Source of the DNA: a virus
Direction: 5' to 3' (one strand)
Length of the DNA stretch: 64,000 bases
Virus record (IMG/VR): IMGVR_UViG_3300043434_000871
Coordinates: 3,347 to 67,346 of that record
Position 1 is the first letter of the stretch, and the number at the start of each line of letters is the position of its first letter. The notes under the pieces were generated by a model. That model was not told the DNA's origin. It saw nothing but the letters and a program-made list of their open reading frames with translations, and ran no database searches. The position numbers and the translations under genes were made by a program. Below are positions 1 to 64,000 of the stretch, piece after piece.

Positions 1-285
1 GGCTTTGACGGGGATGTCGGCGAAAGCCGCCAAGGTCTGTTCGAAGTGCTGCAAGGCGGAGAGCAAGGCGTGCGGGTCGGTGTCGTCCGCCGCGTTGCTT
101 TGCAGGGCTGCTTGGGCTTCGGTGATCTCTTGCACGCGCTGGGCCATGTCGGTGCTGCCGGCAAGGTAGGCGGTGTTCCAAGTGATGTTGAAGATACGGC
201 GCACGCCTTCGGGGGTGAGCCGGGGGTCGGTGGAGAGTCCCGGATTTTCGCGGAGATAGATCTCCCAGAGTTTTTCTTTATTCAT
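1..285 (-). CDS. Hypothetical early protein (partial, runs off window)
   Basis: ATG at 285 overlaps the TGA of the upstream gene; open to the edge (MNKEKLWEIYLRENPG...). Confidence 0.6.
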   Translation of the reverse strand, partial: MNKEKLWEIYLRENPGLSTDPRLTPEGVRRIFNITWNTAYLAGSTDMAQRVQEITEAQAALQSNAADDTDPHALLSALQHFEQTLAAFADIPVKA

Positions 286-662
286 CAGGTCGAGAGCTTG
301 CGGTTGAGTTTGCGGGCGGTTTTTGCCGCCAAACGCTGCACCAAATAGCAGCAGGTTTCTTCGGCTTTGCGGATGTCTTCGCCGACATGGTCGCGCAGGA
401 AGCTCATGGCGACGTGCACGCACTCGTGCACGAGGGTCATCAAGTTGTCTTGCTCGTCGGACTCGGGCCACGACTCCAGCCAGATAAAGGCGCGGTCTTC
501 GTGGTGCAGGGTCCAGCCTTTGACTCCCGCCAAATCGGCCGGATTGCTGACTTCGCAGTCGGTGTAACGCTTGGCCGCAAGGGCGGCTTTGACCGGGCAC
601 CCCCCGACGACGACACGCATCTGCAAGCCGAACGTGCTTTCGGAGACGGTGACTTGGGCCAT
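285..662 (-). CDS. Small HExxH metallopeptidase-like protein
   Basis: MAQVTVSEST...TLVHECVH...AEETCCYL; start chosen downstream of the TAATAACC motif at 678-685. Confidence 0.6.
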   Translation of the reverse strand: MAQVTVSESTFGLQMRVVVGGCPVKAALAAKRYTDCEVSNPADLAGVKGWTLHHEDRAFIWLESWPESDEQDNLMTLVHECVHVAMSFLRDHVGEDIRKAEETCCYLVQRLAAKTARKLNRKLST

Positions 663-697
663 CGGGGAAGGTTGCACGGTTATTATTAAGGGGCAAC

Positions 698-943
698 TCA
701 TCGGATGGTGCGACCGACGGAAGGGTTGCGGGAGACGATGGACATCATGTGTTTGCGGACGACGGCGTTGAGTTCGTCGTAGACGGCGGGATCCAAGCGG
801 CTGAACTTGTGGTGCCGGGTCTGGTTGGCAAAGTCCATGAGGAATTGTTTGCACGCGGCTTTGTTGACGAAGAAGGAGACGCGGGTGCGGAGTCCTTTTG
901 CCAAGAGGACGCGGTCGTTGGTGGGTGTTTCGGGTAAGTTCAT
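698..943 (-). CDS. Small basic protein, candidate histone fold
   Basis: FFVNKAACKQFL...SRLDPAVYDELNAVVRKHMMSIVSRNPSVGRTIR resembles the helix1-L1-helix2-L2 pattern of bacterial histones. Confidence 0.5.
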   Translation of the reverse strand: MNLPETPTNDRVLLAKGLRTRVSFFVNKAACKQFLMDFANQTRHHKFSRLDPAVYDELNAVVRKHMMSIVSRNPSVGRTIR

Positions 944-947
944 ACAC

Positions 948-1289
948 TTAGAAGCTGTAAGGGTTGAAGGCCGGGCGTGGCAAGGTCGGAGGCGGGGCCA
1001 TCTTCCGCCCTGGGTGCGGCTGCACCCAGACCAAACTGTAGGCTTGAAACCCCGCGGGTTCCGCACTTGGCGGGGGAGGGGGCACGTTGCCACCCCCCTG
1101 CAACTGCGGCGGCACGCAGGCCAGCAAGAGGACCGCGGGGAGCCACGTCGCGAGGCGGTGCAGGAAGTTCCACGCCTTGTCGCGCAGAGACAGGCGAAGT
1201 TGCCGGGGTTTGGAGGCCGCACCCCACAGCGCGATGTAGGCAGCGGGATCGAGGCACGGATTGGATGGGTCGAATTCACGGTAGTTCAT
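948..1289 (-). CDS. Hypothetical membrane-associated, Pro-rich protein
   Basis: AAGGAAA RBS before ATG 1289; hydrophobic WLPAVLLLAC then Pro-rich tail; alternative start at 1394. Confidence 0.5.
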   Translation of the reverse strand: MNYREFDPSNPCLDPAAYIALWGAASKPRQLRLSLRDKAWNFLHRLATWLPAVLLLACVPPQLQGGGNVPPPPPSAEPAGFQAYSLVWVQPHPGRKMAPPPTLPRPAFNPYSF

Positions 1290-1421
1290 ACTTTTGGTTT
1301 CCTTTCTTGGGAGGACCACGCGGGGTTTGAACTTCGAGCCGTCATGCGAAATGACGACCCGAGTGCAAGGGGCCGCGGTGGTCGGTTTGTTCATGTTGGT
1401 TATTACGACAGTGTGGGGTTA

Positions 1422-1767
1422 TTATTCGTTCAAACTATTTGCCTCGTCGGCAAAGATTGTCTGCCACCGGATTGAGTCCCCGTGGTAGATGTGCCGCTCT
1501 TCGGCGTAGCGCAAGGCGTTGATGTGCTTGTCGTTGTTCGGCCAAGCGTTGCTCGCTCCCCGCTCGACGATCGCCGATCGCGTAATACCAACCTGGGCCT
1601 TCCGGCCACAGACTATCGGGATTGTCTTTCTCCTCGGGTGAGACCTCGAAGATCTCGTTGTTGCCAGTAGTGGCGATGTCGAGCAGTTCATCTTCAGTGC
1701 CGATGTAAAGATCGACGCCTCCAATGTGGTTGTTCTTTCCTAACAGGTGCAGTGTTTGTGTGTTCAT
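1422..1767 (-). pseudogene. Early gene frameshifted by a 7-bp tandem duplication
   Basis: CGATCGC x2 at 1568-1581; removing one copy joins the two ORFs into one 112-aa frame (WYYAIVERGASNAWP...). Confidence 0.6.
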
Positions 1768-1812
1768 AGTTCTTGGTTCCTTTCTACTTGGTTCATGGTT
1801 AAGAGGCCAGCA

Positions 1813-2475
1813 CTAGCCTATCGCATCCTCCTCCGCTTCTTCGGCCGTCTCGAACGGTCCGACCGCTTCGGAATCTGGGGCGCAACCGGGGGAGCAGGTC
1901 CACCAGTAATACCCGGCCAGCTTCTTCGCGGCCTCTTCGGTCGCCGGTTCCACTTCGGCCTGATCGTAGTCGCCGGTCAGGGCTTCTTTGACCGCCGCAT
2001 CGAGGAGGTCGGCTTGCCAAGATCCCGGTTCGCCTTCGAGGAATTCCTGAGAGTCCACGTAGAAAATCTCCACGTTCTTCAGCTTCGCCTCCCGGTGTTT
2101 GACCTTCCACTCCTCGAAGATGTCCTCGGCTTTGTCGCGATACCATTCGTTCACCTGTTGCTCGATCCAGTAATAGATCGCGGCCATGCCGTTGTTCTCG
2201 CGAGGGTTATTACCAACCCCGGCGTCTTCGTAGGCTTGCTCAAGCTCGCTGCCGTGGAGATACCAAGCATCGTTGATCTCCTTGGTATAGATCGGCACCG
2301 AACCGTCGATGATCTCGTGGATCGCCCCGGAATAGTTCAGATCGTTTTGTAGATCCGGAACAGAGTCGGGTTCGTTGTCGTCGAGATAACTCTCCAGTTC
2401 GTTCTTCACGTCCTCGATCGCGGACTCAAGCCGCTCTTCAAGGGTGTCGTCGATTTCGATGGTCTTCTTGCTCAT
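1813..2475 (-). CDS. Ocr-like acidic DNA mimic fused to a small C-terminal domain
   Basis: Very acidic; AIHEIIDGSVPIYTKEI...YEDAGV...AAIYYW resembles T7 Ocr AIHMAADNAVPHYYADI...FEDSGL...ARIYEQ; C-terminal GYYWWTCSPGCAPDSEAVGPF. Confidence 0.7.
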   Translation of the reverse strand: MSKKTIEIDDTLEERLESAIEDVKNELESYLDDNEPDSVPDLQNDLNYSGAIHEIIDGSVPIYTKEINDAWYLHGSELEQAYEDAGVGNNPRENNGMAAIYYWIEQQVNEWYRDKAEDIFEEWKVKHREAKLKNVEIFYVDSQEFLEGEPGSWQADLLDAAVKEALTGDYDQAEVEPATEEAAKKLAGYYWWTCSPGCAPDSEAVGPFETAEEAEEDAIG

Positions 2476-2508
2476 GGTAGTGTGTTTCCTTTCTTGGTTA
2501 CGGGGTTA

Positions 2509-2820
2509 TTACAATAGGTTGAGTTGATAGCCGTCTTGCGGCACGGTCTTCACGGTTGCGCGATGCACCACATGCCGAGCGGTGTGTAGCTCGGACGCTT
2601 CGTGATCGCGGAAGAGTTCGAGTAGTGAGGCCAACGCTTCATGCAGCCGTGGAGCCGCGGCCAGCAGATCGGCCTCTTGATGCACCCGCAACCCCGCATC
2701 GCGGAGCCGCAGGTAACGGCGGTCGTTCTCCCCGAGCCGCACGAGATACTCGTCAGCATACGCCGTGGCGGCAAAGCCGACCAACGAGACAAGCTGCGGG
2801 GTCAATGGTTCATGGTTCAT
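2509..2820 (-). CDS. Hypothetical early protein
   Basis: ADLLAAAPRLHEAL motif common in phage early proteins; stop overlaps the TAATAACCCC motif. Confidence 0.6.
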   Translation of the reverse strand: MNHEPLTPQLVSLVGFAATAYADEYLVRLGENDRRYLRLRDAGLRVHQEADLLAAAPRLHEALASLLELFRDHEASELHTARHVVHRATVKTVPQDGYQLNLL

Positions 2821-2832
2821 GGTTCATGGTTC
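2805..2832. repeat. Heptamer tandem repeat (ATGGTTC)x4
   Basis: Read directly; spans the start codon of 2509..2820. Confidence 0.9.
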
Positions 2833-2880
2833 AATCCGTTGGAGGTTGCTTTTGCCGTTTGCAACCTCCAAAGGTTGCTT

Positions 2881-3075
2881 TTAATACCAGCCTTCCGCGG
2901 CATAGAATGGGTGGTAGTTGTTGGACGTCTCGCGAAGCTCGATCACTTTCGCCTTCAACTTTTTAAGGATACGCATCACTTGTTCATCTTTGTTTTCCGG
3001 GTAATCAAATACCCGTTGGCGCATCCTCCTTAGTCGGATTTCGTAAGTCTGAAGTTTCGTGAGTTTCGTTTTCAT
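2881..3075 (-). CDS. Hypothetical basic protein
   Basis: 64-aa ORF filling the gene run. Confidence 0.55.
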   Translation of the reverse strand: MKTKLTKLQTYEIRLRRMRQRVFDYPENKDEQVMRILKKLKAKVIELRETSNNYHPFYAAEGWY

Positions 3076-3101
3076 AGGTTCAATAATAAGAGGCCAGTAG
3101 T

Positions 3102-3506
3102 TCAGGGTTCAGATGTTTCAGCCGCGAAATGGTTGCAGGCTTTCCGGAGTTCGGCCGCGAAGTCGATGTCGGAGCAACTCGCGTAATGCAGGAGGTTGCA
3201 GAGCAAATCGCAAAGCGCGTCTTCGTCGTCGGTGTTGGTCTCTTTGGCGAACCGATCGACAACCCGGATCGCGAGATTGGCGCGATAAGTGTTGTCGCCT
3301 CGGGGATCTTTGTAATAACCGCCGTGTTCCGGGATCACGACGACCGACTTGATGACTTCCGGCAGAAGCTCCTCGGCTTCGCGGACAAGCTCGATCGCAT
3401 CATCTATCGGGTCCGGGTGGTCTTCGTCGGGCTCGGCATCGAACAACGCAACCGCGCCTTCGATGGTGATCTTCAGTTCTTCGAGGATGGGTGTTTTGTT
3501 TTTCAT
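3102..3506 (-). CDS. Hypothetical early protein
   Basis: Acidic; DALCDLLCNLLHY motif typical of phage early proteins. Confidence 0.65.
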   Translation of the reverse strand: MKNKTPILEELKITIEGAVALFDAEPDEDHPDPIDDAIELVREAEELLPEVIKSVVVIPEHGGYYKDPRGDNTYRANLAIRVVDRFAKETNTDDEDALCDLLCNLLHYASCSDIDFAAELRKACNHFAAETSEP

Positions 3507-3520
3507 GGTGGTGTTCAGTG

Positions 3521-3877
3521 TTAAGAGGCCAGCAATGCGGGGTTATTACGCACGGGTTCACTGAAATCGGGTTGGTCAGAGTCAAAAACATCCCAAGCCG
3601 CAATCCAAAGAAGCCGGTGCCAGTTCTGCTCGTCATCGGCGAGTTCTTCGTCGTCCCATGCGCCATACTCGGCCAACTCACGCCGGATGGAGTCGGGAGT
3701 CGGGCCGTTGGGGAAGTTGTCACGCTCGGCTTGGTCGCGCACGGCGTCCACCCAAGCAGCGACGGCTTCGTCGTTGCGTCCCGACTGGGCGATGTCGAGG
3801 ATCGCTTCGCCGGGGATGCGGAATTCAAGGCCGTTGCCAGAGGCCCAGTAGAGTTTATTAGGTTCGATGTTTTTCAT
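3521..3877 (-). CDS. Hypothetical early protein
   Basis: AAAGGAAA RBS; IRRELAEYGAWDDEEL...RLLWIAAWD. Confidence 0.65.
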   Translation of the reverse strand: MKNIEPNKLYWASGNGLEFRIPGEAILDIAQSGRNDEAVAAWVDAVRDQAERDNFPNGPTPDSIRRELAEYGAWDDEELADDEQNWHRLLWIAAWDVFDSDQPDFSEPVRNNPALLAS

Positions 3878-3903
3878 GTGTCTGTTTCCTTTCCTGGTTG
3901 AGG

Positions 3904-4260
3904 TTATTCCAATTCTTTCATCGGCATGGGCGTGAACCACACGTCCACTTCGATGCCGATGCGGAGCGGGCCGGGGATGGAGGCCAACTCCCGCAGGCTG
4001 AAGTAGCCGTATTCTTTCTCGAAGCCTTGCACCAAGCCGAAGCACTCATCGGTGGAGGGATCCCATTCGCTGATGAACCATGTCCACGAGCCGCAGGGGT
4101 CGAAGAGTTTGACCTTGGCGGTCGGTGACTCGGTGCCGGTCGGCGGGACACCGCGCAACTCGCACGCTTTCCGCATGAGTTCGAGCTTCTTCGGGCCAAA
4201 GGTGATGCCGGCTTGGTCGATGTGTTTATCGAGGGTTTCGTTGTCGGGTATGGTATTCAT
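3904..4260 (-). CDS. DUF2958-family protein
   Basis: KLFDPCGSWTWFISEWD...FGLVQGFEKEYGYFSLREL...IEVDVWF. Confidence 0.8.
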   Translation of the reverse strand: MNTIPDNETLDKHIDQAGITFGPKKLELMRKACELRGVPPTGTESPTAKVKLFDPCGSWTWFISEWDPSTDECFGLVQGFEKEYGYFSLRELASIPGPLRIGIEVDVWFTPMPMKELE

Positions 4261-4289
4261 GTGTATTTCCTTTCTTGGTTACGGGGTTA

Positions 4290-4910
4290 TTACTCGGAGT
4301 CTTTGCTTGTCGGAATTCCGACAAGGGCTTCGGACTTCTTTGGTGTGTAGGGCGTGCCGCACGAGGGACACTCGTCGTCGTGCTGGCTGTCGCCTTCGGT
4401 TTGCCACTCAACCTCGCAGTCGAAGCAGTGGTAGACGTTGAGGTAGGAGACGGGGCTGTGTGCTTTTTGGGCTTTGGCGATGGCTTCGCAGGCGATTGTT
4501 TTCACGGCGTCGAGGGCATACCATGTCTTTTTCCCGGTCTCTCGTCGCTCAATGACCCCAGCCTCGCCGATAGCGGCTATCTGTTTAAGAGCAGCCAGCA
4601 ATTCGGGGGCGGCAGCTATAAGATGCGCGTTTGCTAACGCTTCGGGATGCCCTGACTCAATCCCAGAATCGTGAGTGCCAAGGTATTCTTTGATGGCTTC
4701 AAGATTCCAAGGGCCGGGTGTGTGGTGGCTTGTCGGAATTCCGACAATTTTGGCGATGGCTATCTTGAGTTCCTTGATGGTCAGCTTCACGCCTTCCACG
4801 TCCAACGTGACAAACGGATCGTTGGCTCTCTCGACTTCCAACGCACCCTGCAAATCAAGCAGGGCGCACTTGGCGGCGTTGAGAAGTTCTTGGTTGATTG
4901 TCTTTTTCAT
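4290..4910 (-). CDS. Hypothetical mosaic early protein with C-terminal zinc ribbon
   Basis: HTPGPW and ANAHLIAAAPELL motifs; CxxC...CxxC; VGIPT twice, each encoded by a 20-bp palindrome. Confidence 0.65.
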   Translation of the reverse strand: MKKTINQELLNAAKCALLDLQGALEVERANDPFVTLDVEGVKLTIKELKIAIAKIVGIPTSHHTPGPWNLEAIKEYLGTHDSGIESGHPEALANAHLIAAAPELLAALKQIAAIGEAGVIERRETGKKTWYALDAVKTIACEAIAKAQKAHSPVSYLNVYHCFDCEVEWQTEGDSQHDDECPSCGTPYTPKKSEALVGIPTSKDSE

Positions 4911-5200
4911 TGTTCGCTCTTCCTTTCGTTGTTGAGTTTCGGATGCTGTTGCACCCACTTGAGTTCCTTGTGCGCCCTGCTCATCTCAAGCAGGGTTCCT
5001 AACTTGCGCCACGCCTTGCGAGCATGGTCGTGGGCGATGCCATATTGGCAATCGTCCAAAGCGTGCGCTGCACGCTCCATCTCCGCATCAGCAGCATCAA
5101 AGTGCTCCACGATGCACGCTTCATGTTGCATGATGCGGTAGTCCAGCCACGGGATCATCTTGCCGCCCGTGTCGATCGGCTTGAGTAGGAATCGGCTCAT
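4907..5200 (-). CDS. Hypothetical early protein
   Basis: ATG next to palindrome 5205; stop overlaps the next start (ATGA). Confidence 0.6.
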   Translation of the reverse strand: MSRFLLKPIDTGGKMIPWLDYRIMQHEACIVEHFDAADAEMERAAHALDDCQYGIAHDHARKAWRKLGTLLEMSRAHKELKWVQQHPKLNNERKSEQ

Positions 5201-5220
5201 GGTGCTTGTCGAAATTCCGA

Positions 5221-6321
5221 CTACTCGATGCCGGGCATCGTGCGCTGGCTGGCCGGAACCCAGTCGCCCATGCCTTGCAAGCTCTCGGCTTCGGCATCCG
5301 CCGAACGCAGTGCTTTCCACTCGGCTTCGTCGAGGAGATCGTCGTCGAGGTTCTGCTGCGTCATGCCGACATCTTCGGAGCGTGCGGCCAAGCCGTCGTA
5401 ACTACCGCTCGGGACGGGGTAGGTGCGGTAACAGGAGGAGCCGCTCTTGCCGGAGGAATAGACCGAGAACTCGGAGCGGCGTGCTTCCCACGCTTCGTCG
5501 GCCAAGCTGCGGCCGAGGCTGCGCTGGCTGTGCTTGGCTTCGTGTCGGGTGACTTCGCCATGCTGCCATTTGGTGATCGAGTCGGGTTCGCCATGGCCCG
5601 CGGCAAACTCCATCCACGTCCACGGCTCGATGGCGAAGGCTTCGACACCTTTGCAGCCCCACGCATCGGCGATGGCTTCGATGATCGAGGGCTTGGTGCC
5701 GAAGATCCAACGGCCTTTCTTGGTGATGCCAGCGTAGAGCGAGGCCATGGCATCGACGGCAACGATGAGCCGCCCGCGGGGCGACAGGGCCAGAAAGGCC
5801 GCGTAGCCGGTGATGTGTTTCATCGCCGCTTGCTGCGCCTCGCGGTCGCCCGCATGGTCAACCAAGGCGTAGAGCAAGTGCTGCGAGTCGCACGTCGCCT
5901 TGCGGTGCTCCTTGGTTTGCTTGCCGTGCCAGGTGACGACGCCGTTGTGCGCCAACGTCCAGCCTTTGTGCCTGAACGGGTGCGTGTTGGCGAGGTTCAC
6001 GGCACATGTTGCAGTGCGACCATGGACGATGGTCGGCTTGTTGCGGTGGTAGTAACCGGTCTGCTCGCTGCGGTGCGCGGCGGTGAAGGCGGCGTAGCCA
6101 CGACCGGACAGGTCGTAGAGGGAGGGCAGGGTGTCGAGGGATCGGAAGTCCGATGGCTCGACAAATCTGCCGTGAAGCCCGCTCGGGCCGGACTGGGCGA
6201 AACCGAAGCCGCAGCGTTCGGTCTTGCTGATGGCTTCGCACGCCGCGATGAGGGCGCGGTCGGCGGAGTTGCGTGAGAGCGGGGAGTCTTTGCCCGCGGT
6301 CCATCCTGCTAATTTACACAT
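5221..6321 (-). CDS. Class II (Ntn) glutamine amidotransferase
   Basis: N-terminal MC; HGRTAT, NTHPF, LAHNG and CDS motifs. Confidence 0.85.
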   Translation of the reverse strand: MCKLAGWTAGKDSPLSRNSADRALIAACEAISKTERCGFGFAQSGPSGLHGRFVEPSDFRSLDTLPSLYDLSGRGYAAFTAAHRSEQTGYYHRNKPTIVHGRTATCAVNLANTHPFRHKGWTLAHNGVVTWHGKQTKEHRKATCDSQHLLYALVDHAGDREAQQAAMKHITGYAAFLALSPRGRLIVAVDAMASLYAGITKKGRWIFGTKPSIIEAIADAWGCKGVEAFAIEPWTWMEFAAGHGEPDSITKWQHGEVTRHEAKHSQRSLGRSLADEAWEARRSEFSVYSSGKSGSSCYRTYPVPSGSYDGLAARSEDVGMTQQNLDDDLLDEAEWKALRSADAEAESLQGMGDWVPASQRTMPGIE

Positions 6322-6377
6322 GATTTATTTTTCCTTTCGTTTGGTTGTTGGTTTTCTTGTCGGAATTGCGACAAGGG

Positions 6378-7718
6378 TTATTGGTCGGTGGCTTGGGTGG
6401 CGGGTTGGGCGAGGGGAGCGAGTCCGCCACGGCGGTAGCCGGGCAAACGGGTGTCGCTGGCCTCGAACTGCTGCACGAACTCGGCGCACTTGGCCGCGCC
6501 GAAGCGGTCGATGCTGCCGCGCTGGTTGCCGATGGTGCGGGCCTTGGCTTTCAGCGTGTTGAGCAAGGCACGCAACGTGCCGGGCTGGTGCAAGGCGGCC
6601 CACCGATAGAACGATTCCCACGCTTCGACGGCGGTCTCGTTATTGATGGGCGTGGCGCAGTCTCGCTCGGCGTTGTCTTCGCTCCAGAAGGCGATGGCTT
6701 GCATGAGCGAGGCGCGGAAACGCCAGTCGCTCGGCTTGCGGCTCGTGCCCCATAGACGCATCTCGACGGTGCCGGTGCGGCCGAAGGTGTTTGCGCTGAT
6801 GGCCGCAAACTTGACGCTCTGCGCGTCGACCCATGACCCGGTCGCCCCGATCGGGCACCAACGCGAGTGTCGGCGGGTGAGCGGTGCAAGGTAACGAGTC
6901 CACGACAGATGATACCGCAGGGCGTAATAGACGGCGCGGCCGATGGCCTCGTCGCGCTTGCAGTTGAGGTGGATGTGCCCGCCATTGCGCTCGATGGAGC
7001 CGAGGCGATGAACCAAGTTGCACGCAACCTCGGGGATGTTGGCGAAGATGCGGAACCTGATCTCATGCTGGCCGCCGCCGTCGCGGCCGACATCCCAGTA
7101 AGCGGCTTTGTATTGGCGGACAAGGATGGTCGAGACACACTGATCGTCGACGCGCTTGAAGGAACGCAGGCTCGTGGCCTCAAGCTCGCCGCTGCACTCA
7201 TAGAGCGGCAGCTTGTCCCAGTAAGACGGCTCGACTTTCTTCGGCGTGTGATCGCGGAGTATGTCGCGCTCCCATTTTTTGAAGTAAGGCCCAAGATTTT
7301 TGTCGAGTTGCCGTGCGTTGGCCCTGGACAGCCAATCCAACCCGAACTCATCGACGACTCGGGTGATGAGCGTGTCGAGGGTGATGCCGTCCTCGCGGAA
7401 GAGCTTGCGGAAGAACTTGCGCTTGCGGACATAGCGCAAGGCAATCTCAGCCATGAGCCGCCGCGACCGCTGGCGAACCTCGCTCTGCGCGAGTTCATAC
7501 TTGCCGCGAACCCGCTGATACGCCTTGCGGATGACCACTTTTTCGTCCCCTTCCAACAGCCCCCAGTTCGGGGCCATGTCGGGAGAAAAAGGATGCTCGC
7601 GATCCCCCTGGATATTCCATTGACGGCGGAGATACCAATAGGCATACCGCCCGTGATCCGAAAGTGGCATCGGCTTCGACGCGACCTCGGTGAGTGTGAG
7701 TGTGGAGTTATTATCCAT
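6378..7718 (-). CDS. Putative amidoligase (COOH-NH2 ligase type)
   Basis: GELEA, DGG..HEI, GGHIHLN and TVEMRL motifs; adjacent to the amidotransferase. Confidence 0.7.
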   Translation of the reverse strand: MDNNSTLTLTEVASKPMPLSDHGRYAYWYLRRQWNIQGDREHPFSPDMAPNWGLLEGDEKVVIRKAYQRVRGKYELAQSEVRQRSRRLMAEIALRYVRKRKFFRKLFREDGITLDTLITRVVDEFGLDWLSRANARQLDKNLGPYFKKWERDILRDHTPKKVEPSYWDKLPLYECSGELEATSLRSFKRVDDQCVSTILVRQYKAAYWDVGRDGGGQHEIRFRIFANIPEVACNLVHRLGSIERNGGHIHLNCKRDEAIGRAVYYALRYHLSWTRYLAPLTRRHSRWCPIGATGSWVDAQSVKFAAISANTFGRTGTVEMRLWGTSRKPSDWRFRASLMQAIAFWSEDNAERDCATPINNETAVEAWESFYRWAALHQPGTLRALLNTLKAKARTIGNQRGSIDRFGAAKCAEFVQQFEASDTRLPGYRRGGLAPLAQPATQATDQ

Positions 7719-7849
7719 GTTTGTTTCTTTCTTCTTTGGTTGTTTTGTTTTGCTTGACGCAATTCCGACAATTTTGCCGGAGGCGATTGGACAAGCCTTC
7801 CGCCCCCTCGCAGGGAAGGGGCGGTGTGGCTTGCACAGTTACAGGGTTA

Positions 7850-8209
7850 TTACTTGTCTTCGAACTGCGCGGCGTAGGTCTTGGGATTGATCCACCCATC
7901 CACCGGGACTTCGAGCGGATGATTCCACGCGAGGCGCAAATCCCCGTTGCGGGTGGACGTGTTCACCTTGGTCACTCCACGATCGCGGAACACGGCGAAC
8001 CCTCGCCGCTGGCCAACGCCGTTGATGCGCTCGCGGGTGATCACCGTGTCCCACCCGGCCAGCGTGATCTCGATCTCGCCATTGTCCGCATGGCGCACGA
8101 TCGGGTTGCCATGCAACCAAATCGTCGTGCCATCGGTGCGCGTGTTGCCGCACTTGCGGGGTCGCCGATTGCAAAACGCATCAGCTATCTCTCTCGTTAC
8201 TTTTCTCAT
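7850..8209 (-). CDS. Hypothetical early protein
   Basis: WLHGNPI...LAGWDTVITRERING, a recurrent phage early-protein pattern. Confidence 0.7.
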   Translation of the reverse strand: MRKVTREIADAFCNRRPRKCGNTRTDGTTIWLHGNPIVRHADNGEIEITLAGWDTVITRERINGVGQRRGFAVFRDRGVTKVNTSTRNGDLRLAWNHPLEVPVDGWINPKTYAAQFEDK

Positions 8210-8267
8210 GCTGTCTCTCTTTCTAATTGTCGGAATTCCGACAAGGTTACAGGGTTAATACTTTCAA

Positions 8268-8390
8268 TCACAAAGCCAGCAGCAACGCGCCGGCCAAGAG
8301 CAACCCCAAGACGAAGAAAATCTCGCCAAGGGTGTTGATAAGTTGCGCGACCGCCCGGCCGCGCTCAGTTTGAACTCGATGTTTTCTCAT
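8268..8390 (-). CDS. Small membrane protein (40 aa)
   Basis: MRKHRVQ...IFFVLGLLLAGALLLAL; follows the TAATAACCC motif. Confidence 0.5.
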   Translation of the reverse strand: MRKHRVQTERGRAVAQLINTLGEIFFVLGLLLAGALLLAL

Positions 8391-8404
8391 GGGTTACAGG
8401 GTTA

Positions 8405-8620
8405 TTACCCAAGTTTCGCCACCGAGGGAAGCAAATCCGCAAATGGTGTGAACATGTGCGGACGCTGCGCCGCCCGGTAATCCTGGCCGCCGATCAAATC
8501 GACAGCCGCCGCGCAACGCTCTTCCATTGACGGCCGCCGCGGATGCTTCTCCGCGTAACGCTCAAGCCGATAGTCTGTTTTTCTGGCACTCACCAGCATC
8601 ATGTGGATGGTCTTTTTCAT
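8405..8620 (-). CDS. Hypothetical early protein
   Basis: ATG downstream of palindrome 8639. Confidence 0.5.
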   Translation of the reverse strand: MKKTIHMMLVSARKTDYRLERYAEKHPRRPSMEERCAAAVDLIGGQDYRAAQRPHMFTPFADLLPSVAKLG

Positions 8621-8727
8621 TTTGTCTTTGTTTGGTTCCTTCACGGAATTCCGTGAAGCCTTGCCATAATGGGCAAGCCACACGCGCACAACCGCTGTCG
8701 GTTGTGGCGTGTCGTTTGCTCACTTGG

Positions 8728-8871
8728 TTAGAACTCCGTTTCAAGAACGGCGCGGATTTCTTCCGGTGAACGCCGCTCGCGCAAGGCTTGGCACACGTTC
8801 TCGTTCTCCAATGCCAGCGCGGGTTCTATTAACAACTCACCGCAAAGGGCGAGGAATTGCATCTTACTCAT
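8728..8871 (-). CDS. Hypothetical small protein
   Basis: MSKMQFLALCGELLIEPALALENENV. Confidence 0.55.
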   Translation of the reverse strand: MSKMQFLALCGELLIEPALALENENVCQALRERRSPEEIRAVLETEF

Positions 8872-9013
8872 GGTTCTTGCTTCATGGTTCATGCTGCACG
8901 TTGCGTGCGACACGCTTGTCGGTTCAATGGACAAGGCACAACACACGCGCAAGCGGATGGAACGCTTGCGGTGTGCTGGTGCTTTGCTCACTTAACGCAA
9001 TTGCGTGAAGCGA

Positions 9014-9445
9014 TTACTTGCTGGCTTTTTGTGCGAGCAAGTAGACGCGGCGAGCAACGGCGACAAGATCCTTGCCGCTGTAGCGTTTGCGTAGCGCGGC
9101 GAATTCCGCTTGTGCCTTGGCTTGCACTTTCGCGGACTCCGCGGCCTTGGCCTTGCTCGCCTTGCGGCGTCGCAAACCGAACGCGAGCATTTCACGGGAG
9201 ATGGCCTGTTGTTTCCATCCGTTAGCTTCCAGCGCGGCTTCGATTGCTTCAACTTTGATAGCCCCGGCATTGTCTTTGATGAAGCCGCGCAACTCTTCAC
9301 GCATGGCTTTTGCTCCTTGCTCTGCCGCGTTAATGGCGAGGAGTGTTGACGCAATTGCGTCTTCTATTCCTCCGGCGATTGCTTTGGGTGTTTCGCTCAC
9401 TCCGTAAGAGAATGAGATTGTCACGTTGCTCTGTTTCTTTTTCAT
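9014..9445 (-). CDS. First gene of the early run; Ala/Lys-rich basic protein
   Basis: 143-aa helical basic ORF. Confidence 0.6.
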   Translation of the reverse strand: MKKKQSNVTISFSYGVSETPKAIAGGIEDAIASTLLAINAAEQGAKAMREELRGFIKDNAGAIKVEAIEAALEANGWKQQAISREMLAFGLRRRKASKAKAAESAKVQAKAQAEFAALRKRYSGKDLVAVARRVYLLAQKASK

Positions 9446-9578
9446 GTTGTCTTTTTTCTTTTTTGTTAGGTTCACCGGAAGCTGTGATGCGCTCGCATCA
9501 ACTTTTCCGGCTCATTAGTAAGTGACCAGCGCTGCAATTTACTCTGTTAAATGGTGCGGGATTGTGCGATTATTAAGG

Positions 9579-10157
9579 ATGCCCAGACCGCCCCTTCCTA
9601 TTGATTGGCAAGCTGTCCGCGCTCTTTACTTAGGAGGCGCAAACCCGAACGCTATTGCAAAGCGTTTTGCAATAAGCATAAACACTTTAAGATCAAGAGC
9701 TTGCAGAGAAAAATGGAACGTCATAAGAGACGGAGGAAAAGAATCGAAAGCGCGACAGATAGAGAAAACAGCAGAGATAGCGCGTGACATTTGGGCTGAA
9801 CGTAGGGAAGCCATCCGGGAAAATATCCACACAATCGGCAGCAAAATGACAAGCTATGCCGCGCAACTTCCTGAGGATCAATTACTTGCAAAGGCTGACA
9901 AAATAAAGATTGCCGCAGAGATTGCGGGAAAAATCGTAGGACTCGATAGAATGGAGGATCGAAATGTTATCAACATTGCACTGTTAGGTGCAATCGACTC
10001 CCCGACAGAGACTTATGACGATTTTCGGGTGCATGATGAATTGCCACAATGCGGCACAATTTCACTCAATAACAGAGTAGGGCACAGAGATTGCGAAGCC
10101 GTGGACACCACCACCCACCCCACCACGGTAGATCCCACTGACCCGATTTCGCCCTGA
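9579..10157 (+). CDS. Terminase small subunit-like HTH protein
   Basis: IDWQAVRALYLGG...IAKRFAISINTLRSRACREKW is a TerS-type N-terminal HTH. Confidence 0.6.
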   Translation: MPRPPLPIDWQAVRALYLGGANPNAIAKRFAISINTLRSRACREKWNVIRDGGKESKARQIEKTAEIARDIWAERREAIRENIHTIGSKMTSYAAQLPEDQLLAKADKIKIAAEIAGKIVGLDRMEDRNVINIALLGAIDSPTETYDDFRVHDELPQCGTISLNNRVGHRDCEAVDTTTHPTTVDPTDPISP

Positions 10158-10220
10158 AATCTATCATTATCATGGGCGATAAATTTTTTGGATCAGTTTG
10201 GAATTATTAACTTCATCGGT

Positions 10221-10249
10221 TTGACAGGCTCGCAGATTCACTAAATAAT
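10221..10249 (+). promoter_or_regulatory. Sigma70-like promoter upstream of the tRNA
   Basis: TTGACA-N17-AATAAT. Confidence 0.65.
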
Positions 10250-10254
10250 AACCG

Positions 10255-10323
10255 CGCAGGAAAGGTTGGATCCTCGGCTAGTCTCATAAGCTGGCCTTCC
10301 GAGTTCGATTCTCGGTCCTGCTA
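10255..10323 (+). tRNA. tRNA with CAT anticodon (Met or Ile2), short D-arm, no encoded CCA
   Basis: Acceptor GCAGGA/TCCTGC; anticodon loop CTCATAA; T-arm CCGAG-TTCGATT-CTCGG. Confidence 0.75.
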
Positions 10324-10325
10324 AT

Positions 10326-10455
10326 GGACACCGACAGGGCAGACAAGACCTGGTTAAAGCTCTGTCCTGTTGGTGCTCCGCCTACAAATGACGGGGGTCG
10401 AGCAGTGGAAAGATAAACCACGAACGCTCGTTTACCGGCGATCCCGGACACCGTC
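10326..10455 (+). ncRNA. Candidate structured RNA downstream of the tRNA
   Basis: 15-bp stem with two G-U pairs, then nested stems GACGG/CCGTC, CGAGC/GCTCG and GTGG/CCAC. Confidence 0.45.
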
Positions 10456-10466
10456 CCACCTTTACC

Positions 10467-10688
10467 ATGAAAGCCCTCCTTGAATTCGAACTGCCGGTAG
10501 ACTCAGAGGCTCACCATGACGCGCTTCACGGTTCAGAGTGGCGGATGGCTTTGGTCGAGATCAGCGAGTATCTCCGGGGAGAGGTGAAGCACGGCAATTA
10601 TACCGCCGAGGAGTTCGCGGTGTTCGATAAAGTCCGGGAGGTCATCTACAAGACCCTCGAAGACCGGGGTCTCAACCTCTACGTATGA
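10467..10688 (+). CDS. Hypothetical phage protein
   Basis: MKALLEFELP...YLRGEVKHG, a common small phage protein pattern. Confidence 0.7.
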   Translation: MKALLEFELPVDSEAHHDALHGSEWRMALVEISEYLRGEVKHGNYTAEEFAVFDKVREVIYKTLEDRGLNLYV

Positions 10689-10805
10689 GGGTCATGGATT
10701 CAGCCAATGTCGTGTTTCAGGCATTCTTGGGTTTTAGATCGCCCGATCGCGACACCATGTCGCGAGAATTGTCGCGATACCTGTTTGGGACGCGAATCTG
10801 GGAGT

Positions 10806-10961
10806 CTGACCTTCTGGCCACTGCTAATAACGACAATACTTTATCTTATTACCGCGGCAGGTTGGTGGCGTGAGGGTAATACAGGACTTGCGATAGCTTT
10901 CGCAGGGTATGCCGCAGCCAACCTTAGGTTCTTGTATATCATACTTTTCGGCCAGCCTTAG
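10806..10961 (+). CDS. Small two-TM membrane protein (start uncertain)
   Basis: WPLLITTILYL...GLAIAFAGYAAAN; no ATG at the apparent N-terminus. Confidence 0.45.
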   Translation: MTFWPLLITTILYLITAAGWWREGNTGLAIAFAGYAAANLRFLYIILFGQP

Positions 10962-11026
10962 TCCAAGGCCGACGGCTAAATAGGGCGAATCTGCCCGAAT
11001 TACGCCCCGAAGGGGCGGGGTTGGAC

Positions 11027-11549
11027 CCAGTTCCCTACCAGTTCCCATAGGCAGTTCCCACCCCTTAAAGCCCGATGGATAAAGGGTTTACAGCCGAAAG
11101 GGAACTGGGGGTCAGACACATATCTTTTTTATAATAAAGAAAGTATATATGGGTGGTAAACCCGCCCCCGCCCGGCGGCACGTCCCCCGCGTCCCCCACG
11201 GGGTGCTCCCCCCGACCCCTGACCCCCCCAGTTCCCCCTCATCGGTTAAGTCCCTCTAAATCAACACTTTAAGGGTGGGAACTTGGGGGTGGGGTTTCCT
11301 TTTTGGTGGGGTTGGTCATTCTGACCCCCCTCCGTGAACCATGAACCGTGTATCGTTTTCCTCTGTAAGTCTGCTACACGCTTCATGCGACAAGGTGCAA
11401 ACGGTCGTGCGGAGTAGAAAGTGCTCCGTAGTTCAAGCCACGTTTGAGTTAATACCTAATTCGGTATGCGCCGGACGGTTTGCACTTAAATAAGACCTAC
11501 TCTGTTCGGGCCGTCTTTTAGCCTTCTCGGACGGTTTGCGCTTAAATAA
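11027..11549. other. Non-coding, repeat-rich origin-like region
   Basis: CAGTTCCC repeats, 17/18-bp inverted repeat around an AT-rich core, 22-bp direct repeat pair. Confidence 0.45.
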
Positions 11550-11625
11550 ACCGGACCGGAAGTCCGGATCGATGTCCTGATCGCGAAGTCGGTTTCGTGA
11601 TCTGCCCGAAATCTGTTTCGGGAAC

Positions 11626-12087
11626 CTAGAACCACCGAACCACGGTTCCTGCTTCATGGAACATGGTGCGTGCTGCATGGAACGACTCGGCCCAACGTGT
11701 CGAAGCCGTAGACATGTTTTCGGGACGTGTATACGAATCCTCGATTTTTGGACATATCACCTCGGTAATACCTGCCTGGATGATGGCGGCGGCGCATTGG
11801 GCGCACGGCTGGAAGGGGTAGACCACGATCGAGTAACCGTGGAGCGGCTCACGGGCAGCGAGGATCGCGTTAAGCTCTGCGTGGACCGTGTAGAGGAGTT
11901 TCTGGTCTCGGTCGGCCAGACGGGCCGGATCGTCGGAAACGCCCCTGGGGAGGCCGTTGAAGCCCACGCTGGCCACCGAGCGGTCCGGTCGGATAATAAC
12001 CGCGCCGACTTGGGAGGAGGGGTCACGTGACCAGGAGGCGACGTGTGCGGCAAGGTTAATAAACCGCAACGACCATTTAGGGTTCAT
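11626..12087 (-). CDS. dCMP deaminase
   Basis: GFNG, HAELNAI and PCAQC zinc motifs. Confidence 0.9.
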   Translation of the reverse strand: MNPKWSLRFINLAAHVASWSRDPSSQVGAVIIRPDRSVASVGFNGLPRGVSDDPARLADRDQKLLYTVHAELNAILAAREPLHGYSIVVYPFQPCAQCAAAIIQAGITEVICPKIEDSYTRPENMSTASTRWAESFHAARTMFHEAGTVVRWF

Positions 12088-12149
12088 AGGTTAATAACCG
12101 CGACGACCCTCGGGCACGCACAAAGGACATAGTTTTTAAGCTGTTTGTG

Positions 12150-14549
12150 TCAGAAAGGGTCGTCTGACACCTCGGCCTCCGGCTCGATCTCCGGCTTGGT
12201 GATCCGCCACTTGTGCACCTTGTCCTTGCCGAAGCGTCTCTTGAGAAGCGCGACATTGGCATCCCCGCGGGTGGCCAGTTGCGCGAGGCGTTGGGCCAAG
12301 AGCCGCACCGGCCATTCGCGAGTCAGGGAGGCATTGTCGAAGACATCATTGAACGACTGGTGCAGATCGACCGTCGTGCCTTCCCACGGCTCATCGAATC
12401 CGCGGCGTTCCCACCAAGCGTTGAGGGTGTCGCGCAGTTCGGCGTGGCGACCCGAGGCGTCGATCTTGTCGCGGACTTCCGAGGCGATGACTCCGCGGAC
12501 GAAGAAGCGGTTGGTCCGGTCGAGGTATTTCTCGGGGATGTCCCAGTTCTTGATCCAAGCAAGGAGGTAGGGGAGTTCGGTCTCCACGTCCTTGAGGTCT
12601 TCGATCGTCGGGCCTTCCTCGTAAGTCTTGAGGGCCAAGGCGATGATCTTGTCCTCGTTTGAGATGTCGAGAGCTGGGACGGCTTTGATGGAGACCGCGT
12701 CGTCGTTGGCCGCGATGACCACCCGGCCCCGCCATTCGACCATGATCGGGGTGAGATACTTCTCGTGATATTTGTGCTTCCCGTGGGCGACCAGCTTCTT
12801 CACGTAGGAGGCGTAGCGTTGCAGCGCGGACTCGGATTCCGCGGCACGGGAATCGTCGATGATGGCCAGCGGGCTTTGGAATAGGTCGGCATTGAAGCCA
12901 TTACCTTCGCCCGAGACGACCGAGGAGAGATCCGCGTAGCCGCCCATGGCTGGGTAGAGAAGTTTTTCGATCAGGAAAGTTTTATAGCAGTGCACCGGGC
13001 CGACCAAGATCATCGCCTGACCCATGCACAGTTTACCGGCTTCGGCGGATTCGTAGAACCGTTTGAGCCAAGCGAGGAAGACTTCCTTGTAGTCCGGATC
13101 GACGAAAACATTGTCGAGGATCATCGCGTAGCGTGGGAAACCCTCGCCCCAAGCCCCGGCAACGTCTGCCGCTTTAGTGATGCGGACATTCTTGCTCGTG
13201 TTGAGGAATTTCTTGCCGCCGTCGAACCACAGTTCGTGCGGGTTGTAGAGACTCGGGCCTGCCCCGTCCACGCGGCGGTGTTCACGGATGAAAGCTTTGG
13301 CCTTATCCATCGGCGACATGGCAGCACCCTTGGGGGCGCGGTCGCTGAACCCGCGGCATTTGAGTTCGCTGGAGAGCATCGCGACCATCTCGTATCTCCA
13401 GATGCCGTCATCCCCCTTCATAAAAAACGTCTTCCCGTCGTAGTAGATGTCATCAAACCGTCCACTCTTATCGGCTTTGGTGGATGACTTGGGCGTCTCC
13501 GGCGATTCGTTATTCCCGTTTTCGGTGGTTGCGGCATCCTTTGTGCTGCTATCTGGCGAATCCTGACAGTTCTCGGCAAGGGGGGTGACGTTTTGTCCCC
13601 CTCCTTCCAAAACCCTCGAAATCGAGGGGTTTAGAATTCCCGCCTCCGGGTTGAAGTAGATGAGTCGTTGTGCCTTGCCCGTGTCCTTGCGGATGCAGCC
13701 GGGGATGCGGGTGAGCCGCACCGCAGACATCGCGGCGGGGTCCGCGCCGAGCGGGACGAGGAGGTCGGCGATTTCCGAGGCTTTCTCCAGATACTCGGCG
13801 CGGTCTTTGGCTGAGACGCGGACGAGCGCGTGGGCCGACTTCGAGCCTGAGGTGGTCACCGAGACGATCGGGAGGTAGTTGGTAAGATTCGGGTTGAGAT
13901 GTTTAGACAGCACCCGCAGCCAGAGTTCCAGATCGACCGAGTCTGATTCGATGAGCGTGTATTCATAGGCGACCAAGTTTTCCTCGGCGCGTCGGGTTTT
14001 CTTGTTCAACCGCTCGACGAATTTCATCGGTCCCTCGATCGGGTTTACCATGATCCATGCTCCCTCCGTATTATCCGCCAGCGTGCGGTCCACGCGGAGG
14101 TCTTCCATCTTTTGCGACCAGACCAGTTGACCTTGTGATTCCTGCTTGGTGAATATGGCGTTGGCATACTTACCATAAAGGCGACGGAGAAACTCCGAGG
14201 GCGTGATGTCGGTCGGAGGAATCGGAGAGGTCGCGGTGAAATCCTCGATTGAGAGCGGACCTTCCGCAGTCAGGGAGAGCAGAGACTTTTCATCTTTCTC
14301 CCGCTTGAGCGAGACCTTCGGGCGCGGCTCGATAAGTCCTTCCGCCTCGGCGCGGACATTGGCCAGCGTTTCGGCGATCTCCCGCGGCTGCGGGGCACGT
14401 TGCAGGTAGCGCGTGATCCACTGTTCGATGAAGGGGTCATCATAGGTGTTAGCTACCAGCGCGTGCACCGCGCCAAACATCCAAGCGTGGCATCCTTGGC
14501 CGGAGGCGGGGCAGGGGTTCAGTCCGAGTTCTTCAGGTGTGGGATTCAT
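12150..14549 (-). CDS. Primase-helicase (AEP-like primase plus SF3-like NTPase)
   Basis: IESD, SGSKSAHA and RLTRIPG motifs; C-terminal GPVHCYKT, IIDD and IAAN. Confidence 0.75.
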   Translation of the reverse strand: MNPTPEELGLNPCPASGQGCHAWMFGAVHALVANTYDDPFIEQWITRYLQRAPQPREIAETLANVRAEAEGLIEPRPKVSLKREKDEKSLLSLTAEGPLSIEDFTATSPIPPTDITPSEFLRRLYGKYANAIFTKQESQGQLVWSQKMEDLRVDRTLADNTEGAWIMVNPIEGPMKFVERLNKKTRRAEENLVAYEYTLIESDSVDLELWLRVLSKHLNPNLTNYLPIVSVTTSGSKSAHALVRVSAKDRAEYLEKASEIADLLVPLGADPAAMSAVRLTRIPGCIRKDTGKAQRLIYFNPEAGILNPSISRVLEGGGQNVTPLAENCQDSPDSSTKDAATTENGNNESPETPKSSTKADKSGRFDDIYYDGKTFFMKGDDGIWRYEMVAMLSSELKCRGFSDRAPKGAAMSPMDKAKAFIREHRRVDGAGPSLYNPHELWFDGGKKFLNTSKNVRITKAADVAGAWGEGFPRYAMILDNVFVDPDYKEVFLAWLKRFYESAEAGKLCMGQAMILVGPVHCYKTFLIEKLLYPAMGGYADLSSVVSGEGNGFNADLFQSPLAIIDDSRAAESESALQRYASYVKKLVAHGKHKYHEKYLTPIMVEWRGRVVIAANDDAVSIKAVPALDISNEDKIIALALKTYEEGPTIEDLKDVETELPYLLAWIKNWDIPEKYLDRTNRFFVRGVIASEVRDKIDASGRHAELRDTLNAWWERRGFDEPWEGTTVDLHQSFNDVFDNASLTREWPVRLLAQRLAQLATRGDANVALLKRRFGKDKVHKWRITKPEIEPEAEVSDDPF

Positions 14550-14570
14550 ACAAAGGTGATGGGGTTATTA

Positions 14571-15950
14571 CTATTTACGATAAAATTTTGACACAATGGA
14601 TTCTGCTCCGAGGGGGAGGTCTTGGCACCAGTCCGGGGCGGTCGACATGATCTGTTCGACCTCTTGGCGCTTGGCTTCGGCGTCGGCTTCATTGACCAGT
14701 AGCACGACTTCGTCATGCACGCGCATGAGGATTTCATAACCAGCATCTTCCAGTGCCGTGCAGCGGTCCATAAACACATCACGCGCAAACGCTTGCGTGC
14801 AATTCTCGGCCAATAAGCCGCCGTAAAGTTTCACGTCCATCATCTTGCCGTTACGTGGCATCGAGGCCACGATCTCGCCGCGACCGAGGCGGCGCACGTT
14901 GCGGTAAACGAGTTCACGCCCAGAGGGCAGGGGAACGATCAACTCACGATCATTCGGGTCCGTCGAGACTTTCAGCGCCCGGTCGAGCTTGGCCCAGAGA
15001 GCGATGATTTTTGGGGAAGATGCGCGGTAGGACTGCACAATTTCTTCCGCTTCTTGCAAAGTTATGTCGAGTCCCGCCAGCATCTTGGCGACGAGGCAGA
15101 ACTTCGAGGGGCCGCAGCCGTAGCCGAGACCAAGAACACGGGCCTTGGCGAGGAAGCGCATCTTCGGGTCCACATCCTTGAGCGGACGCGGATCGGTGTA
15201 ACCCATCGTCGCCCTGGCGTGGGCTTCGTAGATGTCGATGCCGCTGGCGATTAGTTTGAGCAGATCAAAATCTTTGGCGAGGTAGGGGAGGCAGCGTGCT
15301 TCGATTTGAGCCAAGTCGCAAATGATGAGTGTCTTACCATCCGGTGCCTCGATGAGATTGCGGATGTCCACGCCGGCCACTTCGCCCTTCGGGATGTTCT
15401 GAGCGTTCCAGCCGCCACCTCCGGAGTCTCGTCCCGTCGTAGCGCCAAAAAACTTTAACTCGTAAGGCATCCGACCATCCGGTCGCGTGCGAGCGATCAT
15501 TGTTTGCACCGTCTTGAGGTGTTTGTTGGCTTTGCGATAGTCGCGCACCGCACGCACCCACGGGAACTTGTCGGCGAACTCGGCTTCCCATGCCGCTCCT
15601 TCGGGATCCTTCTCCGCGAAAGACTTCGGCTTGCGGATACCTTCCTTGTCACATTGATCCCGAATCGCCTGCAAGGAAAGCGGAGGGTATTCACCACCGA
15701 TCCACGGAAGGAGAGCCTCGGTCCGGCGCTTCTCCTCGATGAGCTTGGCTTCCGCAGCGCGGAGCTTCTCCAGATTCACCGGCACCCCGCGCATCCCCAT
15801 CTCGCGAGTCATCGCCGAGAGTCTCCATTCACGCTGCGGCATCCGGTGTCCGTGCTCCTGCCAGAGCAGAAACGTCGCCTTGGTGTCATAGAGCGCGTAG
15901 CGGGCGACTTCCTTTTTGAAGTCGTTGGTCATGTAAGGGGATTTAGGCAT
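14571..15950 (-). CDS. polA: Family A DNA polymerase, C-terminal part (ExoIII plus polymerase)
   Basis: YALYD; TTGR; motif A DLAQIEAR; motif B KARVLGLGYG; motif C VHDE. Confidence 0.9.
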   Translation of the reverse strand: MPKSPYMTNDFKKEVARYALYDTKATFLLWQEHGHRMPQREWRLSAMTREMGMRGVPVNLEKLRAAEAKLIEEKRRTEALLPWIGGEYPPLSLQAIRDQCDKEGIRKPKSFAEKDPEGAAWEAEFADKFPWVRAVRDYRKANKHLKTVQTMIARTRPDGRMPYELKFFGATTGRDSGGGGWNAQNIPKGEVAGVDIRNLIEAPDGKTLIICDLAQIEARCLPYLAKDFDLLKLIASGIDIYEAHARATMGYTDPRPLKDVDPKMRFLAKARVLGLGYGCGPSKFCLVAKMLAGLDITLQEAEEIVQSYRASSPKIIALWAKLDRALKVSTDPNDRELIVPLPSGRELVYRNVRRLGRGEIVASMPRNGKMMDVKLYGGLLAENCTQAFARDVFMDRCTALEDAGYEILMRVHDEVVLLVNEADAEAKRQEVEQIMSTAPDWCQDLPLGAESIVSKFYRK

Positions 15951-15959
15951 ATTTCTTTC

Positions 15960-16241
15960 CTAGTCTATATCCAATTTTAGCATCGCCAGCGCAGCCATCT
16001 CTACGGCGCACCGCCACTTGTTTTCCCACCCCTTAATCTGCTCCCGTGCCGCGTTTAGCTCTTTGCGTAACTCGTTAGCACACATGCGAGCATGGCACAA
16101 ATCCCCGACATATGAGACCTTCAGTCTGTCCTTGTCTGCGTAAACATAGGTTCCGCAATGGTAATACCAACGCCGCGATGGTTGCCACTCATTTGACTTA
16201 CCTCCGATGTTGCAATTAGGACATTTCTCAGGTGCGTTCAT
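15960..16241 (-). CDS. Hypothetical Cys-containing protein (within polA insertion)
   Basis: CPNC...HCG...C; ATGA-coupled to the upstream gene. Confidence 0.6.
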   Translation of the reverse strand: MNAPEKCPNCNIGGKSNEWQPSRRWYYHCGTYVYADKDRLKVSYVGDLCHARMCANELRKELNAAREQIKGWENKWRCAVEMAALAMLKLDID

Positions 16242-16525
16242 TTCGCGGCCTCCTCTCTGGCAATGTCGCTAATCTCCATGAGCAAACCGCGATGATCGGA
16301 CACTTTGAGATAACCCTCCGTGGCTAAAGTGCAGATACTCCGCAACGCCTCCCGCGCCTCGTCGCGCTCGCGGATAAGCCTGTCAATCGAGTTTAGTTCT
16401 GTGAGACTTCGCGCCTCGTCGCGCTCGCGTTCGAGACGCTCACACGTCTCCCGCAGCACAAACGACCACTGCCCGTTGCTGGCGATGACCGCCGCCGCCG
16501 TCTCTGGCGTGGGTCTGTCGCTCAT
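16238..16525 (-). CDS. ERERDEAR coiled-coil phage protein (within polA insertion)
   Basis: MSDRPTPET start; RERDEAR twice. Confidence 0.65.
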   Translation of the reverse strand: MSDRPTPETAAAVIASNGQWSFVLRETCERLERERDEARSLTELNSIDRLIRERDEAREALRSICTLATEGYLKVSDHRGLLMEISDIAREEAAK

Positions 16526-16857
16526 TTCGCGGCCTCCTCACCTAAAATTTTTGCGATGTCCTTTATTGCAGCATAAAAATCGCTGATTGCTTCCAAAGCT
16601 CCCGGCTTGCCATCAACCTCGTCGTAATCCTCAGCATACGCCTCTGCAAAACGGCGCAGTTCGTGGCCCGCTGAATACAAGTTTCGGGCAAGCTCCCGCG
16701 CCTCGTCGCGCTCGCGGATCAACGCCTCGCAGCCATCGCACACCGCATCGATCACCTCGCTAGTTTGTTTTGGGCACGGCATCTGCTGGTTCCAATCCTC
16801 GCCACGCCGCCATTTGTTAAACTCCCGCAAGCTAGCGATAGCTGCTAGTTCGTTCAT
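16522..16857 (-). CDS. ERERDEAR-type phage protein (within polA insertion)
   Basis: FNKWRRG and RERDEAR motifs; ATGA overlaps. Confidence 0.65.
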   Translation of the reverse strand: MNELAAIASLREFNKWRRGEDWNQQMPCPKQTSEVIDAVCDGCEALIRERDEARELARNLYSAGHELRRFAEAYAEDYDEVDGKPGALEAISDFYAAIKDIAKILGEEAAK

Positions 16858-17072
16858 TTTACCCCCTTCCATTTGGTTTTTTTTTTCTGCGGCCGGATGT
16901 AGGCGGTGATCTGTGCTTTGGCGCGTTGGGCGTCTTCGATCGCCCAGTTGATGCGTTCGATGCACTCGCTGAGTTCTCCGGAGATCCAGAGGTCTTGGGC
17001 GAAGCCCAGACTGGTTTTACCTGTGGTGATGTTCAGATAGGCGTGTTCGATAGGTGGGATTTTTCGTTTCAT
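16854..17072 (-). CDS. Hypothetical protein (within polA insertion)
   Basis: ATGA overlaps at both ends. Confidence 0.55.
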   Translation of the reverse strand: MKRKIPPIEHAYLNITTGKTSLGFAQDLWISGELSECIERINWAIEDAQRAKAQITAYIRPQKKKTKWKGVK

Positions 17073-17272
17073 CGTCTGACAAAGGATTGCCCGGCCAGCC
17101 AAGTGGCGCGGAGGTGTTCGTGACTGCCGTCGGCTTTCCAAAGGAAGGCTTCGCGGCGGTGGGTCTTAGGGTCGGTTTCGAAGGTCACATAGCCTTCGTT
17201 TTCGGCTCCGAAGTTTTGCGGCGTGAGCCAGCCGCTTACGGCTTCGAAAAGTTTACAGAGTTGCGGGTTCAT
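17069..17272 (-). CDS. Hypothetical protein (within polA insertion)
   Basis: Starts inside the last codons of the exonuclease ORF. Confidence 0.5.
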   Translation of the reverse strand: MNPQLCKLFEAVSGWLTPQNFGAENEGYVTFETDPKTHRREAFLWKADGSHEHLRATWLAGQSFVRR

Positions 17273-17672
17273 TCCATCTTAGTCCTTTCATGTTGGTTCG
17301 GGTGGTTTTCGACATTTCAATGCCGAGCAATTCTTTGGCGGCTTCTTTGAGTGAGCGCGGGTAGCCGAGGTAACTAGCCAAGTCGGCGGTGTCATAGACC
17401 GCCCGAGGTTGCACTCGTGGCACGATCTCGCTCTCGACCAACGCCTCGTAGAGGGTTAGGTCGAAGGCGGCGTTGTGCATGATCCAGTCGAGCCCGTCGC
17501 AGTCTTGCCACGGAGCGTCTTTCGGTGCACCGACGAAGCACATGCCGTCATCGAAATACATCGCGACCATGTAGATGTCGGTGGCGCGGGCGTAGTGCCA
17601 TGCGCCCATGGTGGTCACCGAGGTATCGGTGTCGTAGTAGCTCTCGAAATCGATGGCGACGGCTTGGTTCAT
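17253..17672 (-). CDS. Family A DNA polymerase, N-terminal 3'-5' exonuclease part (ExoI, ExoII)
   Basis: AIDFES (ExoI), HNAAFD (ExoII), YDT...SLK; no ExoIII. Confidence 0.85.
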   Translation of the reverse strand: MNQAVAIDFESYYDTDTSVTTMGAWHYARATDIYMVAMYFDDGMCFVGAPKDAPWQDCDGLDWIMHNAAFDLTLYEALVESEIVPRVQPRAVYDTADLASYLGYPRSLKEAAKELLGIEMSKTTRTNMKGLRWNEPATL

Positions 17673-17860
17673 AGTTCGTAGATTTGCGCGGGGAGATGTT
17701 CCTCCAGCCAGAGGATCTCGGTGAGCATGTTGCCGGCCAGCAGGCAGAGTTCCTCGATGAGGTCTTCTTGCCCGGAGATGTCGTCGATCAACTGCCCGAG
17801 GGTCGTGAACGAGTCACGAGGCCCGAAGCTGATGCGCCCGATTGTGAAGTCGTCGTTCAT
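17669..17860 (-). CDS. Hypothetical acidic protein
   Basis: Stop overlaps the exonuclease start (ATGA). Confidence 0.5.
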   Translation of the reverse strand: MNDDFTIGRISFGPRDSFTTLGQLIDDISGQEDLIEELCLLAGNMLTEILWLEEHLPAQIYEL

Positions 17861-18032
17861 AATACTTTTGTCTTCTTTTCTTGCTGAATTTTGCTTTGAC
17901 CCCCGCCGGTGTTGTCCGGTGCCACTTTCCGCAGAACAGGCAGAAGTAAACGTCCTGCCCCGGAAACTTGGCTTCCGCTTCGCTTGGATAAGCTCGCTTG
18001 GTTAAACAACCGGCGATGTAGTCGTGCGGCAT
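17814..18032 (-). CDS. Small basic putative zinc-binding protein
   Basis: CLTKRAY...YFCLFCGKWH. Confidence 0.6.
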   Translation of the reverse strand: MPHDYIAGCLTKRAYPSEAEAKFPGQDVYFCLFCGKWHRTTPAGVKAKFSKKRRQKYYERRLHNRAHQLRAS

Positions 18033-18035
18033 GAC

Positions 18036-18200
18036 TCATTCCTCCTCTGCCTCCTCCGGATCGCAGCGGCAGTCTTCGCCGAAGCGGTCGCACTCACGGC
18101 ACCAGTATTCACCCGGATCGGAGCGGCGGCTCCAGTAGTCATCGGCGTCGGCCATGAGCGTATGGCCCTCGTCGTAATCCTGATCGGGATCGCTGGGCAT
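18036..18200 (-). CDS. Small acidic Cys-containing protein
   Basis: MPSDPDQDY...CREC...CRC. Confidence 0.5.
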   Translation of the reverse strand: MPSDPDQDYDEGHTLMADADDYWSRRSDPGEYWCRECDRFGEDCRCDPEEAEEE

Positions 18201-18202
18201 GG

Positions 18203-18478
18203 TTACTTTATCCTCCACACGCGGATGCGCGGTCTTTTGCGTTGGTCTTTCACGATGCGTGTGGCGAACTGCCACCCGAGCCGTTTGCCTGTCGTGTAGG
18301 CACAAGAGCGCAGGCCGTTGAATTTGCTTTGGTCGGTCGCCGGATAGAGAAACGACTCCCCGGCCTTCAACTCCAGGCACAAGAAGCTCATGGGATTCAG
18401 GTAGCGTTCTTGCTTGCCCGGTCTTTTGGCCGTGAGCGGCACGTCGTCGTCGATTGTGATGGTGTAGGTGCGTTTCAT
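18203..18478 (-). CDS. Small putative DNA-binding protein
   Basis: IDDDVPL...LKAGESF...FATR...IRVWR pattern. Confidence 0.65.
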   Translation of the reverse strand: MKRTYTITIDDDVPLTAKRPGKQERYLNPMSFLCLELKAGESFLYPATDQSKFNGLRSCAYTTGKRLGWQFATRIVKDQRKRPRIRVWRIK

Positions 18479-18561
18479 TTCGACTGTTTTTCCTGCATGG
18501 CAAGCCAAGCCCCGAAGCCGATAAGTCCGAGCCACGAGAAGACGAGACCGATAAAAGGCAT
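18475..18561 (-). CDS. 28-aa membrane peptide
   Basis: MPFIGLVFSWLGLIGFGAWLAMQEKQSK; overlaps both neighbours at start/stop. Confidence 0.5.
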   Translation of the reverse strand: MPFIGLVFSWLGLIGFGAWLAMQEKQSK

Positions 18562-18914
18562 CACTTCCATTGCCCCCGGTGGCAGAGCAGGCCGATGACG
18601 CCGTAGTTGGCGATGTCGAGCCAAGTGTCCTCGACCTTCTCGTGTTCAGGTGATTTGTCGTTCCACACGAGCGTCTTGAGGCGCTCGATCTTGTCGTTCA
18701 TGCGAACGACGATGCCTTTTTCTCCGAAGGCGGAGATGTTGCCGCTTCCGTAGTCGCGTTGCTTGGTGTCGAGGAGAACAGCAGCCCGGCAGAATTCTTG
18801 GAACGCCTTGCGTCCCATCGCGGTGGTGAGGCCGAGAGCATCGGCGGTTTTTTCGATGAGTGCCTCGGCATCGTAGAGGTCGAGTGGATTGTATGTATTT
18901 ATTACAGTATTCAT
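18561..18914 (-). CDS. DUF1599 / nucleotide-modification-associated domain 1 protein
   Basis: KQRDYG...VRMNDKIERL...EDTWLDIANY. Confidence 0.8.
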   Translation of the reverse strand: MNTVINTYNPLDLYDAEALIEKTADALGLTTAMGRKAFQEFCRAAVLLDTKQRDYGSGNISAFGEKGIVVRMNDKIERLKTLVWNDKSPEHEKVEDTWLDIANYGVIGLLCHRGQWK

Positions 18915-19017
18915 AGAGAGTGGTTGGGGCGATGAAGTCCCCGGAGGAGGAAGAAAGGCCGGCACACGCCGGGCGGACACCCACAGTCCACGTAAGACCT
19001 CCTCCGGGGGTAATTCA

Positions 19018-19227
19018 TCAGTAGGTTTTCTTGCGTTGCCAGACTTCGACGCGCCCGAGGTAGCCGCTGAAAGCGGTCTCTTTTCCGGCGCTCTCTGCAT
19101 CCGCCAACAAGCGGCGCAGCATTCCTTGTTCGCGCACACTGCTGCTGTAAGGGCCGGCCAGCGGCACGAACCCGTCACAGTGCAGTTCGGTTTCCTTGCG
19201 AAGGGGAAGAGTCTTATAGTCCGGCAT
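19018..19227 (-). CDS. Hypothetical protein
   Basis: TAATG coupling with the upstream gene. Confidence 0.5.
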   Translation of the reverse strand: MPDYKTLPLRKETELHCDGFVPLAGPYSSSVREQGMLRRLLADAESAGKETAFSGYLGRVEVWQRKKTY

Positions 19228-19979
19228 TACAATACGGCTTTGATTTCTTCCTGAGTGTCGTCGTCCACGAGCCCGGCGCTACGCAGGGTCGGTTGCCACC
19301 ACGAGTTCTTCTGGTCTTTCACCAAAACCGAGCCGAGTTGCCAGAACCCGCCGATCAATCCGGTCGCGGCCAAGTGCCCGCGCAACGCGCTCGCCATAGT
19401 GACGGCTACCGCGGAGAACGACGTGCTGCTCGCCGTGTAGATCACACGGGCATACTTGTGTTCGCCGAACGTGTAGAAGAAAAGCGCCTCGGCATCGGCA
19501 CTCAAGCCACTGTGCGCTTGAATGAAGAACTCGATGTGCGCGATTTCGGCAAAGTTGCCCTCACCGCGGCGACGGCTGACGATGCCTCCATTCTCCCGCA
19601 CCTCGGCAGCGGTGTTGAACACCCGCGTCGGCACCGAGTCACGAAGCTCGTAGGGCACATTCTCTTGATATTGCTTCGCCATTCGCGCTCCGATCACGAC
19701 GACCGGCTCGCCCTTCTCGCGATTGTCCTTCGAGAGGTCGCTAATCTGATGTTCCTTTTGTATCACCCAGCAACCTGGGACGAACGAGTTGGAGAGGTCG
19801 CCGGACTTGTTGACCAAGCTCAAGCGAGGCAGGCGGAGATCTTGGGTGGTCCACTCACCGACCAGACCTTTTTCTGGATCAGCGATGGTCGGCATGGCCA
19901 GGGTGGTTTCCGCTTTCACGACGATTTCTTGTGTCGGTGTTTCTTCTTTTACAGCGTCTTCGAATGTTACTTTTCCCAT
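19227..19979 (-). CDS. Putative ssDNA-binding protein
   Basis: DLRLPRLSLV and SWWQP motifs; position between nuclease and polymerase. Confidence 0.5.
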   Translation of the reverse strand: MGKVTFEDAVKEETPTQEIVVKAETTLAMPTIADPEKGLVGEWTTQDLRLPRLSLVNKSGDLSNSFVPGCWVIQKEHQISDLSKDNREKGEPVVVIGARMAKQYQENVPYELRDSVPTRVFNTAAEVRENGGIVSRRRGEGNFAEIAHIEFFIQAHSGLSADAEALFFYTFGEHKYARVIYTASSTSFSAVAVTMASALRGHLAATGLIGGFWQLGSVLVKDQKNSWWQPTLRSAGLVDDDTQEEIKAVL

Positions 19980-19996
19980 ATTATTTGTTTAGGTTA

Positions 19997-22420
19997 TTAC
20001 TTTTGTCTCTTGAGGTAGTGATAAGTCCCTTCGGACTTGGCCGCATTGGCATCCACCAAGGCGTCACGAAGTTGGTCTTTGGTTTTCGCCATCTCGCCTC
20101 GTTGGGCCGTGCGGGCGATGACTTTTTCCAGATCACCGATTTTTACTTCGGCGCAGGCGGCAAAGGCTTCCGGCGAGATCCGGCCCTTCACTACGTCCCA
20201 TGCGGCCTGGGCGTCGGTGATCTTGAACGGCAGCTTGCGCTCGGCCAGTTCCCATCCCGGAATCTCGATGCCCTCGTTAAGCCGCATCTCCAACGCACGG
20301 GCGTCTACCTTCTCGGCCCAAGATTTCATGATCGGCGCGGCTTTCTTGGCTAGCGCCATCATATTCGGATCGGTGATGTTGGCTGGGTCGTATTGCGCCG
20401 GTAGTGCCAATTCGTCGGCCTTGTATTGCGTGGCGATGGTGAGTGCCAAACTGGAGAGTTTCGGGCAACTGGCCTGCCGTCCGCACCAAGCGCAGTGTGC
20501 TCCGGTCAAATAAGTCGAGGGGTCATCCCGCCTCGCGGCTGCGATGATGGCGGTGGTTTGCGCGGAGAGACGTTCGTAGTCTTTTTCCCGAGACCACGTC
20601 TCTTGGTCAATGACCCCCCGAAAGGGTAATAAAACATGCACGGTTATTAATTCAATGTCCCGATGAGCATCCCACAATCCGACGGCATACGCCCAGAATT
20701 GAGGAGAGTCCGCGACGTATTCGCCCCATGCAAACTTGTAGTCGATCAACTCCGCCGACGCCCCATGCAGGATGATGTGGTCGATGTGTCCGAATTGGTC
20801 TTGGATTTGATACCGCTGCTCCCGAAGCTCCCGATGCGGACCGAGGCGTTTTCTTAATGCTGCCAGATACTTCAGACACATACCCGCCGCCTCGCGCAGC
20901 TTTGGATCGTCCGGCGGGATCACGTCGAGATTTTCTTTCTCCACGGCGAGGTGACCGAGAGTCCCCCGGTCGGCGGCGCTTTTGTCGCGGGTTTGATCGT
21001 TGCGGAATCCTGGGCATTTGGCTTTCTCCTTGAGTGATGAGGGGCTGTGCTCGCTGTGAGCTTTCTCCTCGGGTTGTGGGGTTATTACCTTGGTCACGGG
21101 TATTGAGACATCACCCCATTGACTTACGTTCAAACTTTTTTCTCCCGCGTTGAGAATTTTTACATTGTCCCGTTTTTCCGCCGTGAGTTTGAGGGCGGCT
21201 TGCTCGATCGTCCCCCCGGCGTAGAGCCTTATCGCCAACGCCCGAGACTTCGCACCCACGCGAGAGATTCGTCCAACAGCTTGCTCCTCGACAGTGCCAG
21301 AGAACTGGGGACAAAGCAGTGCAACTCGTGGAAAACGTCCGTCAAGATCGTGAAGGTCGATACTTTGTCCTCCCGCGGCGATTTGCACGATGACGATGCG
21401 GAGATCGTTGCTCTGGAAGCGGGCTTGGATGCCTCGGCGTTTTTCCGCCGGCACGCGCCCGTCGAGCACGCAGTCTTCCTCGAAGTGGATTCGCGCTGCG
21501 TCGATCGACTCATGGAAGTTGAGAAAGAGCACGACGGAGCCTCCCGCCTCGATGATTTCTTTGGCTCTCTCGACGAGGTAGGGGACTTTGACTTTTTCAA
21601 TAGCTTGGCGCTGGCGGAGGTTTTTGACGCCGCCCGGATCTTTAGGATCTGACATTTCTTCATAAAGTTCTTTGATCGCAGTGCGGTCCTTCGGGTTCAG
21701 CCACAGCGGTTCATCCTCGGTCATAAGCTCCGGCAACTGCTCCCGCAGCACCTCCTCGGTCACGCGGTATCCGCGGTTCGCGAATACCGAATGGTGCAGC
21801 CGATCCATCGCCGCCTTGTTCTGCGGCAGATGCGGGTTCCATTCGAGGCCACCCCATCGGGATTCCTCGGCCCCCATCTCGCGCACCCACTTCCAGAAAT
21901 ATCCACCCGAGAACAACCGCAGATTCACCCCGATCGCCTTCATGCGGAGAGGGGATTCCGCTGCCGTCGCCGAGAGCATCAGCACGTAGTGCTCCGCCGC
22001 TGCCTCCAGCATCTTGCCGTTCTGCGAATTGTAAGCGCCATACATATGCGCTTCGTCGAAGATCATCAGACACCGCTCGGGAAGATTCCACGCAAACTTT
22101 GCGGAGTTTGCCCGTTTATTCCCGCCGGGTAATCTCTTCAGCCAATCGGTGTTCCCTGCCCGCAGCTTCTCGGGATTCAGCACAAAGAGCGGCTCGACTC
22201 GAAAAGCCCGCAGCGTGCTTTCCCATTTCGAAACGACACTTTTCGGACATATAACGCACGTTTTTAGCGAAAATCGTGCAGCTACCGCGCTGGCGATCAC
22301 CGTCTTGCCGCCACCGCAACCCGTGCCATCAAGACTCGCGCCTACGGAATCGAGGATTTTCAGATGCCGCTCCACGGCGTCTTTTTGATATTGAAAAAGT
22401 TTGAACGCTTTGGTTATCAT
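19997..22420 (-). CDS. SF2 (SNF2-like) helicase fused to a Cas4-like/DUF2800 PD-(D/E)XK nuclease
   Basis: GGGKT, DEAH, SAT, QAVGRISR; then SPSSL...CPG, GTLGH, IDYK and CAWC...C. Confidence 0.85.
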   Translation of the reverse strand: MITKAFKLFQYQKDAVERHLKILDSVGASLDGTGCGGGKTVIASAVAARFSLKTCVICPKSVVSKWESTLRAFRVEPLFVLNPEKLRAGNTDWLKRLPGGNKRANSAKFAWNLPERCLMIFDEAHMYGAYNSQNGKMLEAAAEHYVLMLSATAAESPLRMKAIGVNLRLFSGGYFWKWVREMGAEESRWGGLEWNPHLPQNKAAMDRLHHSVFANRGYRVTEEVLREQLPELMTEDEPLWLNPKDRTAIKELYEEMSDPKDPGGVKNLRQRQAIEKVKVPYLVERAKEIIEAGGSVVLFLNFHESIDAARIHFEEDCVLDGRVPAEKRRGIQARFQSNDLRIVIVQIAAGGQSIDLHDLDGRFPRVALLCPQFSGTVEEQAVGRISRVGAKSRALAIRLYAGGTIEQAALKLTAEKRDNVKILNAGEKSLNVSQWGDVSIPVTKVITPQPEEKAHSEHSPSSLKEKAKCPGFRNDQTRDKSAADRGTLGHLAVEKENLDVIPPDDPKLREAAGMCLKYLAALRKRLGPHRELREQRYQIQDQFGHIDHIILHGASAELIDYKFAWGEYVADSPQFWAYAVGLWDAHRDIELITVHVLLPFRGVIDQETWSREKDYERLSAQTTAIIAAARRDDPSTYLTGAHCAWCGRQASCPKLSSLALTIATQYKADELALPAQYDPANITDPNMMALAKKAAPIMKSWAEKVDARALEMRLNEGIEIPGWELAERKLPFKITDAQAAWDVVKGRISPEAFAACAEVKIGDLEKVIARTAQRGEMAKTKDQLRDALVDANAAKSEGTYHYLKRQK

Positions 22421-22438
22421 TTATGTCTAATTGAGCGT

Positions 22439-22693
22439 ATGAAAATTATTAACTCACTTCTCGTAACTCTATTCCTCACGGCGGGCGCAGCCTTGGCCGG
22501 TGATCGCAACGGGTCGTTTTACATTATCGACCTCTCCAAACCCAACGGCATCACGTATGTCCAGCGTCAGGGCAACTACTTCTACTACAACTCCGATCAA
22601 CTAAACGCGGTGCAGGAACGTCCGGAACGTCGTAAGAAGAGCGCGGCAAGTCAGGCGTTGGATCGTCAACTGCTTGGAGATCTTGCGCCGTGA
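22439..22693 (+). CDS. Small secreted protein, antisense to the replication operon
   Basis: Signal peptide MKIINSLLVTLFLTAGAALA. Confidence 0.55.
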   Translation: MKIINSLLVTLFLTAGAALAGDRNGSFYIIDLSKPNGITYVQRQGNYFYYNSDQLNAVQERPERRKKSAASQALDRQLLGDLAP

Positions 22694-23012
22694 CGTAATC
22701 CGACCGGCGGACCAGTTCCAGCCAATCAGCGGCGAGCATCGTGACCAACCACGGCTCGCCGTTTTTCTTGTGCGCGACGACTGGGGTCTTTTCCCCGCAA
22801 TCGGCGATCGCCTGTTTGACCGCGTTGAGGACGTTGAGATTCTGAACGCCCTTCACTTCGAAATGGAACGAAGGCAGTTCAGGACAAACCACGTCGGCAT
22901 TCCCCGCAGCACCGCAATACTGTTGCCCCCGAAATGCCTTGAGAAATCCGGCCTCGCGGAGTTGATCCCGCCAAAGCCTTTCGACGCGCTTGCCCTTCTG
23001 TCGAGAGTTCAT
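22551..23012 (-). CDS. Holliday junction resolvase (Hjc-like PD-(D/E)XK)
   Basis: SRQKGKRVER, ADVV and HFEVK motifs. Confidence 0.8.
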   Translation of the reverse strand: MNSRQKGKRVERLWRDQLREAGFLKAFRGQQYCGAAGNADVVCPELPSFHFEVKGVQNLNVLNAVKQAIADCGEKTPVVAHKKNGEPWLVTMLAADWLELVRRSDYVTAQDLQAVDDPTPDLPRSSYDVPDVPAPRLVDRSCSRSSCPDAGHT

Positions 23013-23299
23013 GGCAGCGCACTACCCAACCGGCCTTGCGCCCAGCGCACGATTTCATCCTCGGCGTAAACGATCTTCTTCTCACCCAGTCGCACGTAGG
23101 GGAGTCCCTGCTTCCGCCAATAGGTCAGGCAGTTGCGATTGAGAGGTTTTCCGAAGATCTCACTCAGACGGGCGATCGCTTCGCCAGCACCGTAGACCGC
23201 TTTGCGTGGTTGCGCCGGTTCAGCGATTTCCAACCGCACCCGTCCTTCCGAAATCGGTGTCGCCTTAAACGAGGCGCACTCGATTGTCATCGTAGTCAT
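23009..23299 (-). CDS. Excisionase-like HTH protein
   Basis: LTYWRKQGLPYVRLGEKKIVY...IVRW. Confidence 0.65.
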   Translation of the reverse strand: MTTMTIECASFKATPISEGRVRLEIAEPAQPRKAVYGAGEAIARLSEIFGKPLNRNCLTYWRKQGLPYVRLGEKKIVYAEDEIVRWAQGRLGSALP

Positions 23300-23312
23300 G
23301 GTTATGGGGTTA

Positions 23313-23492
23313 TTATCCTAACCCAAAGTATTTACGCAACGCAGCACGGATCACGCTGCTCATCGAGCGTCCCGAACCTTCAGACTCTTTCTTCAAGCGG
23401 TCTTCCAGTTCGGGATCGCTGGCGAATGAGCGTATCAACTTCGGGTTGCGAAGATTAGTCAGTTTCTCCGTTAAGAGTTCCTCGGAATTCAT
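23313..23492 (-). CDS. Ribbon-helix-helix (CopG-like) regulator
   Basis: IRSFASDPELEDRLKKES...GRSMSSVIRAALRKY. Confidence 0.7.
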   Translation of the reverse strand: MNSEELLTEKLTNLRNPKLIRSFASDPELEDRLKKESEGSGRSMSSVIRAALRKYFGLG

Positions 23493-23634
23493 CTTGATCC
23501 CTACCATACAACTCCAACCCATCCATAACAAATAACTCGCAAAGTTTTTCTGGCGGGAGGTTGCAATAGTGAGCTGCTTCCAGCAGTTTTTTTTGGGTCA
23601 CGTCGTTGAGTGTGAGGTGCATGGGCTTGTTCAT
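23455..23634 (-). CDS. Small RHH-like protein (59 aa, below ORF-track cutoff)
   Basis: MHLTLNDVTQKKLLEAAHYCNLPPEKLCELFVMDGL. Confidence 0.5.
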   Translation of the reverse strand: MNKPMHLTLNDVTQKKLLEAAHYCNLPPEKLCELFVMDGLELYGRDQDEFRGTLNGETD

Positions 23635-23686
23635 ATGGGTGTTGTCTGTGTGGTTATGGTGTTATGTTAGTATGATCTGGAGGGGT

Positions 23687-23717
23687 AAAAAAAGCCGCGG
23701 GGGGTTGAACCCCGCGG
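23687..23717 (-). terminator. Rho-independent terminator
   Basis: CCGCGGGG/CCCCGCGG hairpin followed by a T run on the minus strand. Confidence 0.7.
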
Positions 23718-23724
23718 GAGCGTG

Positions 23725-24018
23725 CTACTCTTTACGCAACTTGGCGACCACGCGGGCCAACGCAGCTTGGGTTTCGCGATCGATCTCTTCCTCTGGGCGC
23801 GATGTTCTGTCGTCCGACAGTTTGGCTCTCAAAACGGCCGCGACCTTTTGCAGTTCGCCATTGGGGTCGTGCTTGGCGAGATACGACTCCGTTGCCTCGC
23901 GCAAGATCGCCGACATGTTCGAGTCTTTGGCCGCGGCCAGAATATCGAGAGCCTTGTGAGTAGTGACGCTCTCGACATAAGAGACCCGTTTGGTTCCTTC
24001 TTTCAGTTTGTTTGGCAT
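23725..24018 (-). CDS. Ribbon-helix-helix regulator (candidate repressor)
   Basis: RVSYVES...ALDILAAAKDSNMSAILREATESYL. Confidence 0.65.
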   Translation of the reverse strand: MPNKLKEGTKRVSYVESVTTHKALDILAAAKDSNMSAILREATESYLAKHDPNGELQKVAAVLRAKLSDDRTSRPEEEIDRETQAALARVVAKLRKE

Positions 24019-24073
24019 GTGTGTCCTTTCTTTCTTTGGTTATGGTGTTGTATGGGTTCTGAAATCGTAGCGT

Positions 24074-25285
24074 CTACCAAGTTATTAACTGCGTCAAATT
24101 GTTATTTTCCGCATATTTACGAACATATAGTGGATTTATATTAAACCACTCCTCGGCTGCACGTTTGCTCACCAGCGTCACATAGTGGGCGTTGAGCATT
24201 TTGATCGACGTGCCCCCCACGTAAGCCGTCACGCCGGGATTCTCGTGCAAGGCCAAGTGGTAGCTCAAAAACGAGTGCCGCAAGATGTTCTGCTTCCATG
24301 CAAGCCCCACCTGGGCCAGCCGTGACTTGTCCCGCGAGATCGCAGCGATTTTCCGGTGGCTGATGAGATGCCCCTTCTCCGGCATCTCGGCAATATCGAG
24401 CCAATCGCGCAGACAAACCGGCATGTGCAAATTGCGCGGCAGCGTCTTTTTCGCGATCACCCGGTCGATCTTGGCCGTCTGCTCCTCGCTGTCGAAATGC
24501 GCGCTTGTCATGCGCGCAAACTCCGCCCGCCGCGACCCGCCGAAAGCCATCGTCGCCACGTAGGGGATCTCGTGCGGTCGCAGCAGGATGAAAAGCCGGG
24601 CCAATTCCTCCGGTGTAAACACGGGGTAATTCATCTTCGGCAGCGACGGCAGCGTTACCGCCTCCGTCACCGTGTCGTAATCCCGCGGCAGATACCGCCG
24701 CTTCTTCGCGAAGTTTTCCAACGACCGGTAAAAATTCAGCAACTTCCGTTTCGTGTAAGGTGAGAACGACGACTCCAGCAACTTCATCTCGATCTCCTTC
24801 GCCGTGATTGAAGGCAGCGTCTTCGGGCCGAACCACGCTTTCAGCACCTTCGACTGCGTCGTCACCGTGTGTGTGTAAACCTTCGACAAGTTCTTTTGCG
24901 TCAGCACCGCTTTGTATTCCTCGCACACCTCGTTGAGAGTTTTCTTAGGTCCGCCGACCACATGGAACTTGCGGAAAAAATCACACACCTCGTGCAGCTT
25001 GTGCGGATACACGCTCCGCTCGCACTCGCGCAGATACACCAAATGCTGCGTATCCACCGTGGTTCGCTCACCGTCGGCCCGCGACAAATGACGCACCTTT
25101 TCCTTCGCCATCTCGATGGCTTCCGCCTTGTTCGACCGCGCCTTGCGGAAAAAGCGGTCACCGACCTTCCAGTTGACGCGGTAACCCGTGTAGCGTCCAT
25201 TACGAAACGGCGTCACGCGCACCCGCGAGCCGTCCAAGCTCACTTCCACGCAATCCTTCGTCTCCAAGATTTTAATTTCGCTCAT
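24074..25285 (-). CDS. int: Tyrosine recombinase / integrase
   Basis: GSRRAEF (R), NILRHSF, AHY catalytic Tyr; second His position appears replaced (YVGGTS). Confidence 0.85.
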   Translation of the reverse strand: MSEIKILETKDCVEVSLDGSRVRVTPFRNGRYTGYRVNWKVGDRFFRKARSNKAEAIEMAKEKVRHLSRADGERTTVDTQHLVYLRECERSVYPHKLHEVCDFFRKFHVVGGPKKTLNEVCEEYKAVLTQKNLSKVYTHTVTTQSKVLKAWFGPKTLPSITAKEIEMKLLESSFSPYTKRKLLNFYRSLENFAKKRRYLPRDYDTVTEAVTLPSLPKMNYPVFTPEELARLFILLRPHEIPYVATMAFGGSRRAEFARMTSAHFDSEEQTAKIDRVIAKKTLPRNLHMPVCLRDWLDIAEMPEKGHLISHRKIAAISRDKSRLAQVGLAWKQNILRHSFLSYHLALHENPGVTAYVGGTSIKMLNAHYVTLVSKRAAEEWFNINPLYVRKYAENNNLTQLITW

Positions 25286-25540
25286 GTATTTTGTGACAGA
25301 ATTGTGCCAAAAGCGTTCAAAATTTATCATAACCGTGCATAAAAGTAATACACCTAAAAGCCATAAGTCCTTGATTTACAGAGAAATACCGAAACAAAAA
25401 AATCTGAAAATCACCCCACGTTCAAGGAATTCGAACGAATGTGTCATAATTTGTAAGTCTCTTTTGGAGAGGGTTTTGGGGGTTATCAGATTTGGAGTGT
25501 GCCGTGGTTTGGCGAGGGTTGTGGCACAAAGAGGAGGAAG

Positions 25541-27319
25541 ATGGGTGTTTTGATCCTTGGTCCGGGGCAGCAGGCTCCGGCCGGTTACTTCCCTCGCTAC
25601 GGCGCGTGGTGGGCTCCGCACACGGCGGATTGGGCGATCGAGTTGTATTGCTTCCGCGGGCTTCAGACGCAGGGGATGGAGGTGCTTTCCCGCGAGCAGC
25701 ACTTCAAGAACGCGGCGCAGATGTTTTTCCACAAGAAGTCGGAGAACTTCATTTGGCACCCTTGGGCGATGGATATGCTTTACGAGTGCTGCCATCACAA
25801 GTTCGTCGGCTTTGCGGGGTGCGGCTCCTCCGGTAAATCGGAGTTTATGGCGATCTGGGCGCTTTTGAATTGGTTGGCCGCGCCGTTTCACACGCTTTCG
25901 CTGGTGACGAGCACCTCGATCCGCGATGCGAAGAAGCGGGTGTGGGGCGCGGTGCAGCGGTATTGGCCGTGCATCAAGTCCGTGGCTCCGGGCAAGTTGG
26001 CGGACACGCCGACGCCGGCGATTTACGTGATTCGCAACGGCGAGCGGATGGAGCAGGCGGGGGTGTATCTGATTCCGGCGGAGGCGAAGAAGACGGCGGA
26101 GGTGACGGGCAAGATGCGCGGCATGAAGGCGCATCGGGTGATCGTGGCGGCGGATGAGTTGAGTGAGCTAGGCCACGCTTTTCTCGACACGGCGCTTTCG
26201 AACTTGTCGAACAACCCGGAGCTTCGCATCTGTGCAGCGGCAAATCCGGTGAGCTACTACGATCCGTTTGGCCGGTTTGCCGAGCCGAAGGACGGGTGGG
26301 GGAGCATCACGGTCAACGACGAGCGGTGGGAGACGAAGATCGGCGGGGTTTGTTTGCACCTCGATGCGCTCAAGAACCCGAACTATCTGGCCGGAGAGAA
26401 CAAGTGGCCGATCCAGAAATGGGAAAAAATCGACGAGGCCCGCGAGCGGTTGGGTGAGGACAATCCGATCTTCTGGCGTGACTATCGGGGATTCTGGCCT
26501 CCGCAGGCGGTCAGTAAGGCGATCTACTCCGAGGCCGAGATCGTCCGGTTCCAGGCCGATCAAAAGCCCGTTTGGAAGGGCCGAGTCGAGCGGGTAGCCG
26601 GACTCGACCCTTCCTTTGTGAGCGGCGGAGACAGATGTGTGCTTTATCTCGGGAGCTTTGGCCAGAATAAAGACGGAGCCGATCAGGTTTCGTTCGATGA
26701 GTTCCACTTCCTCGACGAGGAGGCGAGCAACCCCGAGCCGAGGACGTTCCAGATCGCACGGAAGATTCAAGACATCATCGTGAAGGCGGGCGTTCCGTGG
26801 CGAAATGTCGGTGTCGACGTGACGGGCGGCGGGGTGCCGTTCTGCGATGCGCTGGCGACGGTGTGTGGCTCGAATGAATTTCAGCGCGTCCACTTCGGCG
26901 GAGCCCCGTCGAGCCGATCGCTCTCGGCTTACGATTCCACGCCGGCCGACGAGAAATATGTCAACAAGGTCACCGAGCTTTGGTTCGGGGCCAAAGAGTT
27001 CTTGGCGAGCGGACAGCTTCGCGGGATCGGTCCGGATCTGGCGCGGGAGATGACCGGCCGGAACTACGACACAAGGAAGTCCGGTTCGATGAAGGTCGTG
27101 GTGGAATCGAAGACCGACATGAAGGCCAGGATCGGTCGGTCGCCGGACGTGGCCGATGCCGCCTTTGTCATGTTGGATGTCGTCCGCGAGCGGTTCGGGA
27201 TGCGGCCTCCGCAAGAAGGCGGCAGCAATCGACGTGGTGGATTGACCCGTTGGAAGCAGACCATGACGACCGGCAAGTTTGCTCCGCGGCGCGCGCCCAG
27301 TTTGTTGACGAACGCCTAG
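25541..27319 (+). CDS. terL: Terminase large subunit
   Basis: GAGGAGG RBS; GSSGKS, VAADE, GLDP and SPDVADA motifs. Confidence 0.85.
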   Translation: MGVLILGPGQQAPAGYFPRYGAWWAPHTADWAIELYCFRGLQTQGMEVLSREQHFKNAAQMFFHKKSENFIWHPWAMDMLYECCHHKFVGFAGCGSSGKSEFMAIWALLNWLAAPFHTLSLVTSTSIRDAKKRVWGAVQRYWPCIKSVAPGKLADTPTPAIYVIRNGERMEQAGVYLIPAEAKKTAEVTGKMRGMKAHRVIVAADELSELGHAFLDTALSNLSNNPELRICAAANPVSYYDPFGRFAEPKDGWGSITVNDERWETKIGGVCLHLDALKNPNYLAGENKWPIQKWEKIDEARERLGEDNPIFWRDYRGFWPPQAVSKAIYSEAEIVRFQADQKPVWKGRVERVAGLDPSFVSGGDRCVLYLGSFGQNKDGADQVSFDEFHFLDEEASNPEPRTFQIARKIQDIIVKAGVPWRNVGVDVTGGGVPFCDALATVCGSNEFQRVHFGGAPSSRSLSAYDSTPADEKYVNKVTELWFGAKEFLASGQLRGIGPDLAREMTGRNYDTRKSGSMKVVVESKTDMKARIGRSPDVADAAFVMLDVVRERFGMRPPQEGGSNRRGGLTRWKQTMTTGKFAPRRAPSLLTNA

Positions 27320-27338
27320 TGCGCTATAATAACCCCAC

Positions 27339-27530
27339 ATGCCTAGCTACTTTTCAGATGGCAACGAACCCAAGCTGACCGATTCTGCGGATCGTTTGCT
27401 CCACAAGTTTGCCTCGTTGGCCCGCCAATGGGCCGGCGCTTCATCGTCCTATGAGCCGACGCCGAACGATTCGCGTCAGCGTGTCCTAAACAAAGCCGTT
27501 CAATCCTTACTCGTCAAAGCCAATGCCTAA
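27339..27530 (+). CDS. Small protein made of two copies of a putative anchor motif
   Basis: NEPKLTDSADRLLHK and YEPTPNDSRQRVLNK; TATAAT 8 nt before the ATG. Confidence 0.6.
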   Translation: MPSYFSDGNEPKLTDSADRLLHKFASLARQWAGASSSYEPTPNDSRQRVLNKAVQSLLVKANA

Positions 27531-28881
27531 TTTCTTCCCAGAAGGTAATACACCACTGCCCACAGATTCCGAGGAGCGTTCGCTACTCAAAGCCGTTTCG
27601 CTTCTTGAGACCATAGCTTCCGGTGGCGGGGGCGGAGGTGGGGGTGGCAGTCACAGCGGAAGCACTTTTTACGAAATTAAGTCCGCCAATTTCACCGCAG
27701 AGATCGGCAAGAACTACGCAGTGGATACATCATCAGGCGTTGTTTCCGTTACTCTTCCAACCAATCCGCAGACCGGAGAGGTTATTGGATTCGCCGATGC
27801 CAAAGGCACCTGGGCGACGAATGCCATCACTATTATTCGCAACGGTAAGAACATCGAAGGCTCGGAGATCAACTTTTCAAACAACGCCTCTGGAACATTT
27901 TTTGTTGTTCTCTTCATCGACAACACGACCGGATGGCGCGTCCTCACTAGCGGCACCAAGCCACTTAACCTCACGCCTCCAACAGTCAGCGGAACCTACG
28001 AGTTTACTTCGACCAATGGAACGTGGACCGGAAGCCCGACATCTTACTCTTACCAATGGCAACTCTCGACCAATGGCACATCGGGGTGGGCCAATATCTC
28101 TGGGGCGACCTCATCGACCTACACAGGACTTGAAGCCGACGAAGGTAAATATGTTCGCATCGGTGTTATTGCGACCAACTCTAACGGTCCGAGCACCGTG
28201 GTTTATTCCGCCGCGAGCAGCGCGATTGACATTCCTGATTTTCCAACGAGTGGGCTTTTGGCCTTCTGGAAGCTGAACGACAACGGCAGTGGTGGGTTGG
28301 ATTTGACGGACGCAAGCGGCAACAATAGAACGCTGACAAATACAAATGCGGTATCTCTCGGAACTGGGAGAATTGGTGGCGCTGCTGAATGGCCGACCCC
28401 GAAAACTGCGAGGCGTATTTTGACCATAAGCAATGCCGCCTTTGCCTTGGCTACTAACAACTTTACAATTTCGTGTTGGTTTAAGCCATCTTCTTTTAGT
28501 AATGACGATTTCAAAACGCTTTTTACATACGGGAATTCCCCTCGGATTCTCCCGATCTTCAAACCTACTGGATACTTTGAGTTAATTTTAGACGGCTCAG
28601 TATTGACCACCAACGCGACAGTCACTTTTGGCCAGTGGAACTTCTTATGTATAACAAGAAATAGCGGAAGCCTTGTTGCTCGCCTAAACACTACTGATGT
28701 TATTACAACATCATATAACGAGTCGTTAGGGCCACAAATTTCTTTTGGTGTAGCGAACGATGTCAGCAACTCCAATTTTTTATATGAAGGACAAATAGAC
28801 GCTTTTGGAGTGTGGAATCGCGTCCTCGCCGCAGAAGAAATTACTCAACTTTACAACAGCGGCAACGGAGTGGAGCCGTAA
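27523..28881 (+). CDS. Virion appendage protein with Ig-like and LamG/concanavalin-like domains
   Basis: Gly linker; GTWTGSPTSYSYQW; FTISCWFK...WNRVL...EITQLYN. Confidence 0.75.
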   Translation: MPNFFPEGNTPLPTDSEERSLLKAVSLLETIASGGGGGGGGGSHSGSTFYEIKSANFTAEIGKNYAVDTSSGVVSVTLPTNPQTGEVIGFADAKGTWATNAITIIRNGKNIEGSEINFSNNASGTFFVVLFIDNTTGWRVLTSGTKPLNLTPPTVSGTYEFTSTNGTWTGSPTSYSYQWQLSTNGTSGWANISGATSSTYTGLEADEGKYVRIGVIATNSNGPSTVVYSAASSAIDIPDFPTSGLLAFWKLNDNGSGGLDLTDASGNNRTLTNTNAVSLGTGRIGGAAEWPTPKTARRILTISNAAFALATNNFTISCWFKPSSFSNDDFKTLFTYGNSPRILPIFKPTGYFELILDGSVLTTNATVTFGQWNFLCITRNSGSLVARLNTTDVITTSYNESLGPQISFGVANDVSNSNFLYEGQIDAFGVWNRVLAAEEITQLYNSGNGVEP

Positions 28882-28886
28882 TCATT

Positions 28887-29399
28887 ATGGACTTAACAGC
28901 GATCAATTCAGCTATCGATGCGGCTTACGCTGACGCTCTCGTCAACGGTGGTCAAATGACTTTACCTCAAACAATCGCACAAAACGTCACACTTAGAATA
29001 GACTCCTATGTTGCTCCCGGCGGTTCAGGGTTTCGAGTAGTTGCGTGTGTCGTAGTCCCTGAAGCCAACTACACGGCAGTTCGCGTGAAGAACCACGGCC
29101 CTGATACCGACAGCGAACGCGAGTGGCCGAGCGAAGGCATCGAAGCCGCCGCCCAAGCCCACGTTGCGCGGTGCATTGAAGCGGGAGCCGACTTTGTGAA
29201 CCGAAGCGGCTTTGACGCCGACCGCAAAGTGATTCTCTTGAATAAACTGCTCAAAGCCAAACAGGACGGCACGGTTGCCGATTTTCCGAAACTGACCGCG
29301 CTCTATGTGTGGATGGAAACGGTTCAGGCAATGGCCGTGAGCGGGCAGACCTTTTTCCCCAAGGCACCGCACACTTTCGAAGAAGTCATCAAGGAATAA
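28887..29399 (+). CDS. Hypothetical protein (possible assembly chaperone)
   Basis: Directly follows the LamG gene. Confidence 0.55.
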   Translation: MDLTAINSAIDAAYADALVNGGQMTLPQTIAQNVTLRIDSYVAPGGSGFRVVACVVVPEANYTAVRVKNHGPDTDSEREWPSEGIEAAAQAHVARCIEAGADFVNRSGFDADRKVILLNKLLKAKQDGTVADFPKLTALYVWMETVQAMAVSGQTFFPKAPHTFEEVIKE

Positions 29400-29429
29400 T
29401 AACCGCACACGCGCTATAGTAAGCGCATC

Positions 29430-29621
29430 ATGTCGTATCGAGTCACGGTTGAAGAACTTCGCAAAGGCGCACCGCCCTTGCGGATGATTTCGCTCACGGG
29501 TGCGGATTGGCTTCAGGCGATCGACGCGGTGACCGAAGTGCTCTCCCGCGAGGACGGCTACTTCAACCAGGACGAGGAAGACAACACGGCCACTGAGCCG
29601 GATGATGAATTACTTTCATAG
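29430..29621 (+). CDS. Small acidic protein
   Basis: 63-aa ORF in the operon. Confidence 0.5.
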   Translation: MSYRVTVEELRKGAPPLRMISLTGADWLQAIDAVTEVLSREDGYFNQDEEDNTATEPDDELLS

Positions 29622-30579
29622 CGGGGATCTGGGAGATGTAATTTATGCCCTGCCCGCGATCAGGGCGCTGGGTAAAGGGGATCTATATCTGAACTCCCGT
29701 CCGTGGACCGCGAAGATGACGCCCGAGCGGGCCAACGTGCTTCGTCCGCTCCTCGAAGCCCAAGACTACATCGGCAAGGTGATTCACGGAGATGCGCCGA
29801 AGTCCGAATACGTAGTCAACTTCTCCACGTTCCGGAATGGCGGGCTGCTCTACGGCGTTAGCCTCATGGAGCTTCAGAGTGATTGGGTCAATGCCAATGC
29901 GGAGCCGGAGCCTTGGTTGAAGGTCGCGCCGTCGGCCAAATCCCGTGGCCGCATCGTTTGTCATCGCAGCCCGCGATATCACAATCCTTACTTCCGCTGG
30001 GACGAGATCGGCGAGAAGTTTGGCACACAGCTTCTTTTTGTCGGTCTGCCGCACGAGGTCGAAGAACTGCGGCGGGTCAGCAAGGTTCACGCGGAGTATG
30101 CGATCACCCATGACTACCTCGAACTCGCCCGGCTGATTGCAGGGGCGGATCTTTTTATCGGCAACCAATCATCCCCGATGGGCTTGGCGATTGGCCTCGG
30201 GGTGCCGTTTATCCAAGAGACATGCCTCTGGACGCCGGACTGTCTGTATCCGCGCAAGAATGGTTTCTATTGCTACGACGGCGGAATCCCGAGCCTGGAT
30301 ATCCCTGAGTTTATCCCGCCGCCGGATGTCGACCGGAATGTCCTGCCGCCGGGCGGATGGCAAGTGATCTCCCGTCGCACGGGGGAGCGCGTCACCTTCA
30401 AGAGTCACCGGCTCGCGACCAAGCACCTCAAGGGTTACGACCGCTACCTCAACGACGAATCCGCCGCCCAAGAGGTCGATCGGCAGAATGCGGTGCGCGT
30501 TCCACATCTGGTCCGGCGCGACTCCACGTTCCAAATCTTCGGAAAGGTTAAGCCGCTCGTGGAGGCGGTCTCTAAATGA
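29602..30579 (+). CDS. GT-B glycosyltransferase (GT9/heptosyltransferase-like)
   Basis: HSGDLGDVIYALPAIRAL; ADLFIGNQSSPMGLA. Confidence 0.75.
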   Translation: MMNYFHSGDLGDVIYALPAIRALGKGDLYLNSRPWTAKMTPERANVLRPLLEAQDYIGKVIHGDAPKSEYVVNFSTFRNGGLLYGVSLMELQSDWVNANAEPEPWLKVAPSAKSRGRIVCHRSPRYHNPYFRWDEIGEKFGTQLLFVGLPHEVEELRRVSKVHAEYAITHDYLELARLIAGADLFIGNQSSPMGLAIGLGVPFIQETCLWTPDCLYPRKNGFYCYDGGIPSLDIPEFIPPPDVDRNVLPPGGWQVISRRTGERVTFKSHRLATKHLKGYDRYLNDESAAQEVDRQNAVRVPHLVRRDSTFQIFGKVKPLVEAVSK

Positions 30580-31004
30580 ACGACGCCTGTAAAACCGGAG
30601 ACATCTCCGAGTCGATCTTCGCCACGCAAGCTCTCCGTCGGGGCTGGTGGGTTTACACGTCCAATGGTCATGCGCGGCCGGCGGATGCGATCGTGGTCCG
30701 ACCGCCGATGCGTCCGGTTTCTATCCAGATCAAGACCGCCTCGATCTATGCCGATCGTGACAATACTTATGGTGTGATGGTCTGCCGGGGGAGAGGTCCG
30801 GTCAAAGTGTCCTACCTTAAAGGTGACTTCGATATCTTGGCCGCGTGGTTACCGGACGTGGAGAAGTTTGTCTTCTGGCGATTTGACGAGATCGCCGAGC
30901 GGAAGAAAATTAACTATTCGCCGCGGCTGCATCGTCAGCCGGACAACTGGGATTTGTTGGAGACCCCATTTGAAGATATAATAACCCCACAACCATGCTG
31001 CTAG
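30576..31004 (+). CDS. PD-(D/E)XK endonuclease
   Basis: GDISE...ADAIV...IQIKT...DFDILAAW. Confidence 0.7.
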   Translation: MNDACKTGDISESIFATQALRRGWWVYTSNGHARPADAIVVRPPMRPVSIQIKTASIYADRDNTYGVMVCRGRGPVKVSYLKGDFDILAAWLPDVEKFVFWRFDEIAERKKINYSPRLHRQPDNWDLLETPFEDIITPQPCC

Positions 31005-31750
31005 TCCTTCCTGTCTCCAAGGCCGACCTGAAGCTCGCCACCGCTCTGGCTGGCCATCTGGAGCTATTGGGCGGTCTGTCGCGCCACAAGCTCTTGGTCG
31101 TCGGAACCCTCCAGACCAAGGACGAAGCCGCCGCCTTGAAAGAGAGACTGGCCCCGCTCTTTGCCTCGGCTGACCTCTTTGTTCCGGATTCCGAGTGCGA
31201 ACTCGGCTGGCCCCAGAGTGCCAACCATCTCTGGGCGCGGACCGTCCGCCACCTCCAACACAGCGGGAACAAGGACATCTGGTATTGGTTCGAAGCCGAC
31301 AACACCCCGATCCGGGAAGATTGGCTCGACGCCATCGAGACCGAATACAATCAGGCTCAGAAGCCTTACCTCGGGGCGGTGCAGCCGACGCGGATGCTCG
31401 ATCGCAAGTCGGGCGAGTTCGTCAAAGTCGATGGCGAGCATGTCATCGGCACTTGTGTTTATCCGGCCGATTTCCACGGCCGCTCGCTCCTTTGGAGCTA
31501 TGTCCGTCTCGATGACGGCCCGAATGTCGAACCCTTCGACGTGTATCTCCGCCATGAGATGCGCCCGAACACGGCTGTATCACAGTTGATACACAACAAC
31601 TGGCGCACCAAGAATTACGAGATCGGCCCGAGAGGCGAGATTTACTGCGATCCGATCGACGACCTCTCGGTCTACGGACCCGTGCCGGCCGATGCCGCCG
31701 TCGTTCACGGCTGCAAAGACGGCTCCCTTATAGAAGCCCTGCAAAAATGA
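30995..31750 (+). CDS. Putative GT-A-like glycosyltransferase
   Basis: WYWFEAD (DxD-like), PFD and VVHGCKD. Confidence 0.5.
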   Translation: MLLVLPVSKADLKLATALAGHLELLGGLSRHKLLVVGTLQTKDEAAALKERLAPLFASADLFVPDSECELGWPQSANHLWARTVRHLQHSGNKDIWYWFEADNTPIREDWLDAIETEYNQAQKPYLGAVQPTRMLDRKSGEFVKVDGEHVIGTCVYPADFHGRSLLWSYVRLDDGPNVEPFDVYLRHEMRPNTAVSQLIHNNWRTKNYEIGPRGEIYCDPIDDLSVYGPVPADAAVVHGCKDGSLIEALQK

Positions 31751-34071
31751 CCAATTCCGAACTAGCACCCCTCGAAATCCTCGGCCTCGACGAAAATGGA
31801 AAGGCTCCGAAGATGCGCGTCGACAACGTCAATTCGGCGCGGTCGATCTACAAAGCGATCAAAGACAGCGACCAAGGATCCTCCAAGAACCGCGCCCTGG
31901 TCGATGCCATGTTCAACGGCGCACCTCCGTTCAACCAGCAGGATTTGATCGAGATGGGCCAAGGCGAGCGGACGAACCTCGACTTCGGTGAAGCGGCCGC
32001 ACTTAAGGAGCAAGCCCTGGCCGGATACTACGACCTGACGAGTTCGGTCGATGTCATGGCGCGGATCACGATCGACTACGGCTCCCCCGAGCAGAAGGTC
32101 GAATGGGAGCGGGTCTTGGCCGAAGAATTTCACCGCACGCTCAAAGAGTGGCAGGAGTTTGAGTTCAACCATCAGATGTTGGCCGACCAGTTCGTCTCGC
32201 ACGGTGTCGGCATCTGTTACTTCGAGGATGAAGTCGATTGGCGCTGGCGGGTGGCTGGGCTTTCCGAGTTCCGGATTCCACGGGGAACACGCGCCTCGGA
32301 GTGGGAGATCGAGGTGGCGACGGTCGACCGCGAGTATCAAGCCCACCAGTTATACAAATTTATCGAAGACCCGGAAGTGGCGAAAGATCTCGGGTGGAAC
32401 GTGAAGATGGTGAAGCAGGCGCTTATCCGGGCCTGTCGAGACTCCAGCTTCCAAGAGGCCGGTGAGTGGGAAAAACTCGAAGTCGAACTCAAGAACAACG
32501 ACCTCCTTTACGGCAACAGCCGCGGCAAGAAAGTGCATGTCGTGCACATGTGGGTCCGCGAGTTCGACGGCAAGGTCTCGCATCTGATTTTCCTCAAGGA
32601 TCCGATCGGCTCGGACGAGAACGCCAAGGGGGAAGATTTTCTTTTCAAGCGGGCCAACCGCTTTGCCGCCCCGACCAACTGCTTTGTTACCTTCTGCTAC
32701 GGGGTCGGCAACGGCACTTACCACGGCATCCGCGGCCTTGGATACAAGGTGTATCCGCACATCCAGCTACTCAATCGCCTCCGCTGCGGCATGGTCGATG
32801 GCGCTTTGCTCTCGTCGGCCTTGATCGTCCAGCCGGGCGACAACGGCTCCCGTGCCCTCGAAGACCTGACCCTTTCCTATTACGGCCCCTATGCGCTGTT
32901 CCCGCCAGGGCTGAAGATCGTCGACAAGGCGATCCCCAACTACCAGCAGAACCTCATCCCGGTCTTGAACGACCTGACGATGAACATGCAGAACCGCACG
33001 GTCGGCTACCAGTCGCGGGCGATGACGGGGGATGGTCAGGCACGGACGGCTTACGAGGTGCGGGCGCAACTTCAGCAGGAGGCGGTGCTCGGAGCGGCGG
33101 CGATCAATCTTTTTTACCATCCCTGGAAACGTCTCCTTCGTGAGGCATACAGGCGGTTAGTGGCGCGTGATTATGCCGCTAACGAGCCTGGCGGTCGCGA
33201 GGCTGTGGAGTTCAAGCGGCGGTGCATGGCGCGGGGAGTGCCGGAGGAGGCGATCCATCGGTTTAGCGCCGTCGAGCCCGTGCGGGCCATCGGCTACGGG
33301 AGTCCGGGGATGCGGAGTGCGGCCATCGACGAGACGATGCAAGTCTTTGGGTCGCTCGACGAAGCTGGCCGGATCAATCTTCTTCGCGATCGCATCGCTG
33401 CGAGATTCGGGCAGGAAGTGGTCGACCGCTATCTGCCGTCGCCGACCACGACGCTTCGCACGCCGATCGACGACAAGATTGCCCTCCTCGAAAACGCGAC
33501 GATGACGGCTGGCACCGGATTGCCGGTTTCCTCGGGCGAGAACCATTTCATCCACGCTTCGCGTCACCTGACCGCGCTCGATGGGTTGGATCAGGCGGTG
33601 TCCCAAGGCCAAGCCGATCCTGCCGCCGCGCTTCAGGCTTACCAGACCATGCTCCCGCATCTCGGCGAGCACTTGCAGTTGTTGGCCCCCGATGTGGCGC
33701 GGCAGGACCAGATCGCGCTCATGCGCCAGCGGTTCCAGCAACTCAATGCTTCGGCGCAGCGTTTGGCCGACGAGTTGCAGGCCGCTATCGAGCAGCAAGC
33801 CAAAGCGCAGGAGGCCGAGCAGATGCGGGCCATTGAGGCCGAGCGGGCGAGGATTGCCCAGATGGAGCAACAACTGGCCGAAGCGCAGATGCTTTCCCCC
33901 AAGGCGCAGGCCGATTTGATGGAACGCCGGGCCAAGTTGCAGATGCAGATCGAGAAACACCAAGCCGATATGCAGATGAAGCAGGCCAAGACGATGCAGG
34001 AGCTTGCCCTCAAGGATGCCAAAACCGCCGCGGAGATCACCCCGACCGCGGCACAACCGATGATGCCCTGA
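31747..34071 (+). CDS. Portal protein
   Basis: 774 aa; GxG motif, RTAYEV, coiled-coil C-terminus; position in the head operon. Confidence 0.7.
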   Translation: MTNSELAPLEILGLDENGKAPKMRVDNVNSARSIYKAIKDSDQGSSKNRALVDAMFNGAPPFNQQDLIEMGQGERTNLDFGEAAALKEQALAGYYDLTSSVDVMARITIDYGSPEQKVEWERVLAEEFHRTLKEWQEFEFNHQMLADQFVSHGVGICYFEDEVDWRWRVAGLSEFRIPRGTRASEWEIEVATVDREYQAHQLYKFIEDPEVAKDLGWNVKMVKQALIRACRDSSFQEAGEWEKLEVELKNNDLLYGNSRGKKVHVVHMWVREFDGKVSHLIFLKDPIGSDENAKGEDFLFKRANRFAAPTNCFVTFCYGVGNGTYHGIRGLGYKVYPHIQLLNRLRCGMVDGALLSSALIVQPGDNGSRALEDLTLSYYGPYALFPPGLKIVDKAIPNYQQNLIPVLNDLTMNMQNRTVGYQSRAMTGDGQARTAYEVRAQLQQEAVLGAAAINLFYHPWKRLLREAYRRLVARDYAANEPGGREAVEFKRRCMARGVPEEAIHRFSAVEPVRAIGYGSPGMRSAAIDETMQVFGSLDEAGRINLLRDRIAARFGQEVVDRYLPSPTTTLRTPIDDKIALLENATMTAGTGLPVSSGENHFIHASRHLTALDGLDQAVSQGQADPAAALQAYQTMLPHLGEHLQLLAPDVARQDQIALMRQRFQQLNASAQRLADELQAAIEQQAKAQEAEQMRAIEAERARIAQMEQQLAEAQMLSPKAQADLMERRAKLQMQIEKHQADMQMKQAKTMQELALKDAKTAAEITPTAAQPMMP

Positions 34072-34072
34072 T

Positions 34073-34291
34073 ATGGCCGAACGTAACTTTCGACGCGAAT
34101 ACGACACCTACCATGCCTCTCCGATCCAAAAGAAACGGCGAGCGCAGCGTAATGCGGCACGGCGCAAGATGACCAAGCTCGGCCATGTTCGTAAAGGCGA
34201 CGGCAAGGACGTGCACCATCAGAATGGCATGAGCAATCATCGCAGCAACCTCGCCGTGTTGCCCCGCAGCGTGAACCGGAGTATTAAATAA
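34073..34291 (+). CDS. Small HNH-type protein
   Basis: RAQRNAARR...GDGKDVHH...SNL...NRS. Confidence 0.75.
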   Translation: MAERNFRREYDTYHASPIQKKRRAQRNAARRKMTKLGHVRKGDGKDVHHQNGMSNHRSNLAVLPRSVNRSIK

Positions 34292-34292
34292 G

Positions 34293-34529
34293 ATGCCAGA
34301 TTATTATCCCGAAAATAACATCCCCTTACGCGAGGATTACACCGAGAGGTCGTTGCAGAAGATCAATGCCATCCTGCACGCGGCGAGTCCGGTATGGGAC
34401 GACATAAATCTGACCTACGACGGCAACGGCAACCTGACCCAAGCCGTCTTCAAGGCGGGGGGTTCGGTGATCCAGACGACCAACCTCACCTACACGAATA
34501 ATAACCTCACAAGAGTGCAACGTAGCTGA
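34293..34529 (+). CDS. Small virion protein with the shared N-terminal motif
   Basis: MPDYYPENNIP...ERSLQK; LTYDGNGNL. Confidence 0.65.
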   Translation: MPDYYPENNIPLREDYTERSLQKINAILHAASPVWDDINLTYDGNGNLTQAVFKAGGSVIQTTNLTYTNNNLTRVQRS

Positions 34530-35989
34530 TGCCCTTTAAGTTCAACATTTTTACCGGCAACCTCGACGTTGTCGAAGCTCCGCCCGATCAATACATCGAC
34601 GGCGAGGTCGAATACCATAGCAACCTGCCGGTGACGGTGGGCACCCCGTTGATCAATAGTGCCTTCCTCGTCCGCAAGGGCGAGGGGTTATACTTTGTGA
34701 ACCGCAAGCCGAGCGGGATCTGGGTGCGGGAGACGAACAACGGCAATTTGGACGACTGGAAATACGCGGGGACATTCAGTGATTTGTATCGTGATGCCAA
34801 TTTCCGCATCATCAACAATGCTGATGCCAGCAAAGAGTTGGCCTTCGATGTCAGCGGAGTTACCTCGGGGCAGACCCGCACTCTGACTGTGCCGGACAAG
34901 TCTGGCACGATAGCCACCACCGACGCCGCCGACCTCACCAGCGGCACCCTCGCCGATGCGCGGCTGTCGAGCAATGTCGCCCGCCGCGACGCGGCCAACA
35001 CCTTCAGCGCCAACCAAACGCTCAACGGCACCAACAACGTCGCGCCGAACCAAACGGCGGCGAGTGGCAGTTCGATCATGACGCGGGACTTGGCCGATGA
35101 GCGACTGTTCATGCGCTCCAATGCGCGGACGTGGCCGATTATTGGCTCCGCATTAACCACCTCCAACAGCGGCAGCGGTGGTGCAATCGCAAACGGGCCG
35201 ATCATTCTTGTAACGACCGGATCAACAGTCAACAGCGTTGGTTGTGGCAGTTTTATGAACACGCGAATGCCAGCGATGATTCCGCATGGGGTAATGAGTG
35301 CTGGCGGTTACGGCGGCATACCGGCGCAAAGGGGCGTTTTGTTCGATTTCGCAGTGACCATCGGGGCTTCCCCGGTCACTACGGGCGTCGTGCGGGCCGC
35401 AACACACCCCATGTCCGCGACGGATTTTATCTGCACGCAGGGTTGGCAGTTGCGGTTTGAATACACCAACACCTCCAACGTGCAGGCACGTTTTGCCACG
35501 CGCATCAATCCGTCGTTGCAGAACGCGCCGACCATCACAGGAGCGACCAACGCATCGCCAATCGTCATCACGACTAGCGCGGCGCATGGATTGAGCAATG
35601 GCGACACCGTGGAGGTCGGGCAAGTGGGCGGCAACACGGCAGCCAATGGCATCTGGACTGTGGCCAGCGTGACTGCCACGACCTTTGAGTTGCAAGGATC
35701 GACGGGCAACGGCGCTTACACATCGGGCGGGGGCGTGCAGCGCGTGAGCGGCGTTTTAGTTTCCGGTTTTACAGGGTTGTTTCGCGCATTTGTGCGATGG
35801 AATGGTGGGACGGCATCGCTGGTCATCGGCGACGACCCGCTGGCCAGTCCGGTGTCCAGCTTTAGCGTGAACACGAATTCAGGTAACTTTGCGCTAAACG
35901 GCCTTTCTCTCCGCGCCAACAACACGGTCGCGCAAAATATAGGCCATAACGGTATATGGCTTGGCCCGTGTTACGTGAGCGTTCGCTGA
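34529..35989 (+). CDS. Tail fibre/appendage protein with FCCH-like beta domain
   Basis: LTSGTLADARLS; ITGATNASPIVITTSAAHGL. Confidence 0.7.
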   Translation: MPFKFNIFTGNLDVVEAPPDQYIDGEVEYHSNLPVTVGTPLINSAFLVRKGEGLYFVNRKPSGIWVRETNNGNLDDWKYAGTFSDLYRDANFRIINNADASKELAFDVSGVTSGQTRTLTVPDKSGTIATTDAADLTSGTLADARLSSNVARRDAANTFSANQTLNGTNNVAPNQTAASGSSIMTRDLADERLFMRSNARTWPIIGSALTTSNSGSGGAIANGPIILVTTGSTVNSVGCGSFMNTRMPAMIPHGVMSAGGYGGIPAQRGVLFDFAVTIGASPVTTGVVRAATHPMSATDFICTQGWQLRFEYTNTSNVQARFATRINPSLQNAPTITGATNASPIVITTSAAHGLSNGDTVEVGQVGGNTAANGIWTVASVTATTFELQGSTGNGAYTSGGGVQRVSGVLVSGFTGLFRAFVRWNGGTASLVIGDDPLASPVSSFSVNTNSGNFALNGLSLRANNTVAQNIGHNGIWLGPCYVSVR

Positions 35990-35994
35990 TTTTT

Positions 35995-36381
35995 ATGACC
36001 CTAAAACTCTCACAAAACACCCTCACCCGCTACGTCACCCGATCGGGCTACGCCGCTGCCGAGAACGTGCCGCTAGTCGGCGACCTCGCCGCTGTGGCCG
36101 ATGGACTGCTCGCATGGCTCTCGGCACAACTTGCGGAGGGCGAGGCGTTGGCCGATGTGGTCCTCGAGCCATCGGGCCAAGTGGCGACCGCCTACGAGGT
36201 CGGCACGGACGACGAGGGCAACGAAGTGCAGACGCCGGTGGAGTTCCGCAGCGTGTTGAGCGCGGCGGTTTCCGTGACGGCTCCGCAGGGGGCAAGGACT
36301 TTTGTGGCGTCGAGTGAGAGCCTGCCGACCGAATTGCGTGATAACTTGATCTTAGCTTGGGGACATTTGCTTCAACCCTAA
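35995..36381 (+). CDS. Hypothetical protein (possible fibre chaperone)
   Basis: Follows the fibre gene. Confidence 0.5.
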   Translation: MTLKLSQNTLTRYVTRSGYAAAENVPLVGDLAAVADGLLAWLSAQLAEGEALADVVLEPSGQVATAYEVGTDDEGNEVQTPVEFRSVLSAAVSVTAPQGARTFVASSESLPTELRDNLILAWGHLLQP

Positions 36382-36399
36382 CCCTGCCGCATATTAGCA

Positions 36400-36699
36400 A
36401 TGAATGTTTCCGACCCGCTCAACTATGGAATCGACCCGACGGGAGGCATGGCTTCCGGTCGGCGCAGTGCTGGCTTGGCCAAGATGAGTCTCGAAGGTGA
36501 GAGGCTGGCGCGGTTGGAGACCAAGGTTGATCTGATCTTGGAGCACCAAGAGATGTTCCGGAAGTTGTTTGAGAAGCACGACGACCGCCTGAAGCACCTG
36601 GAGAATACCAAGGCGAGCATCTACGGCATCGCGGCGGCGATCGGGGCGATGTCGGCCTTTGTGATGGACTCGGCCAAAACTTTTTTTCTGCATAGATAA
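36400..36699 (+). CDS. Coiled-coil protein with C-terminal TM (XhlA/holin-like)
   Basis: RLARLETKVD...IYGIAAAIGAM; start may be further downstream. Confidence 0.55.
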   Translation: MNVSDPLNYGIDPTGGMASGRRSAGLAKMSLEGERLARLETKVDLILEHQEMFRKLFEKHDDRLKHLENTKASIYGIAAAIGAMSAFVMDSAKTFFLHR

Positions 36700-36722
36700 T
36701 AACCCCATAACCAAAACTTAAC

Positions 36723-36899
36723 ATGGACATCCTACACCTCCTACACACCCTGCAATCCCTCAACTGGCTCGAAGTGCTGGGCGCGGTGAACACGCTTTTG
36801 GCGGCGTTGATCGTGATCTTTGCTTTGATCCCCGGCGAGCAACCGGAAAAGGCGCTGCGAGCTTTGGCCGCATTCATCGGCCGGTTCTCCCGCAAATGA
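36723..36899 (+). CDS. Holin candidate (58 aa)
   Basis: Hydrophobic helix VNTLLAALIVIFALIP, basic C-terminus; in the lysis cluster. Confidence 0.6.
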   Translation: MDILHLLHTLQSLNWLEVLGAVNTLLAALIVIFALIPGEQPEKALRALAAFIGRFSRK

Positions 36900-37078
36900 A
36901 AGACCGCTCGCTCGTCTGGATCGCGGCCCTCGTGGGAGCCACCGCGGCGGTGCTGCTGCTCACGGGCTGCGCCACGCCGAAGATCGGCTTCGGCTACGAC
37001 TTTTTGAACAAGCGCATTACGATGACCGTCGAGCCGCAATACCGTGACGGGAAAACCGTGGTAGCCCCGAGCCGGTGA
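36896..37078 (+). CDS. Small lipoprotein (spanin-like)
   Basis: Lipobox LTGC. Confidence 0.6.
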   Translation: MKDRSLVWIAALVGATAAVLLLTGCATPKIGFGYDFLNKRITMTVEPQYRDGKTVVAPSR

Positions 37079-37656
37079 ACCAGACGCAGATCAAGATTAT
37101 TCAGGAAACGGTCGGCACGGAGCCCGATGGGTTCTGGGGACCGAAGTCTATTGCCGCGACTCAGCGGTATCTGCGGTCGCTGATGCCGAAGCCGAATCCT
37201 TGGCCGAAGCAGGATCAGATAAGTCTCACGATGTTCTACGGTTCGGCGGGCAATGTGCCTCTGGCCAAGGTCGGTGTGCCGTATAAGATGTATCTCTACA
37301 ACGGGCCGGAGACGGTGCGGTCGCTCACGATTCACGAGAAGCTGGCGGCAAGTCTGGAGCGTATCCTGCAAGAACTCGGCAAGCGGTATAAGACTGAGGA
37401 GGACCGCACGGCGGCGGGGATCAACAGGTTCTTCGGGACGTATGTGGTCCGCAATATGAGGGGCGGCAGCTTGCCGAGTCTGCACGCTCGGGCGGCGGCG
37501 ATTGATTTTGACTACAATCGAAACGGCAACCACACCCACTGGCCGACGAGGTCGAACATGCCTTTGGCGGTGATGGAAATTTTTGCAAGAGAAGGCTGGC
37601 TTTCGGCGGGGGCGTTCTGGTCCAGGGACGCGGCTCATTTTCAAGCTACCACGTAA
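37075..37656 (+). CDS. Endolysin, peptidase M15 family
   Basis: DGFWGPKS peptidoglycan-binding motif; SLHARAAAID and DAAHFQ. Confidence 0.85.
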   Translation: MNQTQIKIIQETVGTEPDGFWGPKSIAATQRYLRSLMPKPNPWPKQDQISLTMFYGSAGNVPLAKVGVPYKMYLYNGPETVRSLTIHEKLAASLERILQELGKRYKTEEDRTAAGINRFFGTYVVRNMRGGSLPSLHARAAAIDFDYNRNGNHTHWPTRSNMPLAVMEIFAREGWLSAGAFWSRDAAHFQATT

Positions 37657-37665
37657 TAACTCCAC

Positions 37666-37953
37666 ATGAAACATACGCCTAACAGCTACCGCAGGTCGGA
37701 GCTCCTCCAAGCCTCACTGGCCGAAACGCTTAAACAGAACCACGTCCAGATCGCACTCCAAGTGCTCCGCGAACTCGGGGAGCCGGCCGAATTGCCCGTG
37801 CCGGGCGAGGTCGATTTTTTGATTTTCAACGCGATGCAGAACGCCCGGCGCGAGGGCTTCTTCCACGCGCTGCGTTCCCTCGAAGCCTTGGCCACGCCGA
37901 TCAAGGTGGCCCCCTCGACCAAAGATCTCATGCCGAATCTGGTCGAAGAATAA
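37666..37953 (+). CDS. Hypothetical head-associated protein
   Basis: Precedes the scaffold gene. Confidence 0.6.
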   Translation: MKHTPNSYRRSELLQASLAETLKQNHVQIALQVLRELGEPAELPVPGEVDFLIFNAMQNARREGFFHALRSLEALATPIKVAPSTKDLMPNLVEE

Positions 37954-37956
37954 TTT

Positions 37957-39249
37957 ATGGCAGAAAACCAAACGCCGAGTAACCAGTCTGCACCGGCGGC
38001 AGACGCCAACAAAACCGTCAGCCCGGAACTTACCGAGACCGGCGGCACCATGACCTTCGACGCGGCACGTTCGTTGTCGGAGGCATTCAACAGCTTGGGC
38101 AAAGAGCCAGCGGCTCCTGCGCCCGAGGCACCGAAGGCGGAAACGAAAGTTTCCGAGCAACCCATCAAACCCGCGGCAACAGAAGCGAAAGTTTCCGAAC
38201 CCGCCGCGCCGGAGGCGAAAAGTGAAGCCGAAGAAGTAAAAACCGCCACGGCGGATGATCTGGCCGAGCTTCTCGGCGGACCGAAGAAGGCCGAAGCCAA
38301 GCCGGACGCCGATGACGAGCCGCCCGCGGAGATCGCGGCGACCGATAAGGCGAAGAACGCTTGGGCCGAGCAGCGGAAGGCTCTCAAGGAAGAGCGCCGT
38401 CGCCGCGAGGAGCTTGAGGCCAAGGTCGCCGAGTTGGAGAAACGCAGCACCGATGTCGCCCCCGACGAGGTGAAGGCGCTTCGGGAGACCGTGGATGCCT
38501 ACGAGCGCGAGCTTCAGGTTGCCCGTGTCGAGGCGACCAAAGAGTTCAAAGATGCGGTGGCGATTCCCCGCGAGCGGATCAACAAGCAACTGGAGACCTT
38601 CGCCAAGAAGTATGAGTTCCGCGAGGCGGATGCCCGTGTGGCCTTTGCCGAAGCCGATCCGGAGAAGCAGACCGAGCTACTCGTCGACATGGCCAGCGGG
38701 ATGAACGACCGCGACCGGTTTCGTTTCTACGAGATGGCCGAGGAGTGGCAGAAGGTCGAAGGCATCGCCAACAAAGTGCGGCACAATGCGAAGCTGGCCT
38801 TGGAGAAGATCCAAGAGCACCACGCCGAGCAGCAGAAGGCGTTTGTCGAACAGCGGCAGAAGCAATACCGCGGGGCTCTCGAAAAGATCTGGACCGATGT
38901 TTCCGAGAAGGCTCCGCTCTTCCGCCGCCGCGAAGGCGACGAGGCGTGGAATGCCAAGATCGGGGAGATCGAGCAGTTTGCCACTGGGCTGGATTGGAAT
39001 GTGGTCGCCGAGAACGACACCGCACGGGCCGAGTTGGCCTTACGGGCGGCGGCTTCACCTTTCCTCTACGGCATGGTGCAGAACCTCTTTGCCAAGACGC
39101 AGGAGCTACAGAAGACGCTCGCCAAATACCAGTCGGCCAAACCCGGCGCGGGTGGGGGAGCTCCGGATCCTGCCATTGGCACGGGCACAGCCGAGAAGGT
39201 GGAGCATGAAGACTTCTTCAGCGCCATCAAGTCGGGGTTGGCGGGTTAG
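37957..39249 (+). CDS. Capsid scaffolding protein
   Basis: Disordered acidic N-terminus, coiled coil, upstream of the capsid gene. Confidence 0.65.
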   Translation: MAENQTPSNQSAPAADANKTVSPELTETGGTMTFDAARSLSEAFNSLGKEPAAPAPEAPKAETKVSEQPIKPAATEAKVSEPAAPEAKSEAEEVKTATADDLAELLGGPKKAEAKPDADDEPPAEIAATDKAKNAWAEQRKALKEERRRREELEAKVAELEKRSTDVAPDEVKALRETVDAYERELQVARVEATKEFKDAVAIPRERINKQLETFAKKYEFREADARVAFAEADPEKQTELLVDMASGMNDRDRFRFYEMAEEWQKVEGIANKVRHNAKLALEKIQEHHAEQQKAFVEQRQKQYRGALEKIWTDVSEKAPLFRRREGDEAWNAKIGEIEQFATGLDWNVVAENDTARAELALRAAASPFLYGMVQNLFAKTQELQKTLAKYQSAKPGAGGGAPDPAIGTGTAEKVEHEDFFSAIKSGLAG

Positions 39250-39294
39250 AGTTTAGTTAAGCAAGCAGGGGCGATCGGATGGTCGCTAAATCAC

Positions 39295-39344
39295 ACCCCG
39301 CCCGATACGCCGATTTGACGCGGCCTCGGGCGGGGTTATTTTTT
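39295..39344 (+). terminator. Terminator after the scaffold gene
   Basis: 11-bp stem ACCCCGCCCGA/TCGGGCGGGGT plus T run. Confidence 0.65.
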
Positions 39345-39558
39345 GAACGTGACCCGCCATGCCTCGGTTCGCAGTAATCGGGCTTGAAGGCCAAAAGCCC
39401 GAGAGAACATGCACACTTTGGCGGGTATTCTTTAGGACAGCGGTCACCATGCCGCTGCCCCGCCCGTGAATAAATTCTAAAATAGCGGGCAACACCCCTC
39501 CGGAAGCCTCGGCGACCGGACGCGAGGCGGTTCCTTTCGGGGAGCCGCCTCTGCATTT

Positions 39559-39624
39559 GGTAGGGCGGGGCGTCTCCGACCCGCCGCTGGGGTGACACGG
39601 CGCGTCCGGAGGCCGCGCCCTACC
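39559..39624. repeat. GTAG-type REP-like inverted doublet
   Basis: GGTAGGGCG...CGCCCTACC enclosing two related GC-rich arms. Confidence 0.5.
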
Positions 39625-39879
39625 TCAATTAACTAGCGCCAAATCCCCGCTGTTTTTGGCGCTGGTCAATTCTACCTATTTATACCGGGGTATAGCGAGA
39701 AACGGATAGAAAAGGCTACAGATCACCATAAGTAGTGCCTCGTTGTGACAACTCCTAGGACTTCGAGCGGCGAAGTCCTGTTAAACGATACTACACCCGA
39801 TCGGGACACTACACTGCACGGGTGTAGTGTCGGACGCTACACTGCTGCCCCGATCGGGGAAAAATCATAACCCCACAAT

Positions 39880-39907
39880 TTGACAACCGCATAACTGCGC
39901 GTAATTT
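39880..39907 (+). promoter_or_regulatory. Putative capsid-gene promoter
   Basis: TTGACA-N16-TAATTT. Confidence 0.5.
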
Positions 39908-40097
39908 AGCCTTACGTTTTACGGGTCGCGGCAAGAATCCGGTAGAAATCAAAATCAGTTAGGCATCGCGTGTAAAGCCTGTTCCGCGGCGGGGTCAAAA
40001 AGAAGCTCAGTCATTCGCTGTGCTCGGACCCGTCTATGCGGCCTCCGATACAAGCACAGGTAATAACTGTGTAACCAATAAGGAGAATACAAGCACT

Positions 40098-41273
40098 ATG
40101 GCTTGCAACAACATCGAAGCACTCTTCGTCGAGCACGCCGGACTGATCCGGAACAACGTCTCGAAGAACATCATCAACTCTGATTTCTACCTCAAATACC
40201 TTCCCCGCGAACAGTGGATGGACGGTCAGGGGACAGAATATCAATACCCCATCTACGAGCGCACGCTCTCGTCCAGCCCTGTGACCTTTTCGGCATGGGA
40301 GTCTTCGGACGGTGAAGAAGGGGGCCAGTGCCAAGTGGCCGGTCAGTCGATCGACAATTTCGGCATCACCCTGCGTTCCACAAGCCTCAAAAAGGCCGCA
40401 CTCAACTCGCCCGACATCTGTTTGGACGATTTGCAGTTCGCCTGGCAGGTGGAAGATCAGGTCAAAAACATCGTTCGCGTTCTTTCCGAGAACACGAAAT
40501 GGGTGTGGACCAACGCTTATCAAGACGAATACATCGCCGCGGCCGGCAGCAAGATTGTCGCCGCGCCGAACCTTCCGACTGGTAGCTCGTCCTTCCCCGT
40601 GACTCCCGCGACCTCCAAGCTCACTTGGGGAATCTTGGAGCACGTCTACGAGCAACTCGGCTACGCTGGCGGCGGCATCAATCCGTTTGCCCGTGTGGAT
40701 GAGATGACGCCCATCTACGCGGCGGTCGGGGAACGGTTTACGTTCCATGATCTGAAGCGTCAGGATGCCAACACCCGTGACGATTTCCGTTACGCTTTCG
40801 AGGGTTCGGAGACCCAGTCCCCGATGCTCGGAGCGCCCGGTCTTTCCGGTGTGTATCGTGGCTTCCGTTTCTTCACGGTCGAATTCCCGCCTCGCTACGA
40901 CTTCGTCGGCGGCGCGTGGGTTCGCCGTCAGCCGTTTGCCTCGACCCCCACGACCAAGGGCGACAAATGGGAAGTCTCCGACGAGTATAAGAACGCGGAA
41001 TACACCGACACCGTGATTTATCACGCCGACGTGTTGAAGATCCTCGTGCCCAAGCCGAAGACCCGCGCTCCGATGACTTACAACCCGCAGTATAGCTGGG
41101 CGGGTGAGTTCGTGTGGCGGAACATCCCCGACCGCGACTGCAACGTCGACGGCAACGTGGGCTTCTTCCGTGCGCTCTTCGCCTACGGCCCGAAAGTTGA
41201 GCGTCCTGACCTCGGCTTTGTGGTTCGCCACAAACGCTGCGCTCGCGCCCTCGACCTCGTGGCCTGCTACTAA
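40098..41273 (+). CDS. Major capsid protein
   Basis: 391 aa, AAGGAG RBS, position after scaffold; assignment by synteny. Confidence 0.7.
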   Translation: MACNNIEALFVEHAGLIRNNVSKNIINSDFYLKYLPREQWMDGQGTEYQYPIYERTLSSSPVTFSAWESSDGEEGGQCQVAGQSIDNFGITLRSTSLKKAALNSPDICLDDLQFAWQVEDQVKNIVRVLSENTKWVWTNAYQDEYIAAAGSKIVAAPNLPTGSSSFPVTPATSKLTWGILEHVYEQLGYAGGGINPFARVDEMTPIYAAVGERFTFHDLKRQDANTRDDFRYAFEGSETQSPMLGAPGLSGVYRGFRFFTVEFPPRYDFVGGAWVRRQPFASTPTTKGDKWEVSDEYKNAEYTDTVIYHADVLKILVPKPKTRAPMTYNPQYSWAGEFVWRNIPDRDCNVDGNVGFFRALFAYGPKVERPDLGFVVRHKRCARALDLVACY

Positions 41274-41340
41274 GCGGTAGCCTCTCATCCTGCCTTGGGG
41301 GTGCAAGCCCCCTCGGCAGCAGAGAGGTTACACTTTTTGC

Positions 41341-41643
41341 ATGAACATCCCTTCACCGAATCCCATCGTCTTCCCGGCTGCACCGGAGAAGACGTTTCCC
41401 CATCTGTGGATCAAGCGGCTGCTCTTGGAGAGTCCGAACGTGGACAACGGCAAAATGGAAGCACATTTTGCTCCCTACAACGCCGACACCAAAGAGATCG
41501 GCCCCTCGGCCTACGACACGACTTTTACGACCGATGAACTCTGGCAGGCGGTGGCTGAAGTTCCGGAGGTCGCGGCGGCATATGCTGCTATATTAGAATC
41601 TGTGGGTCCGATGCAAACGTGGCTCGCCAATAGAAACCAATAA
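41341..41643 (+). CDS. Hypothetical protein
   Basis: 100-aa ORF in the structural operon. Confidence 0.6.
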   Translation: MNIPSPNPIVFPAAPEKTFPHLWIKRLLLESPNVDNGKMEAHFAPYNADTKEIGPSAYDTTFTTDELWQAVAEVPEVAAAYAAILESVGPMQTWLANRNQ

Positions 41644-41648
41644 ACACT

Positions 41649-41876
41649 ATGAAATTCGCAATCCCTGAAGGAATGGTCCCGCCTGATGGCGTGGAAGTCG
41701 GCTCCACATTCGACGCACTCGCCACGCTCAAACTCGGTGAAGGTGAGCTTGAACTCATCGCGGTTGACGGTCTCCCCGTCGCCACGTCCGAAGCTCCCGA
41801 AGCCAAAGAAGCCGAGGAGATGGACGAAGAGATGGGCTTCGATGAAGCCATCCGCGCCGGAATGACGGAGGAGTAA
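41649..41876 (+). CDS. Small acidic protein
   Basis: 75-aa ORF. Confidence 0.6.
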   Translation: MKFAIPEGMVPPDGVEVGSTFDALATLKLGEGELELIAVDGLPVATSEAPEAKEAEEMDEEMGFDEAIRAGMTEE

Positions 41877-41892
41877 CCGGAGGCCCGAAGCG

Positions 41893-42402
41893 GTGGATAT
41901 TCCCGCAACCTCCGACAACATTCCGGGGACTTTGGTCCTTCGGGATGCCAGTGGCGGCGCTGCACTGAATTCAGTAACGGCGGCGGGAAACTATCCTAGT
42001 GGAAACGGGCCGTGGGTGTTTGTCACCAACACGAACGGCGTCACTCCAGGCACATTCGGTCCGGGCGTCGTTATCAATAACTCGGTCAGCGGATCATTTC
42101 CATTTATAATCACTCAACACCAAGACTCATCTTCTCGACTGAGTATAAGTAGGTATACATTTCCGTTTACTGAATTGTTTACAATCACCCAGTCAGGCAA
42201 CGTCGGAGTCGGGACGGCTGGCTCGATAAACGGAGCAGCACAGCTAGATGTATCTAGCACTACACGAGGATTCCTTCCACCGCGCATGACAACGACCGAA
42301 CGTGACGCCATCACCAGCCCACCCGCGGGTTTGATGCTCTACAACAGCACAACGAACAAACTCCAAGTCCGCACGGACACTACATGGGTCGACCTCCACT
42401 AA
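41893..42402 (+). CDS. Tail-fibre-like protein
   Basis: GNVGVGT...STTRGFLPPRMTTTERDAI...YNSTTNKL. Confidence 0.7.
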   Translation: MDIPATSDNIPGTLVLRDASGGAALNSVTAAGNYPSGNGPWVFVTNTNGVTPGTFGPGVVINNSVSGSFPFIITQHQDSSSRLSISRYTFPFTELFTITQSGNVGVGTAGSINGAAQLDVSSTTRGFLPPRMTTTERDAITSPPAGLMLYNSTTNKLQVRTDTTWVDLH

Positions 42403-42403
42403 G

Positions 42404-44512
42404 ATGATCGCCGATACCGAAAGGCTCATCGACGGCTTCCGCGGCCTTCCTGCGGGTATGGACGGCTCCAAGGAGCCGCCGCAAACGCCAAGCGAAGCCG
42501 CTTGGTATGCCACCAATGTCACCTTCCGAGGCGGCAACGGCCCGACGACACGTCCGGGATTCCGTGAGATCCCACCGGATTACTGGCGCAATCCCGCACC
42601 GGGCGATACGGACTACAATCAAGACTTGGTCGATGGCACGACCAGCCGTCAAAGATTTGCCACCGACATCCTCGGTGGCACTTACGTCCAAGGGGTCGTC
42701 CTCTACCAAGATCCCCGCGAGGGAAACCCGACGCAGATGATTGTCGTGGTTGATGGGAAAATCATGGCCCTTGATTTCGGGGCGGCGTCTTGTTACCGGC
42801 TCAATCCGACCGATGGGATTTCCAGCGATGTGCCGGTCTACATGACGCAGGCCGAGAAGTTCCTCATCATTCAGACGGGGCAGGATGAACCACGGATTTA
42901 TGACGGTTACGTGTTGCGTCGTGCGAGTGAGTATGGCGACCAAGTGGTTCCGATTGGTAAGCAGATGGCCTATGGGCAGGGGAGGTTGTTCGTCACCGTC
43001 AATGAAGGTGCCGAAATTGTCGCGGGGGATCTGGTCTTTGGTGGTTCAACAACTAATGTCGGAATCACCAGTTCCAGCGCGGCGAACCCGACGGTTATCA
43101 CGACATCAGCAAACCACGGGTTTTCTACCGGCGACCAAATAACAATCAGCGGACACAGCAGCACACCCACGGTAAACTCAACTTATGTGATTGGGACCGC
43201 ACCTAGCGCGACGACATTCACAATTCCGGTCGCAGTAACCAGTGCAGGAAGCGGCGGCTTTGTCGCCCGGTTTAATGCAGGAAAAGACAGCGACCTTTTA
43301 CGCTTCACCGAGAACACTTTCCTCAACGAAGGCGGCAGCTTTGCTCCGACCGGAAAAGTCGGTCGCGTGACAGCGTTGGCGTTCTTACCCGTGCAGGATA
43401 CGGCGACAGGGCAGGGTGACTTGATTGCTTTCTGCGAACGCGGCGCGGTGACGTTCCAAGTCTCGGCTCCACGAGACCAGTGGAAAAACACACAGGGTTT
43501 TCAGCGTGTGCTTTTCGACAACATCGGGGCGACAAGTGACAGCATCTTGCCAGTCAACGGCGATTTGTTTTTCCGCAGCCGTGAAGGTAACGGCATACGC
43601 TCTTACCGCAACGCCAGAGCCGAGGCGGATAACTATGGACAGACGCCGCTCTCGGCAGAGATTGATCCCGTGTTGAAGCAAGACACGCAATGGATGCTTG
43701 ACCAAGTGAGCATGGTCAACTTCGACAACCGTCTGCTGATGACGTGCCTGCCGCGACAATTTCCCAGACGGGCTACGGATCAAACCCAAGCCGACCTCTT
43801 TGCTGCCGAACCCATCCCGACGCTCTACGAAGGCATTGCCGTGCTCGACTTTCAATCCGTCTCGGCAGGACGAGGTAAAGCTGCCGCGGTGTTTGATGGT
43901 GTGTGGACGGGGCTTCGTATCATCAAACTCGTGCAAGGCACTTTCGACGGCGAACCGCGCTGCATGGCGGTGTGTTTCCATGAGGACGAAACCGGACGCC
44001 GGGTGGAAATCTGGGAGATCACACGGCGCGACGAGTATGACACGCCGGTCGAAGGTAAGCGCCGGATCAAGGCAGGCATTGTCACGAGAGCCTTTAACTT
44101 CGGCGACATGATGGGGCTCAAGAAACTGATCCGCTGCGACCTGTGGTTCGACGACTTGGGCGGCGGAACGGATTTTCCCTTCGAGTGCGAGTTGGCATAT
44201 CGCCCCGACGACTACCCGAACTTCACGACATGGCAGCGGTTTGAACGGGCCTTTGAGACGGAGTTCAACATGACCTATGCCGCACCGCCCGATGACACCG
44301 CACCCATCGAACCCTACAACTACGAACGCGGCTACGCCCCTCAAGTCCGCTTCCCCGTGCCGCCTTTAACCGCGAACATTGCCACCAGTGTCCCTGCTTA
44401 TCTGGGCCATGACTTCACGTTGCGGGTCAACTGGGAAGGGCGGGCTCACCTTGGGCGGCTCATGCTGCACGGTTCACGGCTCACGGAAGCGGTGAATGGA
44501 GGAACCCTGTAA
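42404..44512 (+). CDS. Tail tubular/nozzle-like protein with FCCH-like insertion
   Basis: 702-aa beta-rich protein; AANPTVITTSANHGF insert; synteny. Confidence 0.6.
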   Translation: MIADTERLIDGFRGLPAGMDGSKEPPQTPSEAAWYATNVTFRGGNGPTTRPGFREIPPDYWRNPAPGDTDYNQDLVDGTTSRQRFATDILGGTYVQGVVLYQDPREGNPTQMIVVVDGKIMALDFGAASCYRLNPTDGISSDVPVYMTQAEKFLIIQTGQDEPRIYDGYVLRRASEYGDQVVPIGKQMAYGQGRLFVTVNEGAEIVAGDLVFGGSTTNVGITSSSAANPTVITTSANHGFSTGDQITISGHSSTPTVNSTYVIGTAPSATTFTIPVAVTSAGSGGFVARFNAGKDSDLLRFTENTFLNEGGSFAPTGKVGRVTALAFLPVQDTATGQGDLIAFCERGAVTFQVSAPRDQWKNTQGFQRVLFDNIGATSDSILPVNGDLFFRSREGNGIRSYRNARAEADNYGQTPLSAEIDPVLKQDTQWMLDQVSMVNFDNRLLMTCLPRQFPRRATDQTQADLFAAEPIPTLYEGIAVLDFQSVSAGRGKAAAVFDGVWTGLRIIKLVQGTFDGEPRCMAVCFHEDETGRRVEIWEITRRDEYDTPVEGKRRIKAGIVTRAFNFGDMMGLKKLIRCDLWFDDLGGGTDFPFECELAYRPDDYPNFTTWQRFERAFETEFNMTYAAPPDDTAPIEPYNYERGYAPQVRFPVPPLTANIATSVPAYLGHDFTLRVNWEGRAHLGRLMLHGSRLTEAVNGGTL

Positions 44513-44691
44513 TGGCTGCCCTGCAAGAAATCCCTAAGCTCGACACGGCGATCGAACCAGCGATGAACTCATGGAGCACGCCTCCGGCGGGGATTTTGCT
44601 CTTGATTAAAGCCAGCGACGAAAGCCCGGACATCGGCACGGAGTATTACCTCCTCATCGACAACAACGGCAACCGTTTGCTCATCCAGTAA
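44512..44691 (+). CDS. Small protein (59 aa)
   Basis: TAATG coupling; YLLIDNNGNRLLIQ. Confidence 0.5.
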   Translation: MAALQEIPKLDTAIEPAMNSWSTPPAGILLLIKASDESPDIGTEYYLLIDNNGNRLLIQ

Positions 44692-44711
44692 TAACCCTGT
44701 AAAATAATAAA

Positions 44712-46139
44712 ATGTCCTACACTGCCAACAGAAAGCCCGGTGCGCTGAACCAAGCGACGGTGCTGGGAGACAACGACAACGTCGTGGTCGAGCAAAGCGG
44801 AGCGGTCAACCGTGCTACGCTGGCCCAAGTCGAAGGCAAAGTGTTTGCCGCCAAGACGGCTTTGACGACCCCGAGCGGCACAGAAGTGACGATTGTTCGA
44901 CAGACGGACGGAAGCCTCCGCCAAGTGCCGCTGGCCAATATCGTCCCAGCGGGCAACATCACCAACGCCTCGATCAGCGACTCTGCGGCGATCGCCGATA
45001 CCAAACTGGCGACAATCAATACGGCCGGCAAGGTGACCAATCAAGCGGTTCAGGCGGTCTCGACCAATACGGCCAACCGCATTGTGACCCGCGATGGTAG
45101 TGGAAACTTTGAGGCGGGAACAATCACGGCAAGTCTTTCGGGGAATGCGACGACGGCGACATTTGCCAGCAGCGTGGCTGATTCGTCGATTTCGACAGCC
45201 AAAATAGTCGATGGTGCGGTGACCAGTGCCAAGATTGCCGATGGCACAATCGTCAACGCCGACATCAATGGCTCTGCTGGTATTACTGATGGCAAGTTAG
45301 CCACGATCAGCACGGCTGGAAAAGTTTCCAATAGCGCGACCACAGCCACCAGCGCCAACACGGCCAGCGCCATTGTCGCGAGAGATGCCAGCGGAAATTT
45401 CAGCGCCGGAACGATTACTGCATCTCTAACCGGCAATGTCACTGGAAACGTCACTGGAAATGTTACCGGCTCATCTGGATCGACAACTGGTAATGCGGCG
45501 ACCGCAACCGCATGGCAAACAGCCCGCAACTTGTCTCTGACTGGAGATGTAACGGCGACACTTTCAAGTGTAAATGGTTCGGGCAACGTATCTGCGGCAG
45601 CGACTATCGCGAATAATGCCGTGACCACGGCGAAGATTTTGGACGCCAATGTGACCACAGCGAAGATTGCCGACGCTAACGTGACCACGGCGAAGATTGC
45701 CGACGCTAACGTGACCACGGCGAAGATTGCCGATGCAGCGGTCACGACCGCCAAGATTAACAACGCCGCCATTACCGCCGCCAAGCTCGACGGCGCACAG
45801 ACCGGCTCGGCGCCGATCTATGGGTGCAGGGCTTGGGTAAATTTTAGTGGAACAAGCGTGACCAATGTTGACGGCGAGTACCGCTGCACGATCCACGCAA
45901 GCGGCAATGTAAGTAAGGTGGTTCGCGTGGCGCATGCTGAGTTTGACGTTCATTTTTCTACGGCGATGCCAGATGACAAATACTCAATATCTTTTGGCGC
46001 AACACAAGGCAACGGTCGTTTTTTTTGCCTAAGAGGAACCTCTTTGCCGACAGCAAACAAGTTTACCATGTTCTTTATGGAAAGCGATACCTCGTCACGA
46101 ATAAACCCCCCTTATGCGTGCGCTCAAGTCTTCCGATGA
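44712..46139 (+). CDS. Tail fibre protein with VTTAKIADAN repeats
   Basis: 30-bp tandem repeats at about 45620-45780; RAWVNF C-terminal domain. Confidence 0.8.
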   Translation: MSYTANRKPGALNQATVLGDNDNVVVEQSGAVNRATLAQVEGKVFAAKTALTTPSGTEVTIVRQTDGSLRQVPLANIVPAGNITNASISDSAAIADTKLATINTAGKVTNQAVQAVSTNTANRIVTRDGSGNFEAGTITASLSGNATTATFASSVADSSISTAKIVDGAVTSAKIADGTIVNADINGSAGITDGKLATISTAGKVSNSATTATSANTASAIVARDASGNFSAGTITASLTGNVTGNVTGNVTGSSGSTTGNAATATAWQTARNLSLTGDVTATLSSVNGSGNVSAAATIANNAVTTAKILDANVTTAKIADANVTTAKIADANVTTAKIADAAVTTAKINNAAITAAKLDGAQTGSAPIYGCRAWVNFSGTSVTNVDGEYRCTIHASGNVSKVVRVAHAEFDVHFSTAMPDDKYSISFGATQGNGRFFCLRGTSLPTANKFTMFFMESDTSSRINPPYACAQVFR

Positions 46140-46185
46140 CCCCATTGCAAGAGGAGAACGACGCTAACCAAACTTTCTAAATAAT

Positions 46186-46602
46186 ATGGCACTCATCCCA
46201 GGAACACTCCCAACTGGAACCAAGTATCCTAACGACCCGCAGTCGTTGCTCGATACCTTTGCTTCCTATCTCACGGCACCGGAAGCCAAGAAGAATCGGC
46301 CGACGGTGTCGGTCTACTCTTCCGTTGCGGGAGCCACGATCACGGCACGACCTGATGGGTTGGACGAAACCGTGTTCCTCGATCACGGCAGCACGGCGGC
46401 GACCGCGACTTTCGTTTTCCCGAGCAACGCGAACAGTGTCACGGGGCAGATCCTTCGGTTGTTTGCCCGCAGCGCGGTGACCGCGTTGACGGTTTCTTCT
46501 TCGGGGCTGACTTTACGCGGGACCGCGCTGACTGCTCTTACGGCAAACCAACATGTTGCATGGCAGAAGGTGGCGGCGAATACTTGGATTAGACTGCAAT
46601 AA
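46186..46602 (+). CDS. Putative tail protein
   Basis: Beta-rich 138 aa ending NTWIRLQ. Confidence 0.55.
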   Translation: MALIPGTLPTGTKYPNDPQSLLDTFASYLTAPEAKKNRPTVSVYSSVAGATITARPDGLDETVFLDHGSTAATATFVFPSNANSVTGQILRLFARSAVTALTVSSSGLTLRGTALTALTANQHVAWQKVAANTWIRLQ

Positions 46603-48947
46603 TGGCGACTTACCTCGAAGCGCGTAACTTGTTAGCGCCCTACGTCGACAATGGCGTGGCGGTGAGTGATACGACGCGCATCGACCAGAGGATTGACGAA
46701 GCCCAGCGGCGGCTGATCGACCACTACAATTTCCTCTCACGCCGTGAGGAGAGCGCCCGCCCTTCTTTAGTCTGGCAGCGAGGCGGCACGACGGGTGTGC
46801 CGACGACAGGCAGTCTTATCCTGCCGAACCTCGACGCGACCAAGAACATGATCTTGGCGCTGTGGCGTGAGGAGAATAACCAGCTTGAACTGGCCACGGG
46901 TCTTGAGACCAAGGCGTATAGCTACATCGAGCGCAATATCACCAACGAGGTGGAGCGCGAGCGCCGGACGGCTTACGAGGCGTTGACGGTCAACGGGCAG
47001 AATACTTTCGGCGGGATGGTCGGTCGGGTCGGCTTGGAGACGCTTGTCCAATACCGGATGCCTGTGTCGCGGATCCGGAGCATCGTCAATCGCGCTTACC
47101 AACAGGCGATCGATCATCACAACTTTGTCTCTCGTCAGGAGAATCTGGAGCGTAATACGATCACCTATAATGCGCTGACTTCCGACGTGGATACCTTCGA
47201 CGCGTTGCTTCCCGATGAAGTCGTCCGCCTCCTCACGCTGGCCAATGTGGCGACCGACAATGGGGCTGACGGAGGCGGGCTCAAGGCCCAAGCGTTCGAG
47301 CTTATCCAGCGCAATGTCACTTCGGTCGTCGAGCGTGCCCGCCGGATTGCGGCCGGAACCGAGGGCCGTCTGCACAACGAACTTCCCGGAGGGTTGCAAA
47401 TTCCCACGGCGCGGCTGACCCAGTTTCTTTCCCAAGCGGCGACCGAAGCCGGAGCGCACTACGACTTCTTGGCCCGGCGTGAGGACTACTCCTCGGGAGT
47501 GAAGCCCAATCCCTTCACTTACGAAGTGCTCAAGCCTTTGGTTGAGGCTTACATTGCTACCACAACCGGAGCGGTTGATGTGGCCGCTGCGAAAAAGGGT
47601 GAATCCTTCCAGATCATCGAACGCGATTTGATGCAGAACGTCGAAGCGGCCCGCCGTAACGCGGCGGGGGAAGAGGGTCGTCTGCATAATGAACTTCCGG
47701 AAGGTGTGCGGATTTCCACGACGCGCCTGACGCAGTATTTGAGCCAAGCCGCCACGGAGGCTGGCACTCACTGGGACTTCTTGGCCCGACGTGAGGATTA
47801 TTCCAGTGGAACCAAACCCAATCCTTTTACCTATGAAGTGCGGAAAAAATACGTGGAGTCCTATGTCGCGACCTCAAGTGGTGCGGTCGAAGTCGCGTCG
47901 GCCCTCAAAGCCGAAGCGCAAGCGTTGATCGAACGGGATCTGATGACCCAAGTCGAGGCGGCTCGGCGTGCGGCGGCGGGCGATGAAGGTCGTCTCCACA
48001 ACGAGTTGCCCGGCGGATTGCAGACTTCGACTTCCCGCCTGACCACGCATCTGGCTCAAGCGACCTCGGAAATCGGGGCGCATCAAGCGTTTCTGCAACG
48101 CCGTGAGGACTACAACGGGGCGGTCCCTGCGGTGACCTACGAGCAGCGCAAGCTCTTGGTTGAATCTTACATCGCGACTCTGGCGGGTCAGGTGGAAGTC
48201 GCCGCGAACCTCAAGCAGCAAGCCTTGGCCTTGATTGAGCGGGATGTGATGGCCGGAATCGAGGCAACCCGCCGGGCGACCCGTGAGGCGCTTCTCGCTT
48301 CGGCCAACGACACTTTTGGGTATCACTGGGGCCGGATAGGGCTGGAGCTTCCGGAGGCTTACAAGCTCTCGGACTCGGCGGTCAAACGCATGGTCAATGC
48401 GGCCGAGGAGCAGTTGATGCTGGCGGGCAAGTGGGTTGGGACGGTGGCTGAGTATACCCTTTCCGTGAACGCCACGGGCGAGTTCTTCCTACCGGCCGAG
48501 GTGGAGACGATTCTTTACATGTCCTTCGACGGCGACCCGAAGCCCGTCCACGATCGCCTCAACGAATGGCTCCGCGGGGGCACAGGCTACCGTGAGACTG
48601 ATGACGCTTGGCGGCAGGGGGCGGTCGATCGCGGCGAGTCGATCGATCCGGCGGACAATGTCCTGAAGCGGAAGTATTGGATTACCCTGCCTGGCACGGG
48701 TAGCCAACCTGTAGTCCGGATTCTGGCCAAGCGCCGTTTTGTGCCGCACAGTGTCAACTCGGAGAAGATGTATCTCCGCAACTACCAAGCGATCTTCGAG
48801 GCGACCAAGGGCATCCTCCTCGGGGGCGACCAGATCACCCCGCATATCGACAAGGCCAAGGAGATGCTGGCTTCCCAGATCGCGCAGCAGAGCTTCACCG
48901 GAAACCGCGGAGCCGCGCACACTCGTCGCGTTCTTCAGTTTCGGTGA
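46602..48947 (+). CDS. Adaptor/tail tubular A-like protein with amplified ~104-aa repeats
   Basis: EGRLHNELP repeats with a 312-nt period; C-terminal VNAAEEQL...LPAEVETI. Confidence 0.55.
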   Translation: MATYLEARNLLAPYVDNGVAVSDTTRIDQRIDEAQRRLIDHYNFLSRREESARPSLVWQRGGTTGVPTTGSLILPNLDATKNMILALWREENNQLELATGLETKAYSYIERNITNEVERERRTAYEALTVNGQNTFGGMVGRVGLETLVQYRMPVSRIRSIVNRAYQQAIDHHNFVSRQENLERNTITYNALTSDVDTFDALLPDEVVRLLTLANVATDNGADGGGLKAQAFELIQRNVTSVVERARRIAAGTEGRLHNELPGGLQIPTARLTQFLSQAATEAGAHYDFLARREDYSSGVKPNPFTYEVLKPLVEAYIATTTGAVDVAAAKKGESFQIIERDLMQNVEAARRNAAGEEGRLHNELPEGVRISTTRLTQYLSQAATEAGTHWDFLARREDYSSGTKPNPFTYEVRKKYVESYVATSSGAVEVASALKAEAQALIERDLMTQVEAARRAAAGDEGRLHNELPGGLQTSTSRLTTHLAQATSEIGAHQAFLQRREDYNGAVPAVTYEQRKLLVESYIATLAGQVEVAANLKQQALALIERDVMAGIEATRRATREALLASANDTFGYHWGRIGLELPEAYKLSDSAVKRMVNAAEEQLMLAGKWVGTVAEYTLSVNATGEFFLPAEVETILYMSFDGDPKPVHDRLNEWLRGGTGYRETDDAWRQGAVDRGESIDPADNVLKRKYWITLPGTGSQPVVRILAKRRFVPHSVNSEKMYLRNYQAIFEATKGILLGGDQITPHIDKAKEMLASQIAQQSFTGNRGAAHTRRVLQFR

Positions 48948-48966
48948 TATAATAACTGTGCAACCA

Positions 48967-49425
48967 ATGACAAAAGACTTTCAAAAGAGACGCGAGGAGT
49001 TCATCGGCTATGTCGGCGATCCCGAGGCAATCGAATTCTTGGAGTTAATTTTTGACATTACCGACATTTGGGACGACTTGGTCGACCAAGACCGGGAAGT
49101 GACCGAAGACCAGATCAACAGCACCTTTACCAAATGTCTGGTTCATCTCCCCGGAAATCTTTTTTATCGCAAAAATTACACGGTTTTGGCCCCTCAGTTG
49201 ATGTTGGTGATCAACGCTTGGCAGGATGCCAATGAACTTCAAAAAGGCGACGACGCTGACCGTATTTATGCGTGCGGACTTCGGTTTCTTTTGATCCAAC
49301 TCATTGCTACAGCCGTTAGTCTGATCAAAGGCCCGGATGCGGCCAGAGAGATCAGCGTCGAAGTATGGCGAAAGTATACGAGCAAAGAACAAACCCTTGA
49401 TTGGGTAAAGAAAGGGGGAGAGTAA
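48967..49425 (+). CDS. Helical protein with DDxxD motif
   Basis: IWDDLVDQD...LPGNLFY. Confidence 0.6.
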   Translation: MTKDFQKRREEFIGYVGDPEAIEFLELIFDITDIWDDLVDQDREVTEDQINSTFTKCLVHLPGNLFYRKNYTVLAPQLMLVINAWQDANELQKGDDADRIYACGLRFLLIQLIATAVSLIKGPDAAREISVEVWRKYTSKEQTLDWVKKGGE

Positions 49426-49426
49426 A

Positions 49427-51328
49427 ATGGGCTGGGTTGGCGGAGGTGGGGGAGGTGCTCCCGCGTATCCAATCGATAAAATTAACCGATTGGCGGATCA
49501 ATACGTAAAAGATACGGAAGCGGATATTAAACCGTATCTCAAAGATATATCTGATTTCGGAGAAAAGCTGACCGCCAAAGTCGATGACCTCGTAGCCAAA
49601 GGCGCTCTTAAAATAGACAGGGAAGAAACGGAACTCCTCGGGCGGTTGAATGATTTCAACGAGAGGATGGCCGATTTTCAAAAAACAGAAAACGCTTCTG
49701 TTCTTAGGGATTTGGGAGGTATCACCGATGATTTCAGGGCGGCGATGTCGCTGTTGGACGCTGAAGATCGGGCGGAGTTTCAAGGGCAACTCAAATCGTT
49801 TGAAGCGGATGCGGCGAGACTGACCGCTGAGTTTGATAAGCGAGCGTCGGACACAATCGCTGCTGGCGACGTAGAGCAAAAGCAGTTTCTCGACGATTAC
49901 GAGACAAAAGGTATATCGCTCGGAGATCGCTACCTCGAAGCTACAGGGGCGGCGAAAACTGAGTTTGACTCGGAATGGTTAAAGTCTCTGGACCTTACTC
50001 CGGAGAGGTTGTCGACGTTTACGCAAGCCGCTGACTTCTTGTCTCGCGCTGCGGTAGATACCCGAGCGGCCATGATCGACGCTGCCGACCCTCGTGCCCG
50101 TGAGCTTTCCGCGATCGCCGACGAGAACGCCGCGGCGATGATGAGCGGTCGGATCTCGGCCGACATGCAAGCGAACCTGGCGCGGTCCAGCGCCATGCGT
50201 GCTTTGCAGGGCGGGTTCGGGGCTTCAAGCGAGATGGGACGCGGCCTATCGGCGCGTGACCTCGGGCTGACTGCGATGGATCTGCGGGCGCAGGGAACCC
50301 AAGATTACGAAAGGCAGCGGGCGCTAAACTTCAATACTCGGGTGGTTGGCTTGCAAGCCGATGCGGGATCCCTTCTGACTAACGACATGTCGGCCCGCCA
50401 GCGCCAAGCTCTGACAAACTACGAGGTCGGGCTGAAGACTGCGGAAAGTGATCGCGACCAACGCCAGAATGTTTTTGCTACAACTTTGGCCGGTAACATC
50501 GCACGGGTCGATAGCCGGGTCGGCCGCGACCTTGGCGTGGCGGGGGCTGTCTTTGATGCGGGCTTGGATACCAACCGCCTTGGGTTCGCCTCAAAACAAA
50601 ACAATCTCGCCCAGCGCACTCGTCGCCAAGCGGACACAGCAACGAACATTTGGGATCGCGACTTTCAGGCGAGACTCGGCATTTACAATACAAACATCGG
50701 AACGGGTCGCTCGCTTTATGCGACCAACGTCAATTCTGCCGGAAATATTTACAGCACGAATACTGGTTATATTGGGAATATGACCGGAGCGCAGATCAAT
50801 AATGCCGGAAACGTCTACGGTGGAGATACACGAGCCAGAGAAAATGCTTTCAACACGTTAAACCGCGCCCGCGGATCAGCGACAGGCACCAAGATCGACG
50901 CAACACAAAAAGCGTGGGAAGTCGACCAAGCTAACTGGGCGTCTGGAAAAGACAGCAGTAATGCCATGTGGGGTAGCCTTGTAAATATGGGTGCACAAAT
51001 TGCTGGGACGGCTGTCGGAACCGCAATGGGAAATCCCATGGCAGGATACCAAATTGGAAGTGCTCTGGGTAGCGCGGGCAGCGCCGCGATCACCGGAAAC
51101 ACCGCAGGTGGGGGTGGAGGTAGTGGAGGTAGTGGCGGCGGAATGTTCGGAAACCTCTTCGGCAGTGGCAGTAATTCCTCCGGTCTGTTCTCGGCTTTCT
51201 TAGGTGGGCGCTCTACGGCCGGAACTACTTACAACTCCCTCGCTGCCGCCCAAAACGCGGCACCTTACGCGAGCATCTTCTCCAATAATTCAGGACTAGG
51301 CTACGTGCCCGTAGCCGCAAGAGCGTAG
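49427..51328 (+). CDS. Internal virion/ejection protein
   Basis: Helical, Gly-rich hydrophobic C-terminus; synteny. Confidence 0.55.
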   Translation: MGWVGGGGGGAPAYPIDKINRLADQYVKDTEADIKPYLKDISDFGEKLTAKVDDLVAKGALKIDREETELLGRLNDFNERMADFQKTENASVLRDLGGITDDFRAAMSLLDAEDRAEFQGQLKSFEADAARLTAEFDKRASDTIAAGDVEQKQFLDDYETKGISLGDRYLEATGAAKTEFDSEWLKSLDLTPERLSTFTQAADFLSRAAVDTRAAMIDAADPRARELSAIADENAAAMMSGRISADMQANLARSSAMRALQGGFGASSEMGRGLSARDLGLTAMDLRAQGTQDYERQRALNFNTRVVGLQADAGSLLTNDMSARQRQALTNYEVGLKTAESDRDQRQNVFATTLAGNIARVDSRVGRDLGVAGAVFDAGLDTNRLGFASKQNNLAQRTRRQADTATNIWDRDFQARLGIYNTNIGTGRSLYATNVNSAGNIYSTNTGYIGNMTGAQINNAGNVYGGDTRARENAFNTLNRARGSATGTKIDATQKAWEVDQANWASGKDSSNAMWGSLVNMGAQIAGTAVGTAMGNPMAGYQIGSALGSAGSAAITGNTAGGGGGSGGSGGGMFGNLFGSGSNSSGLFSAFLGGRSTAGTTYNSLAAAQNAAPYASIFSNNSGLGYVPVAARA

Positions 51329-51330
51329 TT

Positions 51331-51783
51331 ATGCTGACATCCGTTCTATCTCCCATCCAAATTGCCCAACCAGATCCCGCGCCACCTTGGGGCTGGAACC
51401 CCGCGGCGACGTTTTTAACCGCATACAGGGCAACACAAGAAGAGCGTCGGGCACAAGAGGAGTTTGCGATGCAGGCTGAACTCAACAAGATCTTGTTTCC
51501 GGTAAAGAAAGCTCAAGCTGAGTTCAACCTGAAAGAACTGGCCTACGCTTCGGAAAGTTTAGCTGGCCAATATAAACTGATGGGCGAAGCCAGAGATGCT
51601 CAACGCCGTATGCTCAGATCCGGTTCAGGCAGCAATGCTGCGGGGAGCGGGGTTGGTGGGACAGGGCAGCAGGCTCCTCAGACCCCGACACGAAGTTACT
51701 TTAATACTCAGCCAGTTTCTTCAGCACCTTCATCTAACCAAAACTCCAGCGGTATGACGCTCGGGTCTGGAATTACGCCATGA
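51331..51783 (+). CDS. Putative internal virion protein
   Basis: Coupled to the next gene by ATGA. Confidence 0.5.
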   Translation: MLTSVLSPIQIAQPDPAPPWGWNPAATFLTAYRATQEERRAQEEFAMQAELNKILFPVKKAQAEFNLKELAYASESLAGQYKLMGEARDAQRRMLRSGSGSNAAGSGVGGTGQQAPQTPTRSYFNTQPVSSAPSSNQNSSGMTLGSGITP

Positions 51784-53345
51784 ACGAGTTCGAACAGTTT
51801 ATCGCTAACGAATACGGGCTTAAAGCTGGAGACGATGTCAGCGGAATCATCGATGATGCTCGCGCCCGTTTTCGCGCAATGAAGAGTGCGCCAACAACCC
51901 AGCAGACGGAACCATTTCTTCAAAGGGAGATGGCCAAGATTCCGGAGACGCCAAATGCTCAATCCGTGCAGCAGTCACGGAGTCAGCCAGCCGATGATGG
52001 GTTGTTCGAAATGGGGTTTATCGGTCGACAAAACGTGAACCCTGTTTACGTGTTTGCTGATGAAGTGGCACAGCAAGAGGCCAAAGCGCCGGCTCAACCG
52101 CAACAGCAGCAAAAGCCCTCCCTCGACGTGAATGCCTTCTTAAAGGCGACTAATGCCCGTCAAATGGAGCTAGAAGCGGTCCGTCCACTGGCGACAAACA
52201 ACTACCGCCGCAAGGAAACGGATGAGGCGCTCAATAACGCCAATAATGAACTACTCCGTCGGTATGCTACAGACGCCGATCTTCTCGCTCAATATGGAGT
52301 CAATGATGTTAAGACATTTAACCAGGTGTCCGAAGAGCCTTTTGAAGTTCGGGCGAAGGCGTGGCAGATAGTTCAGCCTAAGTTGGACCGTGGCGAAGTG
52401 CCGGATTGGCTGGGTGCAATCGAGCAGGTCAAAAAATCGAATAGTCTGCCGAGTGCTACGGGAGCGTCCAACGAGGCTGGAATGCCGAAAGCGCCTGATG
52501 ATCTGAAAAGATATGAGACTAGGGAGATCGCGGCGGCTCGGGCTGCGGAAAGCCCGACTCCTGATAATTTAATGAAGGTTGAGGCTTTGGACCGTGAGAT
52601 CAATCAAACTGATGGTAATGAGAGGTATGTCAAACAGGTCGGGTTCATCGACAATAAGCTGAACAACCTCCGGGACATGATGGCGACCCCAAACAACTTA
52701 ATCGCTTCGGGATATACCAACCCTTTTACAGGACAGCCGATTCAAGATCTCGATGAAGCGAAGGAAGTTGAAAACCGTTTGGTAGCTTCTCGTGCTCGAA
52801 CTGTTGTCGAAATGAAAAATGCCGGACCTGAGTTCTGGCAAGGCTTACCTTCCCCCGCGACTTTCCCGTATAAAACAACAATCAAAGATGCGGCCGAAGA
52901 TCTCCGCAAGGCAGGCGTAACCAACCTCAAACCTAGAGAACACCTCGAAACTTTACGGCGCAAAGAGTGGGTGGACTACGAGAAAAGTCGCGGCCCAGGT
53001 TTCCTCTATGTTGCGCCGACAGCGGACGGAAACCTCAACTTAATTGAGAGCACGCCTGTCGTAAGTAAGTCCGACCCCAACGCGATTTCTCCAGATAATC
53101 CTCTAGCCGGAGCAGTGGCCGAGGAGGAAATGGCAGCGACTCGTAATAATGAAGCCGCTTTCCGTAGCCAATTAGATGCTGCACAACGCCGCGTTGCCAG
53201 ACTCGCTGATACAAGCAAGCCAATGCAATTTGAGGTTTCCCCGACGCAGTCTCGGAATTTTACGGCTAGGGAGCGTGCGCTTGAGATTGAGGGTTTGCAG
53301 AAACAAATCACGGCACTCCAAGAAAAACTGAGTAAACTCCAGTAA
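51780..53345 (+). CDS. Putative internal virion protein
   Basis: 521-aa helical ORF before the giant gene. Confidence 0.55.
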   Translation: MNEFEQFIANEYGLKAGDDVSGIIDDARARFRAMKSAPTTQQTEPFLQREMAKIPETPNAQSVQQSRSQPADDGLFEMGFIGRQNVNPVYVFADEVAQQEAKAPAQPQQQQKPSLDVNAFLKATNARQMELEAVRPLATNNYRRKETDEALNNANNELLRRYATDADLLAQYGVNDVKTFNQVSEEPFEVRAKAWQIVQPKLDRGEVPDWLGAIEQVKKSNSLPSATGASNEAGMPKAPDDLKRYETREIAAARAAESPTPDNLMKVEALDREINQTDGNERYVKQVGFIDNKLNNLRDMMATPNNLIASGYTNPFTGQPIQDLDEAKEVENRLVASRARTVVEMKNAGPEFWQGLPSPATFPYKTTIKDAAEDLRKAGVTNLKPREHLETLRRKEWVDYEKSRGPGFLYVAPTADGNLNLIESTPVVSKSDPNAISPDNPLAGAVAEEEMAATRNNEAAFRSQLDAAQRRVARLADTSKPMQFEVSPTQSRNFTARERALEIEGLQKQITALQEKLSKLQ

Positions 53346-56300
53346 TGGCAGCATCTATGAACTGGTGGGAAGACGAAGAACAGATTGCCGCATATTTACA
53401 GGAGCGCGAAGCTCCCGTAGAGACCGCGCAACAATCTGAAGCCGTCCGTCCCACGGATGTTGATCTAGGACTAAGCCCGGAAGCCCCCGAGCAAGCGTTA
53501 CAAGAGCCAGCCGAAACAGCGACTCCTTGGTGGCAAGACACGACTCAGTTAGCCGCTTATCAAGAGGATCTTCGGAGTATCGGTCGGGCGGCGACTTCCG
53601 CCGGGTCTGTGGACGCACGAGTTCAGAGGGGTTTGGTGGATGAATTTAGCGCCGGGCTTTCTCGCGGCATCGACCAGACCCAAGCCCTTGGATATGGGTT
53701 GCTCGGTCTCGTGGGTGAATCGCTCGGGGTGGACGCTGTTTCTGATTTTGGTATCGAGGGCTATGTCCGCAACATGGAGGAGGCGGCGAAGAATCAAGCC
53801 TCGGTGCAAGATCCTTTCGAGGAGATCGGCGGGGTGGGTGACGCAGGGCTTTACGCGGCGGGGATTCTCGGCGAGCAGTTGCCACAGCTTTTGCTTTCGG
53901 TCGCGGGCGGCGGCATCGGCGGTTACGCGGCGAAGACGGTGGCGAAGAAAGTCGTGGCCAATGAGATCGGCAAGCGGGTGGCCGCGGGCATGGCCAAGGA
54001 TGAAGCCGAGGAAGTCGTGGCCAAGCTCGTCGCCCAGAAGGCGCTTCGGGGATTTGATGTGCCTTTTGCCCGTGCTGGCGGTGGCGACCCGCGTATCGTC
54101 GGCGGCATCGGCCAAGAAGCCGTGCAGCAAGCGACCCGTGCCGGTGCTCTCGGTGGCGCGTATGTCGCCAACGTGGGGCAGATCGCGGGCGGCAGCTTTG
54201 GTGAGATCGAGCAGGAGACGGGACTTCGTGATCCGGTGAACGCACTCGGCTTTGCTTTGATCGGCGGTGCAGTGGAGACGGCGGGTGAAGCGGTCTTGGC
54301 GGCACCGATTGCGCGGAAGCTGATCGGCTCGGCGGCGCGTAGTGTGGAGGCTAAACCTCTCGGCTTTGCGCTCGGACCGAAGGCGAAGGTGGCGGGTCAA
54401 CTCGCCGCGGCTCCGGCGGCGGAAGGTGCGACGGAGTATGTGCAGACGGGCTTGGAGCAAAGTGCCGTGGCTTCGGCGGACCCGAACAGATCTTTTGAGG
54501 AAGTGGTGCTCACCCCTGAAGCGGCTCGTGAGCGGCAGATTGCGGCCGCAGCGGGAGCCGTGGCCGGCGGCGGCTTCGGAGCCGTGAGCCAGGCAGCGAG
54601 TTTCTTGATCCCCGAAACACGAAACGCGGTTCAGCGTAAGTTGGCTCAACGGCAAGCGGAGCAGGGGGCGACGGAGGAAGATCAATCTGCCGCTGGGATG
54701 CTGACGGGTGACTGGTCGCAGCCGGTGCAGGTGGATGATGTGACGATGCAGCGGAATTCCTCCGGTGTATGGGTCGCGGTGAATCCAGGGGAGAATCTTT
54801 TCCAAGGTGTCCCTCGGGTGCAGACGGAGGACGGCACGTCGCTGTTGGTGGTGAGCCCCGAGGCTGACGAGCAAGGGCGGGCAGCTTTCTTGGTGGCTCG
54901 GGCGGAGAAGGCGTTGAGTGATCTCGATGAGGGCGAGGTTGCTACAGAATTTCAATCACAAGAGGAGCCCGCGGCGGAGGCTGACGATGAACTCGGTGAA
55001 CCTGTTGAACTTGATGAGGAGACCGAAGCTACGAGGTTGCGTCAGAGCCCGATGGGCGCGACGGCGTTGCGCGAACAGTTGGCAGAGGAAGAGGAGGTTT
55101 CGGCGGCTTTGGCCGATCCGGTTGTCTCTAGTGTAGAACCTCCCGCGCCACAGCCGCTCAAGTCAGCAGCGGAATCAGCGCAAACAATCGCCGCAGAGTT
55201 GGAGCGTGAGGAGGAATTTCGTCGTAGTGATGAGGGAGCCCAAGCCTTGCGCGAGCAGTTGGCGGAGGAAGAGGAGGTGTCGGCGGCTTTGGCTGACCCG
55301 GCGACGAGTGAGGAAAGAGGCGAAGCTACCGTCTTAAAACCAGCTTCAGAATCCGCAGCGGCCATCCAAGCTGCCGAGAATGCCGAGCGCACGACCGCTA
55401 ACAATCCTGTCGAAGCATCCTATCTCCGTCGCCGTTTGGCTTACGAAGAGTCACAGAGCGAAAGGCAGAAAGGTAATGACGAAGCTCTGGCCCGTCCTCT
55501 AACTCAGTCAGCGGCGTTTGTTGATGGATTGCAGACGGGCCAGCGGGTTGGGCTGTTGCTTGGCGGTATGCCTGAGGCTCTGGCTGGGACGACGGGTGTC
55601 TTTGTCGGACGCCGCAAGAACGGAAATGCAGTTTTCGAGGCGAGTGATTTGTCCCCAGTGAGCGGAGACCCGATCGGGCAAAAGACTCGCGTCGAGTTAA
55701 AGCCTTCGCAGTTTAACCGCGTGATCTTGGCTCCACCCCCGCAGCCGACACGCACTCCGCTGGAGCAAGCCTTCGACGACGCGCTCGGACCGAACCCGAC
55801 CAAGCAGCAAGCCGAACGTGTTCTTGGACCGCCCTACACGGGAACCCGCGGGGCGCAGGAGTCGACTTTCCAAGATGGTCTAGGCTCGGAGCCGTTTCCG
55901 GTGTTGATTAGCTGGTTCAATAAGAAGGGTGAGAAGGGGACAATCATCCCCTCGATCAAAGGTAAGTTCACCAATTCTGCGCTGACCACGGTGCGTCAGA
56001 TGAACCAAGGTCTTGAGATTGTGGTGCCGGATGACCAACTTGGGAAAATAAGCAAAGACATCCAAGTTGAGGCAGTGAGCGACAAGAAAGGTGGCCGAAA
56101 GAACATCGTGACGGGCGTCAACCTATGGGGCCGCACCTATCGCCGCAGCCTTCGCTCGCCAAAAGATTTCAGCGTCGATATCCCGCTGACCAAACGCGGT
56201 GCCGGAGCTCGCAAACAAGGGCTGCTGCTTTTCGACAACATCTACAAGAACTCGCCGGAGCGTATCGCCCGCAGCGAAGCCGCAGTCCGCGGAGCCAAGG

Positions 56301-59300
56301 AACGCCAGACTCCTCCGGAGCAAATGCTCCGCGAGTGGGAACTGGTGCAGGCTGGGCTTAATCCGGTCGAATACGCTTTCTACGAGGACGCTCTCGGCCG
56401 GGCGACTGATTACATCAATCGATCGAACCTTCCAGAAAACGTAAAGGACGAAGCGCGGTTTGAGGCGCAGAACAATGTGGTCAAAGCCTTTGCCAACCGG
56501 AAGAAGCGGCGCGGCAAACAACCCGCGGAAGGCACAGCCGCATTGGCCAAGACTTACTTGGAAGAGTTGGCCAAGCTGCGTGATGGCCGCTTGGAGAAAA
56601 CACGCGAACGCTCGACACGGCTGATCGGCAACGTCGAGCGCAACCGTGGGCGCATGTCGGATCTTGAAATCGAGCGCGGCTCCATCGATCCGCAGCGTGC
56701 GGCCGAAATTGAAGAGCGCGTCATCGATGAGGCGATGAAGGGCAACGAGGTCGATCTCGATCGCGCCGTCGAAGCGACTCTCAAGCGTCTGGCCACTGAA
56801 CAGCCGAACCGCAAAGCCCGAGAAGTTTTCGATACACGCAAGGCTCTTCGTTCGATCGCCGAAAGCTACAAGAACATCGGCAAGTTCAACCCGATCTACA
56901 CGGCGATGAATGCGGTGCGGACGGCCGACCGTTCGATCCGCCGCCGCGAAATGAACGAGCAGACCGAGCTCATCACCGACCGCGAGGCTCGGGAGTTGGC
57001 GGGTCGTCAGCGGGCTGAAGAGCCGGAGACGATCCAGCAAAACGTGCAGGGTGAGATCGACCGCGCTCTCCAAGCTGAGACAGTCCAAGCCGTCGACCGC
57101 GCCGTGCTTCCGGAACAAGCCGAGCCTGAAACAACCGACGAGGCACCGGAGATCAGTCCGGATGATCCGATGCTCGATCAAGTCTCAGACGCGAGAGAAC
57201 GCTTTTTCAATTTGACCGAAGAAGATCAAGTTCTTGTATTGAGTAATCGACGGCTGAATTTAGATGAACGCGGACGGCCTATTCGCGGTCAAAAGAGTAA
57301 CCTAACCCAAGCGCAAAAGCGTCGGGCCAAACAGATCGAACAATACCTTCAAAGGAAACAGACCTATGCAAACCTCTACCCAGAAAGCCCCGTCGCGCCC
57401 CAACAGCCAAGACGAGGAGATCAGTCCGCCGCTCAAATCCCTGTTAGCCGGTTTAGCTCTGGAGAAGTTCTCGCCGGAGTTGCTGAATCGGGTGCCCGAG
57501 GCAGACCGCGAACGGATACGCAAGGGCGACCCGAAAGTGTGGGCCGACCTGATCGCGCAGGAACCGGAACTGTTCAGGGAGCCGATAATGTCCGAGATGG
57601 AGGACCTGGCGTTCGAGCATCTCTTGCGCCGCAAACCGTCCGCAGACTCAGCCGATCAGCCAAGTCCCGCTTCGTCCAGTCCTTCGGTCGCCTGACCGAT
57701 GCCGAGGCTTCGGCGTTGACCGAGGCCGAAATCGATCGCGCCTACGAGGCGATCGTCACCCGCAAAAACGCCGCCACGGTGCGGGCCAACCGTATCGTCT
57801 CCGGCGAAACTCCGCGCTCGCTGGCCGATCTCGGCACGATGTCCGGCTCGGAGCTCTTGGCCGGAGCCGTCGATGCGATGCGGACTTACGAAGCCGACCG
57901 CGCTCGGGTGCAAATCGTCCGCGACAATGTCGGCGCTCTCCTCCGTGCCCGTGCCTTTGCCGATGTCTCGACCTTCCTTGGTTCGGTAGCCGGAAGCAAT
58001 GCACCGCAGGACGTGAAGCTGCGTGCCCGTGAGTTCTCCAAGCTCCTCGGACGCGGCGTCGATCTCAACGCGGTCGGCGTGCAAATCGGACGCTTCGGTG
58101 ACAACACATCTTGGGCCGGACTCTTTACCCGCGACAACAGCAACACTTACAACATCGCCCTCAACTTGGATGCACAGCACGACCGCGAAAGCGCGATCAA
58201 CACGATGCTCCATGAGCTGTCGCACGTCGTTACTTCCAAGAAGATCCGCGGTGAGGTGCGGCTCAACAATGTCGAGCAAAACGCGATCAACCGCCTCGAA
58301 GCCTTGCGCCGTGAAGCACTGGTCGCCGCAGCACGCGATGTCGGTCTGGATGTTCCGACCGACCTGACCGATGCCGACTACGAGCGTCTGGCCAATGACC
58401 TCGATCAGCGTGCCTTGCCGCAGAACGATCCGGACGGCACCAACCGGGTCTATGCCAGCTTGGGCAGTCTCGAAGAATTCACGGTCGAAGTTTCCAGCAG
58501 CCCCGAACTGGCCGGACTGATGGCGCGGCTTGGTTTCGGTCAGGCGAGGGGACGGGTCACTTTGCTCAACGCCATCCGCGATGCGTGGAATGCCTTGGTC
58601 GAATTGGTCTCCGGCGTCAAAGCCGATCCGAACTCACCTCTGGCCCGTGCCTTCAAGGACTCGTGGATCCTCAACTACTCCAACGCGGGCGGTGAGGTGA
58701 ATCTCGGCGACTACACCATGCCGGAGATCCGCCGCTCGGCGATCAACCGCGAACTGGCCCGCCGCCAAGGGATCGAGGACGAGATCACCCGCGAAGTCGA
58801 AGCCCGCAACTTGGCCGGCACGACGGCAGAACGTGAAGCGATCTTGGCCGAGTTGTTTGATCCGAGCGTGACGGCCAGCGCAGCCAGGGTGCAGCGTGCA
58901 GCCAATCGCCTGTCCCAAGCCGACTTCGTCCAGTGGGCGCGGAAGAATGGATACAACTTCACCGATCCCGTTGCGGTCTACAATAATAACCGCACAACGG
59001 ATCAAGCTACAGGCGACACGGTTCAGGGTGCAGAGAGCCGTGCCGTAGCTCAACCGAGTGGCCGAGATCCTGAGAGAAGCATAGGGAAGCAACTCGCAGA
59101 GCTACGAGCAGCTAATCGGAGAAAAGCTGGCCTCGGGCTTCTCCAACTAGCTGAAGCCCGTGGAGAAAATCTTTTTCAACTTCCGAGGAACCTTTCAAAT
59201 AGTGAAGACCTATTGACTGTTTTAGATTCGACGGGTGCTCAATTTGCCTTGGTAAATATGAGACCTCCGGAGCAGGTGGAGTCTGGAGAATTACGTGAGA

Positions 59301-62300
59301 TCATCCTCGGCTCACGCAATTCTGTGATTGTAGGACGACAAGCACTCTACCAAAAGAATGATGGTGGAGTTGCTTCTGGAACTGTTGTCCGCAAGACAAA
59401 CCGTTCGATCTTCATCCAAGACGGCGACAATGTAGTCAACGTCCCCGCAAAAAACGTGGTTGGGTTGAACGGAACCATAATGATTAAAGAGGAGCCTGAT
59501 CCTTATGGCGCTGTGTGGCCGGGGAAAGTATGGGCTGTCGATTCCTCTGACGGTAACCGTGACCCGATCATTGACTCCACGCGCATGTATCAAGGGTTGT
59601 ATCAGTGGGCTGCAAATACTGGTCAGAAGATAGTCCCAGACAGTGCGGGGACTTCTCCGACCGGAAGCTATCGCCGCAACGCGCAGCAGATCTCAAGTGC
59701 GCTGCGGTTGAAGTCAGCCGAACATTTCATCCCTACAGACGAACAGTTGGACTTAATGTTCCCCGAAGTAAATTCGGACTCCGAAAAAGTAACAAAGTGG
59801 TTGAAATCGGATTTGGAAGAGAAAGTCGGGGCTCTGGCACTGGCGGAGGTCGGCTTTGTTGAACAACTTCTACCAGATATTGTCACACTTAAATATGACC
59901 CAAATACCAATAGCTTCTTGGGAGAAGGCGAATCCATTAGTAGAGACGAAGCAAGAAAACGACTTGATAGTCTCCTTGCGGACCCAGAAGCCCAAGACCC
60001 AACTGAACCTATCCGAATCGGAGAGGCAACTCTTGTGCGGTATCTTGCGTCGAGATCCGCGCTTCAAGGCAGCTTCGGAGCAGACGCTCCGGTCTTGCGC
60101 TCTGAATCTGCTTCTTTAGACAAGATCGCCTACAGCCGTGCGCGTGGGTGGGTGACGCCGCAGCAAGACGCCGACTACCTCGCAGCCGTCGAGCGCGGCG
60201 ACATGGAGACGGCGCAGAGGATGGTGGATGAGGCGGCGAGGGCTGCGGGATACGCGACACCAGCAGTCCACGGGAGTTCTTCGGACAAGGAGTTCACAGT
60301 ATTCGACACCGACACAAGCCCATACGGACGAGTTCAAGGAAGCTATTTCACGCAGAACGCTCGCGGCACTTGGTCTGAGTGGCTGAAAAATCGACGCCCG
60401 ATGCGTGTATTTCTTCGCTTCAACAACCCTGCTACCCGCGAAACATTGGACGAAATGGGTTACCGCCTCACAGGGGTAGCTGCGAAACAGTGGTTGTCAG
60501 ACCGCGGTTACGACGGAGTCGTTGATGATTCTATGGACGAGGTTGTGGCCTTTTACCCCAACCAAATCAAATCCGCCGACCCCGTAACCTACGACGATAG
60601 GGGCAATGTCATCCCGTTGAGTCAGAGGTTCAACGAAACCAGCCCCGACATCCGCTTCAGCCGTGCGCGTGGGAGGGTCTGGCGTCCGATTACGAAGACG
60701 ACGCCGACGGGTGGCAAGATCACTCAGGGCGGCATGTTCTCGGTCGATGAGCTTCTCGATGTGCGAGCAGGAGATGCGTATCGCAAGAGCCGTATGGCGA
60801 TCAAGGTCGATGTTTCGGTAATCCAAGAGCTTTCCCGGCAGTTGGAGCGGCAGATGAAAAGTCTCTACAAAGGGCAGACGCCGCCGCTGGAGACGCTCAA
60901 CACGGCGCTGGGTAACCTTGAGAACCCGTTGACGACGCAGCAACTCGATGAGATCGAGGCGCTCGTAGCGGCGGGGCGTCCGAAACAAGCGGGGGAGAAG
61001 AAGGATCAATTCTTGCGCGAGAATCGCAAGCGGTTCAAGGAGGTCACACAACCTGCCGCCTTGGCGCAGTTGCCGGAGGAGATTGCCACGACGATCCGCG
61101 AGATGTCGGCGCATATCGAATCTCTTTCCCGCCGGTTGCCGAACGAAGGTCTGGTGAACGGGGACTTGGCGATCTCGGTGGATGAGGCGCTCGGCACCTA
61201 CCTGAACCGTAGCTATGCGATCTTCGATGATCCGCAGTGGGCTGACCGCGTTCGCAAGAACGCGAAGGTGATGGACGCGGCGCGGAAGTTTATCCGCAAC
61301 GGGATGGTAAAGGATAAGGCGAATGAGTTGATCGTGGCGGCGCAGACGGAAGGTCGCACCGTCTCTACTCAGGAGGCGTTGGCGCGGGCCAATGACTCGG
61401 TGACGGAGGATCAAGTGGAAGGGATGTTGGAGAGTTATCTGGCGATCGGTGATGAAGCGCCTTCGGTGGAGTTGCTCTCGGGTCGCATTCCAGGGCAAAA
61501 GAATCTCTCGATTTTCTACAAACGCGGCAATATCGCGCCGGAGATCCAGGATCTCTGGGGGCGTTATGAAGACCCGGCGGTGAACTACGCGAAGACGGTG
61601 ATGAAGCTGTCAAGTCTGGTGGCCAATGACAGATTTTTGAAGGAACTCCGTGATATGGGGCTGCAAGAGGGGTGGCTGTGGAGTCGGGAGAATAACCCTG
61701 ATGATCTGCGGCATCCTCCGGGATATATCCGTATTTCAACGGATAATAACCCCACACTCGCGCCGATTGCGGGTATGTATGCTCATCCGATGCTGGCTGA
61801 AGGTCTCTTCAAGATGTTCCCAGTCGGATCGACGGAGGAGCATTATTGGTGGTTGCGCTCGGCGATGAAGTTGACGGGGGTGTCGATGGCGATGAAGACG
61901 GTCGGCTCGGTGGCTTCGCAAGTGCGTAACTATCTGGGTAACTACCTGAATCTGATCGCGGGTGGCAACCTCGGCCTTGGCGACATCGCCAGTGGGGACT
62001 TCGCCAAACGCTTCCGCAACTCGACCGACTTGGTGCTGGCCAATACCTTCAACAAATACCGCAACGCGACCCGCGCCGAGTGGCGGGCGAAGATCGACGA
62101 TTATATCCGCCGCGGTGTCGTCGGTGAGTCGATCACGACGGGGCTTCTTGAAGATCTGCTCACGGCCAGCCGCCGTGCGGGTAGCCCCGATTGGGGTGAT
62201 TATGTGTGGGGTAAAGTTTCCGAGCCCGTAAAGAGGGTGGCGGACTTTGCCACGCGCACTTACTCAGCGGGTGACGACTGGTTCAAGGTGATGATCTACG

Positions 62301-63574
62301 AGGCGGAGCAGGACAAATACCGCAAGGCGTATCCGGATTGGTCGGACGATCAGGTGAAGCAGAAAGCTGCCGAGATCGCCCGTGACATTCACTGGACTTA
62401 CTCGCTGGCTCCGGCGGTGGTCGATGATTTGAAGAAGTTTCCGTTTGTCGCGCCGTTTGTGACGTTCACAACGGAGGTCATCCGCACGACCTACAATCTG
62501 CAAAAACTCGCCCGCCAAGAAATCATGGAAGGTCGGGCGACGGGGAACAAGGAGTTGGAGAATATCGGATGGAAACGGGTGCGCGGTATGACCACGGCGG
62601 CATTTTTACCGGCGGCTGTGGGATCAGCTTCGATGGCTATTGCCGGTATTTCCGGGGAAGATGAGGAAGATCTCCGTCGCTTCCTGCCCGACTGGCAGAA
62701 GAATAGCCAGCTTCTTGTTTTCCGCAAAGCCGACGGGCAAGTGAGCTTCGTGGATGTGAGCTTCCTCGATCCTTACGAGTATTTCAAAAAGCCGTTGGTG
62801 GCGTTTGCCCGGTCGCTCCGTAATGCGGAAGGCGCGGACGAGATCCTCCTTGGCGGCACGATGGCAATGGTGCGCCAAGCGGTTGACCCGTTCACCAGTG
62901 AGCAAATCTTCTCGGGCGCAATCCTCGATGTGATGCGTAACCGCGATGCGGCCGGCCGTCAGGTTTACAATCCGCAAGACACCGGAGCCAACATCGGCAC
63001 GGCAGTCGCCCGCAAGATCTTCATCGAGCCTTTCACTCCTGGAACTTTCACCAGCCTCGACCGCATCGGTAAAGCCGCCTTCGGTATCCAGAGCGAGACC
63101 GGCCGTGCCTACGGGCTTTTCAACGAATTGGCCAGCGTCATGGCCGGCCAGAGGGTCTCGGAGATGGATGCTCAACAAGCCTTGCAATTCAAAGGCTCGG
63201 GATTCATGCGGGAGATCCGGGATGCCTCGGCGCTGTTCAACAAAGAGTTCGTCTCCCGCGGCACGCGCTCGGCTTCGGATGTCGTGAGCGGATACGAACG
63301 CTCAAACGCAGCGCGTCGTGCTTTGATCGAGGGCATCCGCAACGATTATCTCGCGGCGATTCGCCTCGGTGTGCCAGTGGCGCGTGCCAAAGCTATCTTG
63401 CGGGATGCAGGTCTCGGTCGCGACACGTTGCGAATGGTGACAACGGGGATATACAAACCCTTCGAGGCCAGCGAGCAGAGCCTCGACTTGGTGCGCTCCC
63501 GCGGGAATGCCGACCGGATCAGTGCTTACAACCAAGCCAAGCGAAACGCGCCGCCGCGTGAAGTCCTGCCGTAA
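53345..63574 (+). CDS. Giant polyvalent/ejection protein (3409 aa) with zincin and ART-like domains
   Basis: HELSH...EEF metallopeptidase motif; AVHGS...GSYFT...GYDGV...EVVAF..NQIKS ART-like module; Gly/Ala-rich N-terminus. Confidence 0.8.
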   Translation: MAASMNWWEDEEQIAAYLQEREAPVETAQQSEAVRPTDVDLGLSPEAPEQALQEPAETATPWWQDTTQLAAYQEDLRSIGRAATSAGSVDARVQRGLVDEFSAGLSRGIDQTQALGYGLLGLVGESLGVDAVSDFGIEGYVRNMEEAAKNQASVQDPFEEIGGVGDAGLYAAGILGEQLPQLLLSVAGGGIGGYAAKTVAKKVVANEIGKRVAAGMAKDEAEEVVAKLVAQKALRGFDVPFARAGGGDPRIVGGIGQEAVQQATRAGALGGAYVANVGQIAGGSFGEIEQETGLRDPVNALGFALIGGAVETAGEAVLAAPIARKLIGSAARSVEAKPLGFALGPKAKVAGQLAAAPAAEGATEYVQTGLEQSAVASADPNRSFEEVVLTPEAARERQIAAAAGAVAGGGFGAVSQAASFLIPETRNAVQRKLAQRQAEQGATEEDQSAAGMLTGDWSQPVQVDDVTMQRNSSGVWVAVNPGENLFQGVPRVQTEDGTSLLVVSPEADEQGRAAFLVARAEKALSDLDEGEVATEFQSQEEPAAEADDELGEPVELDEETEATRLRQSPMGATALREQLAEEEEVSAALADPVVSSVEPPAPQPLKSAAESAQTIAAELEREEEFRRSDEGAQALREQLAEEEEVSAALADPATSEERGEATVLKPASESAAAIQAAENAERTTANNPVEASYLRRRLAYEESQSERQKGNDEALARPLTQSAAFVDGLQTGQRVGLLLGGMPEALAGTTGVFVGRRKNGNAVFEASDLSPVSGDPIGQKTRVELKPSQFNRVILAPPPQPTRTPLEQAFDDALGPNPTKQQAERVLGPPYTGTRGAQESTFQDGLGSEPFPVLISWFNKKGEKGTIIPSIKGKFTNSALTTVRQMNQGLEIVVPDDQLGKISKDIQVEAVSDKKGGRKNIVTGVNLWGRTYRRSLRSPKDFSVDIPLTKRGAGARKQGLLLFDNIYKNSPERIARSEAAVRGAKERQTPPEQMLREWELVQAGLNPVEYAFYEDALGRATDYINRSNLPENVKDEARFEAQNNVVKAFANRKKRRGKQPAEGTAALAKTYLEELAKLRDGRLEKTRERSTRLIGNVERNRGRMSDLEIERGSIDPQRAAEIEERVIDEAMKGNEVDLDRAVEATLKRLATEQPNRKAREVFDTRKALRSIAESYKNIGKFNPIYTAMNAVRTADRSIRRREMNEQTELITDREARELAGRQRAEEPETIQQNVQGEIDRALQAETVQAVDRAVLPEQAEPETTDEAPEISPDDPMLDQVSDARERFFNLTEEDQVLVLSNRRLNLDERGRPIRGQKSNLTQAQKRRAKQIEQYLQRKQTYANLYPESPVAPQQPRRGDQSAAQIPVSRFSSGEVLAGVAESGARGRPRTDTQGRPESVGRPDRAGTGTVQGADNVRDGGPGVRASLAPQTVRRLSRSAKSRFVQSFGRLTDAEASALTEAEIDRAYEAIVTRKNAATVRANRIVSGETPRSLADLGTMSGSELLAGAVDAMRTYEADRARVQIVRDNVGALLRARAFADVSTFLGSVAGSNAPQDVKLRAREFSKLLGRGVDLNAVGVQIGRFGDNTSWAGLFTRDNSNTYNIALNLDAQHDRESAINTMLHELSHVVTSKKIRGEVRLNNVEQNAINRLEALRREALVAAARDVGLDVPTDLTDADYERLANDLDQRALPQNDPDGTNRVYASLGSLEEFTVEVSSSPELAGLMARLGFGQARGRVTLLNAIRDAWNALVELVSGVKADPNSPLARAFKDSWILNYSNAGGEVNLGDYTMPEIRRSAINRELARRQGIEDEITREVEARNLAGTTAEREAILAELFDPSVTASAARVQRAANRLSQADFVQWARKNGYNFTDPVAVYNNNRTTDQATGDTVQGAESRAVAQPSGRDPERSIGKQLAELRAANRRKAGLGLLQLAEARGENLFQLPRNLSNSEDLLTVLDSTGAQFALVNMRPPEQVESGELREIILGSRNSVIVGRQALYQKNDGGVASGTVVRKTNRSIFIQDGDNVVNVPAKNVVGLNGTIMIKEEPDPYGAVWPGKVWAVDSSDGNRDPIIDSTRMYQGLYQWAANTGQKIVPDSAGTSPTGSYRRNAQQISSALRLKSAEHFIPTDEQLDLMFPEVNSDSEKVTKWLKSDLEEKVGALALAEVGFVEQLLPDIVTLKYDPNTNSFLGEGESISRDEARKRLDSLLADPEAQDPTEPIRIGEATLVRYLASRSALQGSFGADAPVLRSESASLDKIAYSRARGWVTPQQDADYLAAVERGDMETAQRMVDEAARAAGYATPAVHGSSSDKEFTVFDTDTSPYGRVQGSYFTQNARGTWSEWLKNRRPMRVFLRFNNPATRETLDEMGYRLTGVAAKQWLSDRGYDGVVDDSMDEVVAFYPNQIKSADPVTYDDRGNVIPLSQRFNETSPDIRFSRARGRVWRPITKTTPTGGKITQGGMFSVDELLDVRAGDAYRKSRMAIKVDVSVIQELSRQLERQMKSLYKGQTPPLETLNTALGNLENPLTTQQLDEIEALVAAGRPKQAGEKKDQFLRENRKRFKEVTQPAALAQLPEEIATTIREMSAHIESLSRRLPNEGLVNGDLAISVDEALGTYLNRSYAIFDDPQWADRVRKNAKVMDAARKFIRNGMVKDKANELIVAAQTEGRTVSTQEALARANDSVTEDQVEGMLESYLAIGDEAPSVELLSGRIPGQKNLSIFYKRGNIAPEIQDLWGRYEDPAVNYAKTVMKLSSLVANDRFLKELRDMGLQEGWLWSRENNPDDLRHPPGYIRISTDNNPTLAPIAGMYAHPMLAEGLFKMFPVGSTEEHYWWLRSAMKLTGVSMAMKTVGSVASQVRNYLGNYLNLIAGGNLGLGDIASGDFAKRFRNSTDLVLANTFNKYRNATRAEWRAKIDDYIRRGVVGESITTGLLEDLLTASRRAGSPDWGDYVWGKVSEPVKRVADFATRTYSAGDDWFKVMIYEAEQDKYRKAYPDWSDDQVKQKAAEIARDIHWTYSLAPAVVDDLKKFPFVAPFVTFTTEVIRTTYNLQKLARQEIMEGRATGNKELENIGWKRVRGMTTAAFLPAAVGSASMAIAGISGEDEEDLRRFLPDWQKNSQLLVFRKADGQVSFVDVSFLDPYEYFKKPLVAFARSLRNAEGADEILLGGTMAMVRQAVDPFTSEQIFSGAILDVMRNRDAAGRQVYNPQDTGANIGTAVARKIFIEPFTPGTFTSLDRIGKAAFGIQSETGRAYGLFNELASVMAGQRVSEMDAQQALQFKGSGFMREIRDASALFNKEFVSRGTRSASDVVSGYERSNAARRALIEGIRNDYLAAIRLGVPVARAKAILRDAGLGRDTLRMVTTGIYKPFEASEQSLDLVRSRGNADRISAYNQAKRNAPPREVLP
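57366..57695 (+). CDS. Candidate overprinted gene in the +1 frame of the giant gene
   Basis: AAAGGAAA RBS 7 nt before ATG; GC-rich third positions; host frame is R/G/P-rich here. Confidence 0.55.
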   Translation: MQTSTQKAPSRPNSQDEEISPPLKSLLAGLALEKFSPELLNRVPEADRERIRKGDPKVWADLIAQEPELFREPIMSEMEDLAFEHLLRRKPSADSADQPSPASSSPSVA

Positions 63575-63579
63575 CAACT

Positions 63580-64000
63580 ATGATAGTAAAAGACCCCAGC
63601 TTGGCTCCTCCCGGAGGGTGGCGATATGTCCAGCCGGAGACGGGCTTCGAGTTCTCGGCGTCGACGTTGCGAGCCGTAGTGCAGCAAGTGACTGAACACC
63701 GGAAGGCTAATGACTTAACGATGGGTGATCCCTCGGCGGATATTCAAGACTTCGTCTGTGCCCAGCTTCCCATCGGCAGTGACAACTGCACCCAAGTCCT
63801 TGAGGGTGATTACGCGCTTAAGACGCACTTCACGATGGAAGATGTGAAGCGGTTTATCCAAGCGGCTATTTCCGCGCTCGGCTCCCGTGGCTTGGCGGAC
63901 CAGACCGAAGCCGAACGGCGTGCCGCGATCTGTGCCGCCTGTCCCCTGAACACGACCGTCGGTGGATGTTGGCGGTGTAAGGGGTTAGCCGATTGGCTCT
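63580..64000 (+). CDS. Cys-rich protein with PPGGW motif (partial)
   Basis: MIVKDPSLAPPGGWRY...ICAACPLN...CWRC; open to the edge. Confidence 0.7.
   Translation, partial: MIVKDPSLAPPGGWRYVQPETGFEFSASTLRAVVQQVTEHRKANDLTMGDPSADIQDFVCAQLPIGSDNCTQVLEGDYALKTHFTMEDVKRFIQAAISALGSRGLADQTEAERRAAICAACPLNTTVGGCWRCKGLADWL

Follow-up and report, generated by a model that had tools for sequence, protein, structure and literature searches.

T4-type late promoters carry TATAAATA at -10, a word that is read by the phage sigma gp55 and serves late genes, and N4-like phages (Schitoviridae) combine a giant virion RNA polymerase with hairpin early promoters. The start-associated sequences (SAS) of Cluster K mycobacteriophages are an asymmetric 13-mer that recurs a short way upstream of numerous start codons, contains the ribosome-binding site and keeps a nearly fixed distance to the start codon. 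The middle and late promoters of phiEco32 have a phage-specific word at about -11, read by gp36, a distant sigma homologue that the phage encodes (PMC12276001). Cluster A stoperators or operators (L5 gp71, TipsytheTRex repressor) are more than 20 asymmetric 13-mers that lie at promoters and in short intergenic spaces on both arms, in an orientation matching the direction of transcription (PMC9283540). In Deinococcus-Thermus, a -10 motif adjoining ORFs gives rise to leaderless mRNA, and the -35 element is dispensable but enhances expression (PMC12340547).

The window analysed here (64,000 nucleotides, 95% of a 67-kb IMG/VR phage record) holds, upstream of many genes, a 13-base DNA word consisting of TAATAAC, five loose bases and A. 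The extended pattern TAATAACNNYRYA has 23 matches in the whole window compared to 0.02 expected, with none of 100 shuffles reaching 23, TAATAACCS has 23 compared to 0.31 and TAATAAC 33 compared to 1.68 in shuffled sequence, so that the enrichment for which an earlier note, made from the sequence alone, had proposed a check was borne out. The core is an AT-rich 7-mer in a genome of 57% GC. It is preceded by R at -1 (G at 8/23 sites in the window and, in relatives, at the majority), with no conservation further upstream, and is separated from a Y12-A13 step by a fixed gap of 6 nt, A13 being present in 23 of 27 same-strand copies; no hairpin is formed by the motif. As the note had claimed, the motif follows the local coding strand, and does so in all 23 extended copies: the 11 on the minus strand all lie in 1-25330, and those on the plus strand comprise 11 in 25541-64000 and one at 10246 in a small plus-strand island. 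Off-strand TAATAAC at 3313, 10825, 11994, 12092 and 28705 invariably lacks the extension, and these copies are probably not motif members. All 21 positions listed in the note hold the motif within 1-2 nt, but the C or G ascribed to position 9 fails at 1398 (TAATAACCA) and 19992 (TAATAACCT), the former lacking the extension and not being kept as a second copy in relatives. The list was also incomplete, with same-strand copies missing at 2212, 7713, 20649 and 24087 (minus) and at 34499, 58984 and 61744 (plus).

On the minus-strand arm, TAATAACCGTGCA (673..685) has the ATG of a 125-aa gene at motif position 24, without a Shine-Dalgarno (SD) sequence, and TAATAACCCCACA (1412..1424), with orthologous sites in G001-G004, that of a 148-aa gene at position 31. 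TAATAACCCCGTA occurs at 2499..2511, where its TAA ends gene 2509-2805 and is followed by the SD GAAAGGAAA and an ATG at position 37, and at 4280..4292, where it stops gene 4290-4910 and precedes an SD and an ATG at position 33; the motif-plus-RBS unit of 28 bp described in the note, made up of G and 27 further nt, is indeed the same at 2511 and 4292. TAATAACCCCGCA (3536..3548) lies within the 3' end of the upstream gene, with the ATG at position 43, and TAATAACTCCACA (7701..7713) within codons 2-6 of a 446-aa gene, as also in G001. TAATAACCCTGTA provides the upstream gene's stop at 7840..7852, where a conserved stem-loop without a T-run follows, and that of gene 8405-8689 at 8395..8407, where the ATG is at position 18. 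The variant TAATAACCCCATC (14558..14570), kept in relatives, abuts the DNA-polymerase stop and has the primase ATG at position 22, and the variant TAATAACCTAAAC (19987..19999) contributes the stop of an 807-aa gene, with the ATG of a 250-aa gene at position 21. Two further copies lie inside the 807-aa gene, TAATAACCGTGCA (20637..20649) in its exonuclease part and TAATAACCCCACA (21075..21087) at the helicase/exonuclease domain junction, the latter conserved in G003-G005 and with one core mismatch in G001 and G002. At 23303..23315, the TAA of TAATAACCCCATA is the stop of an RHH gene, and the ATG of a 96-aa gene is at position 17, as against 13 or 14 in relatives.

On the plus strand, TAATAACCGCGCA (10246..10258) overlaps the -10 of TTGACA-17-AATAAT and is followed by a tRNA-like sequence (10255-10323). 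The plus-strand arm starts with a one-mismatch variant, TCATAACCGTGCA (25327..25339), 214 nt upstream of the terminase ATG, and the post-terminase junction (27305..27339) consists of TTGACG, a 16-nt spacer and TAATAACCCCACA, with an ATG beginning at position 13. The TAA of TAATAACCGCACA (29397..29409) is the stop of gene 28887-29399, with the ATG at position 34; TAATAACCCCACA (30979..30991) is within the 3' end of gene 30576-31004, with the ATG of a 251-aa gene at position 17; and TAATAACCTCACA (34499..34511) is within the end of the upstream gene, with the ATG of a 486-aa gene at position 31. TAATAACCCCATA (36697..36709), whose TAA is a called stop, has an ATG at position 27 and stands at the head of a cluster of small genes and the endolysin gene, and TAATAACTCCACA (37654..37666) includes the endolysin stop and has an ATG beginning at position 13. 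A one-mismatch variant, TCATAACCCCACA (39865..39877), abuts TTGACA in non-coding DNA and has a perfect core in G004 and G005. TAATAACTGTGTA (40061..40073) lies in a non-coding stretch of ~850 nt, with the SD AAGGAGA and the ATG of a 391-aa gene at position 38; upstream of this putative capsid gene, the motif copies stand alone in non-coding DNA. The TAA of TAATAACCCTGTA (44689..44701) is a called stop, with the ATG of a tail-fibre-like gene at position 24, and TAATAACTGTGCA (48950..48962) lies 2 nt past the TGA of a 781-aa gene, with an ATG at position 18. The motifs at 58984..58996 (reading N-N-N-R-T) and 61744..61756 (D-N-N-P-T; absent at this place in G003-G005) are within the gene for a 3405-aa polyvalent protein and, with those at 7713, 20649 and 21087, make up the 5/23 intragenic copies. 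Overall, the overlap with upstream stops and the nearness to the next ATG reported in the note both stand: the first TAA is the called stop at nine of the 23 sites, and not at the other 14, and a start codon lies 13-43 nt downstream at 16.

More than 50 related IMG/VR contigs were retrieved, and no cultured relative of the phage was found; the clade is a freshwater one. The motif is retained in five near-complete relatives (G001-G005) and in a sister clade, and is absent from relatives whose 774-aa protein is 39% or 28% identical. Across the six genomes the core and the R-Y-A positions are invariant, and positions 8-10 vary (C here, T in G001/G002, A or G in G003/G005). At orthologous junctions the motif is kept while its distance to the ATG shifts (13, 14, 17, 18, 21, 34), which ties it to the downstream gene rather than to a fixed translation geometry. 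An ATG-ORF follows within 59 nt at 77 of the 92 unique full sites: the ATG is at motif position 13 in eight, at 14-18 in 19, at 19-28 in 22 and at 29-60 in 28. SD-like sequences are found at none of the 49 sites with short spacing, as against 12 of the 28 with long spacing, and the leaders after the motif are A-rich and G-poor. In the relatives, the motif follows strong intrinsic terminators by 2-11 nt at G004 4218, G004 58963 and G005 51352, but such pairs are not enriched overall (5/120 sites compared to 108/3600 random positions).

These data somewhat favour, on balance, the motif being a promoter core used throughout the phage clade. From the observed word, its orientation, spacing rules and conservation, we infer transcription initiation, a start position and a reader. 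Bacterial RNA polymerase usually starts seven bases after the -10 hexamer. TAATAA would be a -10-like hexamer at -12 to -7, followed by the invariant C at -6 and by positions 8-12 as a loosely constrained discriminator, with transcription predicted to start at the conserved A13 or at a purine at position 11. If A13 is the start, leaders would measure 0-5 nt at 27 of the 77 sites and, with start codons 0-30 nt past that position, about one third of the genes served may be leaderless or near-leaderless; the remainder would have an SD within a longer leader. A precedent exists for -10-only promoters adjoining ORFs that yield leaderless mRNA (PMC12340547). The reader could be the sigma-70-family holoenzyme of the host. 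Where a TTG-type -35 is present, which is so at few sites, the host's primary sigma might be enough; the ~90% of sites that lack a -35 would have to rely for initiation on the -10-like word by itself or on a phage factor.

The window's best sigma-70-like match (11/12) is TTGACA-17-AATAAT at 10221-10249, in agreement with the note's placing of the 10246 motif on the -10 of a TTGACA promoter. At 27327, the distance from TTGACG is 14 nt to TATAAT and 16 nt to TAATAA. The post-terminase junction in G000-G005 has TTG(ACN/CTC/CTG/TAA) 15-19 nt upstream of TAATAA (TCATAA in G003), and the sister-clade loci L035, L036 and L066 have TTGACT or TTGACA 17 nt upstream at this junction; the spacers have diverged and the Leu codon is always TTG, which accounts for 23% of the phage's Leu codons. 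Support for a -35 comes from essentially two loci, one of them within the terminase coding sequence, and a match of at least 5/6 to TTGACA at a spacer of 16-17 is seen at only 4/88 non-redundant sites. TATAAT-AAC, as the note had it, is present at 27325, 30977 and 48948, but the TATAAT register holds at few sites only; the G preceding many cores would then be at -11 of an NRTAAT hexamer. The TAATAA register in turn departs from the T-12, A-11, T-7 pattern of a sigma-70 -10 by having A at -7 in all copies, which is unfavourable for known primary sigmas. One word precedes primase, helicase and structural genes alike, with no temporal classes, and the absence of such classes is unusual among phage promoters. 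Two copies speak against a promoter, 7713 following a start codon within a gene and 7852 directly preceding a stem-loop. If transcription began at position 13 of the 10246 site, its first base would already be 3 nt into the tRNA called by ARAGORN, a call unsupported by Rfam.

We consider it rather doubtful that the motif is a promoter independent of a -35 whose reader is encoded by the phage and lies outside current family models, be it a sigma-like protein, a sigma appropriator or some hidden polymerase. Searches of 63 to 67 ORFs per library (PHROGs, Pfam, NCBIfam), left-end genes outside the window included, turned up neither a sigma factor or RNA polymerase nor any family that binds RNA polymerase. 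Possible candidates for such a factor include the small, conserved early proteins and the 2000 residues of the injected polyvalent protein (3405 aa) that carry no annotation. If it exists, one word would drive every gene class of the clade, with many leaderless messages.

Like T4-type late promoters, the motif is a single AT-rich -10-like word of ~8 bp without a -35 and in many gene-oriented copies, but it precedes replication and structural genes, not late genes only; TATAAATA itself has a single copy in the window (minus strand, 39677), away from any junction, and no family match to a gp55-like sigma was found among the submitted ORFs. The motif differs from SAS in that its ATG is at positions 13 to 60 and the SD is never inside it. 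An N4-like system was considered and rejected, since the 3405-aa protein has LPD37 and ART-PolyVal domains with no PDB sequence match, and the motif lacks a hairpin. With phiEco32 it shares a phage-specific consensus word (PMC12276001), but there the consensus is AATGTA and gp36 also contacts the -35 region, and no sigma homologue was detected here. The leaderless transcripts of Deinococcus-Thermus and the middle and late ones of Thermus phages likewise have a -10-like element just a few bases upstream of the ORF and no leader or SD (PMC12340547); there it is a host-wide property with a TATAAT-like -10, whereas here it is a clade-specific phage word ending in A-C, with the ATG exactly at the predicted start in only 8/77 sites.

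The main rival, which the note does not mention and which we regard as unlikely, is that the motif is an asymmetric site for a phage immunity repressor, of the stoperator type, that blocks initiation at promoters and elongation at gene junctions to silence a whole prophage, as in mycobacteriophage L5 and other Cluster A phages; the L5 type is temperate, with a monomeric repressor that stops elongation in one orientation only. The genomic pattern is that of L5, with 23 co-oriented 13-nt sites on both arms where L5-type phages have more than 20, and two sites overlap sigma-70-like promoters (10246, 27327); silencing would also explain a word common to early and late genes. A tyrosine-recombinase-like protein is encoded at 24074-25330 (PHROG_1, E 7e-16; RHS...HY motifs seen), in an operon that has no full motif, and small RHH or HTH-like proteins are encoded beside it. 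However, no repressor family was recognised, the nearest matches being to RHH (E 6e-5) and, weakly, to a Nu1-like HTH (E 0.008), although a non-homologous repressor may exist; neither a repressor homologue nor a prophage copy was found for this phage, and no prophage relative of the 774-aa protein was present in 185,579 species genomes, which leaves lysogeny unsupported. Stoperators are reported in the literature only from actinobacteriophages and, in contrast to those of Cluster A, the motif leaves its middle positions (8-10) free even within one genome, and its conserved parts resemble a -10 (the AT-rich core) and a start site (the Y-A step). It also keeps to the 45 nt before the next start codon, even where this pushes it into coding sequence, and directly past strong terminators in relatives a roadblock would be redundant.

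That UAAUAAC...A acts in RNA, as a tandem stop with a re-initiation or standby site for ribosomes, a translational-regulator site or a cleavage site at which polycistronic RNA is cut into short-leader messages, appears distinctly improbable. It would fit the nine called stops, the closing by the first TAA of an open frame of at least 40 codons at 72/132 TAATAAC sites in the six genomes, the A-rich, G-poor leaders, and the 49/77 start codons within 13-28 nt without an SD, which suits stop-restart coupling. Of the interpretations in the note, a -10/start element with short leaders best fits the sequence evidence, whereas re-initiation is weakened because 14/23 copies do not end the called upstream gene, others are in non-coding DNA distant from upstream genes (40061, 10246; variant 39865) and, in relatives, some come right after terminators. 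The ATG spacing of 0 to >30 nt, the own SD in long leaders and the conserved -35-like TTG at the post-terminase junction argue against an RNA signal as well. Very improbable, finally, is another direction-linked role in DNA, as sites for sigma-dependent pausing or factor loading, or as recombination junctions for module swapping. -10-like words within transcription units do pause sigma-containing polymerase, and several of the blocks in which relatives differ have their ends at motif sites (27342, 29409-29429, 37651 and 48956-48966), but module boundaries are not enriched at the motif (9/42 junction-type boundary clusters compared to 22/83 gene junctions with motif).

If the motif is a promoter, the transcription of a widespread, uncultured clade of phages could be read straight from its sequence, and another case would be known of a -10-only word with leaderless messages, here in a GC-rich phage and serving both replication and structural genes; how such a phage times its expression would then need explaining. 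If it is a stoperator, this would be the first genome-wide silencing system of that type outside actinobacteriophages. On either reading, the short 13-mer offers a handle with which to annotate these genomes and to find the protein that reads it.

Counted over the window, TAATAACNNYRYA occurred 23 times against 0.02 expected from shuffled sequence, and all 23 copies were co-oriented with the surrounding genes, as an earlier note listing about 20 strand-aligned copies at gene junctions had proposed; every position in that list was recovered, with an offset of 1-2 nt at most. The same note had the motif often close to the next ATG and often overlapping the upstream stop codon: 16 of the 23 copies do lie 13-43 nt upstream of a start codon but five are inside genes, and the overlap holds for nine, whose first TAA terminates the upstream gene as called. 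In an alignment of 27 same-strand copies, TAATAAC is invariant and fills positions 1-7 of a 13-nt consensus (positions numbered from the first T). A purine (R) precedes it at -1, position 8 is C in 22/27, positions 9 and 10 are loose, and the consensus closes with R-Y-A at positions 11-13 (A13 in 23/27); no base is conserved from -45 to -2. Four further sites have the full extension and a single core mismatch, two of them being TCATAAC on the plus strand in long non-coding stretches. Off-strand TAATAAC (3313, 10825, 11994, 12092 and 28705) was excluded because these occurrences lack the extension and that at 11994 lies within conserved dCMP-deaminase coding sequence. No description of a TAATAAC motif was found among the phage-promoter literature matches listed, judged by title.

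The motif is genuine, far from random and kept across the clade. With the 774-aa protein (31747-34068) as query we retrieved 60 viral loci: at identities of at least 66% TAATAAC is present, mostly on the gene strand and with some exceptions (locus L037, for example, has none); at 28-41% identity it is not enriched over a reversed-word control; and distant relatives (39% identity) lack the motif and carry unrelated palindromic hairpin repeats in its place. Each of five near-complete relatives (G001-G005) has 18-23 TAATAAC copies, with the core and the R-Y-A step constant; position 8, C in the phage under study (G000), is T in G001/G002 and either A or G in G003/G005. Mosaicism is strong, about half of G000 being alignable at the DNA level to any single relative; despite this, the motif is retained at orthologous junctions, at varying distances from the ATG (17, 13 or 14 for a 96-aa gene; 17, 18 or 21 for a 251-aa gene; 34, 13 or 14 for a 63-aa gene). 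A role as recombination junction is not supported, since motif sites coincide with 9 of 42 junction-type mosaic boundaries compared to 22 of 83 junctions with the motif, that is, without enrichment. G003-G005 retain the copy at 21087, which in G001 and G002 differs by a single core mismatch, with flank identity of 70-77%; that at 61744 is not kept in the relatives compared. The former lies in an 807-aa ORF (19997-22420), exactly at the junction between a helicase (residues 4-430) and the DUF2800 exonuclease fused to it (440-771), and tblastn coverage of 70-72% suggests that the two may be separate genes in G002 and G003.

Among 92 unique full sites in the six genomes, 77 have an ATG-initiated ORF within 59 nt, the ATG starting at position 13 in 8, 14-18 in 19, 19-28 in 22 and 29-60 in 28. 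A Shine-Dalgarno (SD)-like word accompanies none of the 49 short-spacing and 12 of the 28 long-spacing sites (usually GAAAGGAA or AGGAGA), although these spacing and SD counts are not independent because orthologous sites were counted separately. The geometry of the motif, in which an AT-rich hexamer is followed after a fixed gap of 6 nt by a pyrimidine-A step, matches the usual -10-to-start spacing of bacterial RNA polymerase. Primary sigmas need T at the end of the -10 word, where the motif word ends A-C. TTGACA with at least 5/6 matches at a spacer of 16-17 nt was found at only 4 of 88 non-redundant sites, and the motif class is hence -35-less; UP-like AT-richness is absent upstream beyond -20, and sigma-70-like sites overall show no enrichment relative to shuffled sequence. 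Every genome has a TTG 15-19 nt upstream of TAATAA (TCATAA in G003) at the post-terminase junction: with a 16-nt spacer the hexamer is TTGACG or TTGACC, with 17 nt TTGACT or TTGACA (sister clade), with 18-19 nt TTGCTC or TTGCTG, and with 15 nt TTGTAA. The spacers between this -35-like TTG and the motif have diverged among genomes, and the Leu codon there is always TTG, compared to 23% of Leu codons in the phage. The copy at 10246, noticed earlier as the -10 of a TTGACA promoter, indeed overlaps TTGACA-17-AATAAT, which of all sigma-70-like sites in the window is the best match. Directly after this strong promoter-like site ARAGORN called a tRNA-Met (CAT) at 10255-10323 with a GTTCGATTC T-loop, which we discarded as evidence, the Rfam tRNA model having no match there even at E 1.

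Other repeats occur near starts and gene ends. Some start codons are immediately preceded by tandem GAACCAT repeats (aaccatgaaccatgaaccatg), on the minus strand at 2806-2835 and 8872-8900 and also in G003 and G005, and AACC-ATG is a recurrent start context in the clade. A near-perfect 20-bp palindrome, CTTGTCGGAATTCCGACAAG, has six copies in the early arm (4309-8242; at 4309, 4732, 5208, 6359, 7756 and 8229), most of them separating the end of a gene from the SD or ATG that follows, and in variable order relative to the TAATAAC motif; the palindrome may serve a dimeric regulator as operator or form a hairpin in RNA. The 39%-identity relatives have analogous but different palindromes, and the palindrome CCCTAGGG has 14 copies in each of the sister-clade loci L036 and L066 (10-12 kb), compared to ~0.2 expected.

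Motif copies occur without upstream translation: that at 40061 lies ~810 nt beyond the end of the preceding gene, and the ATG of the putative capsid gene follows 38 nt later, after an SD. The intervening GC-rich, hairpin-rich non-coding stretch (39250-40060, ~810 nt) has no Rfam match; possible readings are an attP region, a cos region or an uncharacterised RNA, and in each of the five relatives other sequence takes the place of its left part (39238-39876). Of the 30 stretches that one metagenome scan recovered with the putative capsid gene's 5' end, only two come from true relatives, both of them long contigs without transcript-like ends. In relatives the motif is found 2-11 nt after strong intrinsic terminators; such pairs are not enriched overall (5/120 sites versus 108/3600 random positions), and we rejected a terminator directly upstream as a general rule. 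The stem-loop after 7852 lacks a T-run and is not necessarily a terminator. The strongest intrinsic terminator of the window (23695-23717, minus strand, 8 G-C pairs and T7) closes a two-gene recombinase operon without a full motif, and is followed by a degenerate motif copy in G000 and a perfect core in G004 and G005.

The source record (67,346 bp, of which the window, GC ~57%, is bases 3347-67346) is rated 97% complete in IMG/VR. Minus-strand genes run from 25330 down to the left end of the window (a tyrosine-recombinase-like gene, small genes, the helicase-exonuclease, a split family-A DNA polymerase, primase and dCMP deaminase), interrupted by a small plus-strand island at ~9850-10870, and plus-strand genes from 25541 to 63574 (terminase, tail and fibre-like genes, endolysin, a putative capsid gene and a 3405-aa polyvalent protein). 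The DNA polymerase (14571-17672) is split into an exonuclease part (17253-17672) and a polymerase part (14571-15950) by ~1.3 kb of small ORFs (15951-17068), an insert replaced in 5/5 relatives. The polyvalent protein (53357-63574) is virion-type, with an HExxH motif, the Pfam domains LPD37 (residues 2075-2229) and ART-PolyVal (2305-2408), and ~2000 unannotated N-terminal residues; it matches no PDB sequence, and relatives have only 28-36% of its length in common. The size of this protein suggested an N4-like phage with a virion RNA polymerase, an idea not borne out by its domains and the gene content; comparisons with N4 and LUZ7 promoters are therefore inapplicable. No cultured phage is close to G000 by INPHARED DNA comparison, which gave no near phage, or by searches with the terminase (matches to Microbacterium phages only, 23% identity), the 774-aa protein (no match) and the DNA polymerase (best identity at most 28%, to phages of many hosts).

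In a search for a protein recognising the motif that took in left-end genes outside the window, PHROGs, Pfam and NCBIfam (63 to 67 ORFs per library) gave no sigma factor, RNA polymerase, RNA-polymerase-binding protein or classical repressor, the sole DNA-binding-type matches being two RHH proteins (one at E 6e-5, the other weak) and a weak Nu1-type HTH. Two candidates were set aside: a conserved 250-aa protein, which is Pam3_Gp34/DUF5895-like, and a 148-aa protein whose relatives are all unnamed.

The motif could instead serve as a repressor site like the stoperators of mycobacteriophage L5, described as asymmetric 13-mers, more than 20 in number, that occupy promoters and short intergenic spaces and follow the direction of transcription (PMC9283540). 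The genomic pattern here is exactly the one described for L5, and such sites would account for one word common to early and late genes and be consistent with the recombinase gene; yet the lineage has no prophage relative or copy in 185,579 species genomes, no repressor was recognised among the submitted ORFs, the conserved parts of the site resemble a -10 and start site, and a roadblock right behind a terminator would be redundant, making this reading rather unlikely. Non-coding and post-terminator copies and the variable spacing weaken a purely RNA-level role (stop-restart, standby site or processing), which is improbable. We give a slight chance to an explanation outside all these readings, and one marginally slighter still to another DNA-level role.

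The motif is not a member of the T4 late, phiEco32 gp36 or Deinococcus-Thermus leaderless promoter classes: the T4 late word TATAAATA is absent from motif junctions, the motif is not restricted to late genes and, unlike for promoters read by a phage sigma, no such sigma was found in G000. It is most like the -10-only phage promoters (T4 late; phiEco32 gp36, PMC12276001) and also resembles the leaderless promoters of Deinococcus-Thermus, with the "-10 next to the ORF" (PMC12340547). On balance, the motif is slightly more likely than not a promoter core.

Follow-up and report, generated by a model that had tools for sequence, protein, structure and literature searches.

Palindromic junction elements in an accessory-gene array of an uncultured freshwater phage and their possible role as protein-binding sites

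Organization of the accessory-gene array

The window analysed here, a stretch of 64,000 nucleotides of IMG/VR record IMGVR_UViG_3300043434_000871 to which all coordinates refer, comes from an uncultured 67-kb freshwater phage in which a 5-kb run of small accessory genes holds nine 20-bp palindromes. The genes of this array are small and co-directional on the minus strand, with the palindromes at gene junctions, and the start of the array adjoins a TerS-like gene and an ori/pac-like region. The features are listed from the head of the array downwards; palindromes are given without strand and with mismatches counted over their 10 base pairs.

9579-10157, plus strand: TerS-like HTH gene, divergent from the array and kept in all relatives (phrog_1206, E = 2.6e-4); the ORF is open from a GTG at 9522
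9519-9531, minus strand: conserved block at the head of the array, CGCTGGTCACTTA, variant form of the TGCTGGCCTCTTA junction motif, present in this phage, L021, L024 and L034-L037
9485-9500, minus strand: related tenth palindrome of 16 bp with another centre, at the array head, 39 nt upstream of the ATG of gene A
9014-9445, minus strand: gene A (143 aa), first array gene; all-helical product with a basic Lys/Ala-rich stretch, candidate palindrome reader
9345-9364: palindrome #9, weakest (20.5 bits), two mismatches, in gene A over conserved DAIAS codons
8991-9010: palindrome #8, one mismatch, 3 nt after the stop of gene A
8893-8990, minus strand: junction module 1, GTGAGCAAAG, with two hairpins and heptad-like ATGAACC units, between palindrome #8 and variable gene slot B
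8659-8727, minus strand: junction module 2, GTGAGCAAAC and two hairpins, directly upstream of palindrome #7
8639-8658: palindrome #7, perfect, with variant arms (CA/TG replacing GT/AC in both), 18 nt upstream of the ATG of gene 8405-8620
8226-8245: palindrome #6, one mismatch, 16 nt before the ATG of gene 7850-8209
7753-7772: palindrome #5, hybrid of two half-site types, three mismatches, 34 nt upstream of the ATG of gene 6378-7718
6356-6375: palindrome #4, one mismatch, between the stop of gene 6378-7718 (2 nt away) and the ATG of gene 5221-6321 (34 nt away)
5205-5224: palindrome #3, three mismatches (26.5 bits), overlapping the TAG stop of gene 5221-6321 and ending 4 nt before the ATG of gene 4907-5200
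4729-4748: palindrome #2, one mismatch, in frame (IVGIPTS) inside gene I
4306-4325: palindrome #1, perfect (34.0 bits), in frame in the last 11 codons of gene I; the ATG of gene 3904-4260 begins 45 nt downstream
4290-4910, minus strand: gene I (206 aa), a 54-residue N-terminal piece fused to a phrog_1273-like part across palindrome #2
3522-3532, minus strand: second-kind junction motif, core CTGGCCTCTTA, overlapping the last codons (LLAS, stop) of gene 3521-3877, upstream of gene 3102-3506

Palindromes #4 to #8 are intergenic, #3 lies over a stop codon, and #1, #2 and #9 are the three copies in coding sequence that a preliminary description of this DNA had reported, two of which (#1 and #2) do read VGIPT(S) in frame in one protein. 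In six of the nine cases a start codon follows after 4-45 nt, and the distance from palindrome to ATG ranges from 4 to 98 nt. Palindrome #2 sits exactly at the start of the phrog_1273-like part of gene I, homologues of which stand alone in the related phages L019 and L023 and start with ...HTPGPW just after the junction motif of those phages. The second-kind motif has further copies at 3087-3097 and 1800-1810, giving 3 matches in this phage vs 0.02 expected.

Specificity of the palindromes to the array

All nine palindromes were found at the starts originally reported. The centre is AATT in every one of them, as well as in 5/5 sites of the relatives L034 and L035, which argues for a two-fold symmetric DNA-binding factor. 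The half-sites come from a small vocabulary and their types are mixed between copies, as had been noticed before, with mixed pairs at #5 and #8, which favours a binding-site reading.

A symmetrised position weight matrix (PWM) was built from the nine sites and used to scan all 67,346 bp of the genome, 3,346 bp of which lie beyond the window. Scores were 20.5-34.0 bits for the nine palindromes and only 8.1 bits for the next best site in the genome (59310 in the window), in keeping with the earlier impression that the array has no outlying copies, while the maxima in 30 dinucleotide-preserving shuffles were 0-18.7 bits; this test is partly circular because the matrix derives from the same nine sites. 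As an independent check, the 10-mer core with at most one mismatch gave 13 matches, 7 of them reported palindromes, vs 5.0 +/- 2.3 expected, and none of 100 shuffles reached 13. The palindromes are confined to 4306-9364, or to 9500 if the head site is included, and this confinement together with the gap in PWM score points to a specific symmetric reader. They are a genuine junction signal of a kind met before in other phages.

Junction elements in related phages

The preliminary description had called for a comparison across relatives, and here the positions at orthologous junctions proved to be kept, whereas the palindrome sequence of this phage is absent there. Instead, each relative has its own junction element restricted to its array. 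Five of the element types are palindromic, their 7-8-bp arms separated by a short A/T-rich centre, and one is non-palindromic, TGCTGGCCTCTTAA, and is also present at three distal junctions of this phage. A relative of 71,476 bp has 10 sites of its own type within 5.8 kb, another of 71,940 bp has 13 within 9 kb, and L021 and L024 have 7 sites each. This same architecture, with its own sequence and confined to the array, argues for a symmetric reader encoded by each genome.

At the orthologous junctions of genes A, E, F, G and H the element is uniform within a phage and different between phages. In L021 the gene order A-E-F-G-H is kept, and its own element follows A and precedes each of E, F, G and H, at positions corresponding to #8, #6, #5, #4 and #3 of this phage. 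The relatives also carry their own element at the same place at the array head (L021 8762, L024 14838, L018 10959, L027 5286). The palindromes thus evolve in concert within each phage lineage, and such uniformity within a genome, combined with divergence from one genome to the next, speaks for a sequence-specific reader that each phage encodes itself, plausibly as a symmetric dimer. The stoperators of mycobacteriophages and their repressors are described as having the same pattern (PMC6550527). The conserved head block of L018 has a site on either side, with 106 bp between the two; if this block is the promoter, one of these sites lies outside the array transcript, which favours recognition on DNA.

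Regarding the junction modules, module 1 is 75-77% identical to its counterparts in L034 and L035, which are 93% identical to each other. Module 2 is far closer to these phages (62/65 and 63/66 identical bases, vs 66-68% for the neighbouring gene A), and its differences fall in the loop of the second hairpin.

Promoters, terminators and partition or integron functions

The palindromes do not have the features of intrinsic terminators, as the sequence downstream of every palindrome on the minus strand is A/C-rich and not a U run, and none of the terminator-like matches on the minus strand (15 in total vs 12.3 +/- 3.4 expected) falls on a palindrome. Canonical sites with a hairpin and a T run exist elsewhere in the phage, e.g., at 23717-23695. 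The leaders downstream of the palindromes are almost free of T. Similarly, a sigma-70 promoter function was rejected, since between 1300 and 9700 only one promoter-like match was detected, on the non-coding strand, vs 2.3 +/- 1.4 expected. A near-consensus sigma-70 site (TTGACA-17-AATAAT) is present at 10221-10249, upstream of a tRNA gene.

A parS or centromere function would involve a partition protein of ParB or RHH type and sites grouped near the origin; the array does adjoin an ori-like region, and no protein of the ParA or ParB family was detected among the approximately 50 proteins scanned. Integron attC sites are imperfect inverted repeats of several tens of bp that differ in sequence and are accompanied by an integron integrase and a common promoter, whereas the elements here are 20 bp long and near-identical and the sole integrase-like gene (24074-25330) is 15 kb away.

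Candidate reader proteins

The preliminary description had proposed that the palindromes are read by a dimeric protein, possibly one of the ribbon-helix-helix (RHH) proteins encoded at 23.3-24.0 kb. A set of array-confined cis elements is real and a dimeric reader plausible, but the RHH proteins do not co-vary with the junction element. The ribbon and helix of those encoded at 23313-23522 and 23725-24018 are essentially invariant in this phage, L019, L023 and L024 despite different elements or no palindromes; the third (23455-23634) varies, but out of step with element type, and none of the three is supported as reader. The TerS-like HTH protein was likewise excluded as specificity determinant, since L024, with a palindrome array, and L019, without one, share 153/167 of its residues (92%).

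The product of gene A, which the preliminary description had named among the proteins to check, is the best remaining candidate. A gene of the A family heads every palindrome-type array examined (this phage, L021, L024 and L034-L037, and weakly L018 and L027/L031) and is absent from L019 and L023, the two arrays without palindromes. This co-occurrence argues for A as reader, but it is confounded by shared ancestry, as genes F and G are likewise common to all palindrome-type arrays, and the association amounts to about one evolutionary event. The product of gene A is furthermore a predicted homodimer (ipSAE 0.67, vs 0.00 for the best of 3 controls), as would suit a symmetric reader; the ipSAE mark was reached by 20/30 proteins solved as pairs and 1/23 solved as single chains, and the homodimer runs had at least 46% of contacts in common and a partner pLDDT of at least 67. 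No DNA-binding family or fold was detected for it in Pfam or PHROGs, and fold searches gave no match in the PDB (best E = 3.7), BFVD (best E = 1.7) or Atlas (0.78). Moreover, L021 and L024 share an element type yet differ in the helix-turn-helix-like stretch of A, which argues against A as reader.

Possible functions of the palindromes

We tentatively favour the explanation that the palindromes, as cis-acting junction elements of an accessory-gene cassette array, are bound by a symmetric factor that the phage encodes and that thereby gates expression within the array. A sequence-specific, two-fold symmetric factor, potentially the product of gene A (9014-9445), would bind them on double-stranded DNA and control how far transcription runs; the palindromes within the operon would serve as operators or roadblocks, the one just ahead of the first gene would allow autoregulation, and the conserved junction modules may in addition provide homology patches for cassette swaps between phages. 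Protein binding, the choice of DNA over RNA, the identification of the protein as A and an effect on repression or read-through are all four what we infer from the patterns described above. No promoter was detected for the palindromes to act on, which counts against a gating of expression.

It is possible, if less probable, that each palindrome instead works at the RNA level, forming a hairpin in a polycistronic array transcript immediately behind the stop codon of one gene and before the A/C-rich leader of the following one. Such hairpins would tune or uncouple neighbouring cassettes, whether by directing RNA processing, by affecting stability or, in the manner of nut/boxB sites, by recruiting an RNA-binding protein of the phage, which may be A with its basic stretch. 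Seven of the nine palindromes fold (5-8-bp stems, -7.8 to -12.7 kcal/mol, z -3.5 to -7.1), and across 42 sites (31 distinct) the arms co-vary, with 84.7% paired cells vs 61.7 +/- 2.2 in shuffles and 28-38% in slid controls, and both-side changes in 8/8 pairs, although covariation between phages is equally expected of a dimer site co-evolving with its protein. Within this genome, the arms of the same site have 12/72 mismatches vs 20.0 when shuffled (P = 0.0097), palindrome #7 has four symmetric substitutions relative to its L034 orthologue, with 95% identity in the surrounding sequence, and the flanking hairpins have conserved stems and variable loops, all of which would be predicted by a base-paired structure and is not required by a dimer. 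The element often lies 0-4 nt past the upstream stop codon or overlaps it, and in the relatives the centres are asymmetric and in a single orientation relative to the genes (gene-strand centres AAAC in 12/14 and AAAT in 2/14 sites of L021 and L024), but a fixed loop orientation can be inherited through duplication. Copies within a genome are also far closer in sequence than structure alone demands, one L018 site is upstream of the head block, and no Rfam family was matched in the window. G:U-type mismatches are not in excess on the mRNA strand (3 vs 8 on the other strand, among 31 distinct sites), and two of the nine palindromes, #3 and #5, fold no better than shuffles (-4.9 and -3.8 kcal/mol; z = -1.4 and -0.3) while their half-sites are still recognisable; both observations favour DNA over RNA recognition.

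Evidence of gene exchange at the junctions raises the question of whether the palindromes are conserved linkers without a regulatory role, homogenised by recombination and serving as crossover points for cassette exchange, insertion and deletion, which seems unlikely. In the gene slot from #8 to #7, this phage, L034 and L035 each have a different, unrelated gene and L021, L024 and L036 have none; the flanking module is 95-98% identical vs 66-73% for gene A, and the next slot differs too (gene C here vs another gene in L034). Hybrid sites such as #5 could result from a crossover in the centre, and gene I is a fusion across palindrome #2. Recombination at PeSLs of T4-type phages (PMC2839356) and deletions between the repeats of Cluster O mycobacteriophages (PMC4351075) are described precedents that such linkers would resemble. 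However, a 20-bp stretch offers little length for homologous recombination, no gene for a dedicated recombinase adjoins the array (that of the integrase lies 15 kb away), and the syntenic arrays of this phage and L021 have changed all elements in concert, which needs selection as well. In a search for joins between two sites, which the preliminary description had suggested, a single population joint was found, in a metagenome contig connecting 3107 to 8881 with 5,773 bases skipped; it lies at heptad-like GAACC repeats and not at a palindrome, and rests on one contig with a depth of 4.7, a 60-nt side and an 85% likeness cut-off. Of the recombination alternative raised there, what stands concerns the junction modules of roughly 70-150 nt that contain the palindromes and not the palindromes themselves.

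It is very improbable that the palindromes are promoters, with TGCTGGCCTCTTAA as a second class, recognised by a modified or non-host RNA polymerase that the phage encodes or brings in. Hairpin promoters are used by phage N4. Upstream of homologous genes, a palindrome in one phage can correspond in position to the TGCTGG motif in another, as for the phrog_1273-like gene, which follows palindrome #2 here and the TGCTGG motif in L019 and L023; this motif is found in one orientation only (13/13 and 16/16 copies), and a variant of it heads every palindrome-type array. The phage also encodes a 3,409-aa virion-type polyvalent protein, mostly of no known function, but no RNA polymerase or sigma domain was detected in this protein or in the approximately 50 proteins scanned. 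The giant protein matched only LPD37 and ART-PolyVal in Pfam and virion structural protein in PHROGs, and gave no PDB sequence match. The spread of palindrome-ATG distances, the sites inside ORFs and the near-consensus sigma-70 promoter elsewhere in the phage also argue against promoters of this kind.

Beyond the favoured binding of a symmetric factor, a broader and rather doubtful extension is that phages of this freshwater clade carry a self-contained platform for cassettes, a hypervariable accessory-gene array with junctions written in a phage-specific code that sets both expression and crossover points. Two versions of the code would exist, the oriented TGCTGGCCTCTTAA motif and a palindrome recognised by the dimer that the array's first gene encodes; the crossover points would allow gene-precise exchange of cassettes, and whole arrays would swap between backbones that are otherwise 92% identical. 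Such a platform would represent a phage analogue of the integron in which reader and sites co-evolve.

Comparison with known phage systems

In the temperate Streptomyces phage phiC31, a 17-bp inverted repeat occurs in many highly conserved intergenic copies in the early region, and these repeats are bound by the phage repressor. The reader is thus known there, whereas for the present phage it is a candidate.

The closest precedent is the 17-bp palindrome 5'-TGTTCGGNNNCCGAACA of Cluster O mycobacteriophages, with 34 copies across the genome of Corndog, for which a dimeric regulator has been suggested and indels between copies are described (PMC4351075). As described there, it is a perfect inverted repeat with 7-bp arms and an A/T-rich centre (7-8-bp arms and AATT here), and, as in the present phage, many near-identical copies occur in one phage group and are absent from other phages, lie in short intergenic gaps near gene starts or sometimes inside ORFs, and are enriched in one long run of small genes; its half-site also resembles that of this phage and especially that of L018 (TGTTCG...CGAACA). 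In contrast, the Cluster O repeat is described with more than 30 copies genome-wide and an inconsistent centre orientation, vs 9-13 copies in one 5-9-kb array here, where the sequence differs between close relatives while position is kept and a second motif, which is not a palindrome, takes over this role in sister phages. The two phage groups and their hosts are unrelated.

The stoperators of Cluster A mycobacteriophages are, similarly, many short sites in intergenic gaps and mostly off promoters (PMC6550527, PMC9283540), with a phage-specific consensus that tracks the phage's own repressor and a proposed block of elongation, the mechanism favoured here (PMC6550527). In the relatives of this phage the element types vary at conserved junctions, and gene A tracks their presence or absence, confounded by ancestry. 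Stoperators are, however, reported as asymmetric 13-bp sites oriented with transcription, bound by a monomeric repressor and numbering 20-30 genome-wide (PMC6550527); the 9-10 sites here are two-fold symmetric and confined to one array, and do not share this oriented, dispersed layout.

Regarding module structure, the PeSLs of T4-type phages are described as composite intergenic modules of an upstream stop, stem-loop, Shine-Dalgarno sequence and start codon, clustered where small genes without assigned function form a hyperplastic region and allowing gene-precise replacement between conserved modules (PMC2839356), all as here, where the slot between #8 and #7 is likewise replaced between relatives. 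PeSLs combine a strong sigma-70 promoter with sequence-variable stem-loops (PMC2839356), whereas the array has no sigma-70 promoter and its stem-loop sequence is conserved and phage-specific. The SAS elements of Cluster K mycobacteriophages are oriented short motifs directly upstream of many start codons, and about half of the copies have an upstream imperfect inverted repeat (ESAS) with a consensus differing between subclusters (PMC3203893). Unlike the palindromes, SAS is described as genome-wide and including the ribosome-binding site, and ESAS as having 17-bp arms and a variable spacer (PMC3203893); the resemblance to SAS is closer for the TGCTGGCCTCTTAA motif of this phage.

Palindromes at the Gene Junctions

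Inspection of the array confirmed nine 20-bp palindromes (#1-#9) where the preliminary description had placed them, with AATT as the centre of all nine and 0-3 of the 10 pairs mismatched. In a whole-genome scan with a symmetrised position weight matrix (PWM) the nine sites scored 20.5-34.0 bits and the next best match 8.1, leaving no copies elsewhere as had been claimed, while the highest score on 30 shuffled genomes was 18.7 bits; with one mismatch allowed, the 10-mer core was found 13 times against 5.0 ± 2.3 expected. The confinement of the palindromes is the more striking because the genome strongly avoids short palindromes. They are a real, non-random and evolutionarily maintained junction element, placed as follows.

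Order of the array on the gene strand (minus; numbers in brackets after a palindrome are its start)
Start: conserved head block (9519-9531), head palindrome (9485-9500), gene A (9445-9014, with #9 [9345] inside)
Next: #8 (8991), structured module 1 (8893-8990), gene B (8892-8728), module 2 (8659-8727), #7 (8639)
Middle: gene C (8405-8620), gene D, #6 (8226), gene E, #5 (7753)
Later: gene F (446 aa), #4 (6356), gene G (GATase-like), #3 (5205), gene H
Last: gene I (with #2 [4729] and #1 [4306] inside), gene J (DUF2958)

Palindromes #8, #4 and #3 start 0-3 nt from the upstream stop codon, the distance from palindrome end to the next start codon is 4-98 nt, and the leaders after the palindromes are rich in A and C and have a ribosome site of the GGA type. 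No sigma-70-like promoter was found on the gene strand of the array and no T run follows any palindrome on that strand; canonical hairpin-plus-T terminators are present elsewhere in the phage. The palindromes are neither ordinary promoters nor ordinary terminators, and a search of Rfam gave no family match.

Elements in Related Phages

Relatives comprised seven IMG/VR loci obtained via the primase (70-76% identity) and seven more via gene F (34-54%). The PWM of our phage found no site of at least 12 bits on these 14 loci, none of which has our palindrome, and listing perfect palindromes on relatives found little; repeat finding revealed that each related locus has its own repeated element at the corresponding position, downstream of the primase, an ori-like region and the divergent TerS-like gene.

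Repeated elements of related loci
L018: CTTGTTCG-CATC-CGAACAAG; 10 copies (at most 1 mismatch), all in 5.8 kb of the complete 71,476-bp record
L021, L024, L036: GAGTCGC-AAAC-GCGACTC; 7, 7 and 3 copies
L027, L031: ATCCGTT-N-AACGGAT, then a second small hairpin; 13 copies, in 9 kb of the complete 71,940-bp record
L037: CTTGTCCG-AAAT-CGGACAA
L034, L035: same palindrome type as in our phage
L019, L023: no palindrome; oriented motif TGCTGGCCTCTTAA(T), 13 of 13 and 16 of 16 copies on the gene strand, all inside 6.6 and 8.4 kb

Scanned for exact matches to the palindrome core, IMG/VR returned 17 contigs with one site each, approximately the number estimated for chance, and none of these contigs has blastn similarity to our genome. 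Regarding further arrays bearing gene A, a search of IMG/VR gave only the two already known and four short contigs were found in JGI metagenomes.

The locus L021 keeps the gene order A-E-F-G-H at 46-63% protein identity and its own element follows A and precedes each of E, F, G, and H, the places of #8, #6, #5, #4, and #3 in our phage. Copies of the element are near-identical within a genome, and orthologous copies differ between genomes. Judged from these comparisons, such uniformity within and change between genomes argues for a putative genome-encoded reader changing its specificity, or for homogenisation, and argues against a host factor.

Possible Recognition of the Element

The core of the preliminary description, that the palindromes are symmetric binding sites, is plausible, and such a site is a candidate function. 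Reading of the duplex DNA sequence, in which a symmetric phage factor would gate transcription of the array by a stoperator-type mechanism, is tentatively placed slightly ahead of a base-paired RNA hairpin, both readings being rated below even odds. Pairing would account for the better match between the two arms of one site than between arms of different sites in our genome (12 of 72 mismatches vs. 20.0 in shuffles, P = 0.0097), a result driven by #7-#9 and computed on our phage, the sites of L018, L021, and L024 being too little varied. It is also favored by the four symmetric changes that separate #7 from its L034 orthologue, where the preceding 65 bases are 95% identical, by a hairpin beside #7 in which the stem is kept and the loop alone varies, and by the relatives' centres, which are asymmetric and of fixed orientation. 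However, the site copies resemble each other far more closely than pairing by itself would demand, the half-sites are drawn from a small set and combined in mixed pairs, folding is no better than in shuffles for two of the nine sites, and the centre is itself palindromic in our phage; moreover, G:U-type mismatches are not favored on the mRNA strand (3 vs. 8), and L018 has one site on either side of the head block.

Covariation of the arms was determined for 42 sites (31 distinct), in an alignment without the L027-type sites, whose centre has an odd number of bases, and without two weak matches in L018 (12395 and 16598). Paired cells amounted to 84.7% compared to 61.7 ± 2.2 in shuffles, and all eight pairs (8/8) had changed on both sides, with slid controls at 28-38%. 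Such covariation between phages would fit a hairpin and, equally, a dimer site tracking its protein.

Regarding the protein that would read a duplex site, the ribbon-helix-helix (RHH) proteins near the integrase that had been put forward as candidates fit poorly and are judged unlikely, and the TerS-like HTH protein, also suggested earlier, is a poor fit, being 92% identical between L024 and L019 although their arrays differ. Gene A heads all palindrome-type arrays compared and is absent from L019 and L023, an association with the palindromes that rests on the shared ancestry of the arrays and therefore counts as approximately one event. It diverges fast, and in each array a site stands directly ahead of it. 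Its product has no family, fold or Atlas match and no known relative; the model is all-helical (pLDDT 76.4), with a helix-turn-helix-like pair and a basic stretch. Prediction of the A homodimer gave a score of 0.67 compared to 0.00 for the best control, the dimer score mark being reached by 20 of 30 proteins with a paired solved structure and 1 of 23 with a single-chain one, and the runs had at least 46% of contacts in common with a partner pLDDT of at least 67. The prediction supports A as a homodimer, and the model bears on dimerisation only, not on site binding.

Homologs of gene C follow the equivalent site in L021, L024, L036, L027 and, weakly, L018. An RHH fold, suspected from the N-terminal pattern of this protein, was not supported, as none of 12 members had an RHH match in Pfam and the AF2 model was poor (pLDDT 57.7) and helical.

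Cassette Turnover and Recombination

The slot between #8 and #7 contains unrelated genes in our phage, L034, and L035 and is empty in L021, L024, and L036. Replacement in this slot is gene-precise, from heptad-borne start codons to a stop in or beside GTGAGCAAAC, and phages with 66-73% DNA identity in gene A share module 2 at 95-98% identity. In gene I, two parts are fused across #2. In one wastewater contig (depth 4.7), position 3107 is joined to 8881 with 5,773 bases gone and the ends in GAACC-type heptads; this contig is without 3108-8880, hence without #1-#7, whereas parts of 3108-8880 are covered by further contigs from that run, and the population appears mixed. Slot refilling, the identity of module 2, the contig joint and the fusion in gene I therefore mark the junction modules as recombination-active. 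The alternative that the palindromes are recombination points for cassette shuffling is thus supported in part, at the level of the modules, the single joint seen among contigs being in heptads and not at a 20-bp palindrome.

The modules themselves (8659-8727 and 8893-8990, minus) are structured and intercistronic, and each starts with GTGAGCAAA and has two hairpins, the second with outer arms CTTGYC...GRCAAG that echo the palindrome arms. Tandem 7-nt units (GAACCCT, GAACCAT, or CATGAAC) are present at junctions and offer a TGA or ATG in each reading frame:

8872-8892: heptad units in our phage
L019 15226-15300: heptad units
L034 ~2110-2140: heptad units
L024 15296-15335: heptad units

Second Junction Motif and Head Block

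Our phage also has three copies of the oriented, non-palindromic TGCTGG motif of L019 and L023 at distal junctions (1800-1810, 3087-3097, and 3522-3532; minus), and every palindrome-type array is headed by a variant of it. A phrog_1273-like gene is preceded by palindrome #2 in our phage and, in L019 and L023, by the TGCTGG motif. From these copies, the head variant and the placement of this gene, the two kinds of element are therefore positional alternatives.

In its extended form, TGCTGGCCTCTTAA(T)nnnGAAC, the second motif is located 1-50 nt ahead of start codons and often supplies the final codons of the upstream gene (LLAS, then stop), on one strand only in L019 (14685-21327, 13 copies) and L023 (15012-21699, 16 copies). 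A compact promoter is one possible role of this motif, a termination-reinitiation signal another.

A conserved block, TAACAGAGTAAA(Y)TG.AGCG, is present at 9505-9545 of the window and at ~14650-14680 of L019, and, taken against the TerS-like gene, it points the opposite way in L019 and L023 from its direction in our phage, L021, and L024. Given this flip, the N-terminal extension of the TerS-like protein is perhaps not coding, and the ORF extension from the GTG at 9522 may be regulatory sequence instead.

Comparison with Known Systems

The phiC31 repeats are another case for comparison. Short repeated palindromes have already been described in phages, for example in Cluster O mycobacteriophages, and have been studied within single clusters (PMC4351075). 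The 17-bp palindrome of Cluster O is the nearest described case, with a similar half-site also, and its function is left unexplained there (PMC4351075). The mechanism favored here derives from the stoperators, for which co-variation of site and repressor is described (PMC6550527, PMC9283540). PeSLs are an earlier example of regulatory cassettes placed in a hyperplastic region (PMC2839356), and the SAS/ESAS resemble the second (TGCTGG) motif (PMC3203893). The motif strings are absent from the literature searched, and the element is filed as a variant of a known but unexplained kind of phage repeat.

Related genomes provide at least six element types for comparison at the same junctions. Within a lineage the change is concerted, two junction motifs are interchangeable, and ultra-conserved linkers surround slots refilled with unrelated genes. 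The array thus offers a tractable system, with testable parts named (sites, gene A, and head block), for the long-standing question of how phage accessory genes of fast turnover stay both expressed and exchangeable. If the reader-site pair is true, orthogonal protein/operator pairs would follow, a practical value that is prospective.

Genome Organization and Setting

The analysis used a single virus record of 67,346 bp, of which the window covers bases 3347-67346. Leftward genes (minus strand) fill the window up to ~25.3 kb, and from 25.5 kb onward genes run rightward.

Main genes outside the array
11626-12087: dCMP deaminase
12150-14549: primase
14571-15950: family A DNA polymerase
19997-22420: helicase/exonuclease
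24074-25330, minus: integrase-like gene
25499-27319, plus: large terminase (TerL)
53345-63574, plus: polyvalent virion protein (3,409 aa) with LPD37 and ADP-ribosyltransferase (ART-PolyVal) domains and no family match over most of its length

DNA of this phage is present in freshwater and wastewater metagenome runs, and none of the runs listed is an RNA run. The region 3900-9500 had no blastn match among GenBank phages, and TerL and primase gave distant tblastn matches only (23-34% identity), the best for primase being an Akkermansia phage; therefore no cultured relative was found and no host is named. A prophage search of genome contigs with the primase found none.

Regarding short palindromes, those of 6 bp are extremely avoided genome-wide, with 17 of 64 hexamers at zero copies (6-37 expected each) and ~20 further ones below 0.35 of expectation, which suggests heavy restriction pressure; GAATTC, CGATCG, CCGCGG, and TGGCCA are in excess. 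A role of the palindromes as restriction-site decoys was dropped, GAATTC not being avoided (22 copies vs. 11.5 expected).

An ori- or pac-like region at 11000-11320 has GGGAACT-type iterons in inverted sets flanking an AT-rich stretch, and relatives have GGGAACTTGGGAACT inverted repeats at this position. A tRNA-Met gene (10255-10323, plus) has a near-consensus sigma-70 promoter upstream (TTGACA-17-AATAAT; region 10221-10323), and an extra T behind 10293 in most of the depth of two runs is probably from a cellular tRNA gene. Finally, the gene-end motif TAATAACCCYRYAACC consists of a double stop and an A/C-rich linker and keeps to the coding strand throughout both genome arms, with 14 matches (at most 3 mismatches) compared to 0.12 expected, at sites including 670, 2496, 4277, 7837, 8245, 8392, 14555, 23300, 30979, 36697, and 44689.

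Follow-up and report, generated by a model that had tools for sequence, protein, structure and literature searches.

A family A DNA polymerase encoded by two ORFs and cut within the proofreading domain in an uncultured freshwater phage

Family A DNA polymerases are usually single chains. In an uncultured freshwater phage, we found that the family A DNA polymerase is encoded by two ORFs, with the cut lying within the proofreading domain. How could such an enzyme function? The initial annotation of this DNA left three options: the two polypeptides reassemble, the insert is excised, either from the DNA or from the RNA, or proofreading has been lost. Reassembly is the option that we favor. Loss of proofreading is disfavored by invariant catalytic motifs, and removal of the insert is disfavored by a variable frame and by the presence of a conserved gene, g1, at the junction. 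The relevant features of the window (the whole 64,000-nucleotide stretch of DNA that was analyzed) are as follows:

17253..17672, minus strand: exoN, the N-terminal piece of the polymerase (139 aa); ExoI (D8, E10) and ExoII (N67, F70, D71) lie in its 3'-5' exonuclease core
17069..17272, minus strand: g1, a 67-aa orphan with its ATG inside the last codons of exoN, kept in split relatives
16854..17072, minus strand: g2 (72 aa, ATG at 17072), ATGA overlap with g1, no family match
16522..16857, minus strand: g3 (111 aa, ATG at 16857), ATGA overlap with g2, RERDEAR motif
16238..16525, minus strand: g4 (95 aa), ATGA overlap with g3, a small protein of the "ERERDEAR" kind
15960..16241, minus strand: g5 (93 aa, Cys/His-rich), ATGA overlap with g4, no family match
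14571..15950, minus strand: polC, the C-terminal piece of the polymerase (459 aa), whose 6-residue new N-terminus is followed by the ExoIII helix (Y18, D22) and a complete polymerase domain with motifs A, B, and C
12150..14549, minus strand: gene for a primase-like protein (799 aa), with its start 21 nt beyond polC
16349..16375 and 16693..16719, no strand assigned: 27-nt exact direct repeat, inside g4 and g3

The two halves and the reality of the split

The initial annotation had placed ExoI and ExoII in exoN and ExoIII with the polymerase motifs in polC, and motif alignments, PHROG 17, and Pfam all agree with this assignment. exoN matched positions 670-788 of the PHROG 17 (DNA polymerase) profile and polC matched positions 804-1231; thus, the two proteins correspond to adjacent parts of one profile. 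In Pfam, PF00476 matched polC with 96 bits, and PF01612 matched exoN with 21.7 bits, slightly below the cut-off of 23.6 bits. The proposed join of the halves is the one found in intact homologues. In the relatives L015 and L020 (64% identity), the part equivalent to exoN residues 1-135 runs up to base 6000 and the part equivalent to polC residues 7-459 follows from base 6001, and an uninterrupted polymerase gene is also present in L021 (48% identity). Joined as in these relatives, at either level of identity, the halves leave neither a gap nor an overlap, and the best intact matches of both lie in the same contigs (L015, 61% for exoN and 64% for polC). exoN runs 4 residues beyond the join point, and polC carries 6 extra residues before it. 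A search for a second polC match across the whole record returned just the one polC.

The break lies 11 residues N-terminal to the ExoIII tyrosine. In an AlphaFold2 model of an intact relative (P0042, pLDDT 90.7), this position falls between secondary-structure elements, after a 3-residue turn (147-149); a 2-residue linker and then the long ExoIII helix (residues 152-179) are both C-terminal to it. The region is well ordered in the model (pLDDT 95-97), with no floppy loop.

A false split arising from an assembly chimera or a sequencing error is exceedingly improbable for the following reasons: Contigs assembled from four sequencing runs in four studies bridge the junctions and confirm both of them. 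A single contig of run X1 covers 14400-17900 with 0 differences, and contigs of X2 bridge both junctions (X1 and X2 are possibly the source runs of this DNA). From other studies, a contig of X3 (17140-17365) bridges exoN/g1 and a contig of X7, a wastewater run, bridges g5/polC (15720-15999). Finally, the break is at one and the same codon in all 17 IMG/VR relatives in which both halves are visible (78-87% identity, from many metagenomes). L010, an 18th relative, starts with the same new N-terminus, and each of the 28 protein clusters with at least 74% identity begins at the split site. We additionally counted 49 stand-alone exoN clusters. As a side observation, the Logan contigs of X2 end at the 27-nt repeats of g3 and g4. 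Among cultured phages, polC identity was at most 28% and exoN was unmatched, and a scan of bacterial and archaeal genomes returned no relative.

Proofreading motifs divided between two polypeptides

All three motifs of a DEDD exonuclease, named ExoI (DxE), ExoII (NxxFD), and ExoIII (YxxxD), are present, and they are carried by two polypeptides. ExoI D8 and E10 and ExoII N67, F70, and D71 are invariant in 24 of 24 stand-alone exoN proteins, and ExoIII Y18 and D22 are invariant in 18 of 18 split polC proteins. In a profile alignment to the Klenow fragment, ExoIII lies opposite RYAAED, and ExoII aligned weakly to the HNxxFD of RNase T (E 0.03). An alignment between Klenow and the profile of intact relatives extends through the DYSQIE, AKAINFG, and VHDE regions, confirming a family A polymerase domain, and around motif B the polC of the window is identical to the consensus of intact relatives. 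The Leu that the initial annotation had noted in motif B, and had connected with temperate phages, is indeed opposite the Phe of Klenow AKAINFG in the profile alignment, at a position that we take to be residue 762 of the Escherichia coli enzyme. Median pairwise dN/dS was 0.185 for exoN (n = 14), 0.118 for polC (n = 15), and 0.185 for g1 (n = 14), values indicating that all three genes are under purifying selection.

The best reading of these data, and in our judgment quite a probable one, is a two-subunit polymerase whose proofreading site would be rebuilt from two polypeptides. The replicative polymerase would consist of two separately translated proteins, most likely assembling without a covalent join. 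The proofreading core, bearing ExoI and ExoII, would come from exoN, and the ExoIII helix would come from polC together with the full polymerase domain; a single exonuclease site of the DEDD type would thus be composed of two chains, because the first two motifs are on exoN and the third is on polC. We infer physical reassembly and retained proofreading. exoN, the five small genes, and polC are on one strand with starts and stops that overlap or lie close together, and they are probably cotranscribed, with coupled translation. No terminator-like site was predicted on the coding strand between 14571 and 17672.

We weighed this reading against loss of proofreading, in which polC alone would act as an exonuclease-deficient polymerase and exoN would be a relic or serve another role. 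A precedent is in print: CCPol, as described in that source, is a natural family A polymerase from whose exonuclease domain about 110 residues are missing, with only the last helices remaining (PMC10201439), and its existence indicates that a protein like polC can be stable alone. Against such a loss stand the invariance of the ExoI and ExoII residues in the 24 stand-alone exoN proteins and of the ExoIII tyrosine and aspartate in the 18 polC proteins, the purifying selection on exoN, and the fact that exoN never leaves the polymerase operon. We therefore consider loss of proofreading unlikely.

We also weighed removal of the insert at the DNA or RNA level (by an intron, programmed excision, or bypass), which would yield one full-length polymerase. 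The halves of the window are in the same frame, 1335 nt apart (15933-17267), and the arithmetic of the initial annotation on this point is correct. The frame, however, is not conserved. Over 20 split loci, the window included, the conserved parts of the halves are 374-3476 nt apart, and this distance leaves a remainder of 0, 1, or 2 on division by 3 in 4, 7, and 9 loci, respectively; the shared frame in the window is thus a matter of chance, because the spacing falls in all three frames. The insert is wholly filled by tightly coupled ORFs, and the junction holds a conserved coding gene, g1, that is under purifying selection. Scanned against Rfam at E up to 1, positions 14000-18500 yielded no match (a novel ribozyme is outside the reach of this test). 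The insert has no recognized recombinase, and no direct repeats were found flanking the junctions. We looked for an insert-free form in the assembled contigs, and none joins across the insert, although rare forms can escape contigs. In favor of removal, besides the same frame in the window, P0021-type and P0113 relatives carry an insertion of 300-330 residues elsewhere in polC, and those of P0021 and P0018 are intein-like; these insertions suggest that mobile elements visit the polymerase gene. Pfam detected no intein domain in the P0021 insertion (about 330 residues), which we presume to be an intein from its end motifs. On balance, we consider removal very improbable, more so than loss of proofreading.

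An intein or split intein at the break was also considered and rejected, since new termini of 4 and 6 residues leave no space for one (our criterion was blocks of at least 100 residues at the break and a nucleophile at +1). Tails of 4-6 residues are likewise too short to act as docking clasps between the halves. The short termini, the blank Rfam scan, and the lack of a nuclease family in g1-g5 together bear out the view of the initial annotation that no intein, intron, or homing nuclease is present. Separately, an 11-nt repeat occurs at 15882 and 17388, inside conserved coding sequence; we give it no weight because, by our estimate, chance alone would produce about 0.3 matches of this kind in a stretch of 1.6 kb.

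The genes between the halves and the origin of the arrangement

The initial annotation described five genes coupled by ATGA overlaps. This description holds for g1/g2, g2/g3, g3/g4, and g4/g5, but not for the two ends of the series: exoN and g1 overlap by 20 nt, and 9 nt containing AGGAAAG separate the g5 stop from the polC start. The gene map was also corrected at g2 and g3, whose starts we place at the ATGs at 17072 and 16857. g3 is a paralogue of g4 (32% identity over 84 aa). Small "ERERDEAR" proteins of the g4 kind also occur in the cassettes of relatives (weak matches, E about 8e-4), and no homologues of g2, g3, or g5 were found among 54 related loci. In contrast, g1 is present in 17 of 17 split relatives with a visible upstream region. 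It may nonetheless be dispensable, because it has an internal stop in one relative (L014). Judged from the sequences compared, the interval separating exoN and polC accommodates hypervariable cargo, and g1 is its sole conserved gene. An ORF of 146-172 aa in the cassettes of some relatives was considered as a candidate PD-(D/E)xK nuclease, an assignment that was unsupported, as the ORF matches phrog_18407 alone and has no PDB relative.

Searches with g1 gave no family in Pfam, PHROG, or PADLOC, 0 Foldseek matches in PDB and BFVD at E of 0.001 or below, and nothing usable in the protein Atlas. A HMMER search over 1.84 billion representatives returned 12 matches, of which 10 are small proteins of the same family; the other 2 are large repeat proteins that we judged spurious. 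Complex prediction was run on exoN, polC, and g1 with g1 scored as the partner; the score was 0.00, to which we attach no weight in either direction.

The initial annotation pictured a five-gene cassette dropped into the polymerase gene. The actual situation is more complex: no counterpart of g2, g3, or g5 exists elsewhere among the 54 loci, g1 alone is conserved, and g1 adjoins the 3' end of the polymerase gene in intact relatives. In L036 and L040-type contigs, a g1 homologue follows the intact polymerase gene at a distance of 0-25 nt; in L048 and L049, whose polymerases are 37-43% identical, this distance is about 0.5 kb. The gap between polC and the primase gene is 9-21 nt in split relatives compared to 1.5-1.8 kb in intact ones, where it is filled with variable genes that begin with or hold g1 (L036-type, L040-type, and L048/L049); g1 was not found in the polymerase-primase interval of L015, L020, or L021. 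Because g1 directly follows the polymerase gene in intact relatives, we infer that the split most likely arose through rearrangement of this ancestral downstream block. The rearrangement would have set the block (g1 and a variable cassette) between the halves or, equivalently, moved polC beside the primase gene; the gene was probably not cut by a foreign mobile element. We saw no remnant of a duplicated polC or exoN of the kind that would establish a route by duplication and deletion.

The polC tree bears on how often this happened. At least two changes of state are needed, and an intact protein (P0085) nests among the split ones; because of these two features, repeated gains, reversal, and spread by recombination are indistinguishable. 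On this tree, the split polymerases belong to at least three lineages, namely the window clade, P0040/P0044, and P0109; the contigs of P0040 and P0109 were not found in IMG/VR or JGI metagenomes. Monophyly of the split rows alone was rejected (p-AU 0.0002), and the split rows together with P0085 form one side of a branch (support 37).

Some of these observations could be accommodated by a different origin, in which a selfish, g1-led mobile cassette inserted in the polymerase gene and then spread to this site in other lineages, in the manner of homing elements. The presence of the split in at least three lineages, the intact P0085 among split proteins, and the rejection of split-only monophyly all favor it. 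So does the exoN tail of P0167 (the partner of P0044), which ends like that of the window and thus suggests the same g1-type junction in P0044/P0167, and so do those relatives whose cassettes carry the 146-172-aa ORF of phrog_18407 (function unknown). However, no nuclease, integrase, or transposase family was recognized in any cassette examined. For nucleases, Pfam, PHROG, and PADLOC gave none in g1-g5, and Pfam gave none in the nine cassette ORFs of relatives that were examined (six of these ORFs were also compared with PHROGs and two with PADLOC, again with none). Moreover, g1 sits beside the intact gene even at 37-43% identity, as expected of ancestral linkage, and the position of P0085 with all split rows on one side of a branch is compatible with a single origin and one reversal. 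A mobile cassette is thus a possible but lesser explanation compared to rearrangement of the downstream block.

More speculatively, and with somewhat less confidence than we give the mobile cassette, the middle of the polymerase gene may be a protected harbor for a changing cassette led by g1, with split and intact states swapped by recombination between related phages and with g1, which stays beside the polymerase in both states, acting as a new small accessory factor of the replicase. Exchange by recombination would explain both the split forms in several lineages and the nested intact form. If such a harbor exists, proofreading would fall to a naturally two-chain DEDD nuclease, and the phage could adjust the ratio of its subunits.

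Comparison with known split polymerases

A clade-wide cut through the proofreading domain offers a natural test of whether a DEDD site can assemble from two polypeptides. It would likewise test where the seam of the exonuclease domain lies, which is of use in the engineering of split polymerases, and by what route variable cargo comes to settle in essential genes.

Essential enzymes in pieces are known from other phages. 43A/43B of T4-related Aeromonas phages is a split family B polymerase, and nrdA of phage Aeh1 is split by mobE. PhiKZ DNAP N+C is likewise a split family B polymerase, as described in its source (PMC13648687). In these cases, so far as the descriptions at hand extend, the two pieces of an essential replication enzyme assemble stably, as we propose for exoN and polC, and several have extra genes between the pieces, as does the present locus. 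The present locus differs from PhiKZ and 43A/43B in the polymerase family, which is B there, and from arrangements of the Aeh1 type in that a recognizable free-standing homing endonuclease is present there, whereas none was recognized here.

Split family A polymerases are also known, as a rare arrangement, from S-SBP1-like cyanophages and from OM43 phages, at sites described as different from the one here. In the S-SBP1-like T7-like cyanophages, the source describes fission of PolA by a +1 frameshift that gives two overlapping genes (PMC10201439, Czernecki et al. 2023). As in our phage, the exonuclease and polymerase genes are separate, there is no intein or intron in that account, and the new termini are short; the halves are also predicted there to associate as in the intact enzyme (PMC10201439). 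By the same description, nothing lies between the two genes of S-SBP1, whereas five genes (1.3 kb) do so here and 0.4-3.5 kb across relatives. The S-SBP1 cut is described as falling between the exonuclease and polymerase domains, whereas ours precedes ExoIII, so that the exonuclease active site would be shared between two chains.

In the OM43 phages MEP401 and MEP402, the portion of the report at hand describes a family A polymerase in two ORFs with a small ORF of unknown function between them, a split shared by most related metagenomic genomes, and its authors left an intron possible (PMC10580990). The break is reported to lie inside the polymerase domain, with ORF13 encoding the exonuclease domain together with the N-terminal part of the polymerase domain (PMC10580990). 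In contrast to the single small ORF described there, our phage has a break in the exonuclease domain and a multigene hypervariable spacer.

The closest likeness to polC itself is in CCPol-MP of staphylococcal SCCmec, which, as described, also keeps only the last helices of the exonuclease domain; the missing piece is of similar size (about 110 aa in CCPol and about 135 aa in polC), and the predicted partner of CCPol is MP, a small beta-barrel protein (PMC10201439). Whereas that account places no complementary exonuclease gene near CCPol, here exoN is present and conserved.

Position and reality of the split

The two polymerase genes lie on the minus strand in a tightly packed row, in a source record of 67,346 bp (estimated 97% complete) of which the window covers 64 kb. 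The runs containing this DNA were freshwater metagenomes and one wastewater run. The row comprises:

17669..17860, minus strand, ORF of 63 aa, first of the row
17253..17672, minus strand, exoN, N-terminal piece of the polymerase with ExoI and ExoII
17069..17272, minus strand, g1, small gene
16854..17072, minus strand, g2, small gene
16522..16857, minus strand, g3, small gene
16238..16525, minus strand, g4, small gene
15960..16241, minus strand, g5, small gene
14571..15950, minus strand, polC, C-terminal piece with ExoIII and the polymerase domain
12150..14549, minus strand, primase-like gene

The 63-aa ORF runs with its stop into the start of exoN, g1 starts within the final codons of exoN (20-nt overlap), and the g1/g2, g2/g3, g3/g4, and g4/g5 boundaries are ATGA overlaps. 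No terminator-like sites were found on the coding strand of 14571-17672, and one weak promoter-like match lies directly upstream of polC. Flanking the replication genes are a gene of the dCMP deaminase type (PF00383) and one whose product has a DUF1599 domain, "nucleotide modification associated" (11626-12087 and 18561-19178, both minus strand), an arrangement that may point to modified nucleotides. An 807-aa protein (19997-22420, minus strand) matches a helicase PHROG over residues 4-430 and an exonuclease PHROG over residues 440-771 and appears to be a fused helicase–nuclease of the same replication module. A 3409-aa ORF (53345-63574, plus strand) matches phrog_22602, "virion structural protein"; it is reminiscent, in size, of the giant virion proteins that N4-like phages carry. 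The contigs of relatives measure 66-74 kb.

Both halves match one DNA polymerase profile, PHROG 17, exoN at positions 670-788 and polC at the adjoining 804-1231. Scanning IMG/VR with polC as query gave 21 related loci, three of which carry a single continuous gene: L015, L020 (64% identity), and L021 (48%). In L015/L020 the exoN match runs up to base 6000, with the polC match taking over at base 6001; because the matches abut, the join proposed in the initial annotation is the natural one, and the halves come from one lineage rather than from different PolA lineages with gaps or overlaps. When a profile of 44 intact relatives was aligned to the Klenow fragment, the ExoIII tyrosine came 11 residues after the break, and Leu stood opposite the Phe of Klenow AKAINFG, bearing out the earlier reading of motif B. 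When the intact relative P0042 is modelled with AlphaFold2 (pLDDT 90.7, pTM 0.88), the break is predicted to follow a three-residue turn (147-149) and to precede a two-residue linker and the long ExoIII-bearing helix (152-179).

The split falls at the same codon in every one of the 17 loci of 78-87% identity that show both halves, and in L010, which is cut by a contig end, polC begins with the same six extra residues. In a large protein collection, 28 of 28 clusters at ≥74% identity start at the split site, and stand-alone exoN accounts for 49 clusters. Contigs from four runs in four studies bridge the junctions (two of these runs are possibly the source of the window DNA), and no assembled contig, in which rare variants would be invisible, joined exoN to polC across the insert. 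With junctions bridged in four runs and 17 relatives split alike, an assembly chimera is rejected. We conclude that the split is real, and neither an artefact nor a private oddity of one genome.

Five close relatives (74-78% identity: P0017, P0018, P0020, P0021, and P0027) have polC proteins of 757-791 aa. P0018 and P0021 carry a 320-330-residue insertion exactly between the positions of window polC N383 and C384 (14799-14804); its presence in P0017, P0020, and P0027 is deduced from protein length and coverage only, and window polC is without it. The ends of the insertion look, in our estimation, intein-like, and Pfam found no intein domain in it.

Assembly and proofreading

An insert with no homing nuclease, intein, or intron had been described, and this held: we found no nuclease, recombinase, or intein families in g1-g5 and no Rfam families at E up to 1, and the new termini at the break are 4 residues on exoN and 6 on polC. 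Nor were repeats found flanking the junctions. The two halves do share a frame in the window, as noted initially, but this is not a meaningful signal: the spacing between their conserved parts is 374-3476 nt across 20 split loci, not all of them independent, with remainders modulo 3 of 0, 1, and 2 in 4, 7, and 9 of them. The shared frame is thus coincidence, since the spacing takes all three frames. Together, these results argue against removal of the insert at the DNA or RNA level. Because nothing detected could splice exoN and polC, the reading left standing is that they would assemble non-covalently as two subunits, as was also proposed for the S-SBP1-type split polymerase (PMC10201439).

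The remaining possibility was that proofreading had been lost. Across 24 exoN proteins, ExoI (D8, E10) and ExoII (N67, F70, D71) do not vary, nor does ExoIII (Y18, D22) across 18 polC proteins, and median pairwise dN/dS in the split clade was 0.185 for exoN, 0.118 for polC, and 0.185 for g1 (omitting five truncated or duplicate rows: L007, L017, L018, L019, and L020). These findings argue against a loss of proofreading, and we consider a two-subunit proofreading polymerase the best reading and a quite probable one.

The variable cassette and the origin of the split

Five small genes are present between the halves, as annotated, but only g1 is common to all split relatives (61-69% identity to g1 of the window); g2, g3, and g5 occur in none of 54 loci, and g4 has weak matches to relatives' cassette ORFs. 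In L014 g1 has an internal stop, and in L006 and L017 it is fused to a longer ORF. A second small gene, gK (about 57 aa), is present in every split relative examined and was not found in the window or the whole source record. Also encoded in the relatives' cassettes are a phrog_18407 protein, additional small coiled-coil proteins of the "ERERDEAR" kind, and more orphans. The paralogues g3 and g4 have in common an exact 27-nt repeat (16349-16375 / 16693-16719), at which contigs of run X2 break, and gene ends near-identical or identical over 21 nt (16235-16255 / 16519-16539); through such repeats, cassette genes might be gained and lost. By sequence comparison, the halves are separated by a hypervariable cargo region, with g1, an ancestral neighbour gene, as its anchor.

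In seven split relatives inspected (among L001-L019), the cassette ends in one of four different genes (gK or three others), all of which share the same few terminal codons and extend 8 nt past the start of polC. The window differs: the TAG stop of g5 is separated from polC by a spacer of 9 nt, and polC is preceded by a ribosome-binding-like site of its own, AGGAAAG.

Homologues of g1 were few: a search of 1.84 billion representatives gave 12 matches, ten of them to proteins of 66-129 aa and the other two to large proteins and judged spurious. On these matches g1 belongs to a small orphan family. Its predicted fold has two helices and a four-stranded sheet (pLDDT 93.3), for which no structural relatives were found at an E of 0.001 or better.

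Intact genomes place g1 downstream of the polymerase: it overlaps the polymerase stop in L036-type contigs, begins ~10 nt past it in L040-type contigs, and lies ~0.5 kb past the gene in L048/L049 (polymerase 37-43% identical). In all these types, 1.5-1.8 kb of variable genes, including in L036 and L040 a cytosine-methyltransferase-like ORF (named from motifs only), separate the polymerase and primase genes, versus just 9-21 nt between polC and primase in split genomes. Given this position of g1 and these gaps, the simplest account would be a swap in the order of two blocks, g1 plus variable cassette and the polC segment, with no foreign element needed to cut the gene. The exoN/g1 junction in most split relatives is ATGAAATGG and the L036 polymerase-stop/g1 junction is ATGAAATGA, from which we infer compatibility with microhomology rather than proof of it.

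An intact sister clade (L036-L043; P0029-P0034, P0036, and P0038) has, at precisely the split site, a Pro/Lys-rich loop of 16-19 residues. Its last residues (VPK...M) resemble the new N-terminus of polC and those before them bear a loose likeness to gK's C-terminal tail, both over short stretches; the loop may be a scar left by the split, or else its precursor.

A 112-row FastTree of the polC region (eight fragments dropped, four ambiguous-start rows left unlabelled) required at least three split/intact changes, and a 42-row IQ-TREE under a mixture model at least two. The latter left unresolved a group of the window clade, the intact loop clade (16-19 residues), a seamless intact clade, and a mixed clade of split P0109, P0040, and P0044 with intact P0085. 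Split rows plus P0085 formed one side of a branch with support of 37, and split rows alone were rejected as a clade (p-AU 0.0002). The split may have arisen once and then reversed, may have spread by recombination, or may have occurred repeatedly. A stand-alone exoN, the putative partner of P0044, ends like window exoN, which hints at the same g1-type junction in that lineage. In the P0164/P0109 lineage (putatively one 46,127-bp contig), exoN is 70% identical to that of the window and polC only 54%; these halves may have different histories, pointing to recombination between them.

Comparison with known split polymerases

Split family A polymerases are already known, and a limited full-text literature search found none in which the cut lies between ExoII and ExoIII and a variable cassette of several genes intervenes. 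They were first reported in 2023 in S-SBP1-like cyanophages, where a frameshift put the exo domain and the pol domain into two adjacent genes that overlap (PMC10201439), and an uncultured cyanophage lineage has been described with a split polymerase (10.1101/325100). In OM43 phages the enzyme is described as broken within its polymerase domain, the two pieces being separated by a single small ORF (PMC10580990). For PhiKZ, a family B enzyme from two genes, the complex has been solved (PMC13648687). The truncated CCPol is described as retaining only the last exonuclease helices (PMC10201439), and polC resembles it in keeping only these.
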